Source of the DNA: an uncultured archaeon
GTDB lineage: Archaea > Thermoplasmatota > Penumbrarchaeia > JASLWR01
DNA: 64,000 nucleotides
Direction of reading: 5' to 3'
Assembly: GCA_964342815.1 (NCBI GenBank)
Contig: CAYFHS010000001.1
Span: 147,849-211,848 of the forward strand
Every line of letters starts with the position of its first letter. Positions within the stretch are counted from its first letter, which is position 1. The notes below the pieces were generated by a model. That model was not told the DNA's origin, ran no database searches, and worked only from the letters and a program-made list of their open reading frames with translations. This document shows positions 1 through 64,000 of the stretch, in pieces. The position numbers and the translations under genes are program-made.

Positions 1-339
1 TACAACGTCATAATTTGCGAGAACCGCTGCGTTCAGTGTACCGCTGCACATCTCGGTTACCTGTATTCCATTGTTTGTGAGGTGGGTTTTAGGAATCGTC
101 ACGTAGCTGTTTCGGCCGCATGAATTTGTCGCATCCGCTTGATAGATCAGAAATTTAACGTTGCCTCCCCCGCGCTCAACGGAACTTACTGCCCTCCCGG
201 CAGATTTATGATTATCCACGGTAGCTTCTTGAACACCATGGAGCCAACCATTAAGGCTCGGACCCAGCTGGGCAATCAGCATTATGAGCAATATCGATAA
301 TATCAGGCCAAAGGCAAATTTATCTCCCTTTCGCATCAT
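1..339 (-). CDS. N-terminal fragment of a further array paralog (surface protein with GATase-like head), running off the window edge
   Basis: Not in the ORF track. Manual translation gives MMRKGDKFAFGLILSILLIMLIAQLG...VERGGGNVKFLIYQADA...HLTNNGIQVTEMCSGTLNAAVLANYDVV, open to position 1. Signal peptide, Arg-ended linker and a KxLIY...L..YDVV start match the neighbouring heads. Confidence 0.7.
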   Translation of the reverse strand, partial: MMRKGDKFAFGLILSILLIMLIAQLGPSLNGWLHGVQEATVDNHKSAGRAVSSVERGGGNVKFLIYQADATNSCGRNSYVTIPKTHLTNNGIQVTEMCSGTLNAAVLANYDVV

Positions 340-492
340 TTCCTTCCATCTCCAAGTAAAGTCAGGAACGTTTTGACTGACTTGTTGGTAAAGACGAGCT
401 TGCATGGGTCGGCTTTACACAAGGACCTTAAAACAACGTACAACCTGTATTTATAGCTTATCCGAAGATGGTACGAGTAGTTTTCTTCAAGT

Positions 493-3400
493 TTATATGG
501 ATTCAATTACGCCCTGTGTCTGACAGACCGGGCAGGTGACCAGGGACGGTAACTCAGCTATCTCCGCCGTATAGTTATTTCCGCATGAATGACACTGCAT
601 TGTTATCTCGTTTGTCGGGGGAACCGGGCTCCCATCAGGAACCGGCTCTGCGGCAGGGGGTGCCGGTTCAGGGGGTATGAACGTTTCTTCCAGATGAGAA
701 AGATTAGAAAGATATTCATCGAGCTCGGATAAATCATTGGCCTGTGAAAGAACTGCCGGGGGTGCACCGGGCTCTGGAAGCGGTTCATCCCCCGGAAGGA
801 TTGGATCATGTGCCGGTGGAACCTGTGGCTCCCCCTTCATGGGTGACAATTGCTCAGGAGGTGCGGAGAAAATTGTTTCCACGACTCCCGTATCCGGCAA
901 AGCGACAGGCTGAACCGACACATCGGGAGTAGTTATCTGTACCGCTGAAACCGGATTCACCATTGCTTGCTCTCCCGCAGGATCCGGTCCGGGAGGAAGA
1001 GCCATTCTCTCAAGGTTCTGAGGGCCCTGATCGGTTGAGAATGAAGGAAGCGAATAGAGAGCAGGAGCCACAATGTCGGATGCCGGACCTGATTGACCGT
1101 ATTGGGACTGTGGCTGTGGCGGAGCGTACTGAAGACATTGGGGTTGAGGAACCTGATCCGGGACAGCCGTACCGTATTGCCCGATCCCCTGTCCCGGAGG
1201 CAGCATCAAATGTGGGGTAGGGCCTTTTGGCATACCGGCATATGGTGTTTGAAATTGGGGGATGCTCCCGTATCCTTGCTGCAATTGCGGAGCGTACTGA
1301 CCCTGGAGATAGGGATGCTGCATCGGTCCGTACACTTGCTGGCGTACAATAGGTTCAACGGGAAGATTCGTTTCTTTTTCATCCGTTTTCTTTCTTTTCC
1401 TAACTATAAAAAATAGTATTACAATAAAAATTATAAGAAAAATAGTGCCACCAATAATGATGAATAAAAGGGAAGAGTCACCGCTCAATATTCCCAAACT
1501 TTCCTTATCAACGATATCCGGCTCACCGGCGGGGTTCTCGGCGCCGTTAAGAGGATCGGTCCCTTTTTCACGCTCAAGCCCGTCCGAGAAACCGTCCCCG
1601 TCGCTGTCTATCTGATAATCGTCTTTACCTATAACCTCTATCTTTACTTTCTTGCTCTCGTTGTAACCGTGCCCGTCTGAGGCGAACAATGTGATTGTAT
1701 GTTTTCCGGGAACCAGGCGCCCCCTCATGAAAACCTCTGAGCCGATTGAGTGGTTCGCGCTGACATTACTGGACCAGTAATAGCTTAGATTGTCACCGTC
1801 CTCGTCGGAGGATCCAGAGGCATCGAAGATAATTTCGTGGTCGTACCTGAAATATGATCCTTGATGGGGAGTTGAGATTACTGGCTCAGGCTTGGAATTC
1901 ACCCAGACCCGGTATGGTTTTGAGATATTGTAACCCGTAGCCATGATATCATCCGCACGCCACCGTATGTAATTATGGGGACCCCAATCGAACTCCAGTT
2001 CCAATAAGACCTGAGTGGGATTCCCGTTTACCACGTTTCCCGCTTTCTTCCATGGCCCGAAATTTTTTTCGTCGTCCCCCGCCCCTTTTGCAATTGAATA
2101 CTCCACCGTTGACGTGTCCACTCCGCTCCCGTCATCGAAAATCTGAATGAAACATTCAACTTTCTTCTGTGCCGCATAATCGTTCTCATCTGGTGTGAAG
2201 GAGCTAAAATAAACCGGTGAAGTATCTATTTTCAGATTGAATTTATCGGATACGCTAAAAGGATTGCCTACAATATCCGTTCCCCTGAACATGATATAAT
2301 TGTCAAATCCTTCCGTGTAGCTGAACGTAACGGATATCTCAAAACCGTCTTCTCCCGATTCGCCTATATTTTCGGGATCGATGGGCATCCACTGGCCGAA
2401 GTCGGCGGGACCCGACGTTGATATCCTGACTTCAAGGCTGTTTGGGTCGACACCGCTTCCCGTATCACGTACGGTGATCTTTGTGTTTATTGTATTTTCC
2501 GCGTACCATTCTTTCTGCGGGTTTATCTCGCTGTCAAAGCTTACGGGGGTGATATCCACCTTAATGTTTATAGGGGCCGATTCGGAAAATCCGTTTCCCG
2601 ATACATCCTTGGCACGCCATTTTATGTAATTTCCCTCACCTTCCTGGAAGACGTATTTCACAGTTGGAACTATGGTGTTTCCTTCATCCGGCATCATCCG
2701 TGGTATCCAAAGATCGAAGCTCGGTCCTTCTCCGCTTGAGACCGCGTATTCGATGCTAGTGCCGTCAACTCCCGATCCCTGGAAATCGCTTATGTCTATG
2801 GAGCAGTCGATATCAGTATGATTGTGCCATGAGCCGTCCTGGGGAGTATGGTTCGAAAAGACCGGAGGTGATAGGTCAACGAGTATACCGGATTCAGCGG
2901 AATCTCCGATATTTCCCACCTTGTCGATACACCACACATGAATTCCCGCGAATCCCTCTTCCAATTTGTCGATCTTTACCTCGGTTTCATTGGTGAAAGT
3001 CCCATTCATGGTTCCCGAATTATCAATCGCGGAATAATAATATCCAAGCAGCCCCGAGGCGGGGTCCTCCACGGCATCCCAGGTCACGTACATCTCGGCC
3101 TGGTTAGTATTCACCGTCTCCTTGTCCTTGAAACCTCCGGCACGACACTTCAGATCAACCGGATACAGGGGCGGGTCCGCATCGATCTTGACCGGAAAGG
3201 TCAAATTCGTCATGCAAATTCCCAAGCCTGGTATGTTCTCGATAGTGATGAGATATTCCTCTTCAGGATCGGTGATATTTCGGGACGTTATGTTTAGCGT
3301 AATTTCCTCTCGAGAACTCTCGTTGTCCCACCACGTATTTCCGCCAATATCTGAAATCTTAACATCGAAATACTGGTCATCTGGATAAATTCCTGCGGTG

Positions 3401-4737
3401 CCTGCATACCTGACGGTAAGATTTGTCACGGATATTTTTTCCGCTCCTTTGATCCAATTACCCTTTTCGAGTTTCCCCTGTACATTCCCTTTGAACTCCG
3501 GCGTCCCTGCAAGTTCCAGGTCGTTCTCCACTCTGAAGACATAGGGAAAGCGGTCCAGAGAAATCTCCCCGGACCTGGCAGTTGTGTTCACGAAACAATC
3601 GACGAGGTTCTCGTGGGGGAATGTGAAATTGAAGATCACAGAAAAGTTCAACCACCACATATCCACTGAATTATGGGTGACGGTACAGTCGTCAGTTTGA
3701 AGCCAAACATGCCCACCGATATCCTGAAGCTTAAAGAAGTTATTCTCGGTCCAGTTATAACAAAGAGTAGCATTGGTGTTGTTGTAATCCAGGTGAACCT
3801 TTACCTCGGAAACGTCATTCAGTATCTCTCTCGAGGATATGTTCACACTGACGGTATACGGTTTGTATTTGGCATAGCATTCCGGGCTCTCCTCCTCGGC
3901 TCCCCTTATTGCGACATCGTCAGCATCGGGTAGGCTAACTCCAGCTGCCCAGGCAACCGCCTGTTCCATAAGTTGGTCCGGTGCACCGGCGTAATAATCC
4001 GTGAAGCCGTGATTGTAACCCGCACCGCCCATATAGGCCGGTCCCAGATAAACTATTCGCCCCTCGCCGTATTCCGCCACAACGAATTGGGGTCTCCCGT
4101 TGTGGGTTCCCACGATTCTTGCTCCCGGATCGATACCGTTGTTCGGTCCTTCCCCGTTCCCCCCTAAATTAAAGTTGTTCATCCCTGACGTGACGGGATG
4201 CGAATTGTCCGTAATCACGGCGTTTCCCCCTGAATAATAATAGTAACCCCCATTTGCCGATACCGGAACCACCGCATCTATATCCGGACCCGGGTTGGCA
4301 TATACGACGAATCCAGTTGAAACCACTCCCCCACCGTTCCAGACCCAGTTCTTAAGGGCGGCACCGAATAGGTGAAAGTCCCTGGAGTTGCCGCTTCCGG
4401 AACCGCTCTGACCTATCACCACAGCATCGTAGTTTGATAATTTTGCCACGGTGTTGATATCACCCCCCACTACCTGCTGGGCCGTGAAATCGAAATGCGT
4501 ATCGTCGTTTAGTTGGTTTACCACAGCGGGAGCACCGCCGTTGGATGCGGCTGGCTGTTCCACAGCTATTTTTAAACCTCCCCGTGTTCGTTCGTTTATA
4601 CCACTGTCCTTTATGATCTCCACATCTGCTTCTTCGGTGTCTTGAGACCTGTTTACGATACCTGGGTGAAAATGGGTCATGATAATGATTATGGTCAGTA
4701 CAGCAGCCCAGGAAACACTTTTTTCAATACGGTTCAT
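493..4737 (-). CDS. Array paralog 1: single-pass surface protein (GATase-like head, conserved stalk, PKD, TSP3-like Ca motif, TM, Pro-rich tail, zinc ribbon)
   Basis: ORF 493..4794; likely start MNRIEKS at 4737. Head ...NYDAVVIG...KNWVWNGGGVV...GEGRIVYLG...LMEQAVAWA; PKD-like IIFDASGSSDEDGDNLSYYW; DSDGDGFSDGLEREKGTDP; TM then RKRKK; terminal CHSC-x16-CPVC. Confidence 0.85.
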   Translation of the reverse strand: MNRIEKSVSWAAVLTIIIIMTHFHPGIVNRSQDTEEADVEIIKDSGINERTRGGLKIAVEQPAASNGGAPAVVNQLNDDTHFDFTAQQVVGGDINTVAKLSNYDAVVIGQSGSGSGNSRDFHLFGAALKNWVWNGGGVVSTGFVVYANPGPDIDAVVPVSANGGYYYYSGGNAVITDNSHPVTSGMNNFNLGGNGEGPNNGIDPGARIVGTHNGRPQFVVAEYGEGRIVYLGPAYMGGAGYNHGFTDYYAGAPDQLMEQAVAWAAGVSLPDADDVAIRGAEEESPECYAKYKPYTVSVNISSREILNDVSEVKVHLDYNNTNATLCYNWTENNFFKLQDIGGHVWLQTDDCTVTHNSVDMWWLNFSVIFNFTFPHENLVDCFVNTTARSGEISLDRFPYVFRVENDLELAGTPEFKGNVQGKLEKGNWIKGAEKISVTNLTVRYAGTAGIYPDDQYFDVKISDIGGNTWWDNESSREEITLNITSRNITDPEEEYLITIENIPGLGICMTNLTFPVKIDADPPLYPVDLKCRAGGFKDKETVNTNQAEMYVTWDAVEDPASGLLGYYYSAIDNSGTMNGTFTNETEVKIDKLEEGFAGIHVWCIDKVGNIGDSAESGILVDLSPPVFSNHTPQDGSWHNHTDIDCSIDISDFQGSGVDGTSIEYAVSSGEGPSFDLWIPRMMPDEGNTIVPTVKYVFQEGEGNYIKWRAKDVSGNGFSESAPINIKVDITPVSFDSEINPQKEWYAENTINTKITVRDTGSGVDPNSLEVRISTSGPADFGQWMPIDPENIGESGEDGFEISVTFSYTEGFDNYIMFRGTDIVGNPFSVSDKFNLKIDTSPVYFSSFTPDENDYAAQKKVECFIQIFDDGSGVDTSTVEYSIAKGAGDDEKNFGPWKKAGNVVNGNPTQVLLELEFDWGPHNYIRWRADDIMATGYNISKPYRVWVNSKPEPVISTPHQGSYFRYDHEIIFDASGSSDEDGDNLSYYWSSNVSANHSIGSEVFMRGRLVPGKHTITLFASDGHGYNESKKVKIEVIGKDDYQIDSDGDGFSDGLEREKGTDPLNGAENPAGEPDIVDKESLGILSGDSSLLFIIIGGTIFLIIFIVILFFIVRKRKKTDEKETNLPVEPIVRQQVYGPMQHPYLQGQYAPQLQQGYGSIPQFQTPYAGMPKGPTPHLMLPPGQGIGQYGTAVPDQVPQPQCLQYAPPQPQSQYGQSGPASDIVAPALYSLPSFSTDQGPQNLERMALPPGPDPAGEQAMVNPVSAVQITTPDVSVQPVALPDTGVVETIFSAPPEQLSPMKGEPQVPPAHDPILPGDEPLPEPGAPPAVLSQANDLSELDEYLSNLSHLEETFIPPEPAPPAAEPVPDGSPVPPTNEITMQCHSCGNNYTAEIAELPSLVTCPVCQTQGVIESI

Positions 4738-4791
4738 CGAAGCACTCCACAAAAAATGAAGGAATGTTGTCTGTAAAAAACAACGTGCTAA

Positions 4792-4812
4792 CACTATATA
4801 TATATTATCCGA
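4792..4812 (-). promoter_or_regulatory. Putative BRE-TATA promoter of paralog 1
   Basis: Minus strand GGATAATATATATATAGTG about 55 nt upstream of the start; similar motifs precede other paralogs. Confidence 0.5.
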
Positions 4813-4884
4813 ACTTGGTATCCAATACGGCTTAATCCCTACTAAAAAAAATTACCCGCCGAACATTTACACAAGGCCTTATTC

Positions 4885-7800
4885 TCATCCCTGGATCACT
4901 CCCTGCGTCTGGCATACCGGACAGGTGACCAGAGCCGGATATTCTATTATTTCAGCCGTGTAGTTATTGCCGCAAGAATGGCACTGCATCCGCAGGAATC
5001 CCCTTCGGTTATCGCCACCGTTTGGTGGCGGAAGAGAAGGGGAAGCAGTTTCCTGCGTTTCCGAGGATGAAACCAACAGATTCATCTGTTGGTGATTCAT
5101 AGTTATTTGATTCGTCGCCGGAGCCGGACTTTCCACGGGAACCGGCGGTACCACCGGAGGCGCGGACTCCGGTGATTGAGTAATTTTATCCAGATTTGAT
5201 AGATATGAATCGAGCTGTGAAAGATCGGTGGCCTCCGATGGGCTTGCTGGTGGCACAGTGGGCCCTGGCGGTGACGGACTCTGGGGAGTAATTGGTGCAG
5301 TTCCGGGTTCAACCGGGAGTATTTCTCCACTTGGCGTAATGGGATCAGGTGGGGCCGAAAAGGGAGTCTCCATCGCTTCCAAATTCGGCATTAAGGCTGT
5401 TTGAGCGGGCAAACCCTGAGAAGCTACCGGGAAGGAAGTGGAGGGATCGACACTAACCTGGGAGACAGAGGGCGGGGGTCCCGGCGGTAGTGCCATTCTT
5501 TCAAGGTTCTGCATGCCCTGATCGGTGGGGAATGAAGGAAGCGAATATGCTGCGTATGCAGGATCAGCCTGGCCATGGGGAACCAGCGGAGGTGTTTGAC
5601 CAGGCGGGATGGTGCCGAATTGCATCATCCCCGGTCCCGGGGGCAGCATCAGATATTGTCCTTCGGGTCCCTGCATCCCCCTGAAGGGTGCTTGTAATTG
5701 TGTCGGTTCCCCAAATCCCTGATGCCCGGCAGGAATACCCTGGCCTGGAGGATAAGGGGATTCCAAGTACTGCTGCTGCGTCATTGGTGCCTGAATCAGA
5801 GGTGTCGAGTCCAGTTCTGCTTTTTTTCTCTTTTTCCTGACTACAAAAAGGATGATCAAAACCAGCATGATCAGAAGTAAAATGGCCCCAAGAATGATAA
5901 ACAACAGATAAGAATCTCCACCCATAATTCCGCTGCTGTCCTGGATAATAATATCTGGCTCACCGTCCGGGGAATCCGCCCCGTTATTCGGATCGGTACC
6001 TTTTTCTCGCTCCAATCCGTCAGAAAAACCGTCACCGTCGCTATCACGTTCATAGTCTGCTTTTTCTACCACGGTAATCTTCACTTTGTCCGTCTCGTTG
6101 TAACCATGGCCGTCTGAAACGAATACCGTTATGGTGTGTTTTCCAGCGAGTAAATCGGTACTGAAATAAGCTCCGGACCCAATGAACTGGGTGTAACTAT
6201 TATTTGACGACCAGAAAAAGCTTAGATTGTCCCCGTCCTCGTCGCTGGAATCCGATGCATCGAAATCAATTAAACTGTCGTACCTGAAATACGAGCCTTG
6301 TTCGGGGGACGATATTATTATCTCTGGCTTGGAATTCACCCATATCCGGTACTGACTTGACTCATTGTAACCCGTACCCAGCATGTCATCGGCACGCCAC
6401 CGGATGTTATTATCGCCGCCCCATTCGAACTCCACTTCCATAAATATCTGTGTGGGATTACCAGCAACAACATTGACTGCTTTCTTCCAGGGCTTGAAAT
6501 TCTTATTGTCGCCCCCCCCGGTAGAAACGGAATACTCAATTGTTGAGACGTCAACCCCGCTTCCGTCATCGAATATCTGTATGAAACATTCCACATCCCT
6601 GCTATCTGCGTACATGTCCTCGGTGGGTGTGAAGGAGCCATAATAAACCTGCGTAGTGTCGATCTTGAGATTGAATTTATCTGAAAGCGTCATTGGATTA
6701 CCAACCATGTCAGTTCCACGGAACATGATATAGTTGTCCTTGCCCTCTGCGTATGGGAAAGTTACGGTTATTTCGTATTCATTCTCATCGGATTTGTTTA
6801 TATTTTCGGCTTTGATAGGTATCCATTGACCGAAATCATTCGGACCTGACGTGGATATCCGCGCCTGGATGCTCGCCGTGTCCACACCGCTCCCGAAGTC
6901 GCTGACCATGATCTTTGTTTCAATAACTTTTTGAGTGTACCATTCTAACTGCGGTCGTATCTCTCCAGCAAAACTGATCGGGGTGATATCTACCTTGATA
7001 TTAACCGGAGCCGATTCAGAAAAACCGTTTTCCGAAATGTCCTTAGCACGCCATTTGATATAGTTCTCCTCCCCCTCCGGAAATACGTATTTTATATTCG
7101 GGGTCAGTTTGTCTCCGTCTACAGGCACCCACGCAGGTATCCACATATTGAAGCCGTTCACCCCGTTCGCAGAGATCGAATATTCAATGGTGCTTCCGTC
7201 AACCCCGGACCCCTCTCCGTCGTCTATCTCAACCGAGCAGTCGATATCGCTGTGATTGTGCCAGGAGCCGTCCGGGGGCGCAATATTTGAAAATGTAGGT
7301 GGCGTAAGATCCACCAGAATACCTGAAGAAGCGGCTTCACCGATATTTCCCACATTGTCCACACACCATACATGGATGGTGGCATATCCTTCGGGCAGTT
7401 CGTTAACTTCCACCTCTGTAACATTTATGAAAGTCCCGTTATCGGTTCCTGAATTGTCGACGTGTGAATAATAATATCCAAGGAGGCCCGAGTCGGGATC
7501 TTCAACATCGAGCCAGGTGGCGAACATCAGCGGTTGATCCGTATTTTCCGTTTCCTTGTCCTTGAATCCGTCGGCATGGCATACGAGGTTCAATGGGGGA
7601 TGAGGAGGGTCGTTATCCACCTTCAGAGGATAAGTTAAATTCGTTTTGCACGCGCCTGATCCAGGAATGTTCTCGATGGTGATTGAATACCACTCCTGGG
7701 AATCGGTGACGTTCCTCGTTGTGATATTAAGCTGAATTTTATTCCCGCTGCTCTGGTTGCTCCACCACGCGTTTCTTTGCGAATCAGCCACCTTGACATC

Positions 7801-9168
7801 GAAATAGTCATTGTCGGGGTAGATATTCATCGAATCATAATAAACCACCGTTAAATTGGATATTCTTAAGTTCTCGCTCCCTCTTACCCAACCCCCCCGG
7901 TCCAGCTTTCCCTGGTACTGACCGGTGAAATCGGGGGTGCCGACGAAATCCAGGTCCTTCACCACCCTGAACAGATAGGGGAACCGATCCCGATGAAACT
8001 CACCCGTCACCGAGGAAGTGTTCACGAAACAATCAACTGGTTCCCTGTGTGGAAATGTGAAATTGAAACCTACCGTAAAATTGAGCCACCACCTCTTCAC
8101 ACCGTCATTGGTAACCGTGCAATCGTCGAGAAACAGCTGAACGTGACCTTTAACATCCTTGAGTTTGAAGAATTCTTGTCTTGTGAAGTTATAACCCAGC
8201 GTGGCATTTGTTTCGTTGTAATCCAGGTGAACCTTGACTTCAGAAACTTCGTTCAGGTCTTTGGGCGAGGTAACATTGACGGTAAGGCCGTAGGTCTCGT
8301 ACTTGGCATAACAAACGACGTCGTTTCCGCCTCCCCTGCCCTTGACCCTGGTGTTCTCTGCGAATGAAAGCCCACCGTATGGACACATTATTGAGCGGAA
8401 ATCTATGCGAACGGTATACTGTCGGATGAAATTCCTGTTCCTATCGTATACCTTCATTGGCATGCTGGACGAGCCGCCGGCCACCACGTAATAGCGGTCG
8501 CCATCGAAAGCGAAGTTCATACAGGTTGAGCTTATACCACCGTAATTCCAGGTGATGTCATTCGCCCCTATGTTGCCGCCCGTAAAGCGGTTGGTTGACC
8601 ATCCGTACCAGGTATTACCGGAAGCGATCCAAACGGCTCCGTCCGTTACCGAAAAATAATAACTGGAGACCGATCGGGTTATTGATGAACTGGAAACATG
8701 GTTCCCTGTCATGGTCACCTTGTGAATGGTGCTTCCGGACCCGTAATACAGGTAAATTCCATCGGTCCCCACTGCATACCCGGACCCACCATGAGCCAGG
8801 TTATAGGTCGTCTGCTGTCCGTTGGTGGTGGAATAACGGTACAAAGTACTTCCGGTACGAGCATAGACCCACTGGCCGTCGGGAGTCATGCAGGGCATCG
8901 TCTGCGAACCAGGGATGTTCATATTGACAATATTCTGGATATTGCTCCCGTCCTTGTTCAAACGCTTCAGCCAGCCGCTGTTGTAATTGCGCGCGTAGAG
9001 ATAATCGGGACTAAGGGCTGCGCGGGACCCCATATTGTTACTGTCAGGGGATTTTTCCACTTCGGGATTTTCGATTATATTAATTACATCCGCATACTGT
9101 TCCACGAGTATGGAAAATCCGGCAGCAACCATGAAAAGAACCAGTATAACCGTGATTGTTTTCTTCAT
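4885..9168 (-). CDS. Array paralog 2: surface protein with beta-propeller-like head
   Basis: Same stalk, TM and tail as paralog 1. Head is rich in short aromatic beta-strand repeats (TPDGQWVYAR, GTDGIYLYY, AFDGDRYYVV). Confidence 0.85.
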   Translation of the reverse strand: MKKTITVILVLFMVAAGFSILVEQYADVINIIENPEVEKSPDSNNMGSRAALSPDYLYARNYNSGWLKRLNKDGSNIQNIVNMNIPGSQTMPCMTPDGQWVYARTGSTLYRYSTTNGQQTTYNLAHGGSGYAVGTDGIYLYYGSGSTIHKVTMTGNHVSSSSITRSVSSYYFSVTDGAVWIASGNTWYGWSTNRFTGGNIGANDITWNYGGISSTCMNFAFDGDRYYVVAGGSSSMPMKVYDRNRNFIRQYTVRIDFRSIMCPYGGLSFAENTRVKGRGGGNDVVCYAKYETYGLTVNVTSPKDLNEVSEVKVHLDYNETNATLGYNFTRQEFFKLKDVKGHVQLFLDDCTVTNDGVKRWWLNFTVGFNFTFPHREPVDCFVNTSSVTGEFHRDRFPYLFRVVKDLDFVGTPDFTGQYQGKLDRGGWVRGSENLRISNLTVVYYDSMNIYPDNDYFDVKVADSQRNAWWSNQSSGNKIQLNITTRNVTDSQEWYSITIENIPGSGACKTNLTYPLKVDNDPPHPPLNLVCHADGFKDKETENTDQPLMFATWLDVEDPDSGLLGYYYSHVDNSGTDNGTFINVTEVEVNELPEGYATIHVWCVDNVGNIGEAASSGILVDLTPPTFSNIAPPDGSWHNHSDIDCSVEIDDGEGSGVDGSTIEYSISANGVNGFNMWIPAWVPVDGDKLTPNIKYVFPEGEENYIKWRAKDISENGFSESAPVNIKVDITPISFAGEIRPQLEWYTQKVIETKIMVSDFGSGVDTASIQARISTSGPNDFGQWIPIKAENINKSDENEYEITVTFPYAEGKDNYIMFRGTDMVGNPMTLSDKFNLKIDTTQVYYGSFTPTEDMYADSRDVECFIQIFDDGSGVDVSTIEYSVSTGGGDNKNFKPWKKAVNVVAGNPTQIFMEVEFEWGGDNNIRWRADDMLGTGYNESSQYRIWVNSKPEIIISSPEQGSYFRYDSLIDFDASDSSDEDGDNLSFFWSSNNSYTQFIGSGAYFSTDLLAGKHTITVFVSDGHGYNETDKVKITVVEKADYERDSDGDGFSDGLEREKGTDPNNGADSPDGEPDIIIQDSSGIMGGDSYLLFIILGAILLLIMLVLIILFVVRKKRKKAELDSTPLIQAPMTQQQYLESPYPPGQGIPAGHQGFGEPTQLQAPFRGMQGPEGQYLMLPPGPGMMQFGTIPPGQTPPLVPHGQADPAYAAYSLPSFPTDQGMQNLERMALPPGPPPSVSQVSVDPSTSFPVASQGLPAQTALMPNLEAMETPFSAPPDPITPSGEILPVEPGTAPITPQSPSPPGPTVPPASPSEATDLSQLDSYLSNLDKITQSPESAPPVVPPVPVESPAPATNQITMNHQQMNLLVSSSETQETASPSLPPPNGGDNRRGFLRMQCHSCGNNYTAEIIEYPALVTCPVCQTQGVIQG
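4990..5097. repeat. 108-nt in-frame palindromic insertion, copy in paralog 2
   Basis: Absent from paralogs 1, 3 and 4; flanked by ATG on both sides; perfect 10-bp stem ACCAACAGAT/ATCTGTTGGT at 5072-5093. Confidence 0.75.
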
Positions 9169-9477
9169 ACATTCACCGTGATCAGCTCAGTGGGCGGTAA
9201 TATTACCGATGACGGAATTGGATTTAACATTTGGAGATTACTCAGCGGGAAGCAAAAACATAGAGCCTTCCGGTATATATAATATTGGAATGAAATGGAT
9301 GACAAAAAAAAGTTTGTCTGAGGACCGGATGGGAGAATTTAGAAAAAGGTTAAGTAGCAAATTATAGGATTGGAGATAATCCGATTAGAAATTAACAAAA
9401 AATATTTATTATTTATTTAAGGCCCTTCAACCCAAATCAATATAACATATGATACCTATATGTTACTCTGTGATATA

Positions 9478-9777
9478 ATGTCTACGCAAGTTAACATCAG
9501 ATTGGACGACAATTTATTAAGTGAAATAGACGCGATTACAAAGGTTCTTCATGTTTCCCGAACTGAATGGTTAAGGATGAAAATTGCTTTTGCAGTAAAA
9601 GATGATACTTTAAGATTTTCTGAAGCAATTGCAATGGAATATGCAAAAGGACACCTTAGTGATATGGAATTAAGAGAAATGCTGGGTTCCGATGCCGATG
9701 AGGTAATATACATCGTAAAACATATGAAAAGAGGCAAGAATTATATCGAAGATATGGTGGACAAGGGACTTTTATGA
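9478..9777 (+). CDS. Ribbon-helix-helix (CopG-like) putative antitoxin
   Basis: N-terminal QVNIRLDDNLLSEIDAI...SRTEWLR RHH pattern; overlaps the start of the downstream PIN gene by 4 nt (ATGA). Confidence 0.75.
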   Translation: MSTQVNIRLDDNLLSEIDAITKVLHVSRTEWLRMKIAFAVKDDTLRFSEAIAMEYAKGHLSDMELREMLGSDADEVIYIVKHMKRGKNYIEDMVDKGLL

Positions 9778-10241
9778 AACCGTCGCTTGCTTTCGATACT
9801 TCGGCCCTTGTTTCTCTGGGCCATACGGAATTGATAGAATTGATCTTGGATAACTATAATGTCATCATTTCCGATAGGATATTAAAAGAATTGGCTGAGA
9901 TCGGAGGAAAGAACGACAAAGATGCTAAAGCGGCCAATAAATGGTTGGAATACTCCGACAAGATGGAATTGAAAGATGCAAAGAAAAGCATAATTGGTGA
10001 GGAAGAACTATTGGAAATAGCTCAACGCGAAAAATTATCAATGGTGACCGATGACGTAAAAGCAACTAAAAAATTCGAGGATCAAATAGATTGGATATTT
10101 AGTGTCCATGTAGTTTTCCTTCTCTATTATAAAGGTATAATTACAAAAGAAAGAGCAATTTTTTCCATAGAAAAGATGATAAGTGAGAGATCTTGGAAGA
10201 ATAATATTATCTCCTTGACGGCAAAGTTACTTTTTCAATAA
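9774..10241 (+). CDS. PIN-domain (VapC-like) putative toxin
   Basis: FDTSAL N-terminal motif, IGEEE, and VTDD acidic PIN active-site pattern; 155 aa. Confidence 0.8.
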   Translation: MKPSLAFDTSALVSLGHTELIELILDNYNVIISDRILKELAEIGGKNDKDAKAANKWLEYSDKMELKDAKKSIIGEEELLEIAQREKLSMVTDDVKATKKFEDQIDWIFSVHVVFLLYYKGIITKERAIFSIEKMISERSWKNNIISLTAKLLFQ

Positions 10242-10375
10242 ACTATCGTGATATCTGAAGTAAGTTTTTGAAAAATTCATTTTATTTATTACTCACAATG
10301 GGTGCAGCACAGAATAACGCACTTATTCGGTACTCGCCTCAATGATATAATGGACAAATCCACCGAGAATCACTT

Positions 10376-13300
10376 CTAAGCCGAGTTGATAACACCCTGC
10401 GTTTGACATACCGGGCAGGTGACCAGAGCCGGGTACTCTATTATCTCCGCCGTGTAGTTATTGCCGCATGAGTGACACTGCATTGTCATTTCATTCGTCG
10501 ATGGTGCTGGTGTTTCTACCGGAATCGGGGGAGCGGTTGGTGGTGTAACTGGTGGTGTGACTGGTGGTGTGACTGGTGGTGTAACTGGCGGTGTATCTGG
10601 TGGTGTGACTGGTGGTGTAACTGGCGGTGTATCTGGTGGTGTGGTTGGTGGTGTGGCTGGCGGTGTATCTGGTGGTGTAGTTGGTGGTATGGCAGGTGGT
10701 GTGGCTGAGGGTGTGGTTGGCGGTGCCGGTTCGGGGGTTTTTGTCATATCCTCGAGATATGCTAGATACGAATCCAGTTCGGACAAATCTCCGGTCCCTG
10801 CCGGGGGTGCGGCGGGTTCACCAGGGGCAATATCCTGGCCCGGGATGGGCGGCGGAGAAGGTTGTGCCGGTGACGGCGGGAAAGAAATGTCCGCCGCGGG
10901 CATGTTCATCGGGTCTGCAAGGGGTGTCGGAAGCGGAACATCGAGACCTGAGAATACTACTGGCGCCGGACCTGGCTCGGGAGCTGGCGGAAGTGCCAAT
11001 CTAGTAAGTTCCTGCATTCCCTGGTCGGTTTGGAACGAGGGAAGCAAATAAGTGCTTTCTCCGGTAAAGCCTGTATTCAAAGCAGGTGGACCCTGAAATG
11101 TCTGACCTGGGCTGGCAGTGGGGAACTGGCTTTGGTTCACAAAACCCGGACCGGGAGCCAGCATCAGGTGTTGAGGTTGTGAACCCGGCATTCCTGTCAT
11201 AGGAGCCTGCATTCCTCCGCCATACATTTGCGGACCCGGCGGGGTAAACTGCCCTGAATGCGGTCTCTGCCCGTATGGGAGCTGCTTAGGCCCCGCTTTC
11301 ACAGGGGCGTCCACCTTCTCCTCTTTGGATTTCTTTTTTTTCCGGACGATAAAAAAGATGATCAGGATCAATAATATAAGAATAAAAATGCAGCCAAGGA
11401 TGATCAACAGCATCGATGAACTTTCACCCAGTATTCCCGCGGTTTCAGGGGGTACGATATCGGGCTCGCCCTCCGGAGTAGTATCACTGTTGTACGGATC
11501 GGTTCCGGATTCCCTCTCGAAACCGTCTGAAAAACCGTCCCCGTCGCTGTCCGTCTCGTAATGCAGCCTGCTTCCCACCTCGATATTTACATCCGTGCTC
11601 TCGTTGTAGCCGTGCCCGTCATAAACGAACAACGTGATGATGTGTTTTCCGGGGGCCAATCGCCCGCCAAAAAGTGGAAGTGAACCAAGAGATTTGTTCG
11701 CAGTGACGTTGCTGGACCAGTAAAAGCTCAGATTGTCCCCGTCATCATCATATGAGTCCAGTGCGTCGAACATTATTTCCCTGTCGTATCTGAAATACGA
11801 AGCTTGATCGGGAGAAGAAATAATTGCTTCAGGTCTTGAATTTACCCATACCCTGTATGATTTCGATATGTTATGGCCGGTCCCCATCATATCATCGGCT
11901 CGCCACCTGATGTAATTGTCAGGCCCCCATTGAAACTCCACATCCAGAAGAACCTGGGTCGGATTTCCCGTAACAACATTCACCACCTTCTTCCACGGCC
12001 CAAAACTCTTATTGTCGCCCCCCGCCCCACTGGCTATGGAATACTCCACGGTTTCCGGGTTGACACCGGAGCTGTCGTCCATGATCTCGATAAAACATTC
12101 AACCGTCTGACTGTTGGAATAATCGTTCTCATCCGGAGTGAAAATACCGAAATATACCGGGGATATGTCAATTTTCAGATTGAATTTGTCCGAAAGGGTG
12201 TAGGGATTGCCCACGAGGTCAGTTCCCCGGAACATGATGAAATTATCCGCACCCTCCTCATAGGTGAACGTTACGGTTATCTCATAACCGTCCACATCCG
12301 AGCCGCTGATGCTTTCAGGTACTATAGGTATCCAATGGCCGAAATCATTGGGACCCGACGAGGATATCCTCGCTTCGAAACTTTCTTGATTCACCCCGCT
12401 TCCTAAGTCGCTCACGGTTATTTTTGTAGTTATCGATTTTTGGCTATACCATTCCGTTTCCGGAGAAATCACGTTTGCGAATTTGATAGGAGTTGTGTCG
12501 ATCTTAATATTTACAGGTGAGGATTCGACGAAACCGTTTCCCGAAATATCTTTGGCACGCCATTTTATAAAATTTTCCTCGCCTTCCAAAAAGACATAAT
12601 TGACGCCTGGGCTCATGGGCTCATTTTGCACGGGCAGCCAGGCTGGTATCCAGAAATCAAACCCGTGAACTCCATTGTTGGAGATAGAATACTCCACTGT
12701 CGCGCCATCGACCCCGGATCCCTCTCCGTCATAAATGTCCACCGAGCAGTCGATATCAGTATGATTGTGCCAAATCCCGTCCGCGGGAGCGTAATTCGAA
12801 TAATACGGGACGGTCAGGTCCACCAGTATCTCTGAAACTTCGCTGTCACCGATATTTCCCACATTGTCGACACACCAGACGTATACCGGCACGACACCCT
12901 CGGGAAGTTCATCTATCTCCACTTCTGTTTTATTTGTAAAAGATCCGTTCTCCGAGGTCGAATTGTCGTCATGGGAATAATAATATCCCCTAAGACCCGA
13001 AGCAGGGTCTTCCACGGGGTCCCAGGTGACGAAGACCTCGTTCTTGTCGGTATTTCCGGTCTCCTTGTCTTTGAAATCGTCGGCATGGCACAGGAGGTTC
13101 ACAGGTGACAGCGGTGCGTCGGCATCGATCTTGAGAGGATAATCAAGATTCGCCGCGCAAATTCCATTTTCAGGTATGTTCTCGATACTTATTGTATATT
13201 CTTCGTCCGGGTTCGTGACATTTCCCGATACTGCTTCTATTGAAACCTTCCCGCCGCTGGATTCATAGTCCCACCATTCGTTACCTTTTCGGTCGCTAAT

Positions 13301-14776
13301 CCGGACATCGAAGAACTTGTCCTCGGGATAGACATTCTCCGAACCCTCGTAGGCAACGGTCATATTGCTGAAAAGAAGTTTTTCTTCGCCCCTTATCCAG
13401 TCTCCCCGCTCAACGATCCCCTGATATTCACCCTCTACCACGGGCTCTCCCACCAGTTCAAGGTCATTTTCCACGCGAAATAGATAGGGGAACCGGTCAA
13501 GGTTGAATCTCCCTGAACTTCCGGTTGTATTTATATAGCAGTCTATTAGGTCCTCGTGCGGGAAGGCAAAGTCGATTACAAAAGAGAAATTAATCCACCA
13601 TTTCTCCACATTGTTGTTTGAAAACGCCGAATCGCCCAGAAGTTCCAGATGATTTCCGAGGTCATTAGCCTTGTAAAAGTTTTTTTGCGTCCCATTGAAT
13701 CCCAGGGTTATGTTGGTATTGTTGTAATCTATAAATATCCTCAGGTCGGAAAGATCGTCAAGGGATTCGAAGGTGGTGACGTTGATACCCAGTTTGTAGG
13801 AGCGGTAACCGGCGTAACAGACAGCGCTTTTATTATCCGAATCCAACAGGTTGACCGATTCCGGCTCCGGGGGACGGGCGGTGGGAAAATTATCCTTGAC
13901 CATTTCGATATATTTTACCATCTGAAGAAGCTCATTGTTTCCGCGGTTGCCCCAGTCGAAGGTCATCATGTTCATCATGACGTAACCTTCGTCCAGAACA
14001 TATTCTATGAAAGCCGGTTTATTGTTCGCATTGGACCAGAGAATGTCATTCCACTTGTTGGTTTCGGGATTTGTCCCGAGGTTCGCCCCGCCTGAGTCCG
14101 CGAGGTTACCCGGCGCGGTGACGTATCCATGGCAGGTGGTGCCCCAGGACCGAAAGTTATTGGCATTCAGTCCATTTCCCCCAAAACCCTGACCTGTTAT
14201 CCATTCATGGTCATTGTCTGAAACGATGGGATTTTCGTCGGTAGTACCTGATTGCTGGTAGCTGCCAAAGTTCGAACCGCCCGGCCCCGTCACATCCTGG
14301 CCGGAATTGTGCGCGGCATTTGCTACGAAAATACCTCCTTTCCGCACATATTTCTCGATGATACCCCCGTTCATCATTGTCTTTAACGATCCGTCTGCAA
14401 TATCGCCCTGACAGCCTGTGTAAATCGCATAATAGCGGTCGAAAAGGTACTCTGCATTGCGCTGGGCCGTGACACCGGCTTGCTCAACGTCAAAAGGTAT
14501 TCCCTGGTTCGTGAGATGACCTTGGAGAGTGTTGGTGCGATCCCCGCCATTCGAGCAGACCAGCACCTTGTTTGCAGCTCTACTTTTTCCGTGGACGCCT
14601 ATATCTGAGTCTTTACCTGATGCAGCGGGATATCGTATGTCACCATCATATGAGACCGAAGCTGTTATCAAACGGTCGTTCCGGTCCTCGGAGGATTGGT
14701 CAACAAATGTCGGGATTATTAAAAGCAGACATATTATCAAAGGAAGACTGCGAATGATTGAATTTAATAATTTCAT
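10376..14776 (-). CDS. Array paralog 3: surface protein with GATase-like head
   Basis: Head NKVLVC...YYAIYTG...IEKYVRKGGIFV...KPAFIEYVLDEGYVMM; conserved stalk, TM and zinc-ribbon tail. Confidence 0.85.
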   Translation of the reverse strand: MKLLNSIIRSLPLIICLLLIIPTFVDQSSEDRNDRLITASVSYDGDIRYPAASGKDSDIGVHGKSRAANKVLVCSNGGDRTNTLQGHLTNQGIPFDVEQAGVTAQRNAEYLFDRYYAIYTGCQGDIADGSLKTMMNGGIIEKYVRKGGIFVANAAHNSGQDVTGPGGSNFGSYQQSGTTDENPIVSDNDHEWITGQGFGGNGLNANNFRSWGTTCHGYVTAPGNLADSGGANLGTNPETNKWNDILWSNANNKPAFIEYVLDEGYVMMNMMTFDWGNRGNNELLQMVKYIEMVKDNFPTARPPEPESVNLLDSDNKSAVCYAGYRSYKLGINVTTFESLDDLSDLRIFIDYNNTNITLGFNGTQKNFYKANDLGNHLELLGDSAFSNNNVEKWWINFSFVIDFAFPHEDLIDCYINTTGSSGRFNLDRFPYLFRVENDLELVGEPVVEGEYQGIVERGDWIRGEEKLLFSNMTVAYEGSENVYPEDKFFDVRISDRKGNEWWDYESSGGKVSIEAVSGNVTNPDEEYTISIENIPENGICAANLDYPLKIDADAPLSPVNLLCHADDFKDKETGNTDKNEVFVTWDPVEDPASGLRGYYYSHDDNSTSENGSFTNKTEVEIDELPEGVVPVYVWCVDNVGNIGDSEVSEILVDLTVPYYSNYAPADGIWHNHTDIDCSVDIYDGEGSGVDGATVEYSISNNGVHGFDFWIPAWLPVQNEPMSPGVNYVFLEGEENFIKWRAKDISGNGFVESSPVNIKIDTTPIKFANVISPETEWYSQKSITTKITVSDLGSGVNQESFEARISSSGPNDFGHWIPIVPESISGSDVDGYEITVTFTYEEGADNFIMFRGTDLVGNPYTLSDKFNLKIDISPVYFGIFTPDENDYSNSQTVECFIEIMDDSSGVNPETVEYSIASGAGGDNKSFGPWKKVVNVVTGNPTQVLLDVEFQWGPDNYIRWRADDMMGTGHNISKSYRVWVNSRPEAIISSPDQASYFRYDREIMFDALDSYDDDGDNLSFYWSSNVTANKSLGSLPLFGGRLAPGKHIITLFVYDGHGYNESTDVNIEVGSRLHYETDSDGDGFSDGFERESGTDPYNSDTTPEGEPDIVPPETAGILGESSSMLLIILGCIFILILLILIIFFIVRKKKKSKEEKVDAPVKAGPKQLPYGQRPHSGQFTPPGPQMYGGGMQAPMTGMPGSQPQHLMLAPGPGFVNQSQFPTASPGQTFQGPPALNTGFTGESTYLLPSFQTDQGMQELTRLALPPAPEPGPAPVVFSGLDVPLPTPLADPMNMPAADISFPPSPAQPSPPPIPGQDIAPGEPAAPPAGTGDLSELDSYLAYLEDMTKTPEPAPPTTPSATPPAIPPTTPPDTPPATPPTTPPDTPPVTPPVTPPDTPPVTPPVTPPVTPPVTPPTAPPIPVETPAPSTNEMTMQCHSCGNNYTAEIIEYPALVTCPVCQTQGVINSA
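10538..10705. repeat. 12-bp tandem repeat (14 units) encoding (PPxT)n in the tail of paralog 3
   Basis: Units of the form TGGTGGTGTRAC / TGGCGGTGTATC counted directly. Confidence 0.9.
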
Positions 14777-14931
14777 TCAATTCAACCTCTTTTCAGGCCA
14801 ATTGGCGAACTTTGTCGCCCGCTATGATGTCGCTAGAAGGGGTAATTTGATGACAAATCCATGGTCTTATGAATAGATAATGTTTTCGTTTGAAAAAGAT
14901 AATACTCGCACATATCTAAATCGATTCCCGA

Positions 14932-17900
14932 TCATTGTGATTCTATGATGCCCTGCGTCTTGCAGACCGGGCAGGTGACCAGAGCCGGGTACTGGGATAT
15001 TTCTGCATTGTAGTTATTTCCGCATGAGTGGCACTGCATGGTTATTTCGTTAGTGACAGGCGCGGGGATCCCTTCATGAGCTTGTAGTGAGGCTGGCTGA
15101 AATGGCTCCGGTGGTGTGGGTAAAGTATCCAACGCGCCTATGGCCTGAACTGCCTCAGGTTGTAATGACAGATCCGGATTGTGTATCGAAGGCGCAGCGG
15201 CCGGATTCATTATTGCTTGCCCGCCCGCAGGATCCGGTCCGGGCGGAAGGGCCATTAGCTCGAGGTTCTGAGCCCCCTCTTCTGTAGAGAATAATGGTAG
15301 GGAATATGCGGTACTGCCTGAGGGACCCGGCCCTGCAGGACTGTAGGGGGGAAGTTGTGGAGAATAGTCATTTTGCGGTATTTGAGCTTGCGGGGCTTGA
15401 CCGGGAACGGGCGGGCCGTATTGGTTTGTGTTAGTAATACCCGCCCCCGGAGGGAAAACTGCCCCGGGGGCGCCGGCTCCCTGCATCCCCCATGCTGCTC
15501 CCTGGTATTGTGCCATTTCCCCGTATCCCTGGGGTAAGCCCGTGGGATGATATTGACCCTGGGGATAAGGATGCTGTGGAGGTCCGTATTGTGATTGCAT
15601 CGGGATGGGCATACCCGATGGTGAAATTTGTTCTGAATCCTTTTTCTTCCTTTTCCTTATAATGAACAAGATCACCAGAATGACAATTATCAGCAGTAAG
15701 ATACAACCTACAATCACAAACAACAGGGAAGAGTCTTCACCCAGTATTCCTCCGCGATCCTGATCAACGATATCCGGCTTACCTCCCGGGAAAACCGCTC
15801 TGTTATACGGGTCGGACCCTTTTTCACGCTCCAAGCCGTCGGAAAATCCATCCCCGTCGCTGTCCTTTCCATAAACAGCCGGGCCGCCCACCTCAATTCT
15901 GATTTTCTCACTCTCGTTGTAGCCGTGACCGTCTGACACAAATAAGGTTATAGTATGTTTTCCAGGTTCTAATTGAAAACTGAAATAGGCTCCTGAACCA
16001 ATTTGACGATTCGCACTGACATTTGAGGTCCAGTAATGGGTGAGGTTGTCCCCATCCTCGTCGGAGGAATGGGTGGCATCGAAGGTAATTTCGCCATCGA
16101 ACCTGAAATATGATCCGTCATCGGGAGACGATATCACAACTTTTGGTATGGAATTCACCCATACCCTGTAAGGCATCGACTCATTGAAACCGGTCCCCGT
16201 AAGATCGTCCGCACGCCATTTTATATAATTATCGTCACCCCATTCGAATTCCAGTTTCATAAGAACCTGGGTGGGATTTCCCGTAACCACATTTACTGCG
16301 TTTTTCCAGGGGTCGAAACTTTCATTGTCGGTCCCTCCGTATCCTATGGAATATTGAACCGTTGACGGATTCACACCCGAACCGTCATCTAATATCTGGA
16401 TGAAACATTCCACAGTTCTATCGTCAGCATATTCCTCCTCATCCGGTTTAAAGGTCCCGAAATATACCGGGGAACTATCTATTTTCAGATTGAATTTATC
16501 GGATAGTGTATATGGAGTTCCAACCATGTCGGTTCCGCGAAACATGATATAGTTGTCCTTTCCTTCCGCATAGCTGAAAGTTACCGTTATTTCGTATTGA
16601 CCTTCAACTGGTTCATGTATGTTCTCGGCATCTATGGATATCCATTTACCGAAATCATTTGGACCTGCAGTGGATATTCTTGCCTCCAGGCTTTCGAGGT
16701 CCACCCCGCTTCCGGTGTCACTTACGGTTATTGTTGTGCTAATTGTATTTTGCGCGTACCATTCAATCTGCGGAGTTATCTCATCATTGAAACTAACAGG
16801 GGTGATATCCACCTTTATGTTTACGGGCGGAGATTCGGAAAATCCGTTCTCTGAAATATCCTTGGCACGCCATTTTATGTAATTTTCTTCACCCTCCGGA
16901 AAGATGTATTTAACACTGGGGATTATGGGATTTCCTTCTTCCGGCACCCACGCGGGCATCCAGAAATTGAATCCGTGCGTTCCGCTTGCAGAGATCGAGT
17001 ATTCGATGGTGCTTCCGTCGACCCCTGATCCCGGTCCATCGAATATCTCAATTGAGCAGTCGATATCAGTATGATTGTGCCATGAACCATCCAGGGGTGT
17101 ATGATTTGAAAATACAGGCGGAGAAAGATCAACCAGTATTCCCGAAGAAGCCGCATCCCCAATATTCCCCACGTTATCGACGCACCAAACGTAAATTTCC
17201 GCGTATCCCTCTTCAAGCTCATCTATCTTAACTTCAGTAACATTGGTGAATGTCCCGTCAGTGGTTCCCGAATTGTCCGATTGTGAATAATAATATCCAA
17301 GAAGGCCCGAGGCCGGGTCCTCCACCGCATCCCAGGTTACGTACATCTCGGGCTGCTTGGTATTCCCGGTCTCCTTGTCCTTGAATCCTCCTGCACGGCA
17401 TTTGAGGTTTACGGGAAACAGGGGCGGTTCAGCATCGAGCTTAACGGGAAAGCTCAGATTGGTCATGCATATGCCCGAGCCGGGGATGTCCTCGATGGTG
17501 ATGAGATATTCCTCGTCCGGGTCGGTGGCGTAGCGCGTCCTTATTGGTAAGGAAATCCCCTCGACACTGGAACTGTTGTCCCACCATGTGTTTCCAAACC
17601 TATCAGTGATCCTGACATTGAAGAATTCGTCATCCGGATACAGCATAGGCGAACCCGCATAAACCACGGAAAGGTTGCTGACCGTGATGTTCTGACCTCC
17701 CTTTACCCAGTCCCCCGGATCGATTTTGCCCTGTTCTTCTCCGGAAAAAAACGGAGTGCCTGCAAATTCAAAATCGTTCTCCACCCTAAACAGCCATGGG
17801 AACCTGTCCATAGTATGTTCATTGGCCACCGAGCTGGTTTTGGTCAAGCAATCTATGGGTCTTTCGTGGGGAAATGAAAAATTGAATATCACAGAAAAAT

Positions 17901-18987
17901 TCACCCATATTCGATCTACCCCGTCATCCGCCAGTGTACAGTTATCTATGAGAAGATTGACGTCGTTCTTTTCGTCCTGTAACTTGAAGAATTCGTTTCT
18001 GCTCCAGTTATAACCCAGGGTGGCATTTGTCGTATTGTAATCAAGATAGACCTTCAGTTCGGAAACGTGATTCAGGTTTTCATTAGTAGTGAGATTGACG
18101 CTGAAGGTGTAGGGTTTATATCTGGTATAGCAGACATTTTCCTCACCCTTCGGAACCACGAGTGCGGCGGAGTCCGTATAGACCAGCAGATCCACTGCGG
18201 AGTAGCGGTACCAGGTGTTTCTGCTGAACTCGCATGCCTGCAGCTCCCTTCCGGTCCACGCAAGACCGTAATTCCCGCTGTTGTAGGGTGGATCGATGGT
18301 GCGCAGGTGCTGGCCGTTCATATCATACACCAGCAGCTCGTGATCGCTGTCCGATACGATGAGCATATTGTTGAAATAGAGCATACCAAAAGCGTTTGAG
18401 AAACGGAGACTGGGGTTGATGGTTCCGAGCTTGGCGCCGGTATTCTTGTCCAGCTTCAGTATTGGGCCGTAATTGAAAAGGCCATACACGTATTTATCAT
18501 CGCAGGTGATCCCTCTCGCCTGGCTTCCGTCGTTATACGTCCTGGCCCAGAGCTGGTTCCCGTTCCTATCGAACTTGTAGAAGGTTCTGCTGTTATCCCC
18601 TACATAGAGATTGCCATCGGAATCGGTTCCGAGAGCGATGGATCTTGACACGGTATTTCTCGTACCCACCAGCCTACCGGCATCGTTGTAACGGTGGATG
18701 GTGCTGCTTGACCACGACTGCTTGACCCAATACTCTTTGAAGTATCTCATATAGACCGAGCCGTATTGAGTGGTTCCATCCAGGTTTCTCGTACCCAGAT
18801 ATTGAAAATCCTCGGCCCTTGTCTCGTTCCCATAATTATTCCCGGATCCTCCATCGATTTCATCCGGTTCAGCCTCTTGAATATTATTTATACTGGCTTT
18901 CCCGATATTGAAAGAAAAGATCAGGCTGAACAGTGATATGGTGATCAGCAATACCGGCAAAATATCACTTAAGCGGGTACGTTTCAT
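14932..18987 (-). CDS. Array paralog 4: surface protein with NHL/PQQ-like beta-propeller head and shorter tail
   Basis: Likely start MKRTRLS at 18987. Head repeats ALGTDSDGNLYVGD, FDRNGNQLW, GITCDDKYVY, VYDMNGQHLRTI, GLAWTGREL; conserved stalk. Confidence 0.85.
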   Translation of the reverse strand: MKRTRLSDILPVLLITISLFSLIFSFNIGKASINNIQEAEPDEIDGGSGNNYGNETRAEDFQYLGTRNLDGTTQYGSVYMRYFKEYWVKQSWSSSTIHRYNDAGRLVGTRNTVSRSIALGTDSDGNLYVGDNSRTFYKFDRNGNQLWARTYNDGSQARGITCDDKYVYGLFNYGPILKLDKNTGAKLGTINPSLRFSNAFGMLYFNNMLIVSDSDHELLVYDMNGQHLRTIDPPYNSGNYGLAWTGRELQACEFSRNTWYRYSAVDLLVYTDSAALVVPKGEENVCYTRYKPYTFSVNLTTNENLNHVSELKVYLDYNTTNATLGYNWSRNEFFKLQDEKNDVNLLIDNCTLADDGVDRIWVNFSVIFNFSFPHERPIDCLTKTSSVANEHTMDRFPWLFRVENDFEFAGTPFFSGEEQGKIDPGDWVKGGQNITVSNLSVVYAGSPMLYPDDEFFNVRITDRFGNTWWDNSSSVEGISLPIRTRYATDPDEEYLITIEDIPGSGICMTNLSFPVKLDAEPPLFPVNLKCRAGGFKDKETGNTKQPEMYVTWDAVEDPASGLLGYYYSQSDNSGTTDGTFTNVTEVKIDELEEGYAEIYVWCVDNVGNIGDAASSGILVDLSPPVFSNHTPLDGSWHNHTDIDCSIEIFDGPGSGVDGSTIEYSISASGTHGFNFWMPAWVPEEGNPIIPSVKYIFPEGEENYIKWRAKDISENGFSESPPVNIKVDITPVSFNDEITPQIEWYAQNTISTTITVSDTGSGVDLESLEARISTAGPNDFGKWISIDAENIHEPVEGQYEITVTFSYAEGKDNYIMFRGTDMVGTPYTLSDKFNLKIDSSPVYFGTFKPDEEEYADDRTVECFIQILDDGSGVNPSTVQYSIGYGGTDNESFDPWKNAVNVVTGNPTQVLMKLEFEWGDDNYIKWRADDLTGTGFNESMPYRVWVNSIPKVVISSPDDGSYFRFDGEITFDATHSSDEDGDNLTHYWTSNVSANRQIGSGAYFSFQLEPGKHTITLFVSDGHGYNESEKIRIEVGGPAVYGKDSDGDGFSDGLEREKGSDPYNRAVFPGGKPDIVDQDRGGILGEDSSLLFVIVGCILLLIIVILVILFIIRKRKKKDSEQISPSGMPIPMQSQYGPPQHPYPQGQYHPTGLPQGYGEMAQYQGAAWGMQGAGAPGAVFPPGAGITNTNQYGPPVPGQAPQAQIPQNDYSPQLPPYSPAGPGPSGSTAYSLPLFSTEEGAQNLELMALPPGPDPAGGQAIMNPAAAPSIHNPDLSLQPEAVQAIGALDTLPTPPEPFQPASLQAHEGIPAPVTNEITMQCHSCGNNYNAEISQYPALVTCPVCKTQGIIESQ

Positions 18988-19056
18988 ATTACACACTCAT
19001 TTTTAGGGTATATTCATTAATATCTAAATGTAAAAACGCAAAAGCAATAATATTTA

Positions 19057-19078
19057 CACTATTTATTATTAGTTATCT
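19057..19078 (-). promoter_or_regulatory. Putative BRE-TATA promoter of paralog 4
   Basis: Minus strand AGATAACTAATAATAAATAGTG about 70 nt upstream of the ATG. Confidence 0.45.
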
Positions 19079-19086
19079 TAAATAAA

Positions 19087-22000
19087 TTACATAGATTCGA
19101 TCATTCCCTGAGTCTGACAGACCGGGCAGGTGACCAGAGCTGGAAGCTGCACTATCTCGGCTGTATAATTGTTACTGCAAGAGTGACACTGTATCTGCTG
19201 GAATCCACTTCGATTACCGCCACTGTTTGGTGGCGGAAGAGAAGGGGAAGCAGATTCCTGCGTTTCCGAAGATGAAGCCAACAGACCCGTCTGTTGGCGA
19301 TTCATGGTTATCTCATTTGCAGCCTGGGCCGGAGTTTCCATCGGAACGGGAGGCTCCCGGATATCGGATTCCTCTTTTAAACTACCTATTGTGGCGAGAT
19401 AAGCGTCAAGTTCCCCGAGATCACCTGTATTGGCATTCGTAGGATCAATAATGGATGATGGACCTGTGGCTGCTGGGGCCGGAGGTGAAATTAGCTGTTG
19501 GCCGAAAGGAAACTGCTGTTCATCTACACTGGGCGATATGGTTTCAGGTTGTATCGGATTGATATTTGTTTGCGCTTCAGCGTGTATGGGTCCGGGAGGT
19601 AATGCCATCCTGTTGAGATTCTGCGAGCCTTGCTCGGTGGAGAACTGTGGAAGTGAGTAAGTGGTGCTGCCTGCGGCACCCGTACCAAGCTGACCGTATG
19701 GGATCTGCGGTTGTAATTGTAATGTGGGAGTTTGTCCGGGGGCAGCCGTCCCGAATTGCTGGGAGGCCCCCATCCCCGATCCCGAATTCATCATCATGGT
19801 AGGGGTATTCAGTCCTTGCATAGCCATGACCGCCGCTTGGTATTGCGCCATTTCTCCATAGCCCTGCTGCCCGGCTTCAGACATGTATTGACCCTGACCA
19901 TAGGGATGCTGGGATGGGCCGTATTGTGATTGTAGCGGGGGAGACTGGACGCTGGGTTCTTCGTCTTTTTTTCTTTTTCTCACTACAAAGAATATAACCA
20001 AAATCAGGATGATCAACAGTAATAATCCCCCAAGAACTACAAAAAGCAGTGAAGAACCTTCACTCAATATTCCCAATTTCTCCTGGACGACAATATCCGG
20101 CTCACCTTCCGGGGAAACCGCCCCGTTATGCGGGTCGGTACCTTTTTCGCGCTCCAACCCGTCCGAGAATCCGTCCCCGTCGCTGTCCCGCTCATAAGCT
20201 GCTTTAGAACCCACTTCGATTTTAACCTTCGCGCTCTCATTGTAACCATTCCCGTCTGACACGAATACAGTTATTGTATGTTTTCCAGGGGCCAGCACGG
20301 CATATTTAACACTGCCGACCCCCAGGAGCTGGTTGGCGCTGACATTGGATGTCCAGTAATAGGTGAGATTGTCTCCATCCTCGTCGGATGAATCGGAAGC
20401 ATCGAATGTAATTTCGCCGTCATAGCGGTAATACGACCCAGCTTCGGGAGATGAAATTTCTGCATCCGGCTTCGAATTCACCCATACCCTGTAAGGCAGT
20501 GACACATTGTACCCCGTTCCCATGACATCGTTGGCACGCCAACGTATGAAATTATCGGACCCCCATTCGAACTCCAACTCCATTAGAACCTGCGTGGGAT
20601 TCCCCTCTACAACGTTAACTGCCTTCTTCCACGGCCCAAAACTTTCATTGCCGCCGCCCCCTTTGGCGACAGAATATTCGACGGTTTGGGGATCTACCCC
20701 CGATCCGTCGTCCAGTATCTGTATGAAGCATTCCACGGACTTTCTGTCCGCAAAATCATTCTCGTCCGGTGTGAAATCGCCGAAATACACCGGGGAAGTA
20801 TCGATTTTCAGATTGAATTTGTCTGACGAGGTAAAGGGATTTCCCACCATGTCCGTGCCTCTGAACATGATGTAATTATCCTTCCCTTCCGGGTAAGTGA
20901 AAGTGACGGCTATTTCATAACCGTCGTCACCGAATTTAGTTATATTTTCCCGGTCAATTTGCATCCATGTGCTGAAATCATTTGGGCCCGACGTGGATAT
21001 CCTTGTTTCGAAGCTTTGCGGATCCAAGCCGCTTCCGGTATCGCTAACCGTTATCTTTGTTGTTATTGAATGGTGATCATACCAATCCTTCGGGGGTGAT
21101 ATCGCATCGGCAAAAATGACGGGAATCGTGTCGATCTTTATGTTTATGGAAGGCGATTCCGCAAAGCCGTTCCCCGAAACGTCCTTTACCCTCCATTTTA
21201 TGTAATTTTCTTCACTCTCCTCAAAGATGTATTTTACGCTGGCCACCGTCGGTTCGTTCTCTAGAGGCACCCATGCAGGTAGCCAGAAATCAAAACCGTG
21301 TACTCCATCATTGGACACGGAGTATTCTATTGTAGTGACGTCGACTCCCGAACCAGTGCCGTCATATATTTCCACCATGCATTCTATGTCCGTGTGATTG
21401 CGCCATGAACCGTCCAGGGGAGTATGGTTCGAAAAGACCGGCAGCGTAAGGTCCACCAGTATGCCCGAATTTCCTGCCTCTCCAATGTTTCCCACATTAT
21501 CGATGCTCCAAACGTAAATTTCCGCAAATCCTTCACCCAGCTCATCGATCTTTACTTCTGTTTCATTGGTGAAAGTCCCATTTGTGGTTCCCGAATTGTC
21601 CAAATGAGAATAATAATAACCCAATAGACCCGAAGCCGGGTCCTCCACTTCGTCCCAAGTGACGTACATCTCGGCCTGGTTGGTATTCTCCGTCTCTTTG
21701 TCCTTGAAACCCCCGGCCCGACACTTCAGATTAACGGGAAACAGGGGTGCTTCTGCATCGATCTTTACCGGGAAGCTTAGATTTGTCATGCAAATACCGG
21801 AACCGGGGATGTTCTCGATGGTTATGAGATATTCCTCAGCCGGGTCGGTGACCTTTTGCGTATTAATGGAAATTGAAATCCCTTCCACGCTGGATGAATT
21901 GTCCCACCACGTTTTTCCGGTCCTGTCCATGATCCTGACATTGAAGAATTCATCATCCGGGTACCGCATTGGAGACCCTGCATATATCACTGTAATATTG

Positions 22001-23418
22001 CTGACGGTGATTGCCTGATTTCCCTTTACCCATGATCCGGATTCGATTTTACCCTGTTCGTCCCCGAAAAAGAATGGTGTGCCTTTAAACTCGAAATCGT
22101 TCTCGACACGACAAATATGAGGGAATCTCTTCATCCGTGATTTGCCGTTGCTGGCTCTTATCTTGACAAAACAGTCAATCTTCTTCTCATGTGGAAAAGT
22201 AAAATTAAATCTGATGGAGAAATTTACAAACCATTTATCATCACCGTTATTTGAAAAAGCACTGTCTTTGACCAGAAGCTGCACATAGCCGTTTTCGTCC
22301 CCCAATTTGAAGAATTTCCTTTGCGTCCAGTTGAATCCCAGGGTGGCATTTGTTGTATTATAATCGAGCCATACCTCCATTTCAGAGGCATCGTCAAGGG
22401 TTTTGGTGGTGGTGATATTCACGCTGAGATTATATGAGCTGTACTCTGCATAACATACTTTTCCGTCGTCTATATCACCTTTCAATGCCGCAGATTCCAC
22501 GTTCGTGATCCTTACCCCCCCAATTTCGGGATAATGATAAACGTTTCCCTGATTCCAGACGAGAAGACTGTTGTCCTCTGCATTGTAAGAGGTATGGGCG
22601 ATGTATCCTCCGGCACCGAGACTGTTTGAGTACGAGCTACGGGAGGAAGTGCTGGTATCGTATTTGTAATTGAAGGTTGCGCTGTTGTATGAATTTCCCC
22701 AGTACAATACACCGCCGACCATGAATGCCCAGCCCACGTTTCCCTTGTTCCTGCCAGTATTCCAGGTTTTTAAAACGTTCAGATTTTCATCCAGTTGGCT
22801 CAATTGCATGGGTTGTGAGGTCGATGTCGCCCAGCAGACGTAGAGACCGGTCTCGTCACTCATAAGATTGATATCAGTGTAGCCGCCCCAATTGAAATGG
22901 GCCCGGTTGTGAAATCCCGCGTTTGGCAGTGCCCTCGATAGTACTTGAGCCATGTCCGTTGTCCTGCATTTTACCAGTGTGTTGCTGTTGTACTGCGCAT
23001 AGTAGAGATGGTTGTTGTAAATTGTGTGATAGGTTCCTTCGGATTGCCGTGGGAGATTAAATTGTCGAACACCGTTATTATTGATGAAGTTGGCCAGCGA
23101 AGTGTATCGATATACCGTTGACTCCCGATAGCTGTTATGATAGAACACATGTCCGTTCGATTCGTCCACATCTATAAAACCATAAGTGCTGAAACCACCC
23201 CTGATCTGCCCGAAATTATTTGATAATTGTCTCATCTCTTCATCGCTGCGTGTTTTTTTCACGCTGTTTTCCGCGGTCATTTCTCTTCTGACATTTATGG
23301 AAGTTTTCAGGGAGGGCTCCTCAATTGCGTCTGTAAGGTAGCTTTGGAAAGCCGTACTTATCATCACAACAAATATTGGGATGATTATTATCTTAGTCAA
23401 TTTCCGATTCTTTTTCAT
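19087..23418 (-). CDS. Array paralog 5: surface protein with olfactomedin-like head
   Basis: Head contains LPNAGFHNRAHFNWGGYTDINLMSDETGLYV...LNVLKTWNT...AFMVGGVLY...YKYDT...SYNAEDNSLLVWNQG, collinear with the OLF consensus; conserved stalk and tail. Confidence 0.88.
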   Translation of the reverse strand: MKKNRKLTKIIIIPIFVVMISTAFQSYLTDAIEEPSLKTSINVRREMTAENSVKKTRSDEEMRQLSNNFGQIRGGFSTYGFIDVDESNGHVFYHNSYRESTVYRYTSLANFINNNGVRQFNLPRQSEGTYHTIYNNHLYYAQYNSNTLVKCRTTDMAQVLSRALPNAGFHNRAHFNWGGYTDINLMSDETGLYVCWATSTSQPMQLSQLDENLNVLKTWNTGRNKGNVGWAFMVGGVLYWGNSYNSATFNYKYDTSTSSRSSYSNSLGAGGYIAHTSYNAEDNSLLVWNQGNVYHYPEIGGVRITNVESAALKGDIDDGKVCYAEYSSYNLSVNITTTKTLDDASEMEVWLDYNTTNATLGFNWTQRKFFKLGDENGYVQLLVKDSAFSNNGDDKWFVNFSIRFNFTFPHEKKIDCFVKIRASNGKSRMKRFPHICRVENDFEFKGTPFFFGDEQGKIESGSWVKGNQAITVSNITVIYAGSPMRYPDDEFFNVRIMDRTGKTWWDNSSSVEGISISINTQKVTDPAEEYLITIENIPGSGICMTNLSFPVKIDAEAPLFPVNLKCRAGGFKDKETENTNQAEMYVTWDEVEDPASGLLGYYYSHLDNSGTTNGTFTNETEVKIDELGEGFAEIYVWSIDNVGNIGEAGNSGILVDLTLPVFSNHTPLDGSWRNHTDIECMVEIYDGTGSGVDVTTIEYSVSNDGVHGFDFWLPAWVPLENEPTVASVKYIFEESEENYIKWRVKDVSGNGFAESPSINIKIDTIPVIFADAISPPKDWYDHHSITTKITVSDTGSGLDPQSFETRISTSGPNDFSTWMQIDRENITKFGDDGYEIAVTFTYPEGKDNYIMFRGTDMVGNPFTSSDKFNLKIDTSPVYFGDFTPDENDFADRKSVECFIQILDDGSGVDPQTVEYSVAKGGGGNESFGPWKKAVNVVEGNPTQVLMELEFEWGSDNFIRWRANDVMGTGYNVSLPYRVWVNSKPDAEISSPEAGSYYRYDGEITFDASDSSDEDGDNLTYYWTSNVSANQLLGVGSVKYAVLAPGKHTITVFVSDGNGYNESAKVKIEVGSKAAYERDSDGDGFSDGLEREKGTDPHNGAVSPEGEPDIVVQEKLGILSEGSSLLFVVLGGLLLLIILILVIFFVVRKRKKDEEPSVQSPPLQSQYGPSQHPYGQGQYMSEAGQQGYGEMAQYQAAVMAMQGLNTPTMMMNSGSGMGASQQFGTAAPGQTPTLQLQPQIPYGQLGTGAAGSTTYSLPQFSTEQGSQNLNRMALPPGPIHAEAQTNINPIQPETISPSVDEQQFPFGQQLISPPAPAATGPSSIIDPTNANTGDLGELDAYLATIGSLKEESDIREPPVPMETPAQAANEITMNRQQTGLLASSSETQESASPSLPPPNSGGNRSGFQQIQCHSCSNNYTAEIVQLPALVTCPVCQTQGMIESM
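19195..19302. repeat. 108-nt in-frame palindromic insertion, copy in paralog 5
   Basis: Stems GCCAACAGAC/GTCTGTTGGC (19277-19298) and CCGCCAC/GTGGCGG; identical to the paralog 6 copy. Confidence 0.75.
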
Positions 23419-23485
23419 ATTTTAACTCCTCGGTTCCGGAAGAGAAATACTTGTCGAGATGATGGGGTGAAAACAATGAAATTCC

Positions 23486-23504
23486 ACTATTAATAGTTAT
23501 CCGG
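23486..23504 (-). promoter_or_regulatory. Putative BRE-TATA promoter of paralog 5
   Basis: Minus strand GGATAACTATTAATAGTG about 68 nt upstream of the ATG. Confidence 0.5.
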
Positions 23505-23510
23505 AATATC

Positions 23511-26500
23511 TCATATGGATTCGATCATTCCCTGGGTTTGGCAGACCGGGCAGGTTACCAGAGCTGGAAGCTGCACTATCTCGGCTGTATAATTGTTTCC
23601 GCAAGAGTGACACTGCATCTGCTGGAATCCACTTCGATTACCGCCACTGTTTGGTGGCGGAAGAGAAGGGGAAGCAGATTCCTGCGTTTCCGAAGATGAA
23701 GCCAACAGACCCGTCTGTTGGCGATTCATGGTTATCTCGCTTGCTGCTTGGGCCGGTGTCTCCATGGGAACGGGAGGTTTGGGGGGCTCTGAGCCCGGTG
23801 ATTCAGTCATACCGCCCAATGCGGCCAAGTATGCATCCAGTTCTGCCAGGTCGCCGATATTATCTGAGGAGGGCCCGGTTGTCTCCATAGCAGGAGATGC
23901 TGCTGTTTCAGCCACCGTATCTGGCGGCGGAGACGGTAACGGTTCAGCTGGAAATGTCGAATCCACTCTCGTTGAAGATATTGGATCTGGCGGCGTTGGT
24001 AAAGGCGTTCCCGGCGATCCTGCATCCGGCAGGATGGGGGGTTGCAGAGGCATGTCAGGAACAGAAGGTGGATAAGCAATCCCCAAATCCGCTGCAACGG
24101 GTGCTGGAGGTGAGGCGGGGCCTGGAGGAAGCGCCATTCTTTGGAGATCCTGCAGTCCCTGATCGGTTTGGAAGGAAGGAAGTAAATAGCCAGGATCCGC
24201 TGGGATACCCGGGCCAATCCCCGGAGGACCCTGCTGGGATGGAAATGCTTGAAATGCGGGACCACCAGGAACAACGTGGGGCCCGGGAGGCAGCATCAAT
24301 TGCGGCGATTGTATCCCCTGCATTCCAAATCCCGCTCGATGGCCAGGGTCGGGACCTGAATATCCCTGCGAGACAGGAGTCTGGTACTGTCCCTGCTGGT
24401 AAGGGTGAGGACTAGGTCCTGGGTACGTCTGCTGCGTGGGACCCGGAGCGGAGGGGGCGGGTACCTTCTTTTCGGATTTTTTCTTTTTCCTTAAAATGAT
24501 GAAAATGATCAGTATCACTAACACGAGAAGGAAGATACAGGCTAGGATTATGAAAAGTAACGAAGATCCACCGCTCAGTATCCCGCCGGGTTCCGTGATC
24601 ACTATGTCGGGTTCGCCTTCCGGGATTACGGCGCCGTTGTGTGGATCGGTTCCGGACTCCCGTTCCAGACCATCCGAGAAACCATCCTCGTCGCTATCCT
24701 TTTCGTATTCGACCCGGCTGATCACCTCGATTTTTACTTTCTCACTCTCGTTGTATCCGTGGCCATCAGAAACGAATAAACTGATTGTATGTTTTCCCGG
24801 GGCTAATCGAACAATGAACTTGGCATCACGTCCGACAGAGCGGTTCAAACTGACATTGCTAGACCAGTAAAAGCTGAGGTTGTCCCCATCCTCGTCGGAG
24901 GACCCCGAAGCATCAAAGGCAATTTCGTCATCGTAACTGAAATATGACCCTTGAGCTGGTGATGTAATAATCGCTTCAGGTTTTGAATTCACCCATACCC
25001 GATAAGGGATCGATATGTTGTGTCCGGTCCCCATCATATCGTCGGCCCGCCAGCGGATGAAATTGGCGGCCCCCCAGTCGAATTCCAGCTCCATAAGAAC
25101 CTGTGTGGGATTGCCTTCTACCACATTTACTCCCTTGTTCCAGGGCCCAAAATTTTCATTGTCACCCCCGTTCGCAATTGAATATTCCACTGAAGAAGGG
25201 TTCACCCCAGAGCCGTCATCGAATATCTGAATGAAACATTCCACCATCTTGTCGTCCGCATAATCGTTCTCTAAAGGCGTGAAAATCCCGAAATATACTG
25301 GCGAGGTGTCGATTTTCAGATTGAATTTATCAGATAATGTTATGGGGTTGCCAACCAGGTCCGTTCCCCTGAACATGATGAAGTTATCCTTTCCCTCCGC
25401 ATACCTGAATGTGACTGTAAGTTCGTGGCTGCCGCCATCGTTTTCACTGATGTTTTCGGCGTCTATTGACATCCACCGGCCGAAATCATTAGGGCCGGAA
25501 ACAGAAATTCTTGTTTCGATGCTGTCCGGCTTCACTCCACTTCCGATATCGCTAACCAATATCGTTGTTGAAATTTCTGCATAATCATACCATTCCATCT
25601 GAGGCGATATCTCCGCTGCGAAATTGATGGGAGTTGTATCAACCTTCAGGTTAACAGATGACGATTCGACAAATCCATTTCCTGTTATATCCTTTGAACG
25701 CCATTTTATATAATTATCTTCGCCCTCATGAAATATATATTTTGTACTTGGCACCATGGGTTCATTATTCTCGGGTATCCACGCAGGTATCCAGTAATCG
25801 AAACCATGCACTCCGTTATCCGACACTGCATACTCGATGGAGCTGCCGTCGACTCCCGATCCCGCCCCATCAAAGATCTCGATGGAGCAATCTATGTCCG
25901 TCTGATTGTGCCATGAACCATCCATGGGGGTATGGTTCGAAAAAACTGGCGGTGAAAGGTCCACAAGTATGCCGGAGCTTGCGGATTCGCCGATATTCCC
26001 GACCATGTCAATGCACCATACGTAGATCGAGGCAAATCCTTCGTGAAGGTTCTTCAATTCCACCTCGGTGACATTCAGAAAGGTACCGTTGATACTTCCC
26101 GAATTATCTGCTTGTGAATAATAATATCCCTTGAGTCCGGATGCGGGATCCTCTACGGCATCCCAGGTTACGAACATACCGGGCTGATTCGTATGCTCGG
26201 TCTCCTTATCCTTGAAATCATCGGCATGACACTTTAGGTTGACGGGATAGAGAGGAGGGTCCGCATCAATTCGTACGGGGAAGGTCAGATTTGTCATGCA
26301 AATGCCGGTTCCGGGTATATTCTCGATGGTGATATAATATTCTTCTTCCAGGTCGCTAACGTTTCTCGAAGTCAGATTTATTTCGACGCTCTCGTTACTG
26401 CTTTCATTGTCCCACCAAGCTTGCCCCGTTTTATCGGTAATCTTGACATCGAAATAGTCGTCCTTGGGGTAGATATCAACGGCTCCCGCATATCGTACCA

Positions 26501-27824
26501 TAAGATTCGCGACGTTAATATTCTCATTACCCCGGATCCAGTCGTTTTTCTCCAATGCTCCCTGAAATTCACCGGTTAGATCTGGAATACCCACCAGCTC
26601 CATGTCATTCTCAACCTTGAACAGATTGGGGAAGCGGTCGGTTCTTACAATTCCCGTGATAGCAGCGGTGCTAATGAAACAGTCCACCTGGTCTTCGTGG
26701 GGAAAGGTGAAATTGAAAATTACGGAGAAATTGAGCCACCACCTTTCGACACTGTCGGTGGTAACAGTGGAATCGTCAACAAGAAATTGAACGTGTCCGT
26801 CAGTGTCCTGATATTTGTAGAAACGTTTCTGCGTCCAGTTATAGCAAAGAGTAGCATTTGTAGTGTTATAATCAAGGAAAACCTTTACCTCGGAGACCTC
26901 GGTTAGTTCCTTCGCGGATGTGATATTAACACTGAGAGTGTACGGGCGGTGCCGGGCATAGCATATCTTGTTCTCGTCACCATGTCCTAAAATGGCGGCG
27001 TTATCGGCATATGCCGTAAGATCCACTTCCAGCCAACATGCCACAGGCATCCCACCCTGGTTTTGGCCCACAGTGAGAAGAATATCGGAGCCCTGCGGAA
27101 TGGTAGTTATCTCTCCGTGGGACGCGGAACTGCCTGAGAACGAGGGACGGTTCATGTTTCTCACCATGGGGTGATTGACCGCCACCACGAAATTATGGCT
27201 GTTACCATTTCCATTGGTCCTTACACCGAAAGGGCCGGGAACGCCCCTGGACCAACGGCGTTGATAATTCGTACCGAACATGTCGATCAGTATTCCCCCG
27301 TTATTCACATAGTCCTCCATGGTTGAAACCATGGACTCCATCTTGTTCATATGCTGGTTCGGCTGGTATTCGGATATTATGATCATACGAAAAACATTCG
27401 GGTCAAAATCATTCACATTGACCGCACCGGCACTTTTCTGTGTAAATTGTATCCCCCTGGTGTTCATCTCCCGGCGCCAGCCGTCAGACCAACCCTGATG
27501 ATCCCATATTATGAGTATGGGCCCCGAATCCGCATGGGTTGGCCAGAGCCAATCGAATGTATTCATGATGAAGAAACGGGAATGTTGGCCGTTCCCGTAA
27601 CCGTAACTTGCTATGGTCCCAGTGACAAAATAAATTCCCTTATCACCGGCGCTCCTTTTATTTGATGTTATGGCCAATTGCCTCGAAGGGTTCTTTGGCT
27701 TCACCTCTATTTCCTGGTTTTCTTGGAGGGCCATGTAGGAGCACAAGGACAAATATCCGGTTCCCATGATACAGAAAACAACAGCAATCGACACCACCAC
27801 GGGCATTATATTCGATCTTCCCAT
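23511..27824 (-). CDS. Array paralog 6: surface protein with apparently circularly permuted GATase-like head
   Basis: Head begins GDKGIYFVTG...FFIMNTFDWL, then ILIIW...FRMIII...MEDYVNNGGILI, and ends GGMPVACWLEV; conserved stalk and tail. Confidence 0.85.
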   Translation of the reverse strand: MGRSNIMPVVVSIAVVFCIMGTGYLSLCSYMALQENQEIEVKPKNPSRQLAITSNKRSAGDKGIYFVTGTIASYGYGNGQHSRFFIMNTFDWLWPTHADSGPILIIWDHQGWSDGWRREMNTRGIQFTQKSAGAVNVNDFDPNVFRMIIISEYQPNQHMNKMESMVSTMEDYVNNGGILIDMFGTNYQRRWSRGVPGPFGVRTNGNGNSHNFVVAVNHPMVRNMNRPSFSGSSASHGEITTIPQGSDILLTVGQNQGGMPVACWLEVDLTAYADNAAILGHGDENKICYARHRPYTLSVNITSAKELTEVSEVKVFLDYNTTNATLCYNWTQKRFYKYQDTDGHVQFLVDDSTVTTDSVERWWLNFSVIFNFTFPHEDQVDCFISTAAITGIVRTDRFPNLFKVENDMELVGIPDLTGEFQGALEKNDWIRGNENINVANLMVRYAGAVDIYPKDDYFDVKITDKTGQAWWDNESSNESVEINLTSRNVSDLEEEYYITIENIPGTGICMTNLTFPVRIDADPPLYPVNLKCHADDFKDKETEHTNQPGMFVTWDAVEDPASGLKGYYYSQADNSGSINGTFLNVTEVELKNLHEGFASIYVWCIDMVGNIGESASSGILVDLSPPVFSNHTPMDGSWHNQTDIDCSIEIFDGAGSGVDGSSIEYAVSDNGVHGFDYWIPAWIPENNEPMVPSTKYIFHEGEDNYIKWRSKDITGNGFVESSSVNLKVDTTPINFAAEISPQMEWYDYAEISTTILVSDIGSGVKPDSIETRISVSGPNDFGRWMSIDAENISENDGGSHELTVTFRYAEGKDNFIMFRGTDLVGNPITLSDKFNLKIDTSPVYFGIFTPLENDYADDKMVECFIQIFDDGSGVNPSSVEYSIANGGDNENFGPWNKGVNVVEGNPTQVLMELEFDWGAANFIRWRADDMMGTGHNISIPYRVWVNSKPEAIITSPAQGSYFSYDDEIAFDASGSSDEDGDNLSFYWSSNVSLNRSVGRDAKFIVRLAPGKHTISLFVSDGHGYNESEKVKIEVISRVEYEKDSDEDGFSDGLERESGTDPHNGAVIPEGEPDIVITEPGGILSGGSSLLFIILACIFLLVLVILIIFIILRKKKKSEKKVPAPSAPGPTQQTYPGPSPHPYQQGQYQTPVSQGYSGPDPGHRAGFGMQGIQSPQLMLPPGPHVVPGGPAFQAFPSQQGPPGIGPGIPADPGYLLPSFQTDQGLQDLQRMALPPGPASPPAPVAADLGIAYPPSVPDMPLQPPILPDAGSPGTPLPTPPDPISSTRVDSTFPAEPLPSPPPDTVAETAASPAMETTGPSSDNIGDLAELDAYLAALGGMTESPGSEPPKPPVPMETPAQAASEITMNRQQTGLLASSSETQESASPSLPPPNSGGNRSGFQQMQCHSCGNNYTAEIVQLPALVTCPVCQTQGMIESI
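23619..23726. repeat. 108-nt in-frame palindromic insertion, copy in paralog 6
   Basis: Flanked by ATG...ATG; stem GCCAACAGAC/GTCTGTTGGC at 23701-23722. Confidence 0.75.
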
Positions 27825-27891
27825 ACTTGCATCTCCTTTTTATCATAATGCCCGTTTGGAGTGAAAAAATTCGGAAAATCATAGATTTGTA

Positions 27892-27910
27892 ACTATATAT
27901 AACTTGTCCA
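27892..27910 (-). promoter_or_regulatory. Putative BRE-TATA promoter of paralog 6
   Basis: Minus strand GGACAAGTTATATATAGT about 68 nt upstream of the ATG. Confidence 0.45.
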
Positions 27911-28018
27911 AATTATGATTAAATATCATTGAGAGAAACTGAATCGGTTCATTTCATCTTGTATTAATTTGACAGAAATTCCGAAACTGTAATATTCTAA
28001 TTCAAAGATGTAAGTGGC

Positions 28019-28474
28019 ATGTCAGCAGCACCATATGATGTGTCCCCCCTTACCATGATACATGAAGTATTCCCCGGTGACACAAACGACTACGGAACAA
28101 TGTTTGGCGGCAATGTTATAGCTTTAATGGACAAAGCGGCAGGTATCTGTGCTTCCAAGTTCGCTCACGAGAACTTCGTCACTGCAAGTGTGGACAGATT
28201 GAAGTTTCTGGCTCCAATAAAACAGGGTCATGTTGTGGAAGCAACAGCAAGAATCGTATATACATCGAAACATACTGCCGGTCTTGAGGTAATCGTAACT
28301 TCCAGGGACCGGAAGAATTGGGTGGCCCAGCACTGCTGTACAGCCTATTTCTTCATGGTGGCCATCGGAATGGATGGCAAGATTAAGGAAATTCCCCAGT
28401 TTGTTCCTTCCACCGAAGATGAGCGGGAGCGATTCGAGGAAGTTGGATCGATACACAAACGTATTCGGAAATAA
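28019..28474 (+). CDS. Acyl-CoA thioesterase (HotDog fold, YciA-like)
   Basis: VFPGDTNDYGTMFGGNVIALMDKAA signature; VTASVDRLKFLAPI; FFMVAI. Confidence 0.9.
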   Translation: MSAAPYDVSPLTMIHEVFPGDTNDYGTMFGGNVIALMDKAAGICASKFAHENFVTASVDRLKFLAPIKQGHVVEATARIVYTSKHTAGLEVIVTSRDRKNWVAQHCCTAYFFMVAIGMDGKIKEIPQFVPSTEDERERFEEVGSIHKRIRK

Positions 28475-28669
28475 GATATTTTTCACTCACAAGAATCATT
28501 GACCCATCATTTCAAATATTGCTCTTTTTTGTATCCCATAATTAAAATCTTCACCTTAAATTTATTAAATATAATGTCTATATATGATAGAAGGACGGAA
28601 GTAGTGACGAAACTCTTGGATATACTCCTCCCACGAAATAAGATAAATAATTATAGGTGGTAAATTCTC

Positions 28670-31600
28670 ATGAGAAAGATAATATTGCTGATGGTTATCT
28701 TGTTGTTGTTGGCACCCTTTAATGTATTCTTTACAGCCGACCGTTCATCGTTTGTTTCCAACACTGGTACAAACGACATGAACAATCAGCTTAATTCGCA
28801 GAGCGGCAGTAGAGATGCAACCTCGAACCCATACAATTCAATATTCTACGAAGATTTCGAAAGTGGATTTGTGAATTGGACATCGTCGGGTGCTGAGATC
28901 AACCAAGAAGCCCATAACGAACCGAGCCAATCGAACTCGGCCAACCTGGACGGCCAAGGAGATACTCTTACAACTAATGCCATAGATCTTCGCGGCTACG
29001 GTTACGGCCACATGGATTTCAACGTCCAACCTGGAGGCGGAAGTGATCCCCCGGAAGTAGGGGACGACCTCACTGCATGGATGAACCTGCAAACAGTCGG
29101 ATGGATGAGGGTAAACATCAGCAAGGGAACCGGATTATCATCACCAGATTTCACCGCTGTTTTCATCGGACTGCCCAAATCCGCATTCCATCAGAACTTT
29201 CAGATACGCTTCACCACTCAGAGTACTGGCGGAGGTACCGATGATTGGTACATTGATAATGTGAAAGTGATCGTTACCGAAGGATCAAATTTATTTTTTG
29301 ATGATTTTCCAGCAAATCCGCCGAACAATGCTTTATGGCCAGTGTCTGCGGGAACGCCGGTGGTGAATGGCAACGGCCAGAATATTCCAAGCACGGGTAC
29401 CGCGCTGAATTTGGACGGTTCCGCCGATACCTTGCAATCCAGGGAAATCAACCTGGCACGCATCAGTGAGGCATATTTGTATTATTGCTGGGAGCAGGGG
29501 GATGGCAGTAATGGCAATCGTGACGAACCCGAAAGTGGAGATGACTTTATTTTTGAATATTATGTTGTCGATCCGGCTCCCCAGTGGGTGCAGTTGGAGC
29601 TTGTGTCTCAGGAAGGAGGAAATGATCCGGGCCGACCGTACTTCATCTATTCCACCGTTTCTCTACCGTGGGATGCCCACCACGAACAGTTTAAATTCCG
29701 TATACGTACGAATCAGGCCGAAAATGGTCTTGATGATTGGTTCTTCGATAACATAGGATTGAATACTGCACCTTCCTATACTGCAGCATTTTTCGACAAT
29801 TTTGATGGCGGCCAACTTACCAACGAAAATTGGCCGTCCGGAAATCGGAAAGGTTCACCTCAGGTAAACAACAGGGGTGCGAATGAACCCTCACCGACCT
29901 ATTCAATGAATCTCGACGGAAGTGGGGACACGGTTATATCGACCACTATCGATATATCCTGGGCACCCTGGGCCACCCTGTCATACTGGTGGCAGCAGGG
30001 AGGAGGGGGTGACGAGCCTGAAGCTAATGACAATCTCATCGTCGAAATAAACGTGAGCTCCGGATGGCGGGTGGTCAAAACACACCTGGGTGCTACCCAG
30101 GGAACAAACACGTTTACCATGGAAGAATTCCCGCTGCCCCAGGATGCATTATACGACAAGTTCAGAGTAAAGTTCAGCACTACCCAGGGCCAGAACAGCC
30201 AGGATGATTGGTTTATCGATAACGTGAGCGTAAGAAAGGGAAAAGTGGCAAATCCGCCCGATATATTTGAAGATGCCTTCGATTCCGGGAACATTCAGTC
30301 GAATTGGGAAATATTGAAGGGTAATCCTCAGATCAACGGGGACGGTAAGAATGAACCGTCACCTTCATCTTCCCTGAATTTCGACGGTCAGGGTGATATG
30401 ATCGCCAGCGGCGGGATCGATCTGGGATCTTCCGGTTCGGCCATTTTCAGTTTCATGTGGCAGCAGACCGGGGACGCGAACGATCCTGAAAATGGAGACG
30501 ACCTATTTGCTGACATACTACTCCATCCAACAGGGTGGTTCAACGTATTCCACGCAAAGGGTGCGGACCAGGCTAAAAACTTCTATTCCAATTTCACATT
30601 CGTATTACCCAATACCGCACTACATGGCAATTTCAGAGTGAGATTCAGGGTGAGCTCTACGGAGGGAGTTGGAAAGGATGATTGGTTCGTCGACAACGTA
30701 TCGATAAAGGGTAATGCGGCCATTGGATTCAGAAAGGTGGGTGTATATTACGAATATTCCGACAGAGAGGAAGAAGGGATCAATCCGGTAAAAGCATTGA
30801 GCTCTCAATTTACCGATTTTAAGCTGTTCCTGTTCGATAACTACAAGTATGCGGCAGAAAATCTTAGTACCTTGGATTTTTTCATAATCTGTGAGCAGGA
30901 AAGTCTGGCAGCCGGCAAAGCAGGTGACATTCATAATTACTGGAAAAGTTCCATGACCGATTTATTCAACATTACCGGTAGGGTTGTAGTGCTCGATGGA
31001 GGCTCGGGAAATTCCAGGCTCTTGGTAAGTTCGTTTCTAAGCTCCAATGCCCATCAAAATGTCCCGGGAAATCCCAATATTGACAATGACATGCCCAACC
31101 ATCCAATTTCTAATGGATTGCCGAATATCTTCGCCGGTCCCACGGAAGTGGCACATTTTGCCGGGGTAAACGGAAGAGAGGTGATGTCCGTAAACAACAA
31201 TCCCGTGGTGGTTGAGAAACGAGCTGCACGGGGTTCGGTAATGCTTTTCGGCTTCGATTACTCGGAATGGAATGTATATACCGAGAAATTACTTTTCAAT
31301 GCATTCAACTGGTCAGTGACGAATAAAATCCATGCGGGCGAGCCCACTATTAAACGAAATGAGGTATTTGCAGGTCTTCCGGTAACGATGTTGGTGGATG
31401 TGGGCGACACCATCGGACCCGATGACGTCAGCAGGGTCAGGGTGGAATTCAACGATACAGGTGTGGGTTTCGAATACGAGAGTGAAAATGTAAGGAAATT
31501 TGGAAATAATAATGGGACTGTCTCTCTGGATTCATGGAAAGTTGAAAAAGGTGTGGAGAACTTTACACTTAATCTGACCCTATCTTTCGGGTGGGATTTC

Positions 31601-34546
31601 CCCGTTGGGGTGCCAGTGGACGTCAAGGTAAATGCCTATGCGTTAATGGCGGATAATGTTGAGAGCGAAAACGAAAGCCTGGATCTCTTTACCGTGAAGA
31701 ACGAGGTTAGTTTCTTTGGACAAGCCGTGGCAAAGAACGAGAGCGGCGAAGTAATACCATCCGGTGGTTACTGCAAGGCGGGTGAAATTATCACCATAAC
31801 CGGTATAAGGGTGGTTTACAGTGGAGAGGAGAACGTTTACCCGCCGGACGACCAATTCGATGTGAATCTTTGGGGAGACGGGGGTAACGACCACTGGATG
31901 GACATGGTATCATCAGGGGAGAATATCTCCATCGAAATCGTAGTGCCGAACCGGGGTATGGGGAATTATTCTTTCAAATTAAATCTTTCAGGTCCTGCTC
32001 GCTTCAATTCGGATCCGGAAGCATTTTTTTACGTGATGATCGATAATGCCACCCCAACCCTTTCGAACCCTCACCCGGAAGAGGGAATGTGGTTTAACAG
32101 CACAACGGTGAAGTGCACCATCGAGATCAACGACACAGAACAATCCGACGACCTAAGTATTGTGAAATGCTCCTATTCCATTGATGACAATCAAACCTGG
32201 TCCAATTGGGTGGAAGTGGACAAAATTGAGAACGGGGTTGCAGAAAAGACCCTGACCCTTGCCCGGGGAAAAGTAAATCTGGTCAAATGGCAGGCCTGGG
32301 ATCGTCTGGGGAACGGACCAATCATCTTCGGCCCAACTCCAGTCTGGATCGACAACGAGGGAGTGGATTTCAGTGATTTTTCAGCTAAGGTAGGCACTCT
32401 CACGCCCATGTGTAAAATCAATGTCAGCGACAGGATCTCCGGTATAAACGAGCAGGAGCTGTGGGTGCGGCAATCCACAGACAGCGGAAATAATTGGGAG
32501 GACTGGGTACATCCGGAAAAAACATCGGGAGACGAAGGGTTCGAATTAAGCTATATTGCTTCTTTGCAGGAAGGGAACGGGAACCGCATTCAGTGGAAAG
32601 TGGGGGATGTCGCAGGAAATATGAATGTCAGCGAGCATTCAATAAACGTGGATGCCTCCTCCGCAAATCTCGAAGTGAAACTGGTCTCTCCAAAGGACGG
32701 GGCAAACTCGAGTTTGAGACCAACGTTGGAGTGGAGTCTTTCTAGTGGTTCTGGAGCGACTTTCAAACTTTTCCTGTCACAAACTCCCGATATTGATGTC
32801 GATATCGATACTCCGGAAACCGAAACCGATAACTTAACGTATACTTTCGACGAGGATATTTCCGATATGACCAGATATTACTGGACCGTAATACCCTTCA
32901 AGGGCGATGACATTGGGACCTGCATTAGCGATATCTGGTCATTCACGGCGGTGGAAGGAACCCAACCGGAAGTTGTTTTACGATCTCCGGAGGATTCAAA
33001 AAATACAGGGCTGCATCCCAATTTTATGTGGGATTTGGCAAGACCGAAAGAGGATGTCCAGTACCGACTCTTTGTAAGCAATAAGAGCGATATAGATACC
33101 TCAAACGTTTCACTAGCGAAAAAGATCCTTCAAAGCACTTCGCATACATACGAAGACGATCTTCTGGATACTGAGACATATTACTGGACCGTAATCCCTT
33201 TCATTATGGATGGGGACGTGGAGACAGTCGGCACATGTCTTAGCGGGATATGGTCGTTCGTTGCAGACGCTAATTTTACCTCGAAATGGGAATTTAACAT
33301 TACGGTGGACCTCGAAGTAAAGAGTGCTGAGTTCCATGCGGGAGATTTCATGAACTTTACAGTTAATATTAATAATTCCGGAAATATTTTCGATAAATAC
33401 AATATCTCCCTTAGTGAGAGCTGGGACTATAACACAACCGGATCTTTCAATGTACAAGCGAACAAGATCGGTAAAATCAAGATATCGATAGTGCTGCCAT
33501 CGTTTATCGCCCTTGGGAACCACACTCTGGATATCACTGTTACTTCAGAGCACAATAACACCCTGTCGAGAAAAAGTCAGGTTTTTTATGCCGTAGTTCA
33601 GCCTGGGGGGACGAATACCCCAGGTGACACCAACGAGACGGAAGGGGGTTTCTTTTCGGAGATTTCCATGCTTTGGATCATTCTTGGAATCGTAGTTCTG
33701 CTGCTGATCATTGTGATAATAGTTATCATAATTAGAAGACGGGACGACGATTGGGATGAAGATGATGACGATGAATACGACGACGACGACGAATATGATG
33801 AGGACGAAGAGGATGAAGAGGAGGAATTCGGTCGTATTCGGAAGGATGCCGACGGAATCCAGACATCACCTATGCTGGCACAAGGCCTACAGATGACCCC
33901 ATGTACCAATTGCAGCAAACCCATCCCATCTAATACCCTTTTCTGTACGCACTGTGGAATGAAACAGAGCAAGGAAGCCGCATTACCAGCAGCTGCCGAT
34001 AAACCACTTCTAACCGAAGGGGAAACCGAACTGGAGATCGAGGACTTGGATGTGGAGGAGGATTCCGCCATTACCCTTGATGAGCTGATGAACCGAGCGT
34101 CATTGCTGATTGATACTCCCAAAAAGGAGGAGGAGCCCGTTAAGGAAACAGTGGAAGAACCGGACATAGAGGTTGTTGGCGATGTGAAAGAGGAAAAAGA
34201 ACTCACAATCGATGACGTAACTTCAGTCGACCAGCTTCTGGACATCATGGTGGTGGAGAGCGAACCCCTGGATGATGACGACGAGGACATTATAGAAGTC
34301 GTTGCCACTGCTCCCTTAGAGGAAGATGATGAAGTGCTACCCATGCCCACAATATCCGTTGCTCCGTTTGACGAGGAAGACGATGAGGATCTGGCGGCAC
34401 CTGAACCCGTGCTCTCCATCGAAGATGTGATGATGGAGATAGCCGGCGAACCCGACTTGGATGAGCCACCGGAACCTGAATCCGTGGCGCCACCGGCTCA
34501 AGCGCCTCCTGGTCACGCACCACCTCCTCCGCCACCCCCCGAGTAA
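28670..34546 (+). CDS. Giant single-pass surface protein: 4 jelly-roll (reelin-subrepeat-like) repeats, GATase-like domain, stalk, TM, acidic tail with zinc ribbon
   Basis: Four ~155-aa repeats F.(E/D)(D/N/A)F...NEPS...N(L/F)DG.GD...IDL...LP..A.H..F..RF...DDW(Y/F)(I/V)DN(V/I); GATase-like segment ending GSVMLFG...LLFNAFNW; TM; CTNC...CTHC; D/E-rich tail. Confidence 0.8.
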   Translation: MRKIILLMVILLLLAPFNVFFTADRSSFVSNTGTNDMNNQLNSQSGSRDATSNPYNSIFYEDFESGFVNWTSSGAEINQEAHNEPSQSNSANLDGQGDTLTTNAIDLRGYGYGHMDFNVQPGGGSDPPEVGDDLTAWMNLQTVGWMRVNISKGTGLSSPDFTAVFIGLPKSAFHQNFQIRFTTQSTGGGTDDWYIDNVKVIVTEGSNLFFDDFPANPPNNALWPVSAGTPVVNGNGQNIPSTGTALNLDGSADTLQSREINLARISEAYLYYCWEQGDGSNGNRDEPESGDDFIFEYYVVDPAPQWVQLELVSQEGGNDPGRPYFIYSTVSLPWDAHHEQFKFRIRTNQAENGLDDWFFDNIGLNTAPSYTAAFFDNFDGGQLTNENWPSGNRKGSPQVNNRGANEPSPTYSMNLDGSGDTVISTTIDISWAPWATLSYWWQQGGGGDEPEANDNLIVEINVSSGWRVVKTHLGATQGTNTFTMEEFPLPQDALYDKFRVKFSTTQGQNSQDDWFIDNVSVRKGKVANPPDIFEDAFDSGNIQSNWEILKGNPQINGDGKNEPSPSSSLNFDGQGDMIASGGIDLGSSGSAIFSFMWQQTGDANDPENGDDLFADILLHPTGWFNVFHAKGADQAKNFYSNFTFVLPNTALHGNFRVRFRVSSTEGVGKDDWFVDNVSIKGNAAIGFRKVGVYYEYSDREEEGINPVKALSSQFTDFKLFLFDNYKYAAENLSTLDFFIICEQESLAAGKAGDIHNYWKSSMTDLFNITGRVVVLDGGSGNSRLLVSSFLSSNAHQNVPGNPNIDNDMPNHPISNGLPNIFAGPTEVAHFAGVNGREVMSVNNNPVVVEKRAARGSVMLFGFDYSEWNVYTEKLLFNAFNWSVTNKIHAGEPTIKRNEVFAGLPVTMLVDVGDTIGPDDVSRVRVEFNDTGVGFEYESENVRKFGNNNGTVSLDSWKVEKGVENFTLNLTLSFGWDFPVGVPVDVKVNAYALMADNVESENESLDLFTVKNEVSFFGQAVAKNESGEVIPSGGYCKAGEIITITGIRVVYSGEENVYPPDDQFDVNLWGDGGNDHWMDMVSSGENISIEIVVPNRGMGNYSFKLNLSGPARFNSDPEAFFYVMIDNATPTLSNPHPEEGMWFNSTTVKCTIEINDTEQSDDLSIVKCSYSIDDNQTWSNWVEVDKIENGVAEKTLTLARGKVNLVKWQAWDRLGNGPIIFGPTPVWIDNEGVDFSDFSAKVGTLTPMCKINVSDRISGINEQELWVRQSTDSGNNWEDWVHPEKTSGDEGFELSYIASLQEGNGNRIQWKVGDVAGNMNVSEHSINVDASSANLEVKLVSPKDGANSSLRPTLEWSLSSGSGATFKLFLSQTPDIDVDIDTPETETDNLTYTFDEDISDMTRYYWTVIPFKGDDIGTCISDIWSFTAVEGTQPEVVLRSPEDSKNTGLHPNFMWDLARPKEDVQYRLFVSNKSDIDTSNVSLAKKILQSTSHTYEDDLLDTETYYWTVIPFIMDGDVETVGTCLSGIWSFVADANFTSKWEFNITVDLEVKSAEFHAGDFMNFTVNINNSGNIFDKYNISLSESWDYNTTGSFNVQANKIGKIKISIVLPSFIALGNHTLDITVTSEHNNTLSRKSQVFYAVVQPGGTNTPGDTNETEGGFFSEISMLWIILGIVVLLLIIVIIVIIIRRRDDDWDEDDDDEYDDDDEYDEDEEDEEEEFGRIRKDADGIQTSPMLAQGLQMTPCTNCSKPIPSNTLFCTHCGMKQSKEAALPAAADKPLLTEGETELEIEDLDVEEDSAITLDELMNRASLLIDTPKKEEEPVKETVEEPDIEVVGDVKEEKELTIDDVTSVDQLLDIMVVESEPLDDDDEDIIEVVATAPLEEDDEVLPMPTISVAPFDEEDDEDLAAPEPVLSIEDVMMEIAGEPDLDEPPEPESVAPPAQAPPGHAPPPPPPPE

Positions 34547-34901
34547 GAATTCATCGGTCTGTTTAGGGCCCCAGGTGGAAATTACGGATAGTATAACCAT
34601 ATCTGATTCAAGTGTATGCGCTCTTCGCCTTGGTTCCGGGTCCATTAGCACAATTTTAGAAAATCCTTAATAATACAAAATCCTTAATTATCTAATCCCC
34701 CATTTCTCCGATGTTTCCGCTCGCCGGGATTTAATATTCCTTTTTGATCGACAATAATCAAGGTGAATGATTTGTCCATGGAAAACCACTTTTTAGAACC
34801 CACCCCGTACTCCTTGCCAAGTCAGATGTGCAGTCAGGTACATCGAGACCGCCCCAAAAAGCGACCCAAAAAAGAATAGGAGGGATTGTATTTCCGATGT
34901 G

Positions 34902-36446
34902 ATGAAAAATAAGATCGAGGAGCTTAGAAGAAAGAAAGAAGAAATGAAGCTGGGGGGCGGCAGGGAGCGTATAGTTCAGCAGCATAACAAGGGTAAATTA
35001 ACGGCAAGAGAGAGGATCGATCTTTTGCTGGATGCTGGTAGTTTTGTGGAGATGGATGCTTTCGCACTTCATCACTGCACCGATTTCGGTATGGAGAAGA
35101 AACGTGTGTTGGGAGATGGAGTGGTCACAGGCTACGGCACCGTGGACGGCCGCCTAGTTTATGTATTTTCTCAGGACTTTACCGTATTCGGCGGATCCCT
35201 TGGTTGGAAATTCGCCGAAAAAGTCTGCAAGGTCATGGATATGGCAATGAAGAACGGCGCACCCATGATAGGCCTGAACGATTCGGGTGGTGCCCGGATC
35301 CAGGAAGGGGTTATATCGCTGGGGGGTTATGCCGAGATATTTTTCAGAAATGTCATGGCTTCAGGTGTTATTCCCCAGATTTCCGCAGTAATGGGACCCT
35401 GCGCCGGAGGTGCGGTCTATTCTCCTGCAATAACGGATTTCATCTTCATGGTAAAGGAAACAAGCCACATGTTCATTACGGGCCCAAACGTGATAAAGGC
35501 TGTCACCGGTGAGAAGGTCAGTTTTGAACAGCTCGGCGGAGCCATGACACACAATGAGAAGAGCGGTGTGGCACACTTTGCTGCCGAGAGCGAGGAGAAC
35601 TGCATCGAATATATCAAAACCCTTCTCGCCTATCTTCCATCGAATAATGTTGATGATCCGCCCAGAGTCGTGCTCGGTGACGACCCGAACCGTATGGACC
35701 CCGAACTGCTGAGCATAATTCCGGACGAATCGGACAAACCATACGATATGAAGGATATAATCAATCGTGTGGTAGACAATGGAGAATTTCTTGAAGTACA
35801 CCAGCATTGGGCAAAGAATATCATCGTGGGTTTTGCCAGGTTAGACGGTTATAGTGTAGGTATTATCGGCAACCAACCCAAAGTGTTGGCCGGTACTCTC
35901 GACATCAACTCCTCCACCAAGGCTGCGAGATTCGTAAGGTTCTGCGATGCTTTCAACATTCCTCTCTTAACCTTCGAGGATGTCCCGGGTTTCCTTCCCG
36001 GCACTTCACAGGAATACGGCGGAATAATCCGAAACGGGGCCAAATTGTTATATGCCTACAGCGAGGCAACCGTTCCCAAGATGACGGTCATTACCAGAAA
36101 GGCATACGGCGGTGCCTATGACGTTATGTGCTCTAAACACATCCGGTCCGATATCAACTATGCATGGCCGTCGGCAGAGCTTGCGGTAATGGGGCCGGGG
36201 GGCGCCGTAAATATAATTTTCCGAAAGGAAATTCAGGCATCCGAGGAACCTGAACGAAGGGCTGAGGAGCTGGTGGGGCAGTACCGTGAAAAATTCGCCA
36301 ATCCCTACATTGCGGCAGAGATGGGGTACATAGACGACATAATCGAACCGCAGGAGACACGGCCGAGGATAATCAACGCTTTAAAAACTCTGTTGAATAA
36401 GAGGGAATCCCGTCCGGCCAAGAAACATGGAAATATACCTTTGTGA
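34902..36446 (+). CDS. pccB: Acyl-CoA carboxylase carboxyltransferase subunit (PccB/MmdA-like)
   Basis: [61 protein letters not shown]-terminus. Confidence 0.93.
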
Positions 36447-36450
36447 TCAC

Positions 36451-37986
36451 ATGTTCCGAAAGATACTTGTTGCCAATCGGGGGGAGATTGCTCTCCGGGT
36501 CATGAGGACCTGCAGGGAAATGGGAATCTCCACCGTGGGAATTTATTCTGATATCGATGCGTATGCTCTTCATTCACGATACGCCGACGAATCATATCGT
36601 GTCGGGGACAATCCATCCCGTAAAAGTTACCTGAATGCCGAAAGGATCCTCGAAATAGCGAAGGAGACCGGGTCGGAGGCAATTCATCCCGGTTACGGTT
36701 TTCTCGCGGAAAATGCCGATTTTGCCCGGAAATGCGAGACGAAAGACATAATTTTCATCGGGCCTTCTTCAGATTCCATGGCAAGTGTCGGGGACAAGAT
36801 CGCCTCACGTCGATTAGTGAAGAAGGCAGGGATACCAATAACCGCTGGTAGTGAAGGGGCCGTTGACGAGAACAACGCCCACGAAATTGCCAGGGAAATC
36901 GGTTATCCCGTCATCCTGAAATCCTCGGCCGGAGGGGGTGGGATAAGCATGGGGGTGGTGGAGGAGCCCGGGGATCTGATCAATAAACTCGAAATCGCTC
37001 GTTCCTCATCGTTATCGTCTTTTGGTGACCCGAACATATTCATGGAAAAATATCTCCTTCGACCAAGACACATCGAATTTCAGATACTTGCAGATAGACA
37101 AGGGAACGTGATTCATCTTGGTGAGCGTGAATGCTCCATCCAACGCAGGTTCCAGAAGCTTATAGAAGAAGCTCCCAGCGTTGTTGTGGATGATGAGAAA
37201 AGAGATCTTGTTGGGGAGAGGGCGGTGGAAATTGCGAGATTGGCAGGCTATGTGAACGCGGGGACAATGGAATTTCTTTACCAGGACGGGGAATTCTATT
37301 TCAATGAGGTCAATGCAAGGCTGCAGGTCGAGCATCCCATCACGGAGCTGGTGACCGGTGTGGACCTCGTAAAGGAGCAGATTCGAATTGCCGACGGAGA
37401 GCCGCTGGCTTTTTCACAGAGCGACATAAAATTTCGTGGATGGGCCATGGAGTGCCGGATCAACGCAGAGAACCCCTTCAATAACTTCATCCCTTCGCCC
37501 GGAACGGTGGTGGACTACCAGCTTCCCGGCTCCATAGGTGTCCGGGTGGATTCGGGTATTGTTTCCGGTTCCGTGATCCCGACGTTTTACGATTCTCTCT
37601 TCGCAAAGGTCGTGGTTCATGCGGATACAAGGGAAAGCGCCTTGGAGAGGATGAGAAGAGCATTGAGTGAGATGAAGGTAGAGGGAATCGATACGAACAT
37701 TCCGTTCCATTTGCATGTGCTGGACGATGTATCATTCAAGAAGGGTGACTTCGATACGAACTTCATTGTAAAAAGAAAAATCATTGAGGATCTATGCGAA
37801 AAAGGGGAAGAGCTGAGACGTGAAATGAATCGAAGAGCTGCGGCGGTCTCGGTTGCGCTTGCTTTGTCAAAAGAAGGGATGGCAAAATTTCACCGGTCCG
37901 AGGATGAAAAGATATCGGTGGATACTGTCAGCAAATGGAAAATGGCGGGTAGGTTGGAGCGGCTCGGCGGGGGGTTGAGCTCATGA
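36451..37986 (+). CDS. accC: Biotin carboxylase subunit
   Basis: KILVANRGEIALR, IHPGYGFLAEN, GGGG, RECSIQRRFQK, EVNARLQVEHP, ECRINAE. Confidence 0.93.
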   Translation: MFRKILVANRGEIALRVMRTCREMGISTVGIYSDIDAYALHSRYADESYRVGDNPSRKSYLNAERILEIAKETGSEAIHPGYGFLAENADFARKCETKDIIFIGPSSDSMASVGDKIASRRLVKKAGIPITAGSEGAVDENNAHEIAREIGYPVILKSSAGGGGISMGVVEEPGDLINKLEIARSSSLSSFGDPNIFMEKYLLRPRHIEFQILADRQGNVIHLGERECSIQRRFQKLIEEAPSVVVDDEKRDLVGERAVEIARLAGYVNAGTMEFLYQDGEFYFNEVNARLQVEHPITELVTGVDLVKEQIRIADGEPLAFSQSDIKFRGWAMECRINAENPFNNFIPSPGTVVDYQLPGSIGVRVDSGIVSGSVIPTFYDSLFAKVVVHADTRESALERMRRALSEMKVEGIDTNIPFHLHVLDDVSFKKGDFDTNFIVKRKIIEDLCEKGEELRREMNRRAAAVSVALALSKEGMAKFHRSEDEKISVDTVSKWKMAGRLERLGGGLSS

Positions 37987-38513
37987 AATTCGACCTTTTA
38001 TTGGATGGAAAAACATACGACGTGGAGCTGAAGCTCGGCAAAACCGTGGTTGTTAAACTCAATGGTGAAACATTCCAGGCAGAAATGGGCCAAAGTGAAA
38101 AGGGTTTCAATATTTTATTGGACGGAAAGAAATCTCTTGTACTGCTGACAGGTTCCCATGTTTCGGTTGACGGCCATCGACATCTGGTGGAAGTGAGGAA
38201 TCTGAGGAGAGGGACGCCTTCATGGTGTAATAATTCTGAAGAAGGTAAAGAAGGTCCGGCACCCAACCCTTCAAGGATAATCTCTTGTGGTGAAGGCGTG
38301 GTTTATCCACCCATGCCAGGGAGGGTAGTTGCCATAAACGTCACGGAAGGCGATCAGGTAAAGATCGGCTCTTCGATCCTGATACTTGAAGCCATGAAGA
38401 TGCAAAATGAGATTTGTTCGAAATGGAGTGGGCGCGTGCGGGAGATAAAGGTATCCGTAGGCGATATGGTTGAATCGGGGGATGTATTGATGGTAATAGG
38501 AAATAAACCTTAA
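37983..38513 (+). CDS. Biotin carboxyl carrier protein
   Basis: PPMPGRV...EAMKMQNEI biotinylation motif. Confidence 0.92.
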   Translation: MKFDLLLDGKTYDVELKLGKTVVVKLNGETFQAEMGQSEKGFNILLDGKKSLVLLTGSHVSVDGHRHLVEVRNLRRGTPSWCNNSEEGKEGPAPNPSRIISCGEGVVYPPMPGRVVAINVTEGDQVKIGSSILILEAMKMQNEICSKWSGRVREIKVSVGDMVESGDVLMVIGNKP

Positions 38514-41500
38514 ATCACGTCGAATTCCTCTTCCTCAACCCTCTCATCCTCTGCCATCTCCTCATCAATCTCATTTTCTTTATCCTCGGCCCACACTTCA
38601 TCCACAATTTCCTCTTGCATCTGATTCTCTTCATCCTCGGCCCACACTTCGTCTACAATTTCCTCTTGCATCTGATTCTCTTCATCCTCGGCCCACACTT
38701 CGTCTACAATTTCCTCTTGCATCTGATTCTCTTCATCCTCGGCCCACACTTCGTCCACAATTTCATCGTCTCCCTCAATATCTTTGTCTGCGATCTCCTC
38801 TTCCATCCCATTACTTTCCCCCCCTGCCTCTTCATCATCAATTATCCTATCCTCCGATTCAGTTTCTTCATCCAAAAATTCCTCGTCTTCTTCCTCTTCC
38901 ATGTCAATACTATCTACCTCCACTAACTTGTCATCCATTATCTCCTTCTCGTCTTCTTCCTCTTCCTCCTCTTCCATGTCAATACTATCTACCTCCGCTA
39001 TTTCGTCATCCATTATCCCCTCCTCGTCTTCTTCCCCTGTCTCATCAACCATATCAATACTATCTTCTTCCTCTATTTCGTCATCCATTATCTCCTTCCC
39101 GTCTTCTTCCCCTGTCTCATCATCCAAGTCAATACTATCTTTCTCCGCTATTTCGTCATCGATTATCTCCTCCTCGTCTTCTTCCCCTGTCTCATCATCA
39201 CTGTCAATACTATCTTTCTTCGCTATTTCGTCATCGATTATCTCCTCCTCGTCTTCTTCCCCTGTCTCATCATCCATGTCAATACTATCTTCCTCCGCTA
39301 TTTCGTCATCCATTATCCCTTCCTCGTCTTCTTCCTCCTGCTCCTTGCGCTTTCTCGCGTAGAAGAAAACCCCTATCATTACGATGACAAGCAGAATCAC
39401 TATCACAATGATAATAATCCCCGTCCCGCTCTTGTACCAGGCCTCCTCGGCCTTCTCTCCTCCTACCCCGTCTCCACCGTCATCGTCATCCCCTACTTCT
39501 TCACTAGGAAGTGCAAATGCTGAGAAAATGGTAAAATGGCTTACATTCGCCCATACGATCCTGTTTTCTTCATCTATCCCAGTATTATCCGCCTTTTTCC
39601 ATTCGCCACCATCGAAATAGAATATTGTGGCTGAAGCATAGTTTACAGTCTCATTCGTTTTCACATCCGCATAAGATATTGTTATATTGGTCCACTTCAG
39701 ATCACCGGTAAAATCCAGCATTACATAGAAACCAATGTGAATATAACCCGCGGGTTCACCATCTACATATACTGGAGGATCGTTCACTCTTGCGGCCACG
39801 AGAGTCCCATTGCCGGAAACCGATATTTCGATCGACGTTCCCGTTTGGTCATCGGTATAATTAAGGAATCGTACATCGCCTTCCTCAACTGTAATTTCGC
39901 CTATTGGGGTGGTGTCACTGTCCTCTACGGCTATTACTGTGACAACAAAGGTATCGGTGCCGGTATTCCCCATTAAATCTATTACAGTGAGGTTTATTAT
40001 GTAATTTCCAGGAATACTGAAAGTGTATCTGGGTGTAGAGCCATTAAGGATCACTTCGCTCCCATCATAAAGAAAGATCCAACTAAAATTGATGATACCA
40101 ATATTGTCGGTGGAGCCGCTGCCATCGAAGAGAATCTCGGTATTCTGATCAGCTGTCACATCAAGACCTGCATTGGCAACAGGCACATCGGAATCTGTTA
40201 CATTGACGTAAATTACACCTGAAGCAAGGTTATTTGCGCCATCCGAAACAGTCAATGTAATCTCAAATGATCCAGCCGTGTGGAAAGTAAAATTTACCGT
40301 GACACCATAAAGTGTGATATTGGATTTGTCAAGGAATGTCCATGTCCAATTCAAGATTCCAATATTATCAGAGCTTTGGCTGCCATTGAAAATAATTGTA
40401 GTATGCTGTGGTATTGTCTTATTGCTTGTTGCGATCACAGTGGGTTTGTCATTATCACCTATATTTATTGATTTTATCGAACTCATAATATAGTTATCGG
40501 AAGAATCACAAACTATGATCCGATATGTCAGATTGGAAAGATCATGATCAACCGTAATGTTTGCCCACCAATAATTTCCAATTTTATTTAATGAGATATT
40601 ATCCATCAATTCGCCATGGCCCCAGTCCGCAAATACCGAAAAAACATCAATGTTGTCAACAGCACTAACATTAAACTGGAAGATATCTCCGGTTGTTCCT
40701 GTTGTTTGTGTGTTATCAATGTAAGTAGGTCGGTCGTTATCAGTTATGTCAACGGAACGAAGACTGCTTATGGCGTAATTATCGGATGCATCATTCACGT
40801 ATATTGTATAGTTTAGATCGTTAAGACTCTGGTCCAGCATAATGCTGCTTGTCCAGTAGTTTCCTATCCTAATAAGTGAGACATTTCCTGTGAGAGTGTC
40901 ATGACGCCAATTAACGTAAATCGAATCAACATCTATATTATCCGAAGCGGAAACATTGAATACGAAATCATCGCCGGTTGTCCCAGTATTCGCGCTATTC
41001 TCAGAAACGAGCGCCGGAGCATCATTATCGCTTACAGAAACGGACTGAGCCACACTGTAATTGTAGTTATTTGACGTATCATTGAAGTAGATTATGTAGC
41101 TAAGCTCGCCGAGATCGTCGTCCAGTTTGATCGTTCCAATCCAGAAACCACCTGCCAAGGCCAGGGACTTATTTCCGCTCAAAATACCATGGGTCCAATT
41201 CACATAAATCGTATCCAACTCTATGTTATCTGACGCGCTGACATTAAATTCGAAATTGTCGCCGGTTGTTCCCGTATTCGCGCTGTTATCAGTACCAATA
41301 ACCGGGGCATCATTATCACTTACGGAAACTGTCTGCACCGCACTGGAATTGTAGTTATTGGATGTATCATTGATATGGATGACATAACTAAGATCACTAA
41401 GATTGTTATCAAGAGTAATCGTAGCTAACCAAAAGGCCCCGCTCAAGCTCAATGAATTATTCCCGCTCAAACTACCGTGACTCCAGTTCACATGAACCGT

Positions 41501-44500
41501 ATCGACCTCTAGGTTGTCATAAGCGCTGATGTTAAAAATAAAATTGTTCCCGGTAAAACCGTTATCTGAACTGTTGTCGGTAAAATAGGGTAACTCGTTG
41601 TCTGTCACGTTCACATTTTGGATCGCACTGATATTGTAATTATTTGATGTGTCGTTTATATAAATGATATAACTAAGGTCACTGACATTATCATCAAGTA
41701 TTATAGTTGCCAACCAATATGCATCCGTCAAGCTCAATGATATATTTCCACTCAAACTACCGTGACCCCAGTTCACAAAAACCTTGTGAACCTCTATGTT
41801 GTCAGAAGCGCTGATATTTAACTCGAATTTTTTTCCGGTATAACCGTTATTGGGACTGTTGTCGGTAAAATCAGGTGCCTCGTTATCGGTGACATTTACA
41901 GTTTGGACGTCACTGATATTGTAATTATTTGATGTGTCGTTGACATAGATAGTATAATTCAGCTGACCTGTATCATTATCAAGGCTTATTGTTCCAAGCC
42001 AAAAATTGTTCGTCTCCGTTAGAGAGATATTATCCTTAAAATTCCCATGACTCCAGTTCACATAAACCGTATCGACCTCTGAGTTGTCCGAAGCGCTGAT
42101 ATTGAAATCAAAATTTTCGCCAGTTATTCCCTCATTCGGGCTGTTATCGGCATCGATGGATGGAGTGATATCATCATGGCCCCCGGCAGGATCTACGAGA
42201 GGATAGCGATCCACACTCCCTTCGTTCCCATCGATCTGGTATGAAATATTCCAAACAGTACCGTTATCGGATGCGCTTGGATATCGGGAGCTATAATCCG
42301 ACCAGTAATTACCCTCGCTGATATTATCATCCCAAAGATTGTCCTTTCCGTCATCAAATGCCTGAACTCCTCCGCCGTTATTATCACTGAACCAGTTGTG
42401 GTGAATAGTGTTATTATCCGAAGCTGCGTTGGCGATCTTTATTCCTACATCCGTATTGTTCGAGAATACGTTTAGGTCGATAGTATTGTTATCAGAGGAG
42501 AGGAGATACATGCCCCGGGTGTTATTGTCGCATGTATTGTTAGTAATATTATTGGAGAGAGATGAGGAGAAGAATATACCATCGGTGTTATTGTTGCACG
42601 TGCTATTGCTAATATTATTGTTATCGGAACTGGAGAAATAGATTCCCAAATTGTTGGAATTACCAGTGTTGTTCATCAAGTCGTTGCTGTTTGATGAAGT
42701 AAGCTGGAACCCATAGTTAGTATTCGAGTTTGCGGTGTTACCGATTATGATGTTTTGATCGGAAGAAGCTAGTCGGATGCCTGTGTTGCTGTTGGAGCTT
42801 GCCGTGTTATTCGTCAGGTTGTTGCTGTTGCTGGAAGAGGTAAGGTAGATACCAAATGAATTCGAGTTGACAGTGTTGTTGAATATTATGTTGTTATTGC
42901 TAGTCGAGAGGTAGATTCCATTGTCGTTCGAGGACAAAAGGTTGTTCATTAATATATTGCTGCTCGATGAGCTGACGTAGATCCCATCGAAGGTATTGGA
43001 GTTAGCAGTATTGTTGGTTACATTGTTGCCGCCGGAAGAAGACAGGTAAATGCCAAATGAATTCGAGCTTGCTGTATTGTTATCTATATTATTATTCGTG
43101 GAAGAAAAGATGTAAATTCCATTGGTATTGGAAGTAAGGTCATTATAGCCAATATCATTATTGTTGCAGGAGGAGGAAAGATAAATCCCGTTGGTATTGT
43201 TCGAGGCATTGTTACCAGCGATATTATTATAACAATTTGACGAATGGAAGTAAATCCCATAATCGCTGTTCGAGCTTGCTGTATTGTTTAATAGAAAGTT
43301 GTAGCCATTGGATTCAAGGTAAATTCCATTGGTATTCAGGTTTGCGGTATTATTGATAAAGGTGTCATTGATGGAGGAAGAAAATCTGAATCCGGTATCG
43401 TTATTCGAATTTGCAGTGTTGTTTATAAGGATGTTGTCATTTGAAGTTGTGACATAGAATCCACGATAGTTATAGTTACAAATTGAGTCGGAGATATTGC
43501 TATTATTGGAAAAATGGCTATAGATACCGTAATAGTTCGAGTTGCAGCTAATATTGCTCAACGTATTATTATTTGAATAATAGAGGTAAACCCCATAGTT
43601 GCTATTCGCGCTGCTGGTGATATTTGCAACAGTATTGTTTTCCGAAAAACCGAGAAGAACCCCTACAGAGCCATCGCTGACATTCTGCCCTTCAATTTTA
43701 ACATCCGTACAATTAACGAGAATAATCTGCCCTCCCCCGGGAGGGATATTTCCACCGGAAACGTTCACCCAATAATATACCGGATTACCATTGACTGTGT
43801 TAGAGGTGTTTATTGAATGTGTATTCCAATGCAGAGGGGATGAGCCGGAAAGGAATATCCCGTTTTCAAACATATGATTATAGCTAAATGAGTTGCCCAT
43901 GGAATCAAATAATAGGATACCATCGGAATTATTTGAGTTGAAAGTATTATTTGTCATTGTGTTGTAGTTTGAAGAGTCGATATAGACCGCATAGTTGTTC
44001 AAGTTCAAGGTATTGTTAATTAAGGTGTTATTTTCTGACGAATGAAGATAAATACCAAAGAAATTCGTTCCCACAGTATTGTTATCGATACTCCCGTTGA
44101 TTACACTATTACAATATATCCCATATTTGTTTTTGTAGCAGATGTTATTATATATACGATAGTAGTCGTTTTGGACATCGATCCCTGCATCATTTCCGCT
44201 GGAACCGCTATTTGTTACATTAAAACCCGTTATATTAACCCAGGCAGATGTGATCCGTACCACATCACCGTTTCCGTCTCCGTCGATAGTGGTATTCGCA
44301 CTTCCGTTACCGATTATAGTAACAGTACGGTTAATGATCACGTTTTCGCTGTAATTCCCTGCAAATACGTATATTGTGTCGCCGGGATTGGAAGCATTTA
44401 TGGCATCTTGAATTGTAACATGATCTTGTCCACCACTGGCGTCAACGATAATGTTCCCACGTTTTCCACTGATAATACCTTTATGATCGCAATCTTTAAT

Positions 44501-44617
44501 AATTCTGGATTCCTGGTGATGTTTCTCGTTTCTTAGCCACTCAGTATTATTGACGAGGCCAATGAATATTCCGTTGAGTAAGATAAACACAAATATAATG
44601 CTTAAAACTTTTTTCAT
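38510..44617 (-). CDS. Giant surface protein: NosD/CASH parallel beta-helix, six ~96-aa Ig-like repeats, 2 PKD domains, TM, acidic repeat tail
   Basis: Start MKKVLS at 44617 with GGAGG upstream. TIQDAINASNPGDTIYV, many GIYLxSSxNNxxxNN repeats, DN..P...DNS...G.TG..F.FN.SA.DN repeats, FDGSGSTDNIGI PKD motif, TM then RKRK. Confidence 0.85.
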   Translation of the reverse strand: MKKVLSIIFVFILLNGIFIGLVNNTEWLRNEKHHQESRIIKDCDHKGIISGKRGNIIVDASGGQDHVTIQDAINASNPGDTIYVFAGNYSENVIINRTVTIIGNGSANTTIDGDGNGDVVRITSAWVNITGFNVTNSGSSGNDAGIDVQNDYYRIYNNICYKNKYGIYCNSVINGSIDNNTVGTNFFGIYLHSSENNTLINNTLNLNNYAVYIDSSNYNTMTNNTFNSNNSDGILLFDSMGNSFSYNHMFENGIFLSGSSPLHWNTHSINTSNTVNGNPVYYWVNVSGGNIPPGGGQIILVNCTDVKIEGQNVSDGSVGVLLGFSENNTVANITSSANSNYGVYLYYSNNNTLSNISCNSNYYGIYSHFSNNSNISDSICNYNYRGFYVTTSNDNILINNTANSNNDTGFRFSSSINDTFINNTANLNTNGIYLESNGYNFLLNNTASSNSDYGIYFHSSNCYNNIAGNNASNNTNGIYLSSSCNNNDIGYNDLTSNTNGIYIFSSTNNNIDNNTASSNSFGIYLSSSGGNNVTNNTANSNTFDGIYVSSSSSNILMNNLLSSNDNGIYLSTSNNNIIFNNTVNSNSFGIYLTSSSNSNNLTNNTASSNSNTGIRLASSDQNIIIGNTANSNTNYGFQLTSSNSNDLMNNTGNSNNLGIYFSSSDNNNISNSTCNNNTDGIFFSSSLSNNITNNTCDNNTRGMYLLSSDNNTIDLNVFSNNTDVGIKIANAASDNNTIHHNWFSDNNGGGVQAFDDGKDNLWDDNISEGNYWSDYSSRYPSASDNGTVWNISYQIDGNEGSVDRYPLVDPAGGHDDITPSIDADNSPNEGITGENFDFNISASDNSEVDTVYVNWSHGNFKDNISLTETNNFWLGTISLDNDTGQLNYTIYVNDTSNNYNISDVQTVNVTDNEAPDFTDNSPNNGYTGKKFELNISASDNIEVHKVFVNWGHGSLSGNISLSLTDAYWLATIILDDNVSDLSYIIYINDTSNNYNISAIQNVNVTDNELPYFTDNSSDNGFTGNNFIFNISAYDNLEVDTVHVNWSHGSLSGNNSLSLSGAFWLATITLDNNLSDLSYVIHINDTSNNYNSSAVQTVSVSDNDAPVIGTDNSANTGTTGDNFEFNVSASDNIELDTIYVNWTHGILSGNKSLALAGGFWIGTIKLDDDLGELSYIIYFNDTSNNYNYSVAQSVSVSDNDAPALVSENSANTGTTGDDFVFNVSASDNIDVDSIYVNWRHDTLTGNVSLIRIGNYWTSSIMLDQSLNDLNYTIYVNDASDNYAISSLRSVDITDNDRPTYIDNTQTTGTTGDIFQFNVSAVDNIDVFSVFADWGHGELMDNISLNKIGNYWWANITVDHDLSNLTYRIIVCDSSDNYIMSSIKSINIGDNDKPTVIATSNKTIPQHTTIIFNGSQSSDNIGILNWTWTFLDKSNITLYGVTVNFTFHTAGSFEITLTVSDGANNLASGVIYVNVTDSDVPVANAGLDVTADQNTEILFDGSGSTDNIGIINFSWIFLYDGSEVILNGSTPRYTFSIPGNYIINLTVIDLMGNTGTDTFVVTVIAVEDSDTTPIGEITVEEGDVRFLNYTDDQTGTSIEISVSGNGTLVAARVNDPPVYVDGEPAGYIHIGFYVMLDFTGDLKWTNITISYADVKTNETVNYASATIFYFDGGEWKKADNTGIDEENRIVWANVSHFTIFSAFALPSEEVGDDDDGGDGVGGEKAEEAWYKSGTGIIIIVIVILLVIVMIGVFFYARKRKEQEEEDEEGIMDDEIAEEDSIDMDDETGEEDEEEIIDDEIAKKDSIDSDDETGEEDEEEIIDDEIAEKDSIDLDDETGEEDGKEIMDDEIEEEDSIDMVDETGEEDEEGIMDDEIAEVDSIDMEEEEEEEDEKEIMDDKLVEVDSIDMEEEEDEEFLDEETESEDRIIDDEEAGGESNGMEEEIADKDIEGDDEIVDEVWAEDEENQMQEEIVDEVWAEDEENQMQEEIVDEVWAEDEENQMQEEIVDEVWAEDKENEIDEEMAEDERVEEEEFDVI
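38582..38765. repeat. 51-bp tandem repeat (3 full units plus 1 partial) encoding DEVWAEDEENQMQEEIV
   Basis: Near-identical units start at 38582, 38633, 38684 and 38735. Confidence 0.9.
38890..39337. repeat. ~75-bp tandem repeat (6 units) encoding EEDEEEIIDDEIAEEDSIDxDDETG
   Basis: Six 25-aa acidic units in translation, with the DNA repeat visible. Confidence 0.85.
40465..42180 (-). repeat. Six ~96-aa tandem domain repeats in the beta-helix protein stalk
   Basis: Repeated motif DNS..G.TG..F.FN(I/V)SA.DN.....V.VNW.HG....N.SL....W..I.LD.....L.Y.I..ND.S.NY; boundaries approximate. Confidence 0.75.
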
Positions 44618-44905
44618 AACATTCCTCCATACCACTTAACAATTGTTAAGTCAACGAAAATCTCTTTTTCTATAAATCTTTTCTTAGGCTAATAATTATA
44701 ATATCGACAATACATTTCTTAGGTAAAAAAATAGTTTTTATCACGGTACGGACAAACAATACCAGGTGAAAAATGAAACAAGCTTATATTCTAAAAGTGA
44801 GAGCGGAGTGGACAGGAACTACCACGAATTATGGAGCCTAGTGCCCTATAACCCGGGAAATCCTAAACGAATCCAAATATCGTATAGACTTATGAATGGT
44901 TTTTT

Positions 44906-46282
44906 TTATATCGCTTTCGGCGTCGGAGGGATCAATCCCCTATCCATCAGAGCCCTGGTTTTGTTCCGCGATTGTTCGATTATTTCCCGTGCCCTATCAC
45001 GTATCTCCTGCGTGGACAGCTTCCGCCTCGCTATACCCTGCTCGATGGCTTTACGTCCCACATATTCAGCCTCCTTGATGAAAACCTCCCAGTCATCCAT
45101 TGTGGGAACGATGTAATCCTCGTGTATTCCCTTTTCCACGGCGGTCTCCGCGATGGCGTCCGCAGCGGCAATGGCCATCTCATCGGTGATGGTGGTTGCA
45201 CGTACATCCAGTGTACCCCGGAAGATTCCCGGGAAACCTATTGAATTGTTTATCTGGTTGGGGAAGTCGCTCCTACCAGTACCCACAATTCTTGCTCCTG
45301 CTTCCTTTGCTTCCCAGGGCCAGATCTCCGGAACCGGGTTAGCAACCGGGAATACGATGGCATCATCGTTCATGTCCCGAACCCAATCTTTCTTGATAAT
45401 TCCCGGCCCCGGTCTGGATGCAGCCACGAGAACATCGGCCCCTTTCATTGCCTCTTTGATCCCACCGGTCAAACCGTCCGGATTCGTTGTGGAAGCGAAA
45501 TCGTATTTCCAGGGATTTATTTCCTTCATTCGAGCAAGGTCCTCTCTTCCGTGATGAAGTATTCCCTTGCTGTCCACCAGGGTAATATTTCTTCTAGGAA
45601 CACCATATTTCGTGAGAACCCTGAGATAGGCGATGTTGGCGGCTCCCACGCCATTTACGGCAAATTTTGCTTCATCTATCTTTTTTCCAACGACCTTGAG
45701 TGCGTTAATGGTACCGGCAAGGGTTATGCTTGCAGTACCCTGCTGGTCATCGTGCCACACGGGAATGTCCATTTCTTTTCGTAACCTTTCAAGTATGTAG
45801 AAGCAATCAGGCACTTTTATATCTTCGAGGTTGATACCGCCGAACGTGGGTTCCACAAGTTTTACGGTTTCAATGAACTTATCGGGGTCCTCCGTATCTA
45901 TCATCAGAGGCTGAGCATCCACTCCCCCGAGATATTTAAAAAGAAGCCCCTTCCCCTCCATTACCGGAAGACCTGCATAGGGACCGATGTTTCCAAGGCC
46001 AAGTACTCTTGTGCCGTTGCTGGCCACCGCCACCGTATTCCACCGGTTGGTCAATTCGTTTACCTCGGAGATATCTTCCTTGATGGCGAGGCATGGCTGG
46101 GCAACGCCAGGAGTATAATAAACCGCGAAATCACTGAACGAACTTATGGAACACTTGGAAATGATTTCTATTTTACCTTGAAAATGTCTATGCCAGGGTA
46201 TTCCCTTGCGGACCGGTTCTTTCGCTTTTTCCAGTAATTTTGAAGCATCGATAGGTGAATTCTTTTCACTTTCTTCTGCCAT
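44906..46282 (-). CDS. NAD(P)-dependent malic enzyme
   Basis: YTPGVAQPC, SNGTRVLGLGNIG, PVMEGKGLLFK, GGINLEDI, VWHDDQQGT, TGRSDFPNQINN. Confidence 0.93.
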   Translation of the reverse strand: MAEESEKNSPIDASKLLEKAKEPVRKGIPWHRHFQGKIEIISKCSISSFSDFAVYYTPGVAQPCLAIKEDISEVNELTNRWNTVAVASNGTRVLGLGNIGPYAGLPVMEGKGLLFKYLGGVDAQPLMIDTEDPDKFIETVKLVEPTFGGINLEDIKVPDCFYILERLRKEMDIPVWHDDQQGTASITLAGTINALKVVGKKIDEAKFAVNGVGAANIAYLRVLTKYGVPRRNITLVDSKGILHHGREDLARMKEINPWKYDFASTTNPDGLTGGIKEAMKGADVLVAASRPGPGIIKKDWVRDMNDDAIVFPVANPVPEIWPWEAKEAGARIVGTGRSDFPNQINNSIGFPGIFRGTLDVRATTITDEMAIAAADAIAETAVEKGIHEDYIVPTMDDWEVFIKEAEYVGRKAIEQGIARRKLSTQEIRDRAREIIEQSRNKTRALMDRGLIPPTPKAI

Positions 46283-46574
46283 ATTGCTACCATCCTAGCG
46301 TGATTTAAGTGCTTATCTCTTTCGGATATATAAAAACCACTTTTGTATTTATTTATTACATGATTCAATTGATGTAAAGTTAGGTATACTGAAGGATGGA
46401 TAGGGAAAAAATCACGCTTCAATCACTTTCTTGTCTAAAACGATATATGATGCTAAAATATCTATAGACGGTTACTTTTCACCTATCTTTAGTCCAGGTA
46501 TAATTGTCTTAGCTTTGTTTCCCCCTTTTTCATGCACCAGCGTTACATCATCGTACTTTCGGAGGTAATGATCC

Positions 46575-47129
46575 ATGAAAGACCTTGTTGTTTACTTTTC
46601 CAGAACCGGAAACAATCGATTTCTCGCAGAACGTATAGCCCGCGACCTTAACGCCGATATAGAACCCATCCGGCCACGGTTGAATGTATTCTTTTTCCTG
46701 CTCATATCCTCCCTAACGCATGTGACCTTCGGTATACGCAAACTTAAAAAGGATGTTGCCTCGTACGAATGCGTTATTCTTGTTGGCCCAATCTGGATGG
46801 GGAGCCTCATAACGCCCTTTCGGTCCTTTCTTAAGAAATACAAAATGGCTCTCAAATCGGTCTATTTCGTCACCTGCTGCGGCAGCGACGAGAAAGAAAA
46901 GGACGGCAAGTTTGGTTATAATAGAGTTTTTAAAAAAGCTGAAAAATACGCAGGTAGACCATGTGAATTGTGCGAGGCTTTCTCCATCAAGCTGGTGGTG
47001 CCAGAAGATAAGCGGGATGATGATAAGGCCATTATGGAGGCTCGTTTGACAAATGAATCATTCAAAGGACCTTTTAAGCAAAAATACGACCAGTTCCTCT
47101 CAAAATTATTCAGAATCTCAAAAGGATGA
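46575..47129 (+). CDS. Flavodoxin-like protein
   Basis: VVYFSRTGNNRFLA FMN-binding loop; LVGPIWMG; FVTCCG. Confidence 0.8.
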   Translation: MKDLVVYFSRTGNNRFLAERIARDLNADIEPIRPRLNVFFFLLISSLTHVTFGIRKLKKDVASYECVILVGPIWMGSLITPFRSFLKKYKMALKSVYFVTCCGSDEKEKDGKFGYNRVFKKAEKYAGRPCELCEAFSIKLVVPEDKRDDDKAIMEARLTNESFKGPFKQKYDQFLSKLFRISKG

Positions 47130-47196
47130 GGTTTAAATCAAATTTCGGGGAAATGAACAGTTGATTTTTTCTTTTTCGATATCTTTAATTACAATA

Positions 47197-48204
47197 TCAT
47201 AACTCGGCCCCTTCCCACCAGTTTTTTGGCTCAAAGGGCGTGTTGATAGTCTGACCTATTTGAGGTGCCATGAATGGAAGGTTATTATTATTCGCTGCTT
47301 TGGAAAATCTCTGTATGGGTTCCAGCCAGGCATGGTAGGCCAGGTTGAATTTGCCCCAATGGATAGGCATGGCCATTTTGCTTTTGAGATCAAGACAAGC
47401 TTGAACGGATTCTTCAGGCAGAAGATGGATCAACTTCCAATCCCTTGAATAAGCTCCGCATTCAATGAGCGAAAGGTCGAAAGGTCCGTACCGATCACCG
47501 ATTTTCATAAACTCAGGGGAGTAACCCCCATCACCGCTGAAGAACACGGAATGATCTTTCCCTTTAATTACCCAAGATCCCCAAAGACTGGTATTGGAAC
47601 TTAAAGCTCCTCGACCGGAGAAATGACGGCTGGGAGTAAAAGTGTAATTAAAATCATCACGCTCCATTTCCTGATACCACTCAAACTCAGTTATCCGATC
47701 CGCTTCAATTCCATATTTTTCTAGCCATTTTCCGACATTTTTTGGTGCGAAAAAAGCATTCGCTTTTTTCAAGAGAAGAGATATAGTTATCTTGTCAAGA
47801 TGGTCGTAATGGTTGTGAGATAACAGAACAATATCTATCTCGGGCATATCATTTGCCAGGAAGGTCCTGCTATAGTCGAAGGGTTTGGAACCCGGCAACC
47901 TTGATGGACCCACGGATTTTCCGGATAGAACCGGATCCGTAATAATGATTCTGCCTTCAATATTGATAAGCACTGTGGAATGACCGAACCAGGCAATACC
48001 GAGACCTTTTTTCGAATTGGTGAATTTCTTAGCGTTAAAATCACCTGTTTTTATCGGATACGAAGGCCTCCTTTCCTTTCTGGACCCGAAAATGAATTTC
48101 CCCATCATCTTTGTCATGGGTGTCTTGTTGGGATTCATTGGGGTTTTCAAAAGATTCTTGAACTTCTTTTCATTACCATGCTTGCACAATTTCTTTATGG
48201 TCAT
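47197..48204 (-). CDS. Metallo-beta-lactamase-fold hydrolase (NAPE-PLD/RomA-like)
   Basis: WFGHST, TDPV, SHNHYDHLD, HFSGRG, FSGDGGY, PIHWGKF. Confidence 0.88.
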   Translation of the reverse strand: MTIKKLCKHGNEKKFKNLLKTPMNPNKTPMTKMMGKFIFGSRKERRPSYPIKTGDFNAKKFTNSKKGLGIAWFGHSTVLINIEGRIIITDPVLSGKSVGPSRLPGSKPFDYSRTFLANDMPEIDIVLLSHNHYDHLDKITISLLLKKANAFFAPKNVGKWLEKYGIEADRITEFEWYQEMERDDFNYTFTPSRHFSGRGALSSNTSLWGSWVIKGKDHSVFFSGDGGYSPEFMKIGDRYGPFDLSLIECGAYSRDWKLIHLLPEESVQACLDLKSKMAMPIHWGKFNLAYHAWLEPIQRFSKAANNNNLPFMAPQIGQTINTPFEPKNWWEGAEL

Positions 48205-48256
48205 TCATTCACCCGTCTTATCGAATCTTGATGGGCATTATGCAAACCTGGACAAA

Positions 48257-49129
48257 TTAATGCTCATCCAAATCCTCTTTACTCAACAACCCAGGTATCT
48301 CACCGGGAGTCATGGCAACCATAACTCCGGCAGCCTGCAACGCCTCTATCTTTGACTGTGCAGTTCCTTTCCCTCCTGATATGATGGCTCCGGCATGCCC
48401 CATGGTCTTACCCCTTGGAGCTGCCCGGCCTGCGATGTAGGCCACCACAGGTTTCGTAATATTGCTCTTTATGTACTCCGCCGCTTCTTCCTCGGCGCTG
48501 CCTCCGATCTCTCCGATCAGCACAATTCCCGCTGTATCCGTGTCACTTTCGAAACGCGCCAGCAGCTCGATGAAATTCAACCCCACTATTGGGTCGCCGC
48601 CCAGCCCTATTGCAGTGGACTGACCCATGCCCGCCTTACTTAGATCGTCCACTATCTCGTATGTAAGAGTGCCGCTCCGTGATATGAGACCGATGTTTCC
48701 GGGACTGAATACGTGGGCTGGCATTACTCCCATCTTGCATTTCCCCGGACTGATGATGCCGGGAGTGTTCGGGCCTACGACGACTATTTCTTTTTTACTG
48801 GCCCGGTGGACGATCTCCAGAGAATCATGTATCGGAATGTGCTCAGTAATAACCACAACCGGATCCAGTCCGAATTCGATTGCTTCCAGAGCAGCGTCTT
48901 TCGCAAAGGCTGCTGGAACGAAGATAATGGATGCCGTGGGTTTTTCGGGAATCTCATCGAATGAATCATAGACCATTATATCTCCCACCTTTTCACCACC
49001 CTTTCCCGGCGTCACTCCTGCCACGACATTTGTTCCGTAATCGATCAATCTTTCAGTATGGAACCTCCCTTGGCCTCCTGTAATTCCCTGGACAACCACT
49101 TTGGTCGCTTCGTCGATTATTATTGACAT
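48257..49129 (-). CDS. sucD: Succinyl-CoA synthetase alpha subunit
   Basis: VQGITG, GVTPGKGG, GPNTPG, SRSGTLTYE, GEIGG, MGHAGAII phospho-His motif. Confidence 0.95.
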   Translation of the reverse strand: MSIIIDEATKVVVQGITGGQGRFHTERLIDYGTNVVAGVTPGKGGEKVGDIMVYDSFDEIPEKPTASIIFVPAAFAKDAALEAIEFGLDPVVVITEHIPIHDSLEIVHRASKKEIVVVGPNTPGIISPGKCKMGVMPAHVFSPGNIGLISRSGTLTYEIVDDLSKAGMGQSTAIGLGGDPIVGLNFIELLARFESDTDTAGIVLIGEIGGSAEEEAAEYIKSNITKPVVAYIAGRAAPRGKTMGHAGAIISGGKGTAQSKIEALQAAGVMVAMTPGEIPGLLSKEDLDEH

Positions 49130-50371
49130 TTAAGCCCCCTCCCTGAATTCAGCGGAATCGGTCCCCTTTGAGGCTGCGATTCCGCGAACATTGTCACAAG
49201 TGCAAACTTCGACATTTTTTCGAGCTTCGCACTTATGACAATATGCTCTTGCCTGTTCCACAGCATTTTTCGCGGAGTCCTCCATGTTCTCGTAAACATG
49301 ATAACCGTTATCAGTTAAAATTTTCTTACCTTCTTCCTCGTTCGTACCCATCATTCGCACCGAGATAGGTATACTTGGCGCGATATCAACGATGCCCTTT
49401 GCGATCTCGTCGCATTTCGTTATACCGCCGAAGATGTTGATAAAGATGGATCTTACCCCCGGTTTTTTCAGAACAATACTCAGAGCTTTACTCATATTTC
49501 TAGCATTGGCACCGCCGCCCACATCCAGAAAATTGGCCGGTTCGCCATTATACTGTTGAAGTATATCCAATGAGGCCATGACGAGACCTGCGCCACAGCC
49601 GATTATAGCGATATTTCCCGGTAGATCCACATATGCCAACCCCGCTTCCCGCGCCTCTTTTTCGAGAGCGGTAAACTCTTCGGTTGTTTCCCCTTCAGTC
49701 TTGAATTCCAGATGACGGAAAACTGCATTGTTATCGATATTCAGAACTGCATCAACGGCCACGACATTTCCATTATTCGTGAGAATCAGGGGATTTATTT
49801 CGGCCAATTCCCCGTCGTACGCTTTGAATACTTCGTAAAGCTTTATAGTAATTACCGCAACCTTCAACATAGCTCTTGCGGAAAGACCAATCTGCTTTGC
49901 CATTTTACGGGCGTGATATTGTTGAAATCCGACATCAGGATCGATATCGAACCTTGCGATGGCCTTGGGATTCTCTCGGGCGACCTCTTCAATATCCACA
50001 CCTCCCCTGGAGGACAATATGCAGGTGAAACTTCTTGACTTGCGGTTTACAGTAAATCCCACGTACAGCTCTCTCGCATGGATCAGGTCTGCCTTTTCTT
50101 CGATCAAAAGTTGTCGGACAGTGTATCCTTTTAGTTCCATTCCAAGCAATTCGGGGATTATCTTCATGGCCTCACTTTTCGTGCTAGCGAATTTTATCCC
50201 GCCGGCTTTGCCCCGTCCGCCAACCAGGACCTGGGCTTTCAGGGCTACCGGAAATTTAAGCTCCTTCAGTAAGGCCTCTGCATCACCTTCATTATCGATA
50301 ACGATACCCTTGGGTATCGGTATCCCATATTGTGAAAATATCTCCTTTGCCCTGTATTCATGTAATTTCAT
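49130..50371 (-). CDS. sucC: Succinyl-CoA synthetase beta subunit
   Basis: [52 protein letters not shown]. Confidence 0.95.
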
Positions 50372-51031
50372 ATGCTGTCGCCCCGTTATGTTATATTAAT
50401 ATTATCTTTTGGTGGAGGGAAGGAGGAAATATAAAAGGGTTTTGCGGTGGATTGACAAACACGGAACCGATTTCGTGAGAATTTACGTTGTAGGCGTTAC
50501 GAGCCAGGATGAGTTGTCGGTTACGGCGGAATAACAAATACTTTATGTAATCGAAACTCGATGAGCAAATCGACAATTATACTGAAGAGTTAAACATTGT
50601 AAACTTCATCGAAGAAAGATGGGGACGGCTTCAAAAAGAAAAGGATGAATATATTGCCTTGGGTGAGATATAGATGGGAGTTTTTATACTCCCTCCTTTT
50701 CAAAAATATATCTATGAAAATGGCGGAAGAAACGAATCTTTGAATATCTGAATAAATATGTCTCAGATCACACAATTCAAGGGCAGTGGTGGATATTTGG
50801 AGATCTAAGGAAAACGGACGCTTTCTCGAAATACCTAAGTTGTGAACAATATAGGAACTGCGTTAGATAGACGTATCCGGCGATAAAAATTCTGCGGACC
50901 CCCCTCTGTCTGAGATCCATCAAAACCCCATAGAATAATCTTAAGCCCAAGAATAAATACGAACGCAATAGAAAAAGTAGCAAAAGAATAAAATATTATT
51001 ATAAATCTGAGTAAGGGAAGAAGGTGCTATT

Positions 51032-52669
51032 ATGAGAAAGCTGATATTGCCATTACTTGTCATGATTGTTTTAATACCTAGTGCATTTGTCAATTCTACT
51101 CCCAACTATTGGGGCGTTTCATTCCCTGAAAGTGATTTTGATTTTGCCATAAACCAAAGCCTTGATCCTCAGTTCGACACAAAGTATGAAAAAATGGTCC
51201 ATCATGAAACAGGTTTATATGCAGTAGGGGAGCGAGGTATGGAAAGAAAATCCGTGGACGATCCCCATGCGCTTGGAATATATCGATTCGATTATGGTGG
51301 GGTTCTTGTCTGGGAAACCATCTGGGAACCTCCCTCTCAAGAATTCGATTATGAATGTTTCTATACCGCCCCTCACATTATGATATATGATGATATTATC
51401 TATATCTTATTGGAAACCCGTGATTTTGATGATTGGTATTATTATATTCTTTCTTTTGACCTAGAGGGTGCACCCTTATTGGAATCCAGATATCATAGAG
51501 ATATGGATACGGAATTCAATGACCTTATTGTAAATGAGTATGGCATTTACGTTATTGGTACCGTACTGTCAGATGAGGACCTATGTCGGGACATTAATAT
51601 TAGGCTTTTTGATTTCAATGGAAATATGAAAAATAATATAACATGGGAAAAAAGCGTTTCCCTCGATGAAGATATGATAATAAGTCAGGTGAAACATGAT
51701 ACCGATAATATTTTCGTATTGGGTTACTCCGTTCCGGATATGAAGGATAATAGTACCGGTCTTTTTGTAATCTCTTTGGAGATGTCTTTAAACGTAATAT
51801 GGGAATACTGGTATCATAATACATACGCGGACGATCCTGATATATTTTACAAATATGAAGACCAATTTCTTATACTGAATGAAGATAAAATCCTCATTGT
51901 TTCTTCAACGAATTACTGTGTAGGTGAGTGGTATAGTTTCACAAACCACCCCGGATTGAATTTTTTAATTGCATTGAATCTCGATGGTACATTGGCATAC
52001 AACGTAACATTGAAAAACAATGCCGACAAACTCTTATCATTTGAGGATGTTAAACTTTTTAATAATATAATCTATTGCATTGGAACTCAATATATTTTTC
52101 CTGATGAGAATTTTTTTATCATTGCCTACAATACGATGGGTGAAATCCAGTGGGAATCTTATTTCAACGATCAACATGATTTTGATGGCGATTATTTTAA
52201 CACAGTAATATCAGATAAGGGTATATTTTTATTTACTACTGATACAAAATACATGTACGAAGAATGGGTCGACAATGAAGTATATGCATATTATAACGGC
52301 AGTTTTGTCCTGCACAGCCTGCATCTTAATGGTACTATAATAAATAAGAATGGAATGTTAACACCCCTTACCTATCGGATCACTACCGCCTTCCAACATA
52401 ATGATACCATATATATTTCTGGATATATTCATGAAGCATACAGTACGGCAAATCCGATTTTCGGCACTGAAAGATATAGATATACGTCAGCATTCATACT
52501 AGGATTCGATTTATCTGAAGAGGATGAACTGGATGACGAGGGTGATAGTGCGCCTGAAAAGAGCAGCAGCGGGGAAATTTATCCCATTATTTTTATATTA
52601 ATAATTTTTGTTTTAATCCTTTTATTAATAATTTTCAATAAAATAAAAAAAACAAGGGGAAATACTTAA
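51032..52669 (+). CDS. Membrane-anchored hypothetical protein, probable beta-propeller
   Basis: Signal peptide, about seven spaced x(F/L)DxxG...W repeats, C-terminal TM followed by KK; AT-rich. Confidence 0.6.
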   Translation: MRKLILPLLVMIVLIPSAFVNSTPNYWGVSFPESDFDFAINQSLDPQFDTKYEKMVHHETGLYAVGERGMERKSVDDPHALGIYRFDYGGVLVWETIWEPPSQEFDYECFYTAPHIMIYDDIIYILLETRDFDDWYYYILSFDLEGAPLLESRYHRDMDTEFNDLIVNEYGIYVIGTVLSDEDLCRDINIRLFDFNGNMKNNITWEKSVSLDEDMIISQVKHDTDNIFVLGYSVPDMKDNSTGLFVISLEMSLNVIWEYWYHNTYADDPDIFYKYEDQFLILNEDKILIVSSTNYCVGEWYSFTNHPGLNFLIALNLDGTLAYNVTLKNNADKLLSFEDVKLFNNIIYCIGTQYIFPDENFFIIAYNTMGEIQWESYFNDQHDFDGDYFNTVISDKGIFLFTTDTKYMYEEWVDNEVYAYYNGSFVLHSLHLNGTIINKNGMLTPLTYRITTAFQHNDTIYISGYIHEAYSTANPIFGTERYRYTSAFILGFDLSEEDELDDEGDSAPEKSSSGEIYPIIFILIIFVLILLLIIFNKIKKTRGNT

Positions 52670-52853
52670 GCCTCAACATGGCGTTAAAAAGATAGAACTA
52701 ATGATCAATATATTTGTGCATCGATATGGTTTACCCGACCTTTTGAGGCAGCGGCAGGGGTTAGACGGAACGATATAAAAAAAATTTCCAACCAATAATT
52801 ATCTGCAATAAAGCCTATCGCCTATCGAATATAACCGCTACTGAGGCAATAGA

Positions 52854-53285
52854 ATGAATCGTGATATCTCCCTGGAATTGAACCTGGCAGCCCCATGCGG
52901 ATTCTACTGCGGAACGTGCAGACACTATCTGGCAAGGACGAAGGGATTATTGGGAGAAAAAAAACTTAAACATGGATGCAGGGGCTGCAGAATACAAGAT
53001 AAAAATTGTGCCTGGGTGAAAAAAGATTGTGTATTATTGAGAAAAAAACAAATAGATTTCTGTTTTGAATGCAAGGATTTCCCCTGTGCCAATCTAAAAA
53101 AGCTCGATGAACGTCATATTCGCGATGATAATGTGAGCCTCATCGATAATTTACTGAGGATAAAAAAGTTCGGCCCAAAGCAATGGCTCGCAGAAGAAGA
53201 TGAAAAATGGAGATGCCGAAATTGCGGCGGGAGAATATGCGTCATAGATAAGGAATGTTATGATTGTCGGTGTAAGATCGATTGA
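52854..53285 (+). CDS. DUF3795-like Cys-rich protein
   Basis: APCGFYCGTC, CRGCR, CV...K.IDFCFECKDFPC, W.C..CG...C pattern. Confidence 0.8.
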   Translation: MNRDISLELNLAAPCGFYCGTCRHYLARTKGLLGEKKLKHGCRGCRIQDKNCAWVKKDCVLLRKKQIDFCFECKDFPCANLKKLDERHIRDDNVSLIDNLLRIKKFGPKQWLAEEDEKWRCRNCGGRICVIDKECYDCRCKID

Positions 53286-53461
53286 AAGATGCTAGGTCCC
53301 GGCACTCCGGGTGAATCATTGTCTCGCCCAAATTAATTGCGTTTCGCTTCAAAAACTCTAGATATGGGCGTGGCGTAAGGAGAAATCATGGCGCTAAATA
53401 GATAATTACATAATCATATGTAAGGACCAGCAGTTATATCACCACCAAATGTGAGATTGAG

Positions 53462-54145
53462 ATGTCAGGTATTGGATTGCTGAATGAAAAGCCGCTTCAT
53501 GCATCGCTGAAGGAGTGGTACGCCCAACCGGGAGACCGATTCGAGGTTGAGGTTGATGGATTTGTCATCGATATCGTTCGAGAGGATCTGCTGCTGGAAA
53601 TTCAGACCGGCAATTTCGCATCCATAAAATCGAAGCTGAAAGAGCTGATAGCTAGGCATCCGATACGATTGATCTATCCGATAGCTCAGGAGAAATGGAT
53701 CGTCAAGCAACCTAAGGATAACAGCAGTGCCGTGACACGCCGCAAGTCGCCCAAAAGGGGGCGGGTGGAGGATATGTTCTGGGAAATGGTGAGTTTCCCT
53801 CATATGTTTATGAATACTAACTTCTCCCTCGAAATATTGTTGATAAGGGAAGAAGAGCAAAGACGGTTCGAGGGGAAACGTAAATGGCGCACTAGGGGAT
53901 GGGGCATTGAGGAGCGTCGCTTGCTGGAAGTGGTGTACCGTAAATTATTCGAGGAGCCCGCAGATTTATTAGAGCTGATTCCGGAGAACTTAGAAGAACC
54001 ATTTAGCACAAAAGATTTGGCCGAAGCGATGGGCATCAGGAGACAATTGGCGCAGAAGATGGCCTATTGTTTACGTAAAGCGGGAGTGATCAATGTGATA
54101 GGAAAGCGGGGACGGTTTATTCTATACAGGGTGGCTGGCGCCTAA
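53462..54145 (+). CDS. Conserved hypothetical protein with PD-(D/E)xK-like N-terminus and C-terminal winged helix
   Basis: NEKPLHASLK...EV...VIDI...EIQT; C-terminal PFSTKDLAEAMGI...AQKMAYCL. Confidence 0.6.
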   Translation: MSGIGLLNEKPLHASLKEWYAQPGDRFEVEVDGFVIDIVREDLLLEIQTGNFASIKSKLKELIARHPIRLIYPIAQEKWIVKQPKDNSSAVTRRKSPKRGRVEDMFWEMVSFPHMFMNTNFSLEILLIREEEQRRFEGKRKWRTRGWGIEERRLLEVVYRKLFEEPADLLELIPENLEEPFSTKDLAEAMGIRRQLAQKMAYCLRKAGVINVIGKRGRFILYRVAGA

Positions 54146-54224
54146 TGTCTTGTGGATTCCCGAAGTTGCAACGGAGCCGACAGGCGAGAGTCTGAAACTC
54201 GCGAGTTATGCGAGGACGTTAGTC
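54140..54224 (+). other. Degenerate attC-like imperfect hairpin overlapping the stop codon
   Basis: GCCTAAT at the left end and GTTAGTC (or GTTATGC) at the right; CTAATGTCTT can pair with GAGGACGTTAG using G-T wobbles. Confidence 0.35.
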
Positions 54225-54387
54225 CCGAGCATGACGGGGGGCGCTAGACCCTCGACATGCGCAGTTTGCAATGTGTTCCTTCAATATATTTCTATTATTT
54301 TTCGGAAAATCTAAATATTAAGAAAGTTAATCTATCCTAACTATATGCATATAAAAAGACATTATTTTTAATTCTGGGAATGTAACT

Positions 54388-55470
54388 ATGAGTGAATCAC
54401 AAGACATTGGATACCATTGTTTTCACGAATCAGATTGGGATTATTTTAAAGATTCAATCGGGGATTTTGATAAACAATGGGAAGAAGTAACAAATAACCT
54501 GGGGAGTGATTTTTTATCTTATTTACAATCATTTCTTTTCGAAAACCAATATTTCTTTTCTGAAGATTGTACTTTTCAAGTTGAACTAATCATTGATACA
54601 AATATAGTGTTTGGGGAAATAAGAGCAATATTGAAAGGGAAACCCTCATTCCTAATGTCTATTATTGGAAATCCATTCTTAAAATTGTATGCTCCACCCG
54701 AAATAGTAGAAGAAACTATCTCGACAATAGAAAATGACTTGCCAAGAAATTTAAACCAAATCAAAGCAAAAGAAGTAGCTATGAACATCTTATCTCAAAT
54801 CGAGATATTACGGGGACAACGTCTTGAATCATGGATTCATGCATATCATTTGATAGGAGAGCGCGATAAGAAAGATGTCCCCTTTTTATCCCTCGCATTT
54901 TCATTGGAATCTCATGGAATTATGACCCGGGATAAAGATTTCGAAGATCAAACGGATGTGAGAATATGGAAATTGGGGGAAGCAGGAAGAATGGTATCCG
55001 ATTTTAGTAAAGGATCGTTCTCATTTTTCATATTAGGTAATTTCATACCAAGATTGATACAATTTTGTTATTGGTTGTGTGTAAGTTTTTTAAAATTCGT
55101 TGCTGATGTAGTTAAAGGATTTATTTCCGTTATTACAGCCCTAATAAAGGGGGGAGCAGATGCATTATCACGAATTCCAAAATGGATTTTATTCAGTGCA
55201 TTAGGTTTAGTTGCAATTACATTAATCTGTTCTGAAAAAGCAAGAGAACGAATTGGAAATTTTATGAAAGATATTGGTAAAATAGCCTTATTTGCTTTTA
55301 ATGAAATTAAGAAATTATTTAAAAGAGTAATTGAGGGCATTCGACAAATGATTCAATTATTAATGCCTTTCATTTCAGTCGTTATTAATGCGGTTGGCTA
55401 TCTATTTTATCATGTCCAACGACTCATTAATAGAATTCATGAGCTCGAAGAATCTAGAGCCGAATTGTAA
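54388..55470 (+). CDS. PIN-domain protein with C-terminal hydrophobic helices
   Basis: IIDTNIV, PEIVEE, DKKDVPF, IMTRDKDF PIN motifs; two hydrophobic segments in the C-terminal half; AT-rich. Confidence 0.75.
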   Translation: MSESQDIGYHCFHESDWDYFKDSIGDFDKQWEEVTNNLGSDFLSYLQSFLFENQYFFSEDCTFQVELIIDTNIVFGEIRAILKGKPSFLMSIIGNPFLKLYAPPEIVEETISTIENDLPRNLNQIKAKEVAMNILSQIEILRGQRLESWIHAYHLIGERDKKDVPFLSLAFSLESHGIMTRDKDFEDQTDVRIWKLGEAGRMVSDFSKGSFSFFILGNFIPRLIQFCYWLCVSFLKFVADVVKGFISVITALIKGGADALSRIPKWILFSALGLVAITLICSEKARERIGNFMKDIGKIALFAFNEIKKLFKRVIEGIRQMIQLLMPFISVVINAVGYLFYHVQRLINRIHELEESRAEL

Positions 55471-55595
55471 TTTTCCAAATCCCCTGATGCTTAATAATTA
55501 TGAGTTTTGTCATATAAAGTGAAACTTATGTTGTAGAATAAAAATAATTGAGGTTGAATATAGGTATATTCCTAGATATATAAGGAACACAATGC

Positions 55596-55656
55596 ATTTC
55601 GCCATAACTCCGCTATTGACGAACAAAAAGTTCAGAAAGGTGGAGTTATGCGAAAT
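55596..55656 (+). other. attC-like hairpin with one extrahelical base
   Basis: ATTTCG-C-CATAACTCC pairs with GGAGTTATG-CGAAAT; core-like CCATAAC...GTTATGC. Confidence 0.4.
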
Positions 55657-55924
55657 TATTACGAATCATTCGCCTAAATCCTAAAAACCTTCCTTGGATT
55701 CCAAACTACAACAGCTTTTTCCGCTACATCTTTCACTACTTCGTCACCCACCTGTCACAAGATATAACTGCATCTAATTGGCTCCTCATATCTGGGAACT
55801 CCAAAGGTCGTAATTATGGATATATTTATTCTGGGTCCAAGCTTTGCAATTATGATGAATATCAAAATAACAAACCCTTGCGAAATCTTTATTGATTTTA
55901 ACTTGTATCAAACAGGTCGATCAT

Positions 55925-56794
55925 ATGTCCGAGCAAATAAAAAATGCTACTTTGGAACTTTTGAGAAGAGCCGCCACATCGTTGCCCACCGACGTCATGA
56001 ACGCCTTAAACCATACCTATGAGAGTGAAGAATCACCCGCCGCGAAGATGAACCTGAAGGCTATTCTTGAAAATGTGAATGTTGCTGAAGAACAGTCGCT
56101 ACCCATGTGCCAAGATACGGGAGCACCCATTTTTTGGATATATTATCCCAAGTCCTATTCCCAGTTAGAGCTTCGTAAGCAGATCAACAAAGCGGTAAGA
56201 GTTGCTTCGGAAATTCCTTATCTTCGACCCAATGCCGTCGATTCCATTACCGGCAAGAATTCCGGGGATAATATCGGTAATGGCGTTCCGGTATTTCATT
56301 TCAAAGAATGGGCTGAAAATCATATCATGGTCGAGCTGATGCTGAAGGGCGGCGGCTCAGAGAATGTATCCCCCCAGTACAAGTTACCCGACTCGTCACT
56401 GGGGGCGGGCCGCAACCTGGAGGGTGTAAGAAAATGCGTTATCGATGCCGTTTTCAGGGCTCAGGGATTGGGCTGTGCTCCGGGGGTGATAGGAGTGGCC
56501 ATTGGGGGTAACCGAGACACCGCGTATGCAGCGGCAAAAAGAGCTCTTATGCGGCCTTTCGATTATCAGAATCACGTACCCGAATTGAACGAACTGGAAC
56601 AAAGATTAATGAAGGAATTGAACGAGCTGGGTATCGGTCCAATGGGTTTTGGGGGGAAAACAACCGTGCTCGCCGTCAAGGCCGTGGCTTTACATCGGCT
56701 TCCCGCCTGCTTCTTCGTTACAATTGCATATAACTGCTGGGCCCTGCGCCGTCAGACAATGATCATCAAGGGAGGTGTGGTTAGCTATGACTGA
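55925..56794 (+). CDS. Class I fumarate hydratase, alpha subunit (Fe-S)
   Basis: PMCQDTG, LRPNAVD, KGGGSEN, GCAPG...GIGPMGFGGKTT, CW. Confidence 0.9.
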   Translation: MSEQIKNATLELLRRAATSLPTDVMNALNHTYESEESPAAKMNLKAILENVNVAEEQSLPMCQDTGAPIFWIYYPKSYSQLELRKQINKAVRVASEIPYLRPNAVDSITGKNSGDNIGNGVPVFHFKEWAENHIMVELMLKGGGSENVSPQYKLPDSSLGAGRNLEGVRKCVIDAVFRAQGLGCAPGVIGVAIGGNRDTAYAAAKRALMRPFDYQNHVPELNELEQRLMKELNELGIGPMGFGGKTTVLAVKAVALHRLPACFFVTIAYNCWALRRQTMIIKGGVVSYD

Positions 56795-57365
56795 GCTGAG
56801 ATTACCCACCGATGAAGCTACCGTTAGAGAGCTGAACGTAGGAGATTTCGTCGAAATAACGGGTATCATGTTTACTGGACGGGATGCCGCCCATACTTTT
56901 TTGATGGAAAAAGACCGGGAAAAATTCAAGGAGTTGCTGAAAGGCAGAATAATATATCACTGTGGACCCGTCGTAAAAAAAGTCCACGGGGAGTGGAAGT
57001 TCATTTCAGCCGGACCTACAACGAGCATTCGTGAAGAACCGTATCAGGCGGATGTTTTCAAACGGTACGGTCTAAGAGGGGCACTGGGTAAAGGCGGGAT
57101 GGGGAAAAAAACCATTGCAGGGTGCAAGGAATTCGGTGCGGTTTACCTGCATGCCGTAGGCGGGGCGGGAGCGCTGGCAGCCGCCTCAGTAAAAAGAGTG
57201 AAAAATGTATACATGCTCGAGGAATTCGGCGTACCGGAAGCTTTCTGGGAGATCGACGTGGAGCGGTTTCCAGCAGTGGTGACCATTGATTCCAAGGGCC
57301 GGAGCCTTCACGAAACGGTAAGGAGAAATTCTAAAACAGAATACCGAAGACTTCTGGGAATCTGA
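56787..57365 (+). CDS. Class I fumarate hydratase, beta subunit
   Basis: FTGRDAAH, IYHCGPVV, AGPTTSIR, GKGGM, IDSKG. Confidence 0.9.
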   Translation: MTELRLPTDEATVRELNVGDFVEITGIMFTGRDAAHTFLMEKDREKFKELLKGRIIYHCGPVVKKVHGEWKFISAGPTTSIREEPYQADVFKRYGLRGALGKGGMGKKTIAGCKEFGAVYLHAVGGAGALAAASVKRVKNVYMLEEFGVPEAFWEIDVERFPAVVTIDSKGRSLHETVRRNSKTEYRRLLGI

Positions 57366-57549
57366 TTTTTTATCGGCCTTTTTATTGATATTGATAATTA
57401 TCGTGTGGCACCATTTTCCGATAGGTCTCGAAATAATGTAAATGTCTGGGAAAATTATATATTTCGGTATTTCCGGGAAAAAATCTATTTAAAAATGCAT
57501 CATTAACCATCACTGACCCCAGTGTGATGTCCCAGGAGGAAACTACCAG

Positions 57550-59511
57550 ATGAGGATTGGTGTGTACGTCTGTCATTGCGGAGGAAATATATCCGAAGTT
57601 GTGGATGTGGAAGCCGTTTCGATGTTTGCGGACGATCAACAAGACGTCGTATTGGCCCGGGATTATTCACATATGTGCTCGGAAGCGGGACAGAAACTTA
57701 TTTTGGACGATATACGAGATCATGAGTTGGATCGGGTCGTGGTGGCTGCCTGTTCACCTCAATTTCATGAAAGGACCTTTATGACACTTATGGAAAGGGC
57801 GGGTCTATCCCCCTATCTTCTGGAGATCGTCAATCTGCGTGAGCACTGTTCGTGGCCCCATTTTGGAAAGCCAGTAGAGGCCACTGAAAAGGCCAAGGAT
57901 CTGACCAGTATTGGAATCGCAAAGGTACGTCTTGACGAGCCATTGGAAAAGAAATCCATGCCAATAGGTAAGAGAGTACTGGTCATAGGGGCCGGAGTGG
58001 CTGGGATCCAGGCAGCTCTTGACCTGGGGGACGCGGGCTTCGAAGTATCTCTAGTTGAACGGGAACCCACCATCGGCGGAAAGATGGCCCAGCTTTCAAA
58101 GACATTTCCCACTGAAGACTGCGCCGCTTGTATCCTCTCACCCAAGATGGCAGATGTTCCAGCAAATCCGAACATTACTCTGTATACTTATTCAGAAGTT
58201 GAGAGCATCAGCGGTTCTCTTGGAAATTATGAGGTGACTATTGAAAAAAAACCCCGATATGTTGATACGGAAAAATGCGTAGGGTGCGGGATTTGTGTGG
58301 CGAAATGCCCCGTAAAGGTTCCGAATAGATTCGATGAAGGATTGGAAAACCGGAAAGCTATTTATCTTCCAAGTGATCTGGCCGTCCCCTACAAATACCT
58401 CATTGATGAAACCGCATGTCTTCATCTCACCAAGGATAAATGCGGGCTCTGTGAAAAATTCTGCCCACAAGATGCGGTAGATTTCGAACAGGAACCCGAA
58501 AGAATAACATTTACAGTGGATACCATCATAGTCGCTACCGGTTTTGACGTTTTCGATGCCGCGGAAAAAAAGGTATACGGTTACGGAAAGTATGAAAATG
58601 TTCTAACCGCATTAGAGATGGAACGGATATTATCGCATATCTCCAATGGTAACGAGATAAAGGAGATCGGCAATAGGATTGCCTTCATTCAATGTGTGGG
58701 ATCACGTGACGAGCAGGTCGGAAATGAATACTGTTCAAAGATCTGCTGTATGTACGCGAGTAAACAGGCTCAATTGCTCAAACGTGCCGATCCCGACAGG
58801 GATATCTATGTGTTCTACACCGATCTGCGGGCAACTGGAAAGGGATTTGAGGAATATTACAAGAGAGCACAGAAGGAAGGGGTCAAATTCATACGTGGAA
58901 GGGTGGCTGAGGCCTTAGAGGATTCCAATACGAAGAAAGTGACGCTGAAGGCGGAAGACACGCTAACCCGCAGCCTGATCGAATCGGAATTCGATACGGT
59001 AGTCCTATCAGTGGGTTTGATACCCAACAAGGGTACCGAGAAGGTCGCCGATATTCTAAGGTTGGCAAAGTCCCCGGACGGTTTTTTAAAGGAAGCTCAC
59101 CTGAAGTTCAAACCGGTAGACACCATTACCGAGGGAGTTTTCATCTGCGGGTGCGCGCAGAGCCCAAAGGATATTCCCGATACGGTGGCCCAGGCCAGTG
59201 CCGCCGCGGCAAGGGCCATGAGGCTCATGAACCGTGGTGTGTACGAAATGGACCCGGTAAAATCATTCGTCTTGGATGATCATTGTGACGGGTGCGCCTA
59301 CTGCGTGGACCCCTGTCCATATAAGGCTCTGACTCTCATAGAGTACATGAGGGATGGGGAGATAAAGAAGACTGTTGAAACAAATGAAGTTGCTTGCAGG
59401 GGCTGCGGAGTTTGCATGGCGACATGCCCCCACGAGGGTATCTACGTGAAACACTTCCGAACGGACATGATTTCAGCAATGGTGGATGCTGCCCTGGTAA
59501 GAAACGGGTGA
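57550..59511 (+). CDS. hdrA: Heterodisulfide reductase subunit A (FAD, 4Fe-4S)
   Basis: RIGVYVCHCGGNI, VVAACSP, NLREHCSW, VIGAGVAG, KTFPTEDCAACI, QCVGSRD, CSKICCMY, C-terminal ferredoxin motifs. Confidence 0.93.
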   Translation: MRIGVYVCHCGGNISEVVDVEAVSMFADDQQDVVLARDYSHMCSEAGQKLILDDIRDHELDRVVVAACSPQFHERTFMTLMERAGLSPYLLEIVNLREHCSWPHFGKPVEATEKAKDLTSIGIAKVRLDEPLEKKSMPIGKRVLVIGAGVAGIQAALDLGDAGFEVSLVEREPTIGGKMAQLSKTFPTEDCAACILSPKMADVPANPNITLYTYSEVESISGSLGNYEVTIEKKPRYVDTEKCVGCGICVAKCPVKVPNRFDEGLENRKAIYLPSDLAVPYKYLIDETACLHLTKDKCGLCEKFCPQDAVDFEQEPERITFTVDTIIVATGFDVFDAAEKKVYGYGKYENVLTALEMERILSHISNGNEIKEIGNRIAFIQCVGSRDEQVGNEYCSKICCMYASKQAQLLKRADPDRDIYVFYTDLRATGKGFEEYYKRAQKEGVKFIRGRVAEALEDSNTKKVTLKAEDTLTRSLIESEFDTVVLSVGLIPNKGTEKVADILRLAKSPDGFLKEAHLKFKPVDTITEGVFICGCAQSPKDIPDTVAQASAAAARAMRLMNRGVYEMDPVKSFVLDDHCDGCAYCVDPCPYKALTLIEYMRDGEIKKTVETNEVACRGCGVCMATCPHEGIYVKHFRTDMISAMVDAALVRNG

Positions 59512-59580
59512 GACAAATGCTCGACAATGAAATGATATCAAGATTTACCAATAATTCCTTCAAAATAGGAGGGTGCCGTT

Positions 59581-59985
59581 ATGGTAGATAAGATAGTTTT
59601 CTCCTCGGATAACGTGAAATTTCAGGAAAAAATATCTAAATTGAGCGGAGAGGTAATTACTCTGTGCGACCAGTGCGGTACATGTTCCGGGGGCTGTCCA
59701 TTTATGGCAGATATGGATATAACTCCATCTCAGATCATGAGAATGGTTCAACTGGGTCAGAAAGAGGTTATGGAAACCTTTGCCATATGGATCTGTGCTT
59801 CATGTTTCACCTGCACAATTCGATGTCCCCGGGGATTGGACATTTCTAAAGTTGCGGAAGCCTTGAGACAGGTGATCCTGAGACGAGCTGCAGACCATGT
59901 GGACCTTAAGTCCCTTTCGGAGGATGAAGTGGCGAAACTACCTCAAATAGCCGTAATAAGTGCCTGCCGCAAGTTAACTGGATAG
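59581..59985 (+). CDS. hdrC: Heterodisulfide reductase subunit C
   Basis: CDQCGTCSGGCP and CASCFTCTIRCP. Confidence 0.88.
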   Translation: MVDKIVFSSDNVKFQEKISKLSGEVITLCDQCGTCSGGCPFMADMDITPSQIMRMVQLGQKEVMETFAIWICASCFTCTIRCPRGLDISKVAEALRQVILRRAADHVDLKSLSEDEVAKLPQIAVISACRKLTG

Positions 59986-59996
59986 GTGAAAAAGGA

Positions 59997-60896
59997 ATGA
60001 AGATACCGTATTTTCCCGGATGCACCCTCAAAACAACGGCGAGGAACTTTGACGTCACAGCCAGAGCCGCAGCCAAGATACTGGATGTGGAGTTAGTGGA
60101 GCTGGACAAATGGAATTGCTGTGGAACGGTATACTCATTACTTGCTGACAACCTGATGAATCATCTTGCCCCCGTGAGAAACTTCATAAGGGTGCAGGGT
60201 ATGAAGGATGAAGGGATCATTGATGATGGGAACAAGCTGGTCACATTATGTTCAATGTGTTTCAATACAATGAAGAGTGCGAACCATCGGATGAAAAATT
60301 CACCTGGAGACCTAAGGAAGATCAATGAATTCATGTATCGGGAAAAGGATTATAACAGAAATGTGGAGGTTGTCCACTTTCTAGAACTGATAAAAGAAAT
60401 CGGTTACGAAAAAGTCAGGGAAAAGGTCAGCAAACCTCTCGGGAACATGAAAATTTCCCCGTATTACGGATGCATGTTATTGAGGCCGAAAGAGATATCC
60501 ATCGATGATCCTGAGGACCCTATGATTCTTGAGGAATTAATGACGTCGCTTGGGGCAGTCATTGTGGACAATCCCCTCAAAAAGATGTGTTGTGGGACAT
60601 ACCAGACGGCAAGGGACAAAGGGATAGTGGTACGGTTGGCCGGGGATATTCTTTCCCGCTCGGTATACGAGGGAGCCGATGCAATAATCACCAGCTGCCC
60701 GCTTTGTGCCTTCAATCTCGATGACAGGCAGAAGGATATTGTCCAAAAGGAGCCGACTTTTAAAAAGATTCCTGTATTCTATTTCACCCAGTTGATGGCC
60801 CTGGCCTTCGGCCTTGGCCAGGAAATATGCCTCTTTGATCTGAATTATGTTGATCCCAGGCCGCTGCTACTAGAAAAAGGACTTTTGGAGAGATGA
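59997..60896 (+). CDS. hdrB: Heterodisulfide reductase subunit B (two CCG domains)
   Basis: YFPGC, WNCCG, TLCSMC, YYGC, MCCG, TSCPLC. Confidence 0.9.
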   Translation: MKIPYFPGCTLKTTARNFDVTARAAAKILDVELVELDKWNCCGTVYSLLADNLMNHLAPVRNFIRVQGMKDEGIIDDGNKLVTLCSMCFNTMKSANHRMKNSPGDLRKINEFMYREKDYNRNVEVVHFLELIKEIGYEKVREKVSKPLGNMKISPYYGCMLLRPKEISIDDPEDPMILEELMTSLGAVIVDNPLKKMCCGTYQTARDKGIVVRLAGDILSRSVYEGADAIITSCPLCAFNLDDRQKDIVQKEPTFKKIPVFYFTQLMALAFGLGQEICLFDLNYVDPRPLLLEKGLLER

Positions 60897-61666
60897 CAAA
60901 GGTGGAAATAATGACTAACAATATGGATATCATGGACCGGATCACACAAGCTAACGAATCGGTAATATCCGGGATCGACGCTAAGGATGTCGAGCATTGG
61001 GTGACAATATACATAATGGGAAAGGCATACGAGGTTCCAGCAGGTTTGACCATCATGCAGGCAATGGAGTACGCAGGATACCAGTTCGTGAGATCGGCGG
61101 GATGCCGGGCGGGATTCTGCGGAGCTTGTGCCACTGTATTTCGGAAAAAGGGCAATTACAAACTCTCGTCAGCCATGGCATGTCAGACAGTGGCGGAAGA
61201 GGGAATGTATCTTGTCCAGATTCCCTTTACGCCCGGGGAGAAAGCAATCTACGACATAGGGAAAGAAAGTTACGATGTATCTGTCTTTTTCCGTCACTAC
61301 CCCGAGATTGCGCGATGTTTATCATGCAATACCTGCACAAAAGCATGCCCCCAGGACCTGGAAGTGATGGATTATATACAGGCAGCTATAAGGGGAGATT
61401 TCAGCGATATTGCACACGGTTCTTTCGACTGTATTCAGTGCGGTCTTTGCGCCATGAGATGCCCCGCGGAGATGGTGCAATATCATATAGCCCAGTTGGC
61501 AAGGAGAATGTACGGGCGCTACGGCAATCCGGAACCGGACCATCTAAGGGATAGGTTGAACGAGTTGAAGGAATGTAAATTCGAAGGGGAACTTGATGAA
61601 CTTGTAAAGGCCGATCGAGATGAACTTGCAAGGCGATATGCCCAGCGGGATATGAAAATAAAGTGA
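60893..61666 (+). CDS. SdhB/TfrB-like iron-sulfur protein (2Fe-2S plus 2x4Fe-4S)
   Basis: GCRAGFCGAC...AMAC, CLSCNTCTKACP, CIQCGLCAMRCP. Confidence 0.85.
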   Translation: MTKVEIMTNNMDIMDRITQANESVISGIDAKDVEHWVTIYIMGKAYEVPAGLTIMQAMEYAGYQFVRSAGCRAGFCGACATVFRKKGNYKLSSAMACQTVAEEGMYLVQIPFTPGEKAIYDIGKESYDVSVFFRHYPEIARCLSCNTCTKACPQDLEVMDYIQAAIRGDFSDIAHGSFDCIQCGLCAMRCPAEMVQYHIAQLARRMYGRYGNPEPDHLRDRLNELKECKFEGELDELVKADRDELARRYAQRDMKIK

Positions 61667-61686
61667 TTAGCGGAGGAGGATACGAT

Positions 61687-63348
61687 ATGTCCGAGTTGAA
61701 GTTAATAAGGGGCTACCCCCAGTATATTCGCGAGCTTATAGATGTTGTGAACAGGACCAGGGAGGAACGAGAGAATTTCACACCTCAGGCCATGAGCAAG
61801 GAAGAGAGATTGGATGTTCTGAACAACTATCATCCTGATTTTACACCTGGCGGAAAAAGAAACATAAAATTGGGCCAGAACGCTGGCGATCTCGGTCCTA
61901 ATCCGGTGGTGGATCTTCTTGAAGCTTATCCGCTAATCGAAGAAAGAGAGATCGGTCTTTCGAAGGTGGATCACCGCGTTGACCTCCTGATAATCGGAGG
62001 GGGTCTGGCCGGCACGGCTGCTGCCATATCGGCCAATGAAAATGGAATTCCGGCTGACCGGATTTTACTTGTAAATAAACTGAGGCACGGCGATGCTAAC
62101 TCTATAATGGCGGAGGGTGGAACCCAGGCGGCAGATCTTCCGGAGGATTCCCCGGCCATACATTATCTGGACACCATGGGCGGCGGCCACTATACCAATA
62201 AACCTGACGTTCTCAGAGCTCTCGTTGAAGATGCACCCATGATAATGCATTGGCTCTGTGATATGGGGGCGTTGATCGATCGTGAGGATAACGGAGATTT
62301 TGTCGAGAGGCCCGGAGGGGGCACCTCGAGAAAACGCATGCACGCCTGCCGGGATTACACCGGTTTGGAAGAATTCAGAGTGCTCCGGGACGAGTTCAGG
62401 AATCGAGCTATCCCTTCACTAGAGTATTATCCCGTGATCGAGCTTATAAAAGATACTGAGGGGAAGGTGGCGGGAGGGGTTATCTGGAACTTCGAGACCG
62501 GCGAATACCGTATAGTAAAGGCAAATGCCACGATACTTGCTACTGGAGGTTTCGGGCGGCTTCATATCAGAGGTTTCCCCACCACCAATCACTATGGTGC
62601 AACTTGCGATGGTGTCGTCATCGCTTACCGGGCCGGAGCCAAATTGAGGGACGTGGATACGGTCCAGTATCACCCCACGGGAGCTGCCTACCCGCAGCAA
62701 ATAATAGGGCTTCTTCTGACCGAGAAACTGAGAAGTATGGGCGCACAGCCCGTGAACAAGGATGGGGAAGCATTCGTCTTTCCTCTGGAGCCACGGGATG
62801 TGGAAGCTTCTTCCTTTATAAGAGAATGCTACGAACACGAAAAGGGGATAAAAACTCCCACAGGTATGATGGGGATATGGCTGGATACTCCCTTGATCGA
62901 ACTGAAACACGGAAAAGGCGCTATCGATGCTTCCTTCCCCGGTATGGTGAGGATGTTCGAACGTTTCGGAATCGACATGAAAAAGGATCCAGTACTAGTT
63001 TTCCCCACCCTACATTATCAGAACGGCGGAGTTGAGACGGACCCCAAGGGCCGTAGCACCGTACCCGGACTTTGGGTGGCGGGGGAGGTTTCAGGAGGTG
63101 TGCATGGGAAGAACAGGCTAATGGGGAATTCAACCCTGGACTGCATGGTCTTCGGTAGAAGGGCGGGTATTGATGCAGCGGAATATGTGAGATCGGGAAA
63201 GAAGGCAGGGGAACTGACCCTGGCGCATATCACAGAATATACAAAAATGCTTGAGGAGGCTGGTATAGAACCAGTGAGAAAAGCCCCGATACTATTACCG
63301 GACTACCGAGGGAAGGCGGTGCTGGCGAGAATGATCGACGTGTTTTGA
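61687..63348 (+). CDS. SdhA/TfrA/NadB-family flavoprotein (fumarate-reductase-like)
   Basis: IIGGGLAG, NSIMAEGG, LATGG, QYHPT, TEKLR, PRD, HYQNGG, GEVSGGVHGKNRLMGNS. Confidence 0.88.
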   Translation: MSELKLIRGYPQYIRELIDVVNRTREERENFTPQAMSKEERLDVLNNYHPDFTPGGKRNIKLGQNAGDLGPNPVVDLLEAYPLIEEREIGLSKVDHRVDLLIIGGGLAGTAAAISANENGIPADRILLVNKLRHGDANSIMAEGGTQAADLPEDSPAIHYLDTMGGGHYTNKPDVLRALVEDAPMIMHWLCDMGALIDREDNGDFVERPGGGTSRKRMHACRDYTGLEEFRVLRDEFRNRAIPSLEYYPVIELIKDTEGKVAGGVIWNFETGEYRIVKANATILATGGFGRLHIRGFPTTNHYGATCDGVVIAYRAGAKLRDVDTVQYHPTGAAYPQQIIGLLLTEKLRSMGAQPVNKDGEAFVFPLEPRDVEASSFIRECYEHEKGIKTPTGMMGIWLDTPLIELKHGKGAIDASFPGMVRMFERFGIDMKKDPVLVFPTLHYQNGGVETDPKGRSTVPGLWVAGEVSGGVHGKNRLMGNSTLDCMVFGRRAGIDAAEYVRSGKKAGELTLAHITEYTKMLEEAGIEPVRKAPILLPDYRGKAVLARMIDVF

Positions 63349-63554
63349 GTGTATCCCGTGTCCTTCTGTTTTATATAAACCCGGACCTGGATATCTATCA
63401 ATGGATTCGGTCGATATTTGCCATTGATACACAATAAATATCACCATAGGATCTCAATTTTCTGATAGATTCCAGATTTGTGAAAGACCTGGAGATTTGA
63501 AAGGACAATCTTGAAAAAAATATTGATACTTATTATTTTGAAAAATGCGTTATA

Positions 63555-63998
63555 TTATTTTTTTAATAACTTAATTGTGATGAAAATAAACGAACCAATC
63601 GAAACAAAAATAACACAAAAGATCAGGTATGGTGAAAAAATTAATTTTTCGTCAGTTACTTCTTCCTCATCCCCCTTTTCAACATTCACAACTTTACTGT
63701 TTGATATTTTAATATCTTTTACTTTTTTCTGTCCATTTTGGTTTACCTTCATGTAGTATACTTCCACCTCCCCCGATCTCCTATCGAGCCATACGATATT
63801 CATTGCATTGTCGATATCCAAACAGAATGCCGGATCGAAAGATTTTCCCTTTTTAAACGTTAACTGTTTTTTGGAAAGTACATTATTTCCTGAGAAATCG
63901 CATTTTAACATGAAAAGTTCACTTTTTGATCCAGTATGGTTATACCATACAATACAGACATTCCCGTGCTGATCCACACAAACTGCCGGTTCATAAAC
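63555..63998 (-). CDS. C-terminal part of a membrane-anchored protein with P.I..D..G...IVW repeats (partial, open to the window edge)
   Basis: Frame is open beyond 63977; EPAVCVDQHGNVCIVW and DPAFCLDIDNAMNIVWLDRR repeats; C-terminal TM followed by KK. Confidence 0.65.
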   Translation of the reverse strand, partial: VYEPAVCVDQHGNVCIVWYNHTGSKSELFMLKCDFSGNNVLSKKQLTFKKGKSFDPAFCLDIDNAMNIVWLDRRSGEVEVYYMKVNQNGQKKVKDIKISNSKVVNVEKGDEEEVTDEKLIFSPYLIFCVIFVSIGSFIFITIKLLKK

Positions 63999-64000
63999 AT

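Follow-up and report, generated by a model that had tools for sequence, protein, structure and literature searches.

A tandem array of archaeal membrane proteins with unrelated heads on a shared stalk

The window analysed here, a 64,000-nt stretch of one contig in the metagenome-assembled genome (MAG) of an uncultured marine Thermoplasmatota archaeon, carries on its minus strand, at 493-27824, six complete paralogous genes for proteins of 1354-1466 aa and, at 1-405, the N-terminus of a seventh. The contig as a whole holds eight consecutive members, M1-M8, which bears out the tandem array of at least seven genes claimed in an earlier reading made from the letters alone (the sequence-only reading), whose paralogs 1-6 are M3-M8 (Table 1). 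G000 denotes the genome of the window and G001 that of a congener. The full M2 protein (P0008) has the same stalk and tail as the other members. For M3 an internal Met at 4737 is likely to be the true start, the database copy being 1414 aa long.

Table 1. Coordinates of the array and neighbouring features in the window.
Feature	Position	Strand	Head	Stalk	TM helix	Tail	Remarks
M2 (edge gene), N-terminus	1-405	-					open-ended ORF; whole gene G000:C1:144009-148253
M3 (paralog 1)	493-4794	-	3880-4794	1471-3879	1402-1470	493-1401	tail with zinc ribbon
M4 (paralog 2)	4885-9168	-	8314-9168	5908-8313	5839-5907	4885-5838	
M5 (paralog 3)	10376-14776	-	13820-14776	11414-13819	11345-11413	10376-11344	
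M6 (paralog 4)	14932-18996	-	18133-18996	15727-18132	15658-15726	14932-15657	
M7 (paralog 5)	19087-23418	-	22456-23418	20050-22455	19981-20049	19087-19980	olfactomedin head
M8 (paralog 6)	23511-27824	-	26964-27824	24561-26963	24492-24560	23511-24491	
Tail element of M4	4990-5100						111 nt, in frame
Tail element of M7	19195-19305						111 nt, in frame
Tail element of M8	23619-23729						111 nt, in frame
RHH small ORF	9460-9777	+					between M4 and M5; RHH_1 20.7 bits (cut-off 20.5)
PIN-like small ORF	9774-10241	+					between M4 and M5; PIN_9 24.4 bits (cut-off 26.3, below)
1958-aa surface protein	28670-34546	+					array boundary; divergently transcribed distant relative

Between M4 and M5 two small ORFs overlap (together 9460-10241) on the strand opposite to the array; from their RHH and PIN-like matches they look like a toxin-antitoxin pair inserted within it. 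At the array boundary stands a 1958-aa surface protein with weak stalk-HMM matches at residues 911-1092 and 1122-1332, which also carries Reelin_subrepeat-B and a zinc ribbon; a 1959-aa counterpart likewise bounds the array of the congeneric genome. The array spacers of 90-155 bp contain no small partner genes, and the genes checked beside the array include no evident partner. Comparison of the spacers upstream of the six complete genes revealed no common conserved promoter-like block. None of the sequencing runs listed as holding the stretch is recorded as RNA.

The sequence-only reading had itself raised the possibility of an assembly chimera. This is unlikely, because the paralogs are at most 85% identical in any 150-nt window (longest exact match 122 nt), the array of the congeneric MAG occupies the corresponding locus between the same flanking genes, and contigs from four other samples match it at ≥99% and span the gene junctions.

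The N-termini of all members are basic and hydrophobic, as in signal peptides, and are followed by a single head of about 210-260 aa. The stalk (801-804 aa) begins exactly at a CY(A/T)xY motif, the Cys of which is position 1 of the stalk HMM in every member. Mean pairwise nucleotide identity is 0.32-0.37 for the heads versus 0.56-0.75 for the stalk, so that the abrupt switch at this motif described in the sequence-only reading is confirmed. Within the stalk, two family-specific adapter modules (D1-D2) are followed by D3, the repeats D4-D6, a PKD domain and a TSP3-type calcium loop. The three repeats, of ∼105 aa each, are mutually homologous (hhalign 99.4-99.8%), and no Pfam family matches any of the modules D1-D6. 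In PDB profile searches, KIAA0319L and collagenases match positions 660-754 of the stalk profile with their PKD domains (1e-7), the Pfam PKD scores of individual sequences lying mostly under the cut-off. For the calcium loop (TSP3_bac, PF18884; DxDxDGxxDxxE; cut-off 25 bits), five of the six paralogs score 27.5-31.9 bits, and P0006, at 24.4 bits, falls short. Other stalk matches, to titin and OmpL47, are weak; together with the PKD match and the repeat structure they suggest that the stalk modules are β-sandwiches. Each stalk has 18-21 NxS/T sequons, compared with 0-1 per head and 0-3 per tail, and is probably heavily N-glycosylated, leaving the head glycan-free.

The TM helix is not at the extreme C-terminus, as it would be in proteins of the PGF-CTERM type. 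It is followed by a P/Q-rich linker of 240-330 aa with conserved short motifs and then, at the shared end of the tail, by a zinc ribbon of four cysteines (CxxC...CxxC). No PGF-CTERM-type sorting signal was found: the GG_III-CTERM model, with its cut-off of 22 bits, gave 17 bits for one paralog. All matches in the NCBIfam search were sub-threshold. The succession of an ∼800-aa stalk with PKD and calcium motif, a TM helix and a shared tail, as given in the sequence-only reading, is confirmed. In all eight paralogs the tail keeps its invariant motifs and zinc ribbon while the remainder diverges; M4, M7 and M8 share a 111-nt in-frame element, and the M5 tail has a long TPP(V/D/A) repeat. The same ribbon, of the array members' type, ends 24 large surface-protein ORFs of the genome, and in 22 of them it lies 170-430 aa behind the TM helix.

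The heads are of several kinds. That of M7 is an olfactomedin (OLF) domain (PF02191, 145.4 bits against a cut-off of 23.9, 3e-42, profile positions 26-243 of 246), and LamG also exceeds its Pfam cut-off among the eight array heads. The M6 head is, by its profile matches, a β-propeller: it finds designed (Cake/Bagel) and PQQ-type propellers in the PDB at 4e-15, the Pfam match to PQQ_2 being weak. So, judged from its AF2 model (pLDDT 73), is the M4 head, an all-β structure of about 20 strands for which 50 of the 50 Foldseek matches listed contain propellers (TM-scores 0.34-0.51). The OLF and propeller assignments agree with those of the sequence-only reading, which had further called the M2, M3, M5 and M8 heads GATase-like. 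Here M2 and M3, themselves weakly related (BLAST 1e-5), can be described only weakly as GATase1/ThuA-like α/β folds: for M3 the Pfam matches are all sub-threshold (ThuA 16.8 bits against 33.4, GATase1_like 14.9 against 27, and DUF7408), and its head-cluster profile finds PDB 2gk3 at 6.8e-5. The Cys-His-Glu amidotransferase triad was not found in M3; the sole cysteine is that of the CY junction motif, so any GATase likeness would be of fold only. For such a fold the M5 and M8 heads are candidates only. The M5 head is linked to that of M3 by a BLAST match at 4e-4. Neither M5 nor M8 has a Pfam match or any hit in PDB profile searches, nor did Pfam at lax thresholds give anything consistent over all members of these two head types; Atlas feature searches returned leads only (DUF4960, DUF2194, LBP_M). 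For the M8 head the AF2 model, in which helices and strands alternate, reached a pLDDT of only 43 and was therefore kept out of the fold search. This module of ∼230 aa also occurs inside a 2425-aa β-helix/lectin protein, at 49% identity.

Profiles of the head types, compared with each other after the shared linker had been trimmed, gave no significant match. Significant scores seen before trimming came from that linker and the CY motif and disappeared with them.

Beyond the array, the stalk is present in 38 of 41 related genomes, and a D1-D2 profile collects 588 representative protein clusters at 50% identity. In the N-terminal part of 90 of these, Pfam detects SBBP (40), FG-GAP (26), Kelch, NIDO, LamG, MAM, LTD and peptidase M28. 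Altogether, a dozen or more Pfam families occur as heads in front of the D1-D2 adapter. The literature searched contains no published description of this protein family, as the sequence-only reading had supposed.

Unrelated heads on one homologous stalk and tail imply that heads have been exchanged by domain shuffling. Across lineages the heads are 74-88% identical, compared with 48-62% for the stalks. Head orthologs are 79-85% identical in the congener and are found in other genera too. This conservation fits vertical descent, since comparison of housekeeping enzymes gave 94% and 82% identity with the congener and, for one enzyme, 64% with a sister genus.

Separate head and stalk trees, which had been suggested as a check, proved incongruent. 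The stalk tree requires the head label to change 26 times where 10 would be the minimum, and stalks of one contig or genome group together regardless of the head they bear. For groups chosen after seeing the first tree, the AU test rejects a single clade of OLF-bearing (p 2e-44) and of LamG-bearing (p 1.5e-61) stalks. Together with the trimmed profiles, this speaks against the heads being one divergent family with a tree congruent with that of the stalk. The linkage between head and stalk falls off along the stalk: in trees of successive 100-aa stalk segments, which are noisy, the head label changes 15, 21, 30, 34, 32, 35, 36 and 35 times. At four-fold third codon positions, identity between paralogs is 0.29 in stalk residues 1-200 and 0.34-0.40 beyond, whereas between orthologs it falls from 0.53 to 0.43-0.44 in mid-stalk. 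An exact-match scan of a related contig found a tract of 969 nt shared by two differently headed neighbours with flanks of 60-67% identity; this contig is a short-read metagenome assembly, in which a collapsed repeat is possible. Within the window there is no recent conversion tract, the longest exact match between stalks being 50 nt. For the incongruence of head and stalk trees, homogenisation of the distal stalk through gene conversion is the better explanation. Because the heads are old and conserved, stalks group by lineage, linkage decays and the 969-nt tract exists, we consider it probable that head shuffling was ancient and that the stalks were partly homogenised by gene conversion.

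The same flanking genes enclose eight members here and five in the congener, in a different order. When G001 genes were painted against G000 genes, mostly whole-gene orthology emerged, with blurring confined to mid-stalk. An evolutionary unit made of the tail of one gene and the head of the next was also considered and set aside, since the painting mostly favours whole genes.

The sequence-only reading saw in the array a plug-and-play repertoire diversified by head replacement, comparable to polymorphic toxins or phage fibre tips. Its first half holds in that unrelated heads do share one stalk and that congruence is rejected; it is not supported as a present-day process, the heads being old, vertically inherited and better conserved than their stalks. 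Nor is the comparison supported, as it implies fast, ongoing replacement. A polymorphic system in which strains often replace heads, like polymorphic toxins or phage tail-fibre tips, would account for the abrupt break between non-homologous and homologous sequence at one conserved motif and for the occurrence of the same head modules on other scaffolds. We nevertheless regard it as very improbable, given the orthologous heads of the congener and other genera, their conservation relative to the stalks and the lack of immunity-like partner genes. Moreover, contigs from the four other samples cover 25-30 of the 30 bins of a 20-kb stretch at ≥99% with two single-base differences, and no head variation was seen in them at this low coverage.

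Our preferred reading, to which we assign a probability of roughly two in three, is that the array encodes a fixed repertoire of display scaffolds, shaped by ancient shuffling and stalk conversion, whose heads serve as different binding tools. Each of the eight paralogs would be a single-pass (type I) membrane protein in which the glycosylated stalk holds a glycan-free head tens of nanometres off the membrane, a length estimated from the typical size of Ig-like domains. The array would thereby equip the cell with a fixed set of specificities, for binding or possibly for catalysis, directed at particles, polymers or other cells, and the zinc-ribbon tail would tie all members to one cytoplasmic partner. 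The comparisons indicate that heads became attached to the scaffold at the D1 border through ancient domain shuffling; head type and the first ∼200 aa of the stalk have since been inherited vertically under strong constraint, the remaining stalk has been partly homogenised among paralogs by gene conversion, and between close relatives the arrays differ through gain, loss and reordering of members. We infer a role in adhesion or ligand capture, and a set of different binding tools is the most likely identity of the array; since some relatives have a peptidase head, binding need not be the role of all heads.

Two further explanations start from other parts of the protein. The tails are much longer than anchoring requires, their invariant motifs and zinc ribbon persist in all eight paralogs despite divergence around them, and of the 24 large ORFs ending in the ribbon, 22 have it 170-430 aa behind a TM helix. 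These features would suit true transmembrane receptors, archaeal counterparts of integrins or adhesion receptors, in which binding at the head is passed via the TM helix to the tail and recruits a shared cytoplasmic effector. However, domain searches of the tail gave no kinase, cyclase, HTH or other output or catalytic domain, no evident partner gene adjoins the array, and a docking or sorting role accounts for the same conservation, and signalling of this kind seems unlikely to us. The conserved intracellular output of the sequence-only reading is accordingly a hypothesis. The other explanation turns to the stalks, which are sequon-rich and probably glycosylated, and to the dozens of such proteins in the genome: these could be structural proteins of the envelope that form an S-layer-like or glycocalyx coat around a cell lacking a rigid wall, with the heads making lattice contacts instead of binding external ligands. 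The combination of propeller and PKD is indeed known from the Methanosarcina surface-layer protein (PDB 1l0q), which is among the fold matches. Against this, eight unrelated heads, each 74-88% conserved, argue for eight distinct, specific functions and not for one lattice, and copy number and order vary between congeners, a variation not usually expected of an essential lattice protein; a purely structural role is likewise unlikely in our judgement. Quite speculative is the broader idea that the family and the at least 24 zinc-ribbon surface proteins per genome form an archaeal adhesion-receptor system, with OLF, LamG, NIDO, MAM and FG-GAP modules, of the types found in animal matrix receptors, coupled through one TM helix and the conserved tail to a common cytoplasmic machine, for instance a cytoskeletal or membrane-remodelling partner. 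If it were true, the cell would sense or respond to bound objects.

For marine Thermoplasmatota, an abundant but uncultured group, the locus offers concrete, testable candidate binding modules on a common scaffold that might serve attachment to particles or partners. The adapter and stalk family of 588 clusters is uncatalogued and outside Pfam coverage, and its D1-D2 module could serve to pull archaeal domains displayed at the cell surface out of metagenomic data. The array is also a clean natural case of within-gene mosaic evolution, with tips that are conserved and vertical, a partly homogenised stalk and decaying tip linkage.

In giant modular adhesins of the bacterial RTX/BIg type, a long Ig-like extender bears the ligand-binding modules at its tip. 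Like them, the array proteins would present exchangeable modules far from the cell on a long, calcium-stabilised β-sandwich stalk; unlike them, they are archaeal, have a single N-terminal head, a TM anchor and a long cytoplasmic zinc-ribbon tail, and showed neither RTX repeats nor a type I secretion signal in the Pfam search. The Methanosarcina protein, with tandem YVTN β-propeller and PKD, is likewise an archaeal surface protein combining the two domains. It ranks second among the listed Foldseek matches to the M4 head (TM about 0.4, 21% identity), a likeness confined to the propeller fold. The stalk modules D1-D6, the TSP3 loop and the tail with its zinc ribbon are absent from that protein. 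The tandem lipoprotein cluster of Staphylococcus aureus also consists of paralogs with variable and conserved parts, and is shaped by recombination in the conserved part (PMC2568036); its unit is the 3′ end of one gene with the 5′ end of the next (PMC2568036), whereas our array shows mostly whole-gene orthology. Animal adhesion receptors such as latrophilin (PMC4396693) have the same OLF, LamG, NIDO and MAM extracellular families at the tip of a single- or multi-pass membrane protein. The array proteins differ in having no GPCR or GAIN domain and an unrelated stalk and tail, the OLF likeness coming from the Pfam score. Polymorphic toxins combine a variable C-terminal toxin with an adjacent immunity gene, whereas here the variable part is an N-terminal extracellular head and the C-terminus is constant. 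In conclusion, with this array a protein family so far undescribed offers a clear case of a known theme.

Six complete open reading frames (ORFs) of 1354-1466 aa occupy the first 27,824 nt of the window (G000:C1:147849-211848), and a seventh enters it with its initial 135 codons, as the sequence-only reading had described. A search of the archaeon's own genome with an ORF scan showed two members directly upstream of the six, M1 outside the window and the edge gene M2, for a total of eight genes (M1-M8). Spacers within the array are 90-155 bp, the sole exception being a 1.2-kb gap between M4 and M5, where an overlapping gene pair on the opposite strand matches RHH_1 slightly over the Pfam cut-off and PIN_9 slightly under it, and looks like a toxin-antitoxin-type insert. 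The host is an uncultured marine Thermoplasmatota archaeon (assembly of 4.35 Mb, 89% complete); the congeneric genome is the MAG ETNP2_MAG_1. In this congener the same genes flank the array: one side has a gene of 376 aa and a ∼1520-1550-aa surface protein, the other the divergent gene (1959 aa in the congener) and carboxylase genes. The giant beta-helix/NosD protein farther along the window shows no kinship with the array stalk.

The array is unlikely to be an assembly artefact. Its paralogs never exceed 85% identity in any 150-nt window; exact matches reach at most 50 nt within stalks and 122 nt within a tail element. Four more samples, from four studies, yielded short contigs that match at ≥99%, with two single-base differences, and span the M5/M6 and M7/M8 junctions and those with the insert. 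With the locus shared by the congener, these data make unlikely the assembly chimera that the sequence-only reading had named as a possible refutation.

Features of the array, its surroundings and related loci
Feature	Location	Strand	Remarks
Array, M1-M8	C1:139518-175672 (in window 1-27824)	-	eight genes
RHH and PIN-like gene pair, overlapping	window 9460-10241	+	fills M4/M5 gap
TPP(V/D/A/T) tripeptide-like repeats, ∼20	within window 10376-11344	-	cytoplasmic tail of M5 only
Palindromic 111-nt element	window 4990-5100, 19195-19305, 23619-23729	-	tails of M4, M7, M8
Divergently transcribed surface protein, 1958 aa	window 28670-34546	+	Reelin subrepeat-B, zinc ribbon, weak array-stalk matches
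Giant surface protein, 2041 aa	window 38510-44635	-	right-handed beta-helix/NosD repeats, PKD domains
Distant subfamily, same genome (G000)	G000:C1:335169-339524; C10 array 49030-78527		OLF-like head, M6-like propellers
Neighbouring family members with different heads	L042:963-4739 and 9265-13329		ENA contig, 14.6 kb
M8-type module	P0225 residues 1532-1761		internal domain of metagenome protein, 2425 aa

In all eight proteins the N-terminus is basic and then hydrophobic. Among paralogs the heads have a mean pairwise nucleotide identity of 0.32-0.37, which is chance level; identity jumps to 0.56-0.60 in the stalk's opening window and climbs to 0.65-0.75 beyond it. Homology begins at the Cys of the CY(A/T)xY..Y....N motif, where a regular expression and the stalk HMM agree, bearing out the abrupt switch noted earlier. 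From this motif to the transmembrane (TM) helix the stalk measures 801-804 aa in every member. It comprises D1 and D2, which have no relatives within the same protein, D3, three mutually homologous repeats of ∼105 aa (D4-D6; hhalign 99.4-99.8%), a PKD domain (PDB profile match, 1e-7) and a TSP3-type calcium loop (Pfam, over cut-off in five of six paralogs). No Pfam or NCBIfam model was found for D1-D6 or the tail. Beyond the TM helix and its RK-rich stop-transfer lies a P/Q/G-rich tail of 240-330 aa, in which short motifs and a terminal CxxC-x17-CxxC ribbon are invariant. NxS/T sequons number 18-21 per stalk, 0-1 per head and 0-3 per tail; archaeal N-glycosylation is known, and this distribution is compatible with a glycosylated stalk bearing a bare head. 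The 111-nt element (predicted fold -46.6 kcal/mol; M7 and M8 copies identical throughout) sits in frame directly ahead of the ribbon, and looks like a small dispersed repeat because partial copies (82-97% identity) occur at at least seven other genome sites.

The heads themselves were assigned individually. M1 matches Laminin_G_3 (1e-20) and M7 olfactomedin (OLF, 3e-42), the latter as first proposed. The beta-propellers proposed for M4 and M6 also held: M4 gave an all-beta propeller model (pLDDT 73) whose 50 listed Foldseek matches were all propeller-containing structures, and the M6-type profile matched designed and PQQ-type propellers (4e-15). The GATase-like assignment of M2 and M3 stood in part, their joint profile matching the GATase1-like protein 2gk3 at 7e-5, but M3 alone giving only sub-threshold matches (ThuA, GATase1_like, DUF7408, LBP_M). 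Since the M3 head lacks any cysteine, it is not a catalytic amidotransferase. The only link of the M5 head to M3 is a BLAST match at 4e-4. The M8 head is an autonomous domain, because the same ∼230-aa module recurs within a beta-helix/lectin protein of 2425 aa (49% identity); the first and last conserved blocks bounding it are the same in both, and that protein also carries MAM-like, Reelin-subrepeat, beta-helix and legume-lectin domains. Seeming resemblances among profiles of different head types were rejected, being due to linker shared within the alignments. Once this was trimmed nothing significant remained, and therefore at least four unrelated folds sit on one scaffold. The GATase-like folds first proposed for M5 and M8, two of seven such assignments, stay putative.

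A stalk search returned 81 proteins, all either nameless or annotated in generic terms such as 'hypothetical protein'; source-named records are nearly all Thermoplasmatota, with one weak partial match naming Fermentibacteria. The heads of 64 non-redundant collinear members form eleven sequence clusters, and all eight local heads have orthologs elsewhere. These orthologous heads are better conserved than their own stalks (for example OLF type, 88% against 62% identity; M5 type, 84% against 58%; M8 type, 74% against 48%). A fast polymorphic system, as the earlier comparison with polymorphic toxins or phage fibre tips would imply, is disfavoured by this conservation of heads, which share 79-85% identity with the congener. 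For two enzymes of the window, used as calibration, identity to the congener is 94% and 82%, and for one enzyme identity to a sister genus is 64%. Heads in the sister genus G003 range from 69% (M6 type) and 68% (M7 type) to 52% (M1 type) and 32% (M4 type). Judged against these enzymes, vertical descent under constraint is enough to explain the heads.

The stalks have a different history from the heads. On the stalk tree the head label needs 26 changes (minimum 10), and stalks of the same genome or contig group together regardless of head. AU tests rejected single clades of OLF-bearing (ΔlnL 771, p 2e-44) and LamG-bearing stalks (ΔlnL 760, p 1.5e-61), groups named only after viewing a first tree; head and stalk trees are accordingly incongruent, contrary to one refutation envisaged at the outset. 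Trees of successive 100-aa stalk segments require 15, 21, 30, 34, 32, 35, 36 and 35 head-label changes, indicating that linkage to the head weakens with distance along the stalk. In comparison with the congener, a single clear ortholog stands out for the head and the first 200-300 residues of the stalk (0.80-0.88; runner-up 0.52-0.64), whereas in mid-stalk best and second-best matches tie. At four-fold degenerate third positions paralogs agree at 0.29, the random level, over stalk residues 1-200 and at 0.34-0.40 farther on; orthologs drop from 0.53 to 0.43-0.44 in mid-stalk. Taken together, these results indicate that heads were attached to the scaffold long ago, and that gene conversion between paralogs has partly homogenised the distal stalk. 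No recent conversion tract was found within the window, where the longest exact stalk match is the 50 nt mentioned. Further evidence comes from a related metagenome contig (L042), on which two neighbours with different heads share a 969-nt exact match in mid-stalk, their stalks being otherwise 60-67% identical; this may be a collapsed repeat of short-read metagenome assembly. The gene between them is broken into two ORFs (687 and 670 aa).

Arrays change in content between relatives. From the divergent gene outward the order here is M8, M7 (OLF), M6, M5, M4, the toxin-antitoxin-like pair, M3, M2 and M1 (LamG), and in the congener only types M8, M5, M2, M1 (LamG) and M7 (OLF). Of 41 related genomes, down to class level, 38 have stalk matches. 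At E 1e-3 or better a D1-D2 profile found 588 representative clusters, of which 225 reach 1e-30. The module is matched end to end nearly always, but its start varies between residue 20 and positions beyond 1200. Ahead of it, in 90 of these clusters, are SBBP propellers (40), DUF7948 (32) and FG-GAP (26), besides Kelch, NIDO, LamG, MAM, LTD, peptidase M28 and carrageenase-like propellers. The distant subfamily of the same genome (OLF-like head 28% identical to M7, propellers 30-37% to the M6 head) has only the distal stalk and zinc-ribbon tail in common with the array. The same ribbon terminates 24 of the genome's 616 ORFs of ≥600 aa, with a TM helix 170-430 aa upstream in 22.

The array is best read as a scaffold displaying a fixed set of putative binding modules, because lectin-like and propeller heads are combined with a long, probably glycosylated stalk, a calcium loop and a membrane anchor; its proteins would let the archaeon adhere to particles, polymers or cells, or capture them. 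Signalling receptors are a rival to which the conserved tail lends support, but no output domain was found; a structural envelope coat is another. A literature search found no paper describing the family. The proteins lack RTX repeats, a C-terminal sorting signal and toxin-immunity pairing. The family belongs neither to modular adhesins that bear exchangeable tips on Ig-like extenders nor to the propeller-PKD surface proteins of methanogens, although it follows the same logic as both, nor to clusters of tandem paralogs moulded by recombination in their conserved parts, which its evolutionary mode resembles (PMC2568036).

Follow-up and report, generated by a model that had tools for sequence, protein, structure and literature searches.

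The window, a stretch of 64,000 nucleotides from an uncultured archaeon (genome G000), carries tandem paralogs, numbered 1 to 6 here, all on the minus strand; the insert coordinates given below are counted along the plus strand. In the protein encoded by paralog 2, a membrane-spanning segment is accompanied by a cytoplasmic tail rich in Pro and by a zinc ribbon at the C-terminus. As an earlier note on this DNA had described, paralogs 1, 3, and 4 read (I/M)TMQCHSC, while paralogs 2, 5, and 6 carry an additional in-frame block. This block amounts to 111 nt (37 codons), that is, the 108 nt first reported plus a repeated ATG (ATA in paralog 5); it lies directly ahead of MQCHSC, and its position is identical to the codon in the three genes. 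The features are as follows.

493..4794, minus strand: paralog 1, empty site, NEITMQCHSC
4885..9168, minus strand: paralog 2 host gene, 1427 aa, surface protein with a TSP3_bac repeat
4990..5100, minus strand: element copy in paralog 2, 111 nt, 37 codons (MNHQQMNLLVSSSETQETASPSLPPPNGGDNRRGFLR), in the element's +1 frame
10376..14776, minus strand: paralog 3, empty site, NEMTMQCHSC
14932..18996, minus strand: paralog 4, empty site, NEITMQCHSC
19087..23418, minus strand: paralog 5 host gene, 1443 aa
19195..19305, minus strand: element copy in paralog 5, with ATA next, not ATG
23511..27824, minus strand: paralog 6 host gene, 1437 aa
23619..23729, minus strand: element copy in paralog 6, the same as the paralog 5 copy at 111/111 positions

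The boundaries of the block are sharp, as contigs bearing other copies part from the paralog 2 copy precisely at 4988/4989 and 5100. Independent metagenome contigs span the paralog 6 copy with zero differences. Orthologs of the filled genes are insert-free, namely that of paralog 2 from a different sample (P0009) and, in the sister species G001, those of paralog 5 (G001_a, an ortholog by its N-terminal and central domains) and paralog 6 (G001_e). The ortholog of paralog 3 (G001_d) is empty, like paralog 3 itself.

At the protein level, S, P, G, Q, N, T, E, D, or R make up 28 of the 37 insert residues, a composition suggestive of a disordered 37-residue segment in the cytoplasmic linker that precedes the zinc ribbon. 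Given the intact reading frames, the insert is presumably translated as a floppy S/P/G/Q-rich segment. The pN/pS ratio between paralog copies is about 1.8 and thus gives no sign of peptide constraint, so that the peptide looks tolerated rather than domesticated as a linker, the role that had been proposed for it.

Fold, covariation, and strand preference

Folded as RNA, the element reaches a minimum free energy of -54 kcal/mol as compared with -28 +/- 3.6 in shuffles (z -7.3; 0/200 as good), and the strength of the fold is similar for both strands and with DNA parameters. Two hairpins make up this structure, given here for the paralog 2 copy, in which all 37 predicted pairs are Watson-Crick.

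5067..5100, minus strand: first hairpin, element nt 1-34, ATGAA..ACCAACAGA(TGAA)TCTGTTGGT TTCAT
4991..5057, minus strand: second hairpin, element nt 44-110, stacked stems CGCAGGAA / CCCCTTCT / CGCCACC

Around a 2-nt centre, the first hairpin forms a palindrome of 22 nt; in the predicted fold, it has 9 bp and a 4-nt loop and is extended to 14 bp by ATGAA/TTCAT across a 2-nt bulge. In paralog 2, its arms read ACCAACAGAT/ATCTGTTGGT; paralogs 5 and 6 have GCCAACAGAC/GTCTGTTGGC instead, so that the perfect palindrome and the two pairing-preserving double substitutions noticed earlier are seen as described. The second hairpin spans 67 nt in the minimum-energy fold, where the stems CGCCAC(C)/(G)GTGGCG, also part of the earlier description, and CCCCTTC/GAAGGGG are both found. 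It is closed by CGCAGGAA paired with the distal TTCCTGCG; the GGAA-GCAG/CTGC-TTCC hairpin formerly proposed is missing from this fold. The paralog 5 copy has a perfect first hairpin, two of whose pairs are compensated, and a second hairpin that contains 4 sense-strand non-pairs.

The suspicion of compensatory base pairs is borne out across the family. Indeed, two-sided changes occur at 10/37 pairs, a number that 0/500 shuffles reach, and slid controls give 0-3. They affect 6/14 pairs of the first hairpin and both inner stems of the second, whose outer stem shows mismatches only, which turn into G-U pairs when read on the opposite strand. Furthermore, the gene-resident copies keep a perfect first hairpin, even though the paralog lineage has undergone three symmetric double changes in it. 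In a simulation with 13 random substitutions per 111 nt, at least two compensated pairs together with a fully paired first hairpin arose in 620 of 2,000,000 trials. A scan of the region against Rfam at a permissive E-value returned no family and only a chance lncRNA match (E 4.5).

The two strands do not preserve this pairing equally well. Standard pairs account for 98.0% on the antisense strand, with 16 G-U cells, versus 94.6% and 1 G-U cell on the sense strand, and folding energy is better on the antisense strand in 11/15 copies; in every copy that lies in frame within a gene, both folding energy and wobble pairs point to the strand antisense to the mRNA as the favoured one. Since pairing is better kept on that strand, a role in single-stranded DNA is favoured over an mRNA structure. 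That the complement of the +1 frame is the DNA strand that best keeps the hairpins suggests a single-stranded DNA intermediate or substrate.

Distribution, mobility, and ends of the repeat

The genome G000 holds about 10 full or near-full copies in addition to fragments, and the sister species about 9 (8 full, of which 4 are identical, and 1 cut by a contig end) as well as split forms. Zero copies were found in 39 other relatives, and exact-pattern scans of GTDB representatives and JGI metagenomes gave matches only in the sister species or its population. On the basis of these sequence searches, the repeat is confined to a single genus of uncultured marine Thermoplasmatota. As the earlier note had anticipated, further copies lie in unrelated genes and between genes. 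One separates, in frame, the DUF4147 domain of a glycerate-kinase-like protein from its MOFRL domain, and another, also in frame, lies immediately before the Fic core of a Fic protein; others are intergenic, and one case is reversed at a gene end. Predicted proteins owe C-terminal ends, N-terminal extensions, and internal loops to the element, whose frame is open in every gene-resident copy. Because it is 37 codons long and stop-free in 3/6 frames, a gene stays intact when a copy lands in one of its tolerant parts. A G001 copy with nested inserts keeps the frame as well; the 54-nt module nested in it has a single weak match in G000.

Comparison of filled and empty orthologous sites in the two assemblies demonstrates mobility. 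In G000, the glycerate kinase gene contains the element; the ortholog in G001, 78% identical to it, has an empty site and aligns with a clean gap of 111 nt, and the sites corresponding to 4 G001 copies are empty in G000. One copy is orthologous between both genomes, with 105/109 identical positions (96%) against about 83% in flanking coding DNA. In the three intergenic filled/empty pairs, divergence is too high to place the junctions. Four independent marine metagenomes contain contigs with the filled alleles of paralogs 2 and 6 and without a 111-nt skip; at their low depth, these contigs neither support nor oppose rare empty alleles. The occurrence of the other copies in independent samples makes it unlikely that they are assembly chimeras. 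Together with the covariation and the short-form outgroup described below, the further copies and the filled and empty sites uphold the idea of a mobile unit of the MITE/REP type or resembling a Rickettsia palindromic element.

The ends of the element, ATGAATCACC... and ...GGATTCCTGCGG, are devoid of terminal inverted repeats, so that it is not a classic MITE; in the copies listed, the one feature common to both ends is an offset GAATC(A)CCC, located 2 nt in at one end and 6 nt in at the other. The 5' ATG is invariant and paired within the first hairpin, and the 3' flank (n=16 copies) is ATG in 11, ATA in 3, and other in 2, with ATG(T/G/C)A in most. For this reason, the 3-bp ATG target duplication formerly proposed cannot be demonstrated; the net gain is 111 nt, and filled/empty pairs fit a duplication of ATG or of AT, or none. 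The 5' flanks are not conserved, and no conserved tetra- or pentanucleotide target was found 5' of the element.

The Y1 transposase family (PF01797) has no match in G000, an 89%-complete genome. Two full Y1 genes (PF01797) are present in G001, with element sequence absent within several kb of them. The TnpB zinc-ribbon family (PF07282) is absent from both genomes, and the lone DDE_Tnp_1 match sits on a 1.6-kb contig. In G000, at its 89% completeness, paired element ends nowhere lie more than 111 nt apart, as those of a parent insertion sequence would, and neither hairpin foot bears a GTAG or CGTC tag in the consensus.

History among the paralogs and rival explanations

The 111-nt block very probably represents one copy of a mobile repeat that is small, non-autonomous, and able to form hairpins, tolerated in frame and spread among paralog tails. 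The paralog copies form one clade (SH-aLRT 96). In their first hairpin, they read CAAC/GTTG, while nearly all others read CCAC/GTGG; the only other copy with the A is the decayed C29 copy, in which it is unpaired, and no non-paralog copy in either genome has the paired CAAC/GTTG state. Moreover, the presence of the element contradicts orthology in 3/5 ortholog pairs. Between paralogs 2 and 5, pS is 0.07 in the element and 0.77 in the adjacent zinc ribbon. An element far younger than the tails that flank it points to one old insertion, later copied between paralog tails, and a conversion tract is visible between paralogs 5 and 6.

19010..19342, minus strand: approximate conversion tract in paralog 5, with its paralog 6 counterpart at about 23434-23766

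This tract of about 220 nt runs from ~37 nt upstream to ~74 nt downstream of the element. Identity is 100% within the element, 81% upstream of it (-37..0), and 95% downstream (+111..+185), and it falls under 80% farther away. We propose that a single copy would have entered one paralog tail before the split of the two known species and would then have moved to the other, already diverged, tails by short-tract gene conversion or recombination, the most recent transfer being between paralogs 5 and 6. Copying between the tails probably proceeded by gene conversion. The hairpins would belong to the element's own biology, with a single-stranded DNA intermediate as in REP/RAYT or IS200/IS605-type systems.

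At least three separate insertions at the same site, guided by a sequence preference of the integration machinery and without gene conversion, are unlikely given the single clade, the non-orthologous hosts, and the paralog 5/6 conversion tract. Such insertions would agree with the element being much younger than the tails; the ATG(T/G/C)A of most 3' flanks suggests some target preference, and the flanks of paralogs 2 and 5 are only as alike (69-73%) as those of any paralog pair. However, with a paralog-only clade and the paired CAAC/GTTG found nowhere else, every donor would have been another paralog copy. Furthermore, the paralog 5/6 tract reaches past the element on either side, and a TCT Ser codon just 3' of the element occurs only in the three filled G000 tails. 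As regards the sharing of the element between paralog 2 and paralogs 5 and 6, the data do not fully distinguish gene conversion from repeated site-specific insertion.

It is quite improbable that the hairpins are selected by the host, either as an mRNA element near the 3' end (stability, ribosome pausing, termination) or as a protein-binding DNA palindrome. Host selection would account for the compensatory changes and is in line with the strong fold, with a first hairpin that stays perfect despite its three symmetric double changes, and with the conservation of the orthologous copy relative to its flanks. Yet the preference for the antisense strand in all in-frame gene copies speaks against an mRNA structure, and the paralog 5 and 6 copies show a decayed second hairpin (4 sense-strand non-pairs). 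The element also occurs between genes, in unrelated genes, and reversed at a gene end, has no Rfam family match, and is absent from 5/8 paralogs of the same cluster.

The identical boundaries in every filled gene could be read as an ancestral long form from which paralogs 1, 3, and 4 precisely deleted a 37-codon linker, but this is extremely improbable. The segment is a dispersed repeat, also intergenic and in unrelated genes, its divergence is far below that of the flanks, and the short form, rather than the long one, is the outgroup state, found in homologues from the family's other genera (G003), in 9/13 cluster paralogs, and in the paralog 2 ortholog from another sample. An archaeal mRNA intron cut by the tRNA-splicing endonuclease, which the earlier note had kept as a remoter option, or a block bypassed in translation is hardly credible despite the strong structure, the length in multiples of three, and the archaeal host, as a scan of the three paralog copies and 60-nt flanks for a bulge-helix-bulge (3-nt bulge, 4-bp helix, 3-nt bulge) found none at or near the borders that is common to the three, and each gene-resident copy, including the G001 copy with its frame-keeping nested inserts, has an open frame that splicing would render needless.

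Beyond a mobile repeat tolerated in frame, the conservation of the orthologous copy above the neutral level (96% versus about 83% in the flanks), together with the perfect first hairpin of the gene-resident copies, hints at more than selfish DNA. There is a modest chance that active maintenance of the hairpins takes place on one DNA strand, whether through selection or because one arm of the palindrome corrects the other, and that hairpin breaks drive a homing-like copying between diverged paralog tails. The symmetric double changes of the first hairpin, the 111/111 identity of the paralog 5 and 6 copies, and an orthologous copy evolving about four times slower than neighbouring coding DNA fit this possibility.

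Relation to known elements

The in-frame survival of selfish palindromic DNA within genes is a textbook oddity of Rickettsia. The Rickettsia palindromic elements RPE-1 to RPE-10 (Ogata et al. 2000, as summarised in PMC10969869) are, like the present element, short (about 100-150 bp), palindromic, dispersed, and lineage-restricted repeats, often in frame within unrelated genes, to which they add a peptide without destroying the gene (PMC10969869). No mobilising enzyme is known for either. In contrast to RPEs, the present element has an archaeal host, two discrete hairpins, and nestable modules, was probably copied among tandem paralogs after insertion, and keeps its pairing preferentially on one strand. 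Likened to RPEs by its arrangement and residing in an archaeon, it is best regarded as an analogue and not a member of that group.

Hairpin repeats of the REP/BIME/REPIN type, mobilised by RAYT (Y1 HUH) transposases, likewise have neither terminal inverted repeats nor clear target duplications and are modular or nested. Their fold, too, is specific to one strand, in keeping with a substrate of single-stranded DNA, but they measure 20-40 nt and carry a GTAG or CGTC tag (PMC3733652), while the present element is 111 nt long and untagged. Unlike them, it is intragenic, in genomes where no Y1 gene was found (G000) or the Y1 genes are unlinked to it (G001). MITEs with in-frame fusions (intragenic ERIC, large BOX) are also small, multicopy, and non-autonomous, have open frames, and are occasionally fused in frame to host genes (PMC10969869). 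The archaeal element differs from these in that it lacks terminal inverted repeats, no parent insertion sequence sharing its ends was found, and a target duplication cannot be demonstrated. The IS200/IS605-derived palindrome-associated elements of haloarchaea have subterminal hairpins, act on one strand, and have no inverted repeats or target duplications. The subterminal hairpins, their strand-specific fold, the lack of inverted repeats, and the archaeal host are shared with these, but neither TnpA nor TnpB was found in G000, and there is no conserved 5' target oligonucleotide.

The literature searched contained no account of this family or of archaeal in-frame palindromic elements. The same outcome as in Rickettsia thus arises in a genus of marine Thermoplasmatota, and an insert of this kind, once landed, can pass among tandem paralogs. 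Such inserts inflate and muddle gene calls and alignments in this archaeal group. The asymmetry of the wobble pairs reveals which strand preserves the hairpins and thereby narrows the search for the mobilising enzyme. If the hairpins are indeed actively maintained, the family would represent an undescribed archaeal single-stranded-DNA repeat system.

Insert position and predicted fold

Six large genes in the window lie on the - strand as part of a tandem set; each codes for a protein of about 1350-1470 aa in which an extracellular N-terminal part is followed by a membrane-spanning segment, a Pro-rich tail, and, at the C terminus, a zinc ribbon (MQCHSCGNNY...CPVCQTQG). Alignment of their 3' ends bears out the in-frame block described in the earlier note for paralogs 2, 5, and 6, with none in paralogs 1, 3, and 4; the insert is 111 nt long, made up of the 108 nt first described and the repeated ATG, and it sits directly 5' of the Met of MQCHSC, which is replaced by Ile in paralog 5. 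Its predicted translation would give a peptide such as NHQQMNLLVSSSETQETASPSLPPPNGGDNR. The inserts are as follows.

4990-5100 (+ strand coordinates), gene on - strand: insert in paralog 2
19195-19305 (+ strand coordinates), gene on - strand: insert in paralog 5
23619-23729 (+ strand coordinates), gene on - strand: insert in paralog 6

In the predicted fold, element nt 1-34 form a first hairpin of 14 bp including a 22-nt palindrome, and nt 44-110 a second hairpin of three stacked stems; the stems listed in the earlier note are found in the sequence. Folded as RNA, the element has a minimum free energy of -54 kcal/mol, with shuffles at -28 (z -7.3), and the complementary strand and DNA parameters give folds of equal strength. 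An mRNA intron is unlikely, as no bulge-helix-bulge splice motif is present at the insert borders.

Two other repeat-bearing tails were observed in the window. The tail of paralog 3 (10400-10760, - strand) holds a long run of TPP(V/D/A)TPP repeats just upstream of the zinc ribbon, which is another route to lengthening the same linker. A protein of 2041 aa (38510-44635, - strand), whose NxxN repeats resemble a right-handed beta-helix, has near-identical acidic repeats (EEIVDEVWAEDEENQMQ) in its C-terminal tail.

Dispersed copies and mobility

BLAST and an nhmmer profile search against the genome holding the window (G000; 4.35 Mb, 116 contigs, 89% complete) identified 10 near-full copies of the element, along with fragments comprising only the first or only the second hairpin. 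These dispersed copies, together with filled and empty orthologous sites, support the proposal of a mobile element. One copy lies in frame between the two domains of a DUF4147/MOFRL glycerate-kinase-like protein and another, also in frame, immediately before the core of a Fic protein, while the remaining copies are intergenic or encode the final residues of open frames, one of them in reverse orientation. Most copies are stop-free in frames +1, +3, and -3, and frame +1 is the one used by all five internal gene copies.

G000:C47, element 4116-4227: reverse-oriented copy, in an open frame (4093-6387, 764 aa) on the opposite strand

This 764-aa frame ends within the reversed element, whose -3 frame supplies its last 44 or so residues. 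Two chimeric variants (G000:C1:238563-238674 and G000:C3:28999-29104) carry another long hairpin (..GCATCCTCGAAAACCCGAGACGGGTTTTCTACGGAT..) instead of the first, joined to a normal second hairpin, which suggests a family built from exchangeable hairpin modules.

Among 41 genomes (its own and 40 relatives), the element was found only in G000 and in a sister species of the same genus (G001), the latter with 8 full copies, another truncated where its contig stops, and split forms. Among 185,579 species representatives scanned for the exact pattern, the sole match was Thermoplasmatota archaeon isolate ETNP2_MAG_1, taken as G001, and matches in a metagenome exact-pattern scan were confined to sites of the G001 population. 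Runs in which the window occurs come from marine or seawater metagenomes, and independent marine metagenome contigs read without change across the filled sites of paralogs 2 and 6.

The G001 ortholog of the glycerate kinase gene, 78% identical, is without exactly the 111 nt, and four G001 copies occupy sites that are empty in G000. Recent activity is indicated by four full G001 copies that do not differ from one another. Only one orthologous copy is common to both species (G000:C2:227032-227141, corresponding to 1501-1610 of G001 locus extract L032), and in G000 it supplies the C terminus of a 343-aa open frame. This shared copy, the filled and empty sites, and the identical G001 copies together indicate that the family was active before and after the two species split. 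Another G001 copy (L034:1501-1612, contig C78) stands right before the ATG of a 290-aa gene, whose product it would lengthen by 37 N-terminal residues, bringing an ATG of its own; the corresponding G000 site (C8:54749-55113) is empty.

The net gain is 111 nt in all cases. At the 5' end an invariant ATG pairs with a CAT within the first hairpin, and the 3' flank reads ATG in 11 of 16 copies (ATA in 3), so that duplication of a 3-bp ATG target is only a possible reading. A search of G000 (89% complete) for Y1 and TnpB genes gave none; the Y1 genes of G001 stand apart from any element sequence, and no long element carrying both element ends was found.

History in the paralog cluster

With the same genes on either side, the surface-protein cluster comprises 8 paralogs in G000, of which two (A and B) lie upstream of the window; G001 has 5 (a-e).

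G000:C1:139518-175672: G000 cluster (window 1-27824 plus about 8 kb upstream)
G001:C103:20215-42492: G001 cluster (locus extracts L083/L084)

In trees built from the N-terminal and central parts, A pairs with b, B with c, paralog 3 with d, paralog 5 with a, and paralog 6 with e, the order being shuffled between the two clusters. The N-terminal domains are only about 10-25% identical among paralogs and the central 800 residues 55-80%; a cassette-like exchange of variable heads and tails is suggested.

In G001 only paralog c is filled, at the same codon, by an element of 228 nt (L062, G001:C103 about 29250-29480) that contains two nested, frame-keeping modules rich in hairpins (54 nt and about 63 nt). 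Its ortholog B is empty, as are the orthologs of paralogs 5 and 6 and P0009, a paralog 2 ortholog from a different sample; the short form is also seen in homologues from another genus of the family. From these outgroup homologues and empty orthologs, the short form, not the long one, is ancestral, and presence of the element is at odds with gene orthology.

The four copies that reside in paralogs group in one clade (SH-aLRT support 96) and share a paired CAAC/GTTG, whose A is otherwise seen only, unpaired, in a decayed copy on contig C29. The paralog 2 and paralog 5 elements differ from each other at 13 of 111 positions (pS 0.07, pN 0.13), versus pS 0.77 and pN 0.11 in the adjacent zinc ribbon; the element is thus far younger than the host tails and its encoded peptide unconstrained, so that domestication as a peptide linker, put forward in the earlier note, is not supported. 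Paralogs 5 and 6 are identical over the element (111/111), 81% identical over the upstream 37 nt, and 95% over the downstream 74 nt, then below 80%, which marks a conversion tract of short extent.

Read most simply, a single insertion would have predated speciation and then been passed from tail to tail, either by gene conversion or by unequal recombination. Between paralog 2 and paralogs 5 and 6, repeated site-specific insertion with a paralog copy as donor is also a possibility. Three independent insertions are not supported, given the single clade of resident copies and the tract shared by paralogs 5 and 6.

Structure, strand, and relation to known elements

The structure of the element is conserved. 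In 12 distinct copies drawn from the two genomes, 10 of the 37 pairs have changed on both sides, a count matched in none of 500 shuffles, and slid-partner controls give 0-3 pairs; an earlier nine-copy test had given 7 pairs. Three symmetric double changes mark the first hairpin of the paralog lineage.

Pair 11/26: C-G to A-T
Pair 8/29: A-T to G-C
Two central positions: T/A to C/G

When 13 random substitutions were simulated, about 3 of 10,000 trials left the first hairpin intact with two or more compensated pairs. The second hairpin is more decayed in paralogs 5 and 6, with four sense-strand non-pairs. The orthologous copy is 105/109 identical between species, with flanking coding DNA at about 83%, and the first hairpin is perfect in gene-resident copies; together these hint that the palindrome is constrained or corrects itself.

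On the +1-frame strand, mismatches in the stems are mostly A-C, which on the complement are G-U pairs, as seen in the pair counts below; these, like the fold counts after them, come from related copies and so overstate independent events.

Sense (+1 frame) strand: 94.6% standard pairs, 1 G-U cell
Antisense strand: 98.0% standard pairs, 16 G-U cells

The second hairpin records at least about 12 A-C versus 2 G-T events, and of 15 copies, 11 fold more stably as the antisense strand, with a gain of 8-13 kcal/mol in those that have diverged most. The mismatch pattern and the better antisense fold argue that structure is maintained on the strand complementary to the host-gene mRNA, hence as single-stranded DNA or antisense RNA and not as an mRNA structure.

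No family in Rfam matches the element. It has no terminal inverted repeats, as a MITE would, and is without the GTAG/CGTC tags that define REP sequences (PMC3733652). It resembles REP/RAYT and IS200/IS605-type elements in its strand-specific fold and in showing neither inverted repeats nor a clear duplication; the enzyme is missing. With respect to the Rickettsia palindromic elements, it is a functional archaeal counterpart rather than a member of the family (PMC10969869).

What the first reader, a model, noticed from the sequence alone, without database searches (positions are those of the whole stretch)
22528..23235. Olfactomedin domain, known mainly from animals, as the head of a prokaryotic surface protein
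Seen: YRYTSLANFI...FNLPRQSEGTYHTIYNNHLYY...LVK...LPNAGFHN...FNWGGYTDINLMSDETGLYV...LSQLDENLNVLKTWNT...AFMVGGVLY...SY...YKYDT...SYNAEDNSLLVWNQG. Established: this is collinear with the OLF five-bladed propeller of myocilin, noelin and latrophilin (e.g. [31 protein letters not shown]...FIICGTLY...AYDT...DYNP...LFAWDN). The myocilin central Ca2+ ligands D380, N428 and D478 appear to align to N, W and S, so the Ca site is probably absent. Inference: either a prokaryotic reservoir/ancestor of OLF or capture from an animal, used as an adhesin tip. It is seamlessly fused to the local stalk, which argues against contamination.
Basis: partly seen in the sequence, partly recalled or inferred. Interest (0 to 1): 0.9.

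Follow-up and report, generated by a model that had tools for sequence, protein, structure and literature searches.

The report
Olfactomedin propeller on archaeal surface protein
A marine archaeon carries a genuine olfactomedin domain, a protein module the literature treats as animal-only, as the outermost head of one member of a large family of membrane-anchored stalk proteins with interchangeable heads. It groups apart from the animal versions, so it was not taken from an animal.

Summary
Residues about 62-305 of a 1443-aa ORF (window 19087-23418, minus strand) match Pfam OLF at E 9e-41. The AlphaFold model (pLDDT 93.6) superposes on noelin, myocilin, latrophilin and gliomedin at TM 0.83-0.87. 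The myocilin calcium triad Asp-Asn-Asp reads Asn184-Trp230-Ser277, and the conserved cysteine is Gly235.

The host is an uncultured marine Thermoplasmatota archaeon. The gene is one of 13 close paralogs, eight of them in tandem. They share a glycosylation-rich stalk, one transmembrane helix and a Pro/Gln-rich cytoplasmic tail; 12 of the 13 end in a zinc ribbon. They carry at least 8 unrelated heads of about 300 aa.

The fusion is real. Orthologs occur in independent assemblies, and the head is the best-conserved part of the protein (dN/dS 0.08).

Within the phylum, OLF was found only in this one family (4 of 401 genomes). Bacterial OLFs are not rare: three clades, and 10 of 301 genomes in one phylum. 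Capture from an animal is rejected (AU p 6e-6). The archaeal clade is a separate deep branch sharing the calcium-free, aromatic-plugged cavity with two bacterial clades and an amoeba. Animals are sister to a calcium-binding bacterial clade.

The most likely role is a ligand-binding tip of a surface receptor or adhesin (inferred). This scan earlier found a bacterial OLF on other DNA.

The parts
19087..23418 (-). Whole gene, 1443 aa: type-I membrane surface protein with an OLF head
   Evidence: ORF and translation. Orthologs of 1396-1454 aa at 80-89% head identity occur in other assemblies.
23332..23418 (-). N-terminal signal peptide or signal anchor, residues about 1-29 (basic start, then a hydrophobic run)
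   Evidence: Sequence and hydropathy scan. The cleavage site was not determined.
23236..23331 (-). Poorly conserved linker, residues 30-61
   Evidence: Only 39% and 22% identity between orthologs over residues 1-59.
22504..23235 (-). Olfactomedin (OLF) five-bladed beta-propeller head, residues about 62-305 (Pfam match 86-297 = 22528-23163)
   Evidence: Pfam E 9.3e-41. PDB sequence hits. AF2 pLDDT 93.6. Foldseek TM 0.83-0.87 to solved OLFs. dN/dS 0.083. No N-X-S/T sequons.
22867..22869 (-). Asn184, at the position of myocilin Asp380 (calcium ligand)
   Evidence: Alignment columns. Triad numbering from PMC6719662.
22729..22731 (-). Trp230, at the position of myocilin Asn428; an aromatic residue in place of a calcium ligand
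   Evidence: W, Y or F at this column in the archaeal, BAC_A, PEP-CTERM and Pelomyxa groups; N, D or E in the animal and BAC_B groups.
22588..22590 (-). Ser277, at the position of myocilin Asp478
   Evidence: The myocilin D478S variant does not bind calcium according to PMC6719662.
22714..22716 (-). Gly235, at the position of myocilin Cys433 (the conserved animal disulfide is absent)
22459..22503 (-). Head-to-stalk junction, residues 306-320. Similarity to the paralogs switches on here.
   Evidence: Nucleotide identity to the five neighbouring paralogs is 25-47% before residue 320 and 50-84% through the stalk after it. Protein alignment A3. A contig from run X4 spans 22294-22575.
20050..22458 (-). 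Conserved extracellular stalk, residues 321-1123: repeated beta-rich modules, a PKD-like domain (1001-1067 = 20218-20418), a TSP3-type calcium-binding motif (1078-1098 = 20125-20187) and 20 N-glycosylation sequons
   Evidence: Pfam PKD_4, PKD, Big_9 and TSP3_bac. PDB collagenase PKD hit. Sequon count. 34 stalk matches in the same genome.
19981..20049 (-). Single transmembrane helix, residues 1124-1146, followed by RKRKK (positive-inside)
   Evidence: Hydropathy maximum 3.52 and sequence.
19204..19980 (-). Low-complexity cytoplasmic tail rich in Pro, Gln, Ser and Gly. Its last part holds a 36-codon insert shared with two paralogs.
   Evidence: Composition. 95% nucleotide identity to the adjacent paralog over the last 80 codons.
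19090..19203 (-). C-terminal CxxC...CxxC zinc ribbon (Cys1411, 1414, 1431, 1434)
   Evidence: Invariant in all six window paralogs. Present in 12 of 13 close paralogs. Weak Pfam Zn_ribbon hits only.
493..4794 (-). Paralog with the same stalk, TM helix, tail and zinc ribbon; its head is weakly ThuA/GATase1-like
4885..9168 (-). Paralog with a head of no known family
10376..14776 (-). Paralog with a head of no known family
14932..18996 (-). Paralog P0003 with a weakly PQQ/BamB-like propeller head. Its ortholog also sits next to the OLF gene in another genus.
23511..27824 (-). Paralog P0002, with another head. Its 3' end is 95% identical to the 3' end of the OLF gene.

Best explanation
The gene encodes a type-I membrane glycoprotein of an uncultured marine Thermoplasmatota archaeon.

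Shown. The order of parts is signal peptide, short linker, OLF five-bladed propeller, then a conserved stalk of about 800 aa that is rich in glycosylation sites. The stalk carries a PKD-like domain and a TSP3-type calcium motif. After it come one transmembrane helix, a Pro/Gln-rich cytoplasmic tail and a C-terminal zinc ribbon. The scaffold is shared by 13 close paralogs, 12 of which end in the zinc ribbon. Their heads of about 300 aa fall into at least 8 unrelated types, and OLF is one of them. The boundary is sharp at residue about 320. Recent recombination between neighbouring copies is visible at the 3' end.

Inferred. The cell displays a repertoire of binding or enzymatic heads on one common stalk. 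The OLF propeller is the ligand-binding tip of one such receptor or adhesin. It would bind a protein or glycan on particles or other cells through its top face, without the internal calcium ion that many animal OLFs use, because the cavity triad reads Asn-Trp-Ser. The tail and zinc ribbon would link the scaffold to a cytoplasmic partner.

Origin, inferred. The head was acquired once by the ancestor of this archaeal family from a non-animal source, most likely a bacterium. It was then grafted onto the resident stalk by recombination and has since been kept under strong purifying selection.
For: Identity of the domain: Pfam E 9.3e-41; PDB hits; AF2 pLDDT 93.6; the top 50 Foldseek hits are all OLF.

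Topology: N-terminal hydrophobic signal, a single TM helix followed by RKRKK, and 20 sequons in the stalk against 0 in the head.

Modular family: alignment A3; 34 stalk matches in the genome; 13 close paralogs, 12 with the zinc ribbon; heads mutually unrelated by BLAST apart from one trio and one weak group; step from 25-47% to 50-84% nucleotide identity at residue 320, and a 95% identical tract at the 3' end.

Real and functional: orthologs in other assemblies; conserved neighbour in another genus; head identity 88.6% and 80.1% against stalk 75% and 56% and tail 44% and 25%, with head dN/dS 0.083; GC and GC3 of the head equal those of the stalk; a junction-bridging contig, and one identical 199-nt metatranscriptome contig inside the head.

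Origin: OLF in 4 of 4 genomes of the family, 0 of 33 others in the class and 4 of 401 in the phylum sample. In the careful tree the archaeal clade has 100/100 support and lies outside the animal clade. The AU test rejects archaea plus animals at p 5.6e-6. The triad pattern is shared with two bacterial clades and Pelomyxa. Bacterial OLFs are documented.
Against: No ligand, expression level or localisation was measured, so the adhesin or receptor role rests on architecture and on what OLF domains do in animals. The single RNA contig may be carried-over DNA. The donor is not identified. The archaeal clade sits on a long stem (0.65 substitutions per site) between the two halves of an unrooted tree, so the direction of transfer comes from taxonomic distribution, not from the tree. 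The shared calcium-free cavity may be an ancestral state rather than a sign of kinship with those bacterial clades. The bacterial and animal labels of tree groups were verified for representatives only. Archaea outside Thermoplasmatota were not surveyed genome by genome.
Confidence: 0.7

Rival explanations
1. The propeller does not bind a foreign ligand. It acts as a self-associating or lattice-forming cap. The stalk family would build the cell's outer glycoprotein coat, and OLF heads would mediate cell-cell aggregation or canopy packing.
For: The family is large and heavily sequon-bearing, as expected for envelope proteins of wall-less archaea. JGI labels several bacterial OLF plus PEP-CTERM proteins 'autoaggregation protein RapA/B/C', an automatic name. 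From my own knowledge, animal OLF proteins such as amassin mediate cell aggregation; amassin-4 is among the hits.
Against: A coat protein would not need 8 or more unrelated heads on one stalk. The head is more conserved than the stalk, which fits specific recognition. The JGI name is not an experimental result.
Confidence: 0.2
2. OLF is ancient in Archaea, or arose there. It was inherited vertically in this lineage and lost elsewhere, so prokaryote-wide OLFs would descend from an archaeal form.
For: The archaeal clade is a separate deep branch, not nested in any sampled bacterial clade. A second, very divergent OLF-like head exists in all four genomes of the family. Composition is fully native.
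Against: OLF was found in only one family: 0 of 33 other genomes of the class and 0 of 397 other genomes sampled in the phylum. Bacterial OLFs form three clades on both sides of the tree.
Confidence: 0.07
3. The head was captured from an animal or another eukaryote by horizontal transfer.
For: Best pairwise identities to fish and other animal OLFs (35-41%) equal those to bacterial ones. Eukaryotic non-animal OLFs exist: Pelomyxa, and B-box proteins of unknown protists.
Against: Animals form one clade (98/83) that is sister to a bacterial clade (100/95) and excludes the archaeal sequences. The AU test gives p 5.6e-6. Asp380 is present in 30 of 30 sampled animal rows but is Asn in the archaeon, and Cys433 is absent. 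The sequence is not nested with Pelomyxa or with the B-box group.
Confidence: 0.03
4. This is an assembly chimera or contamination: an animal or bacterial OLF fragment wrongly joined to an archaeal gene.
For: The genome is a metagenome-assembled bin of 116 contigs with 3.2% estimated contamination.
Against: The same head-stalk fusion occurs in three species-level genomes and in further ENA and JGI contigs. The contig is 343 kb and carries housekeeping genes. Composition is the same across the junction. A bridging contig comes from another sample.
Confidence: 0.01

Closest known systems
Animal olfactomedin domains (noelin/OLFM1, myocilin, latrophilin ADGRL1-3); solved structures such as 6QHJ, 4WXQ and 5AFB
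   Same: Same Pfam family, at 140 bits. Same five-bladed propeller (TM 0.83-0.87, 24-28% identity in the structural alignment). Extracellular, at the end of a multidomain protein.
   Different: The triad Asp-Asn-Asp is replaced by Asn-Trp-Ser. The Cys433 disulfide partner is missing. The domain is N-terminal on a type-I membrane stalk, not C-terminal after a coiled coil or a lectin domain. There are no glycosylation sequons in the domain. The host is an archaeon. It lies outside the animal clade.
Gliomedin OLF domain (4D77, 4XAV)
   Same: An OLF that also lacks the internal calcium ion and the N-to-C disulfide, as described in PMC4488277. Foldseek TM 0.83/0.88.
   Different: Gliomedin belongs to the animal group and is the weakest PDB sequence match (E 2e-17). 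It is shed from a collagen-containing type-II protein. The archaeal cavity has an aromatic residue at position 428.
Bacterial OLF proteins, undescribed in the papers I could search. They include PEP-CTERM proteins of about 300 aa (for example 'PEP-CTERM sorting domain-containing protein [Undibacterium sp.]'), lipoprotein or Cys-rich forms, Bacteroidota-type 'gliding motility-associated-like' giants, and the myxobacterial lipoprotein found earlier in this scan (e1-2430992).
   Same: Prokaryotic, secreted or surface-anchored, with OLF as a terminal module. The PEP-CTERM and BAC_A clades share the calcium-free cavity with an aromatic residue at position 428.
   Different: Different anchors (PEP-CTERM, lipobox, T9SS-type) and different stalks. 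The archaeal clade is a separate branch at 24-40% identity. One bacterial clade (BAC_B) keeps the animal-type Asp/Asn(/Asp) site and the cysteine.
Archaeal surface-layer protein with tandem YVTN beta-propeller and PKD domains (PDB 1L0Q)
   Same: An archaeal surface protein that combines a beta-propeller with PKD-type domains. It appeared among the fold hits of the divergent head.
   Different: A different propeller family (YVTN, seven blades, from my own knowledge), with no OLF homology. This is an analogy of layout only.

Membership tests
Olfactomedin-like domain (Pfam PF02191 / SMART SM00284) | Sequence match to the family HMM above the curated threshold | tested here: met
   140.5 bits against a cut-off of 23.9, E 9.3e-41, covering model positions 26-243 of 246. 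The whole-genome six-frame search gives 145.6 bits.
Olfactomedin-like domain (Pfam PF02191 / SMART SM00284) | Five-bladed beta-propeller fold superposable on solved OLF domains | tested here: met
   Predicted model only: pLDDT 93.6, pTM 0.91. The best 50 PDB matches are all OLF, with TM 0.74-0.84 by query length and rmsd 2.2-4.5 A.
Olfactomedin-like domain (Pfam PF02191 / SMART SM00284) | Extracellular location within a modular secreted or membrane protein | tested here: met
   By sequence prediction only: N-terminal signal, a single C-terminal TM helix with positive-inside RKRKK, and 20 N-glycosylation sequons in the adjoining stalk.
Calcium-binding OLF subtype (myocilin, noelin, latrophilin) | Internal ion site formed by the triad at myocilin positions 380, 428 and 478 (Asp-Asn-Asp or a related acidic set) | tested here: not met
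   The triad reads Asn184-Trp230-Ser277 in all five archaeal orthologs. This is not a family-defining feature, because gliomedin lacks the site too.
Calcium-binding OLF subtype (myocilin, noelin, latrophilin) | Disulfide between the N-terminal cysteine and Cys433 | tested here: not met
   Gly235 occupies the Cys433 column. Animal rows have Cys in 28 of 30 cases.
Animal olfactomedin protein architecture | OLF at the C-terminal end, after a coiled coil, collagen or lectin region | tested here: not met
   Here OLF is the N-terminal domain, followed by the stalk, TM helix, tail and zinc ribbon.
Window-local stalk family (unnamed; 13 close paralogs in this genome) | Conserved stalk of about 800 aa, a single TM helix, a Pro/Gln-rich tail and a C-terminal CxxC...CxxC motif | tested here: met
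   62-70% identity to seven tandem copies and 39-54% to five more. The zinc-ribbon cysteines are invariant in the six window copies and present in 12 of 13 close paralogs.

The most novel reading that the evidence does not exclude
OLF is a module that originated in prokaryotes. The calcium-free cavity plugged by an aromatic residue (seen in the archaeon, two bacterial clades, Pelomyxa and in altered form the B-box group) would be the ancestral state. The calcium-binding, disulfide-bonded form would have arisen in one bacterial lineage (BAC_B) and passed to the animal stem, so the whole animal olfactomedin family would descend from a bacterial surface-protein domain. The archaeal proteins would be a third, independent prokaryotic lineage of it.
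Probability: 0.35. Interest if true: 0.8.

Novelty: new variant of a known kind. Interest (0 to 1): 0.55.

Why it matters
Papers on olfactomedins, a family implicated in glaucoma, synapse formation and cancer, describe the domain as belonging to multicellular organisms. Its ligands and basic function remain largely unknown.

An archaeal OLF, together with the bacterial clades seen here, matters in three ways:
- It shows the fold is not an animal invention.
- It gives a character that splits the family in two (acidic calcium triad plus cysteine, against an aromatic-plugged cavity) and places animals next to one bacterial clade. That turns the origin of the animal family into a testable transfer question.
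- It offers small OLF domains free of disulfides, calcium and glycans, which should be easy to express for structure and ligand screening.

For archaeal biology, the stalk family with interchangeable heads is a candidate system for how a wall-less marine archaeon diversifies what it binds.

Tried and rejected
- Word-index protein searches with the head alone, or with a 44-sequence prokaryotic OLF alignment set to 'longer', returned only the close orthologs plus one other protein. They gave no taxonomic overview.
- I spent the single GTDB-wide contig scan on one protein, and it found only two close loci. Prokaryote-wide OLF prevalence was therefore sampled through one archaeal and one bacterial phylum only.
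- Nine literature searches found no paper on prokaryotic or archaeal OLF. The library lacks most subscription journals, so this is weak evidence of absence.
- The AF2 model of the second, divergent OLF-like head had pLDDT 54.8. Its fold hits to OLF are only a hint. Its place in the tree is a very long branch and I leave it unresolved.
- Laying runs on the window: contigs of X3 and X5 cover both sides of the junction but do not bridge it, and several bins have no cover. I draw nothing from those gaps.
- Pfam on the other five heads gave only sub-threshold hits.
- Pfam and PDB searches on the stalk found nothing beyond the PKD-like and TSP3 modules; on the cytoplasmic tail, Pfam found only weak zinc-ribbon hits.
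- No complex prediction was run, because no specific partner is proposed.
Full report
**What is there.** The finding lies in a 1443-aa ORF on the minus strand, window 19087-23418. Its coordinates correspond to residues 62-297. Pfam OLF (PF02191) matches residues 86-297 at E 9.3e-41, 140.5 bits against a cut-off of 23.9. A sequence search of the PDB finds only olfactomedin domains: noelin 1.7e-29, myocilin about 3e-28, latrophilin-3 2e-24 and gliomedin 2e-17. An AlphaFold2 model built on a 71-sequence alignment has mean pLDDT 93.6 and pTM 0.91. The 50 best Foldseek matches in the PDB are all OLF structures, the best being 6QHJ at E 9e-23 and TM 0.84/0.87.

**Calcium site.** The triad is defined in the literature as myocilin Asp380, Asn428 and Asp478. 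Asp380 is nearly invariant in animals, and the D478S variant does not bind calcium (PMC6719662). The archaeal protein has Asn184, Trp230 and Ser277, with Gly235 at the Cys433 position, and all five orthologs agree. Gliomedin likewise lacks both the ion and the disulfide (PMC4488277), so these are subtype features and not conditions of family membership.

**Host and reality of the fusion.**
- The window is part of a 343-kb contig of a 4.35-Mb metagenome-assembled genome (88.9% complete, 3.2% contamination).
- The same window carries housekeeping genes: acyl-CoA carboxylase subunits, succinyl-CoA ligase, malic enzyme and an HdrA-like protein.
- The closest public records are titled 'Thermoplasmatota archaeon ETNP2_MAG_1' (89% head identity) and 'uncultured archaeon' (80%).
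- The same head-on-stalk protein is found in three species-level genomes and in further ENA and JGI contigs.
- In another genus the gene downstream is the ortholog of the window's downstream paralog, head included (66% identity).
- GC and GC3 of the head (46.9 and 55.7) equal those of the stalk (47.5 and 54.1).
- A contig from a different sample spans 22294-22575 across the junction with no differences. One 199-nt metatranscriptome contig lies inside the head, which is only a weak hint of transcription.
- Chimera and contamination are therefore excluded for practical purposes.

**Architecture.**
- Residues 1-29 are a basic-then-hydrophobic signal, and residues 30-61 are a variable linker.
- The OLF head spans about 62-305.
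- The stalk (321-1123) has a PKD-like domain at 1001-1067, a TSP3-type calcium motif at 1078-1098 and 20 N-X-S/T sequons. The head has none.
- A single TM helix (1124-1146) is followed by RKRKK.
- The cytoplasmic tail is about 260 aa and rich in Pro, Gln, Ser and Gly.
- The protein ends in a CxxC...CxxC zinc ribbon.

**A stalk family with interchangeable heads.** Six tandem genes in the window share everything from residue about 320 onward, while their first 300 or so residues are unrelated. At the nucleotide level, identity of the OLF gene to its neighbours is 25-47% before residue 320 and 50-84% through the stalk after it. The last 80 codons are 95% identical to the adjacent paralog while the preceding tail is about 40-50%, which marks a recent conversion tract. 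Genome-wide there are 13 close paralogs: eight in tandem on contig 1, three on contig 26, and one each on contigs 2 and 53. Twelve of them end in the zinc ribbon, and about 14 more distant relatives exist. The 13 heads fall into at least eight groups that are mutually unrelated by BLAST. Sub-threshold Pfam hints suggest ThuA/GATase1-like and PQQ/BamB-like folds for two of them.

**Selection.** Between orthologs the OLF head is the best-conserved segment. Its identity is 88.6% and 80.1%, against stalk 75.0% and 55.9% and tail 43.8% and 25.0%. Head dN is 0.068 against stalk 0.153, and head dN/dS is 0.083. The head is under strong constraint, as expected for a specific recognition surface.

**Distribution.**
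- OLF is present in 4 of 4 genomes of the host's GTDB family, which is also its order.
- It was found in 0 of 33 other genomes of the class, and in only those same 4 of 401 genomes sampled across the phylum.
- An exhaustive search of 1.84 billion cluster representatives found 518 clusters at E <= 1e-3.
- Among the best 150, many carry lipoprotein signals, PEP-CTERM anchors or Bacteroidota-type leaders.
- Checked examples lie in compact prokaryotic neighbourhoods. Some are named '[Undibacterium sp.]', '[Pseudomonadota bacterium]' or 'gliding motility-associated-like protein'.
- In the bacterial phylum of one such genome, 10 of 301 sampled genomes have OLF, with up to four copies and E-values down to 1e-77.
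- Three hits come from the amoeba Pelomyxa schiedti.
- Nine of ten sampled deep branches of the presumed animal group are named animal proteins.

**Phylogeny.** In a careful maximum-likelihood tree of 84 OLF domains, every group is one side of a branch. A branch with 99/96 support separates {archaea, bacterial clade A plus Pelomyxa, PEP-CTERM clade} from {B-box proteins, bacterial clade B, animals}. Animals are sister to bacterial clade B with 100/95 support. The archaeal clade (100/100, stem 0.65) attaches on the internal path and is not nested in any sampled group. The AU test rejects a clade of archaea plus animals (delta lnL 59, p 5.6e-6).

The triad columns split the family the same way. 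Animals and clade B have Asp/Asn(/Asp) plus Cys433. The archaeal, clade A, PEP-CTERM and Pelomyxa groups have Asn or Cys, then an aromatic residue, then Ser, Tyr or Phe. Because the tree is unrooted, the calcium-free state may be ancestral. Direction of transfer is inferred from distribution only.

**Interpretation.** Shown: a genuine OLF propeller forms the distal domain of a membrane-anchored archaeal surface protein. That protein belongs to a recombining family with swappable heads. The head is conserved and of non-animal affinity. Inferred, at about 0.6: it is the ligand-binding tip of a receptor or adhesin. A self-association or coat role is the main rival. Inferred, at about 0.75: it was acquired once, from a bacterium, by the ancestor of the family. 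No donor is identified.

**Second OLF-type head.** Another protein of about 1450 aa (G000:C1:335169-339524) has a divergent OLF-like head and is present in all four genomes of the family. The evidence is Pfam at 29.8 bits, hhalign at 96% probability and E 4e-9, and a low-confidence model whose best fold hits are nevertheless OLF. Whether it is an old duplicate or a separate acquisition is unresolved.

**Novelty.** The papers I could search describe OLF as a domain of multicellular organisms, and none mentions prokaryotes. Precomputed Pfam annotation, however, already marks the bacterial and archaeal proteins. This scan also followed up a myxobacterial OLF earlier. I file this as a new variant of a known kind: a first archaeal lineage as far as I could see, a new architecture, and an Asn-Trp-Ser cavity.

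Noticed in passing
window 28670-34546 (+): A 1958-aa protein next to the array matches Reelin subrepeat B (PF21471, E 2e-13), another domain best known from animals. It shares part of the same stalk and has a zinc-ribbon hit.
   Followed up: no
G000:C1:335169-339524 (-); loci L002, L007, L008, L009: A second, very divergent OLF-like head sits on a different protein of about 1450 aa and is present in all four genomes of the family. Pfam gives 29.8 bits and hhalign 96%. The AF2 model is poor (pLDDT 54.8), yet its best fold hits are OLF. Its origin relative to the canonical head is unresolved.
   Followed up: partly
window 19090-19330 and 23514-23750: The last 80 or so codons of the OLF gene and of the adjacent paralog are 94-95% identical at the nucleotide level, while the preceding tail is 40-50% identical.
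   Followed up: partly
window 22504-23235 compared with 20050-22458: The OLF head has no N-X-S/T sequon in 246 residues, while the stalk has 20 (2.45 per 100 aa). Either the binding surface is kept free of glycans or this is a trace of foreign origin.
   Followed up: no
proteins P0024, P0025, P0137 (Pelomyxa schiedti): An anaerobic amoeba has OLF domains, one fused to a TRIM-like RING/B-box region. They group with a bacterial clade (99/96) and share the calcium-free cavity, which suggests a bacterium-to-protist transfer.
   Followed up: partly
tree; proteins P0006-P0055 (clade BAC_B): The animal OLF clade is sister (100/95) to a bacterial clade that keeps Asp380, Asn428 and often Asp478 and Cys433. 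This is a lead on the origin of the animal family.
   Followed up: partly
window 38510-44635 (-): A 2041-aa protein with seven right-handed beta-helix/NosD stretches and several PKD domains, another giant surface protein beside the array.
   Followed up: no
G000, whole genome: A six-frame scan gives 360 open frames of 900 aa or more in a 4.35-Mb genome, an upper bound that includes spurious frames. Besides the 13 close stalk paralogs, there is a seven-gene array of more distant relatives on contig 10.
   Followed up: no
L004:1444-5730 and L004:10302-12737: In the same-genus genome, the gene upstream of the OLF gene has a P0002-like stalk (58% identity) but a different head, and the downstream gene is unrelated to the stalk family. 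The array therefore changes between close relatives.
   Followed up: partly
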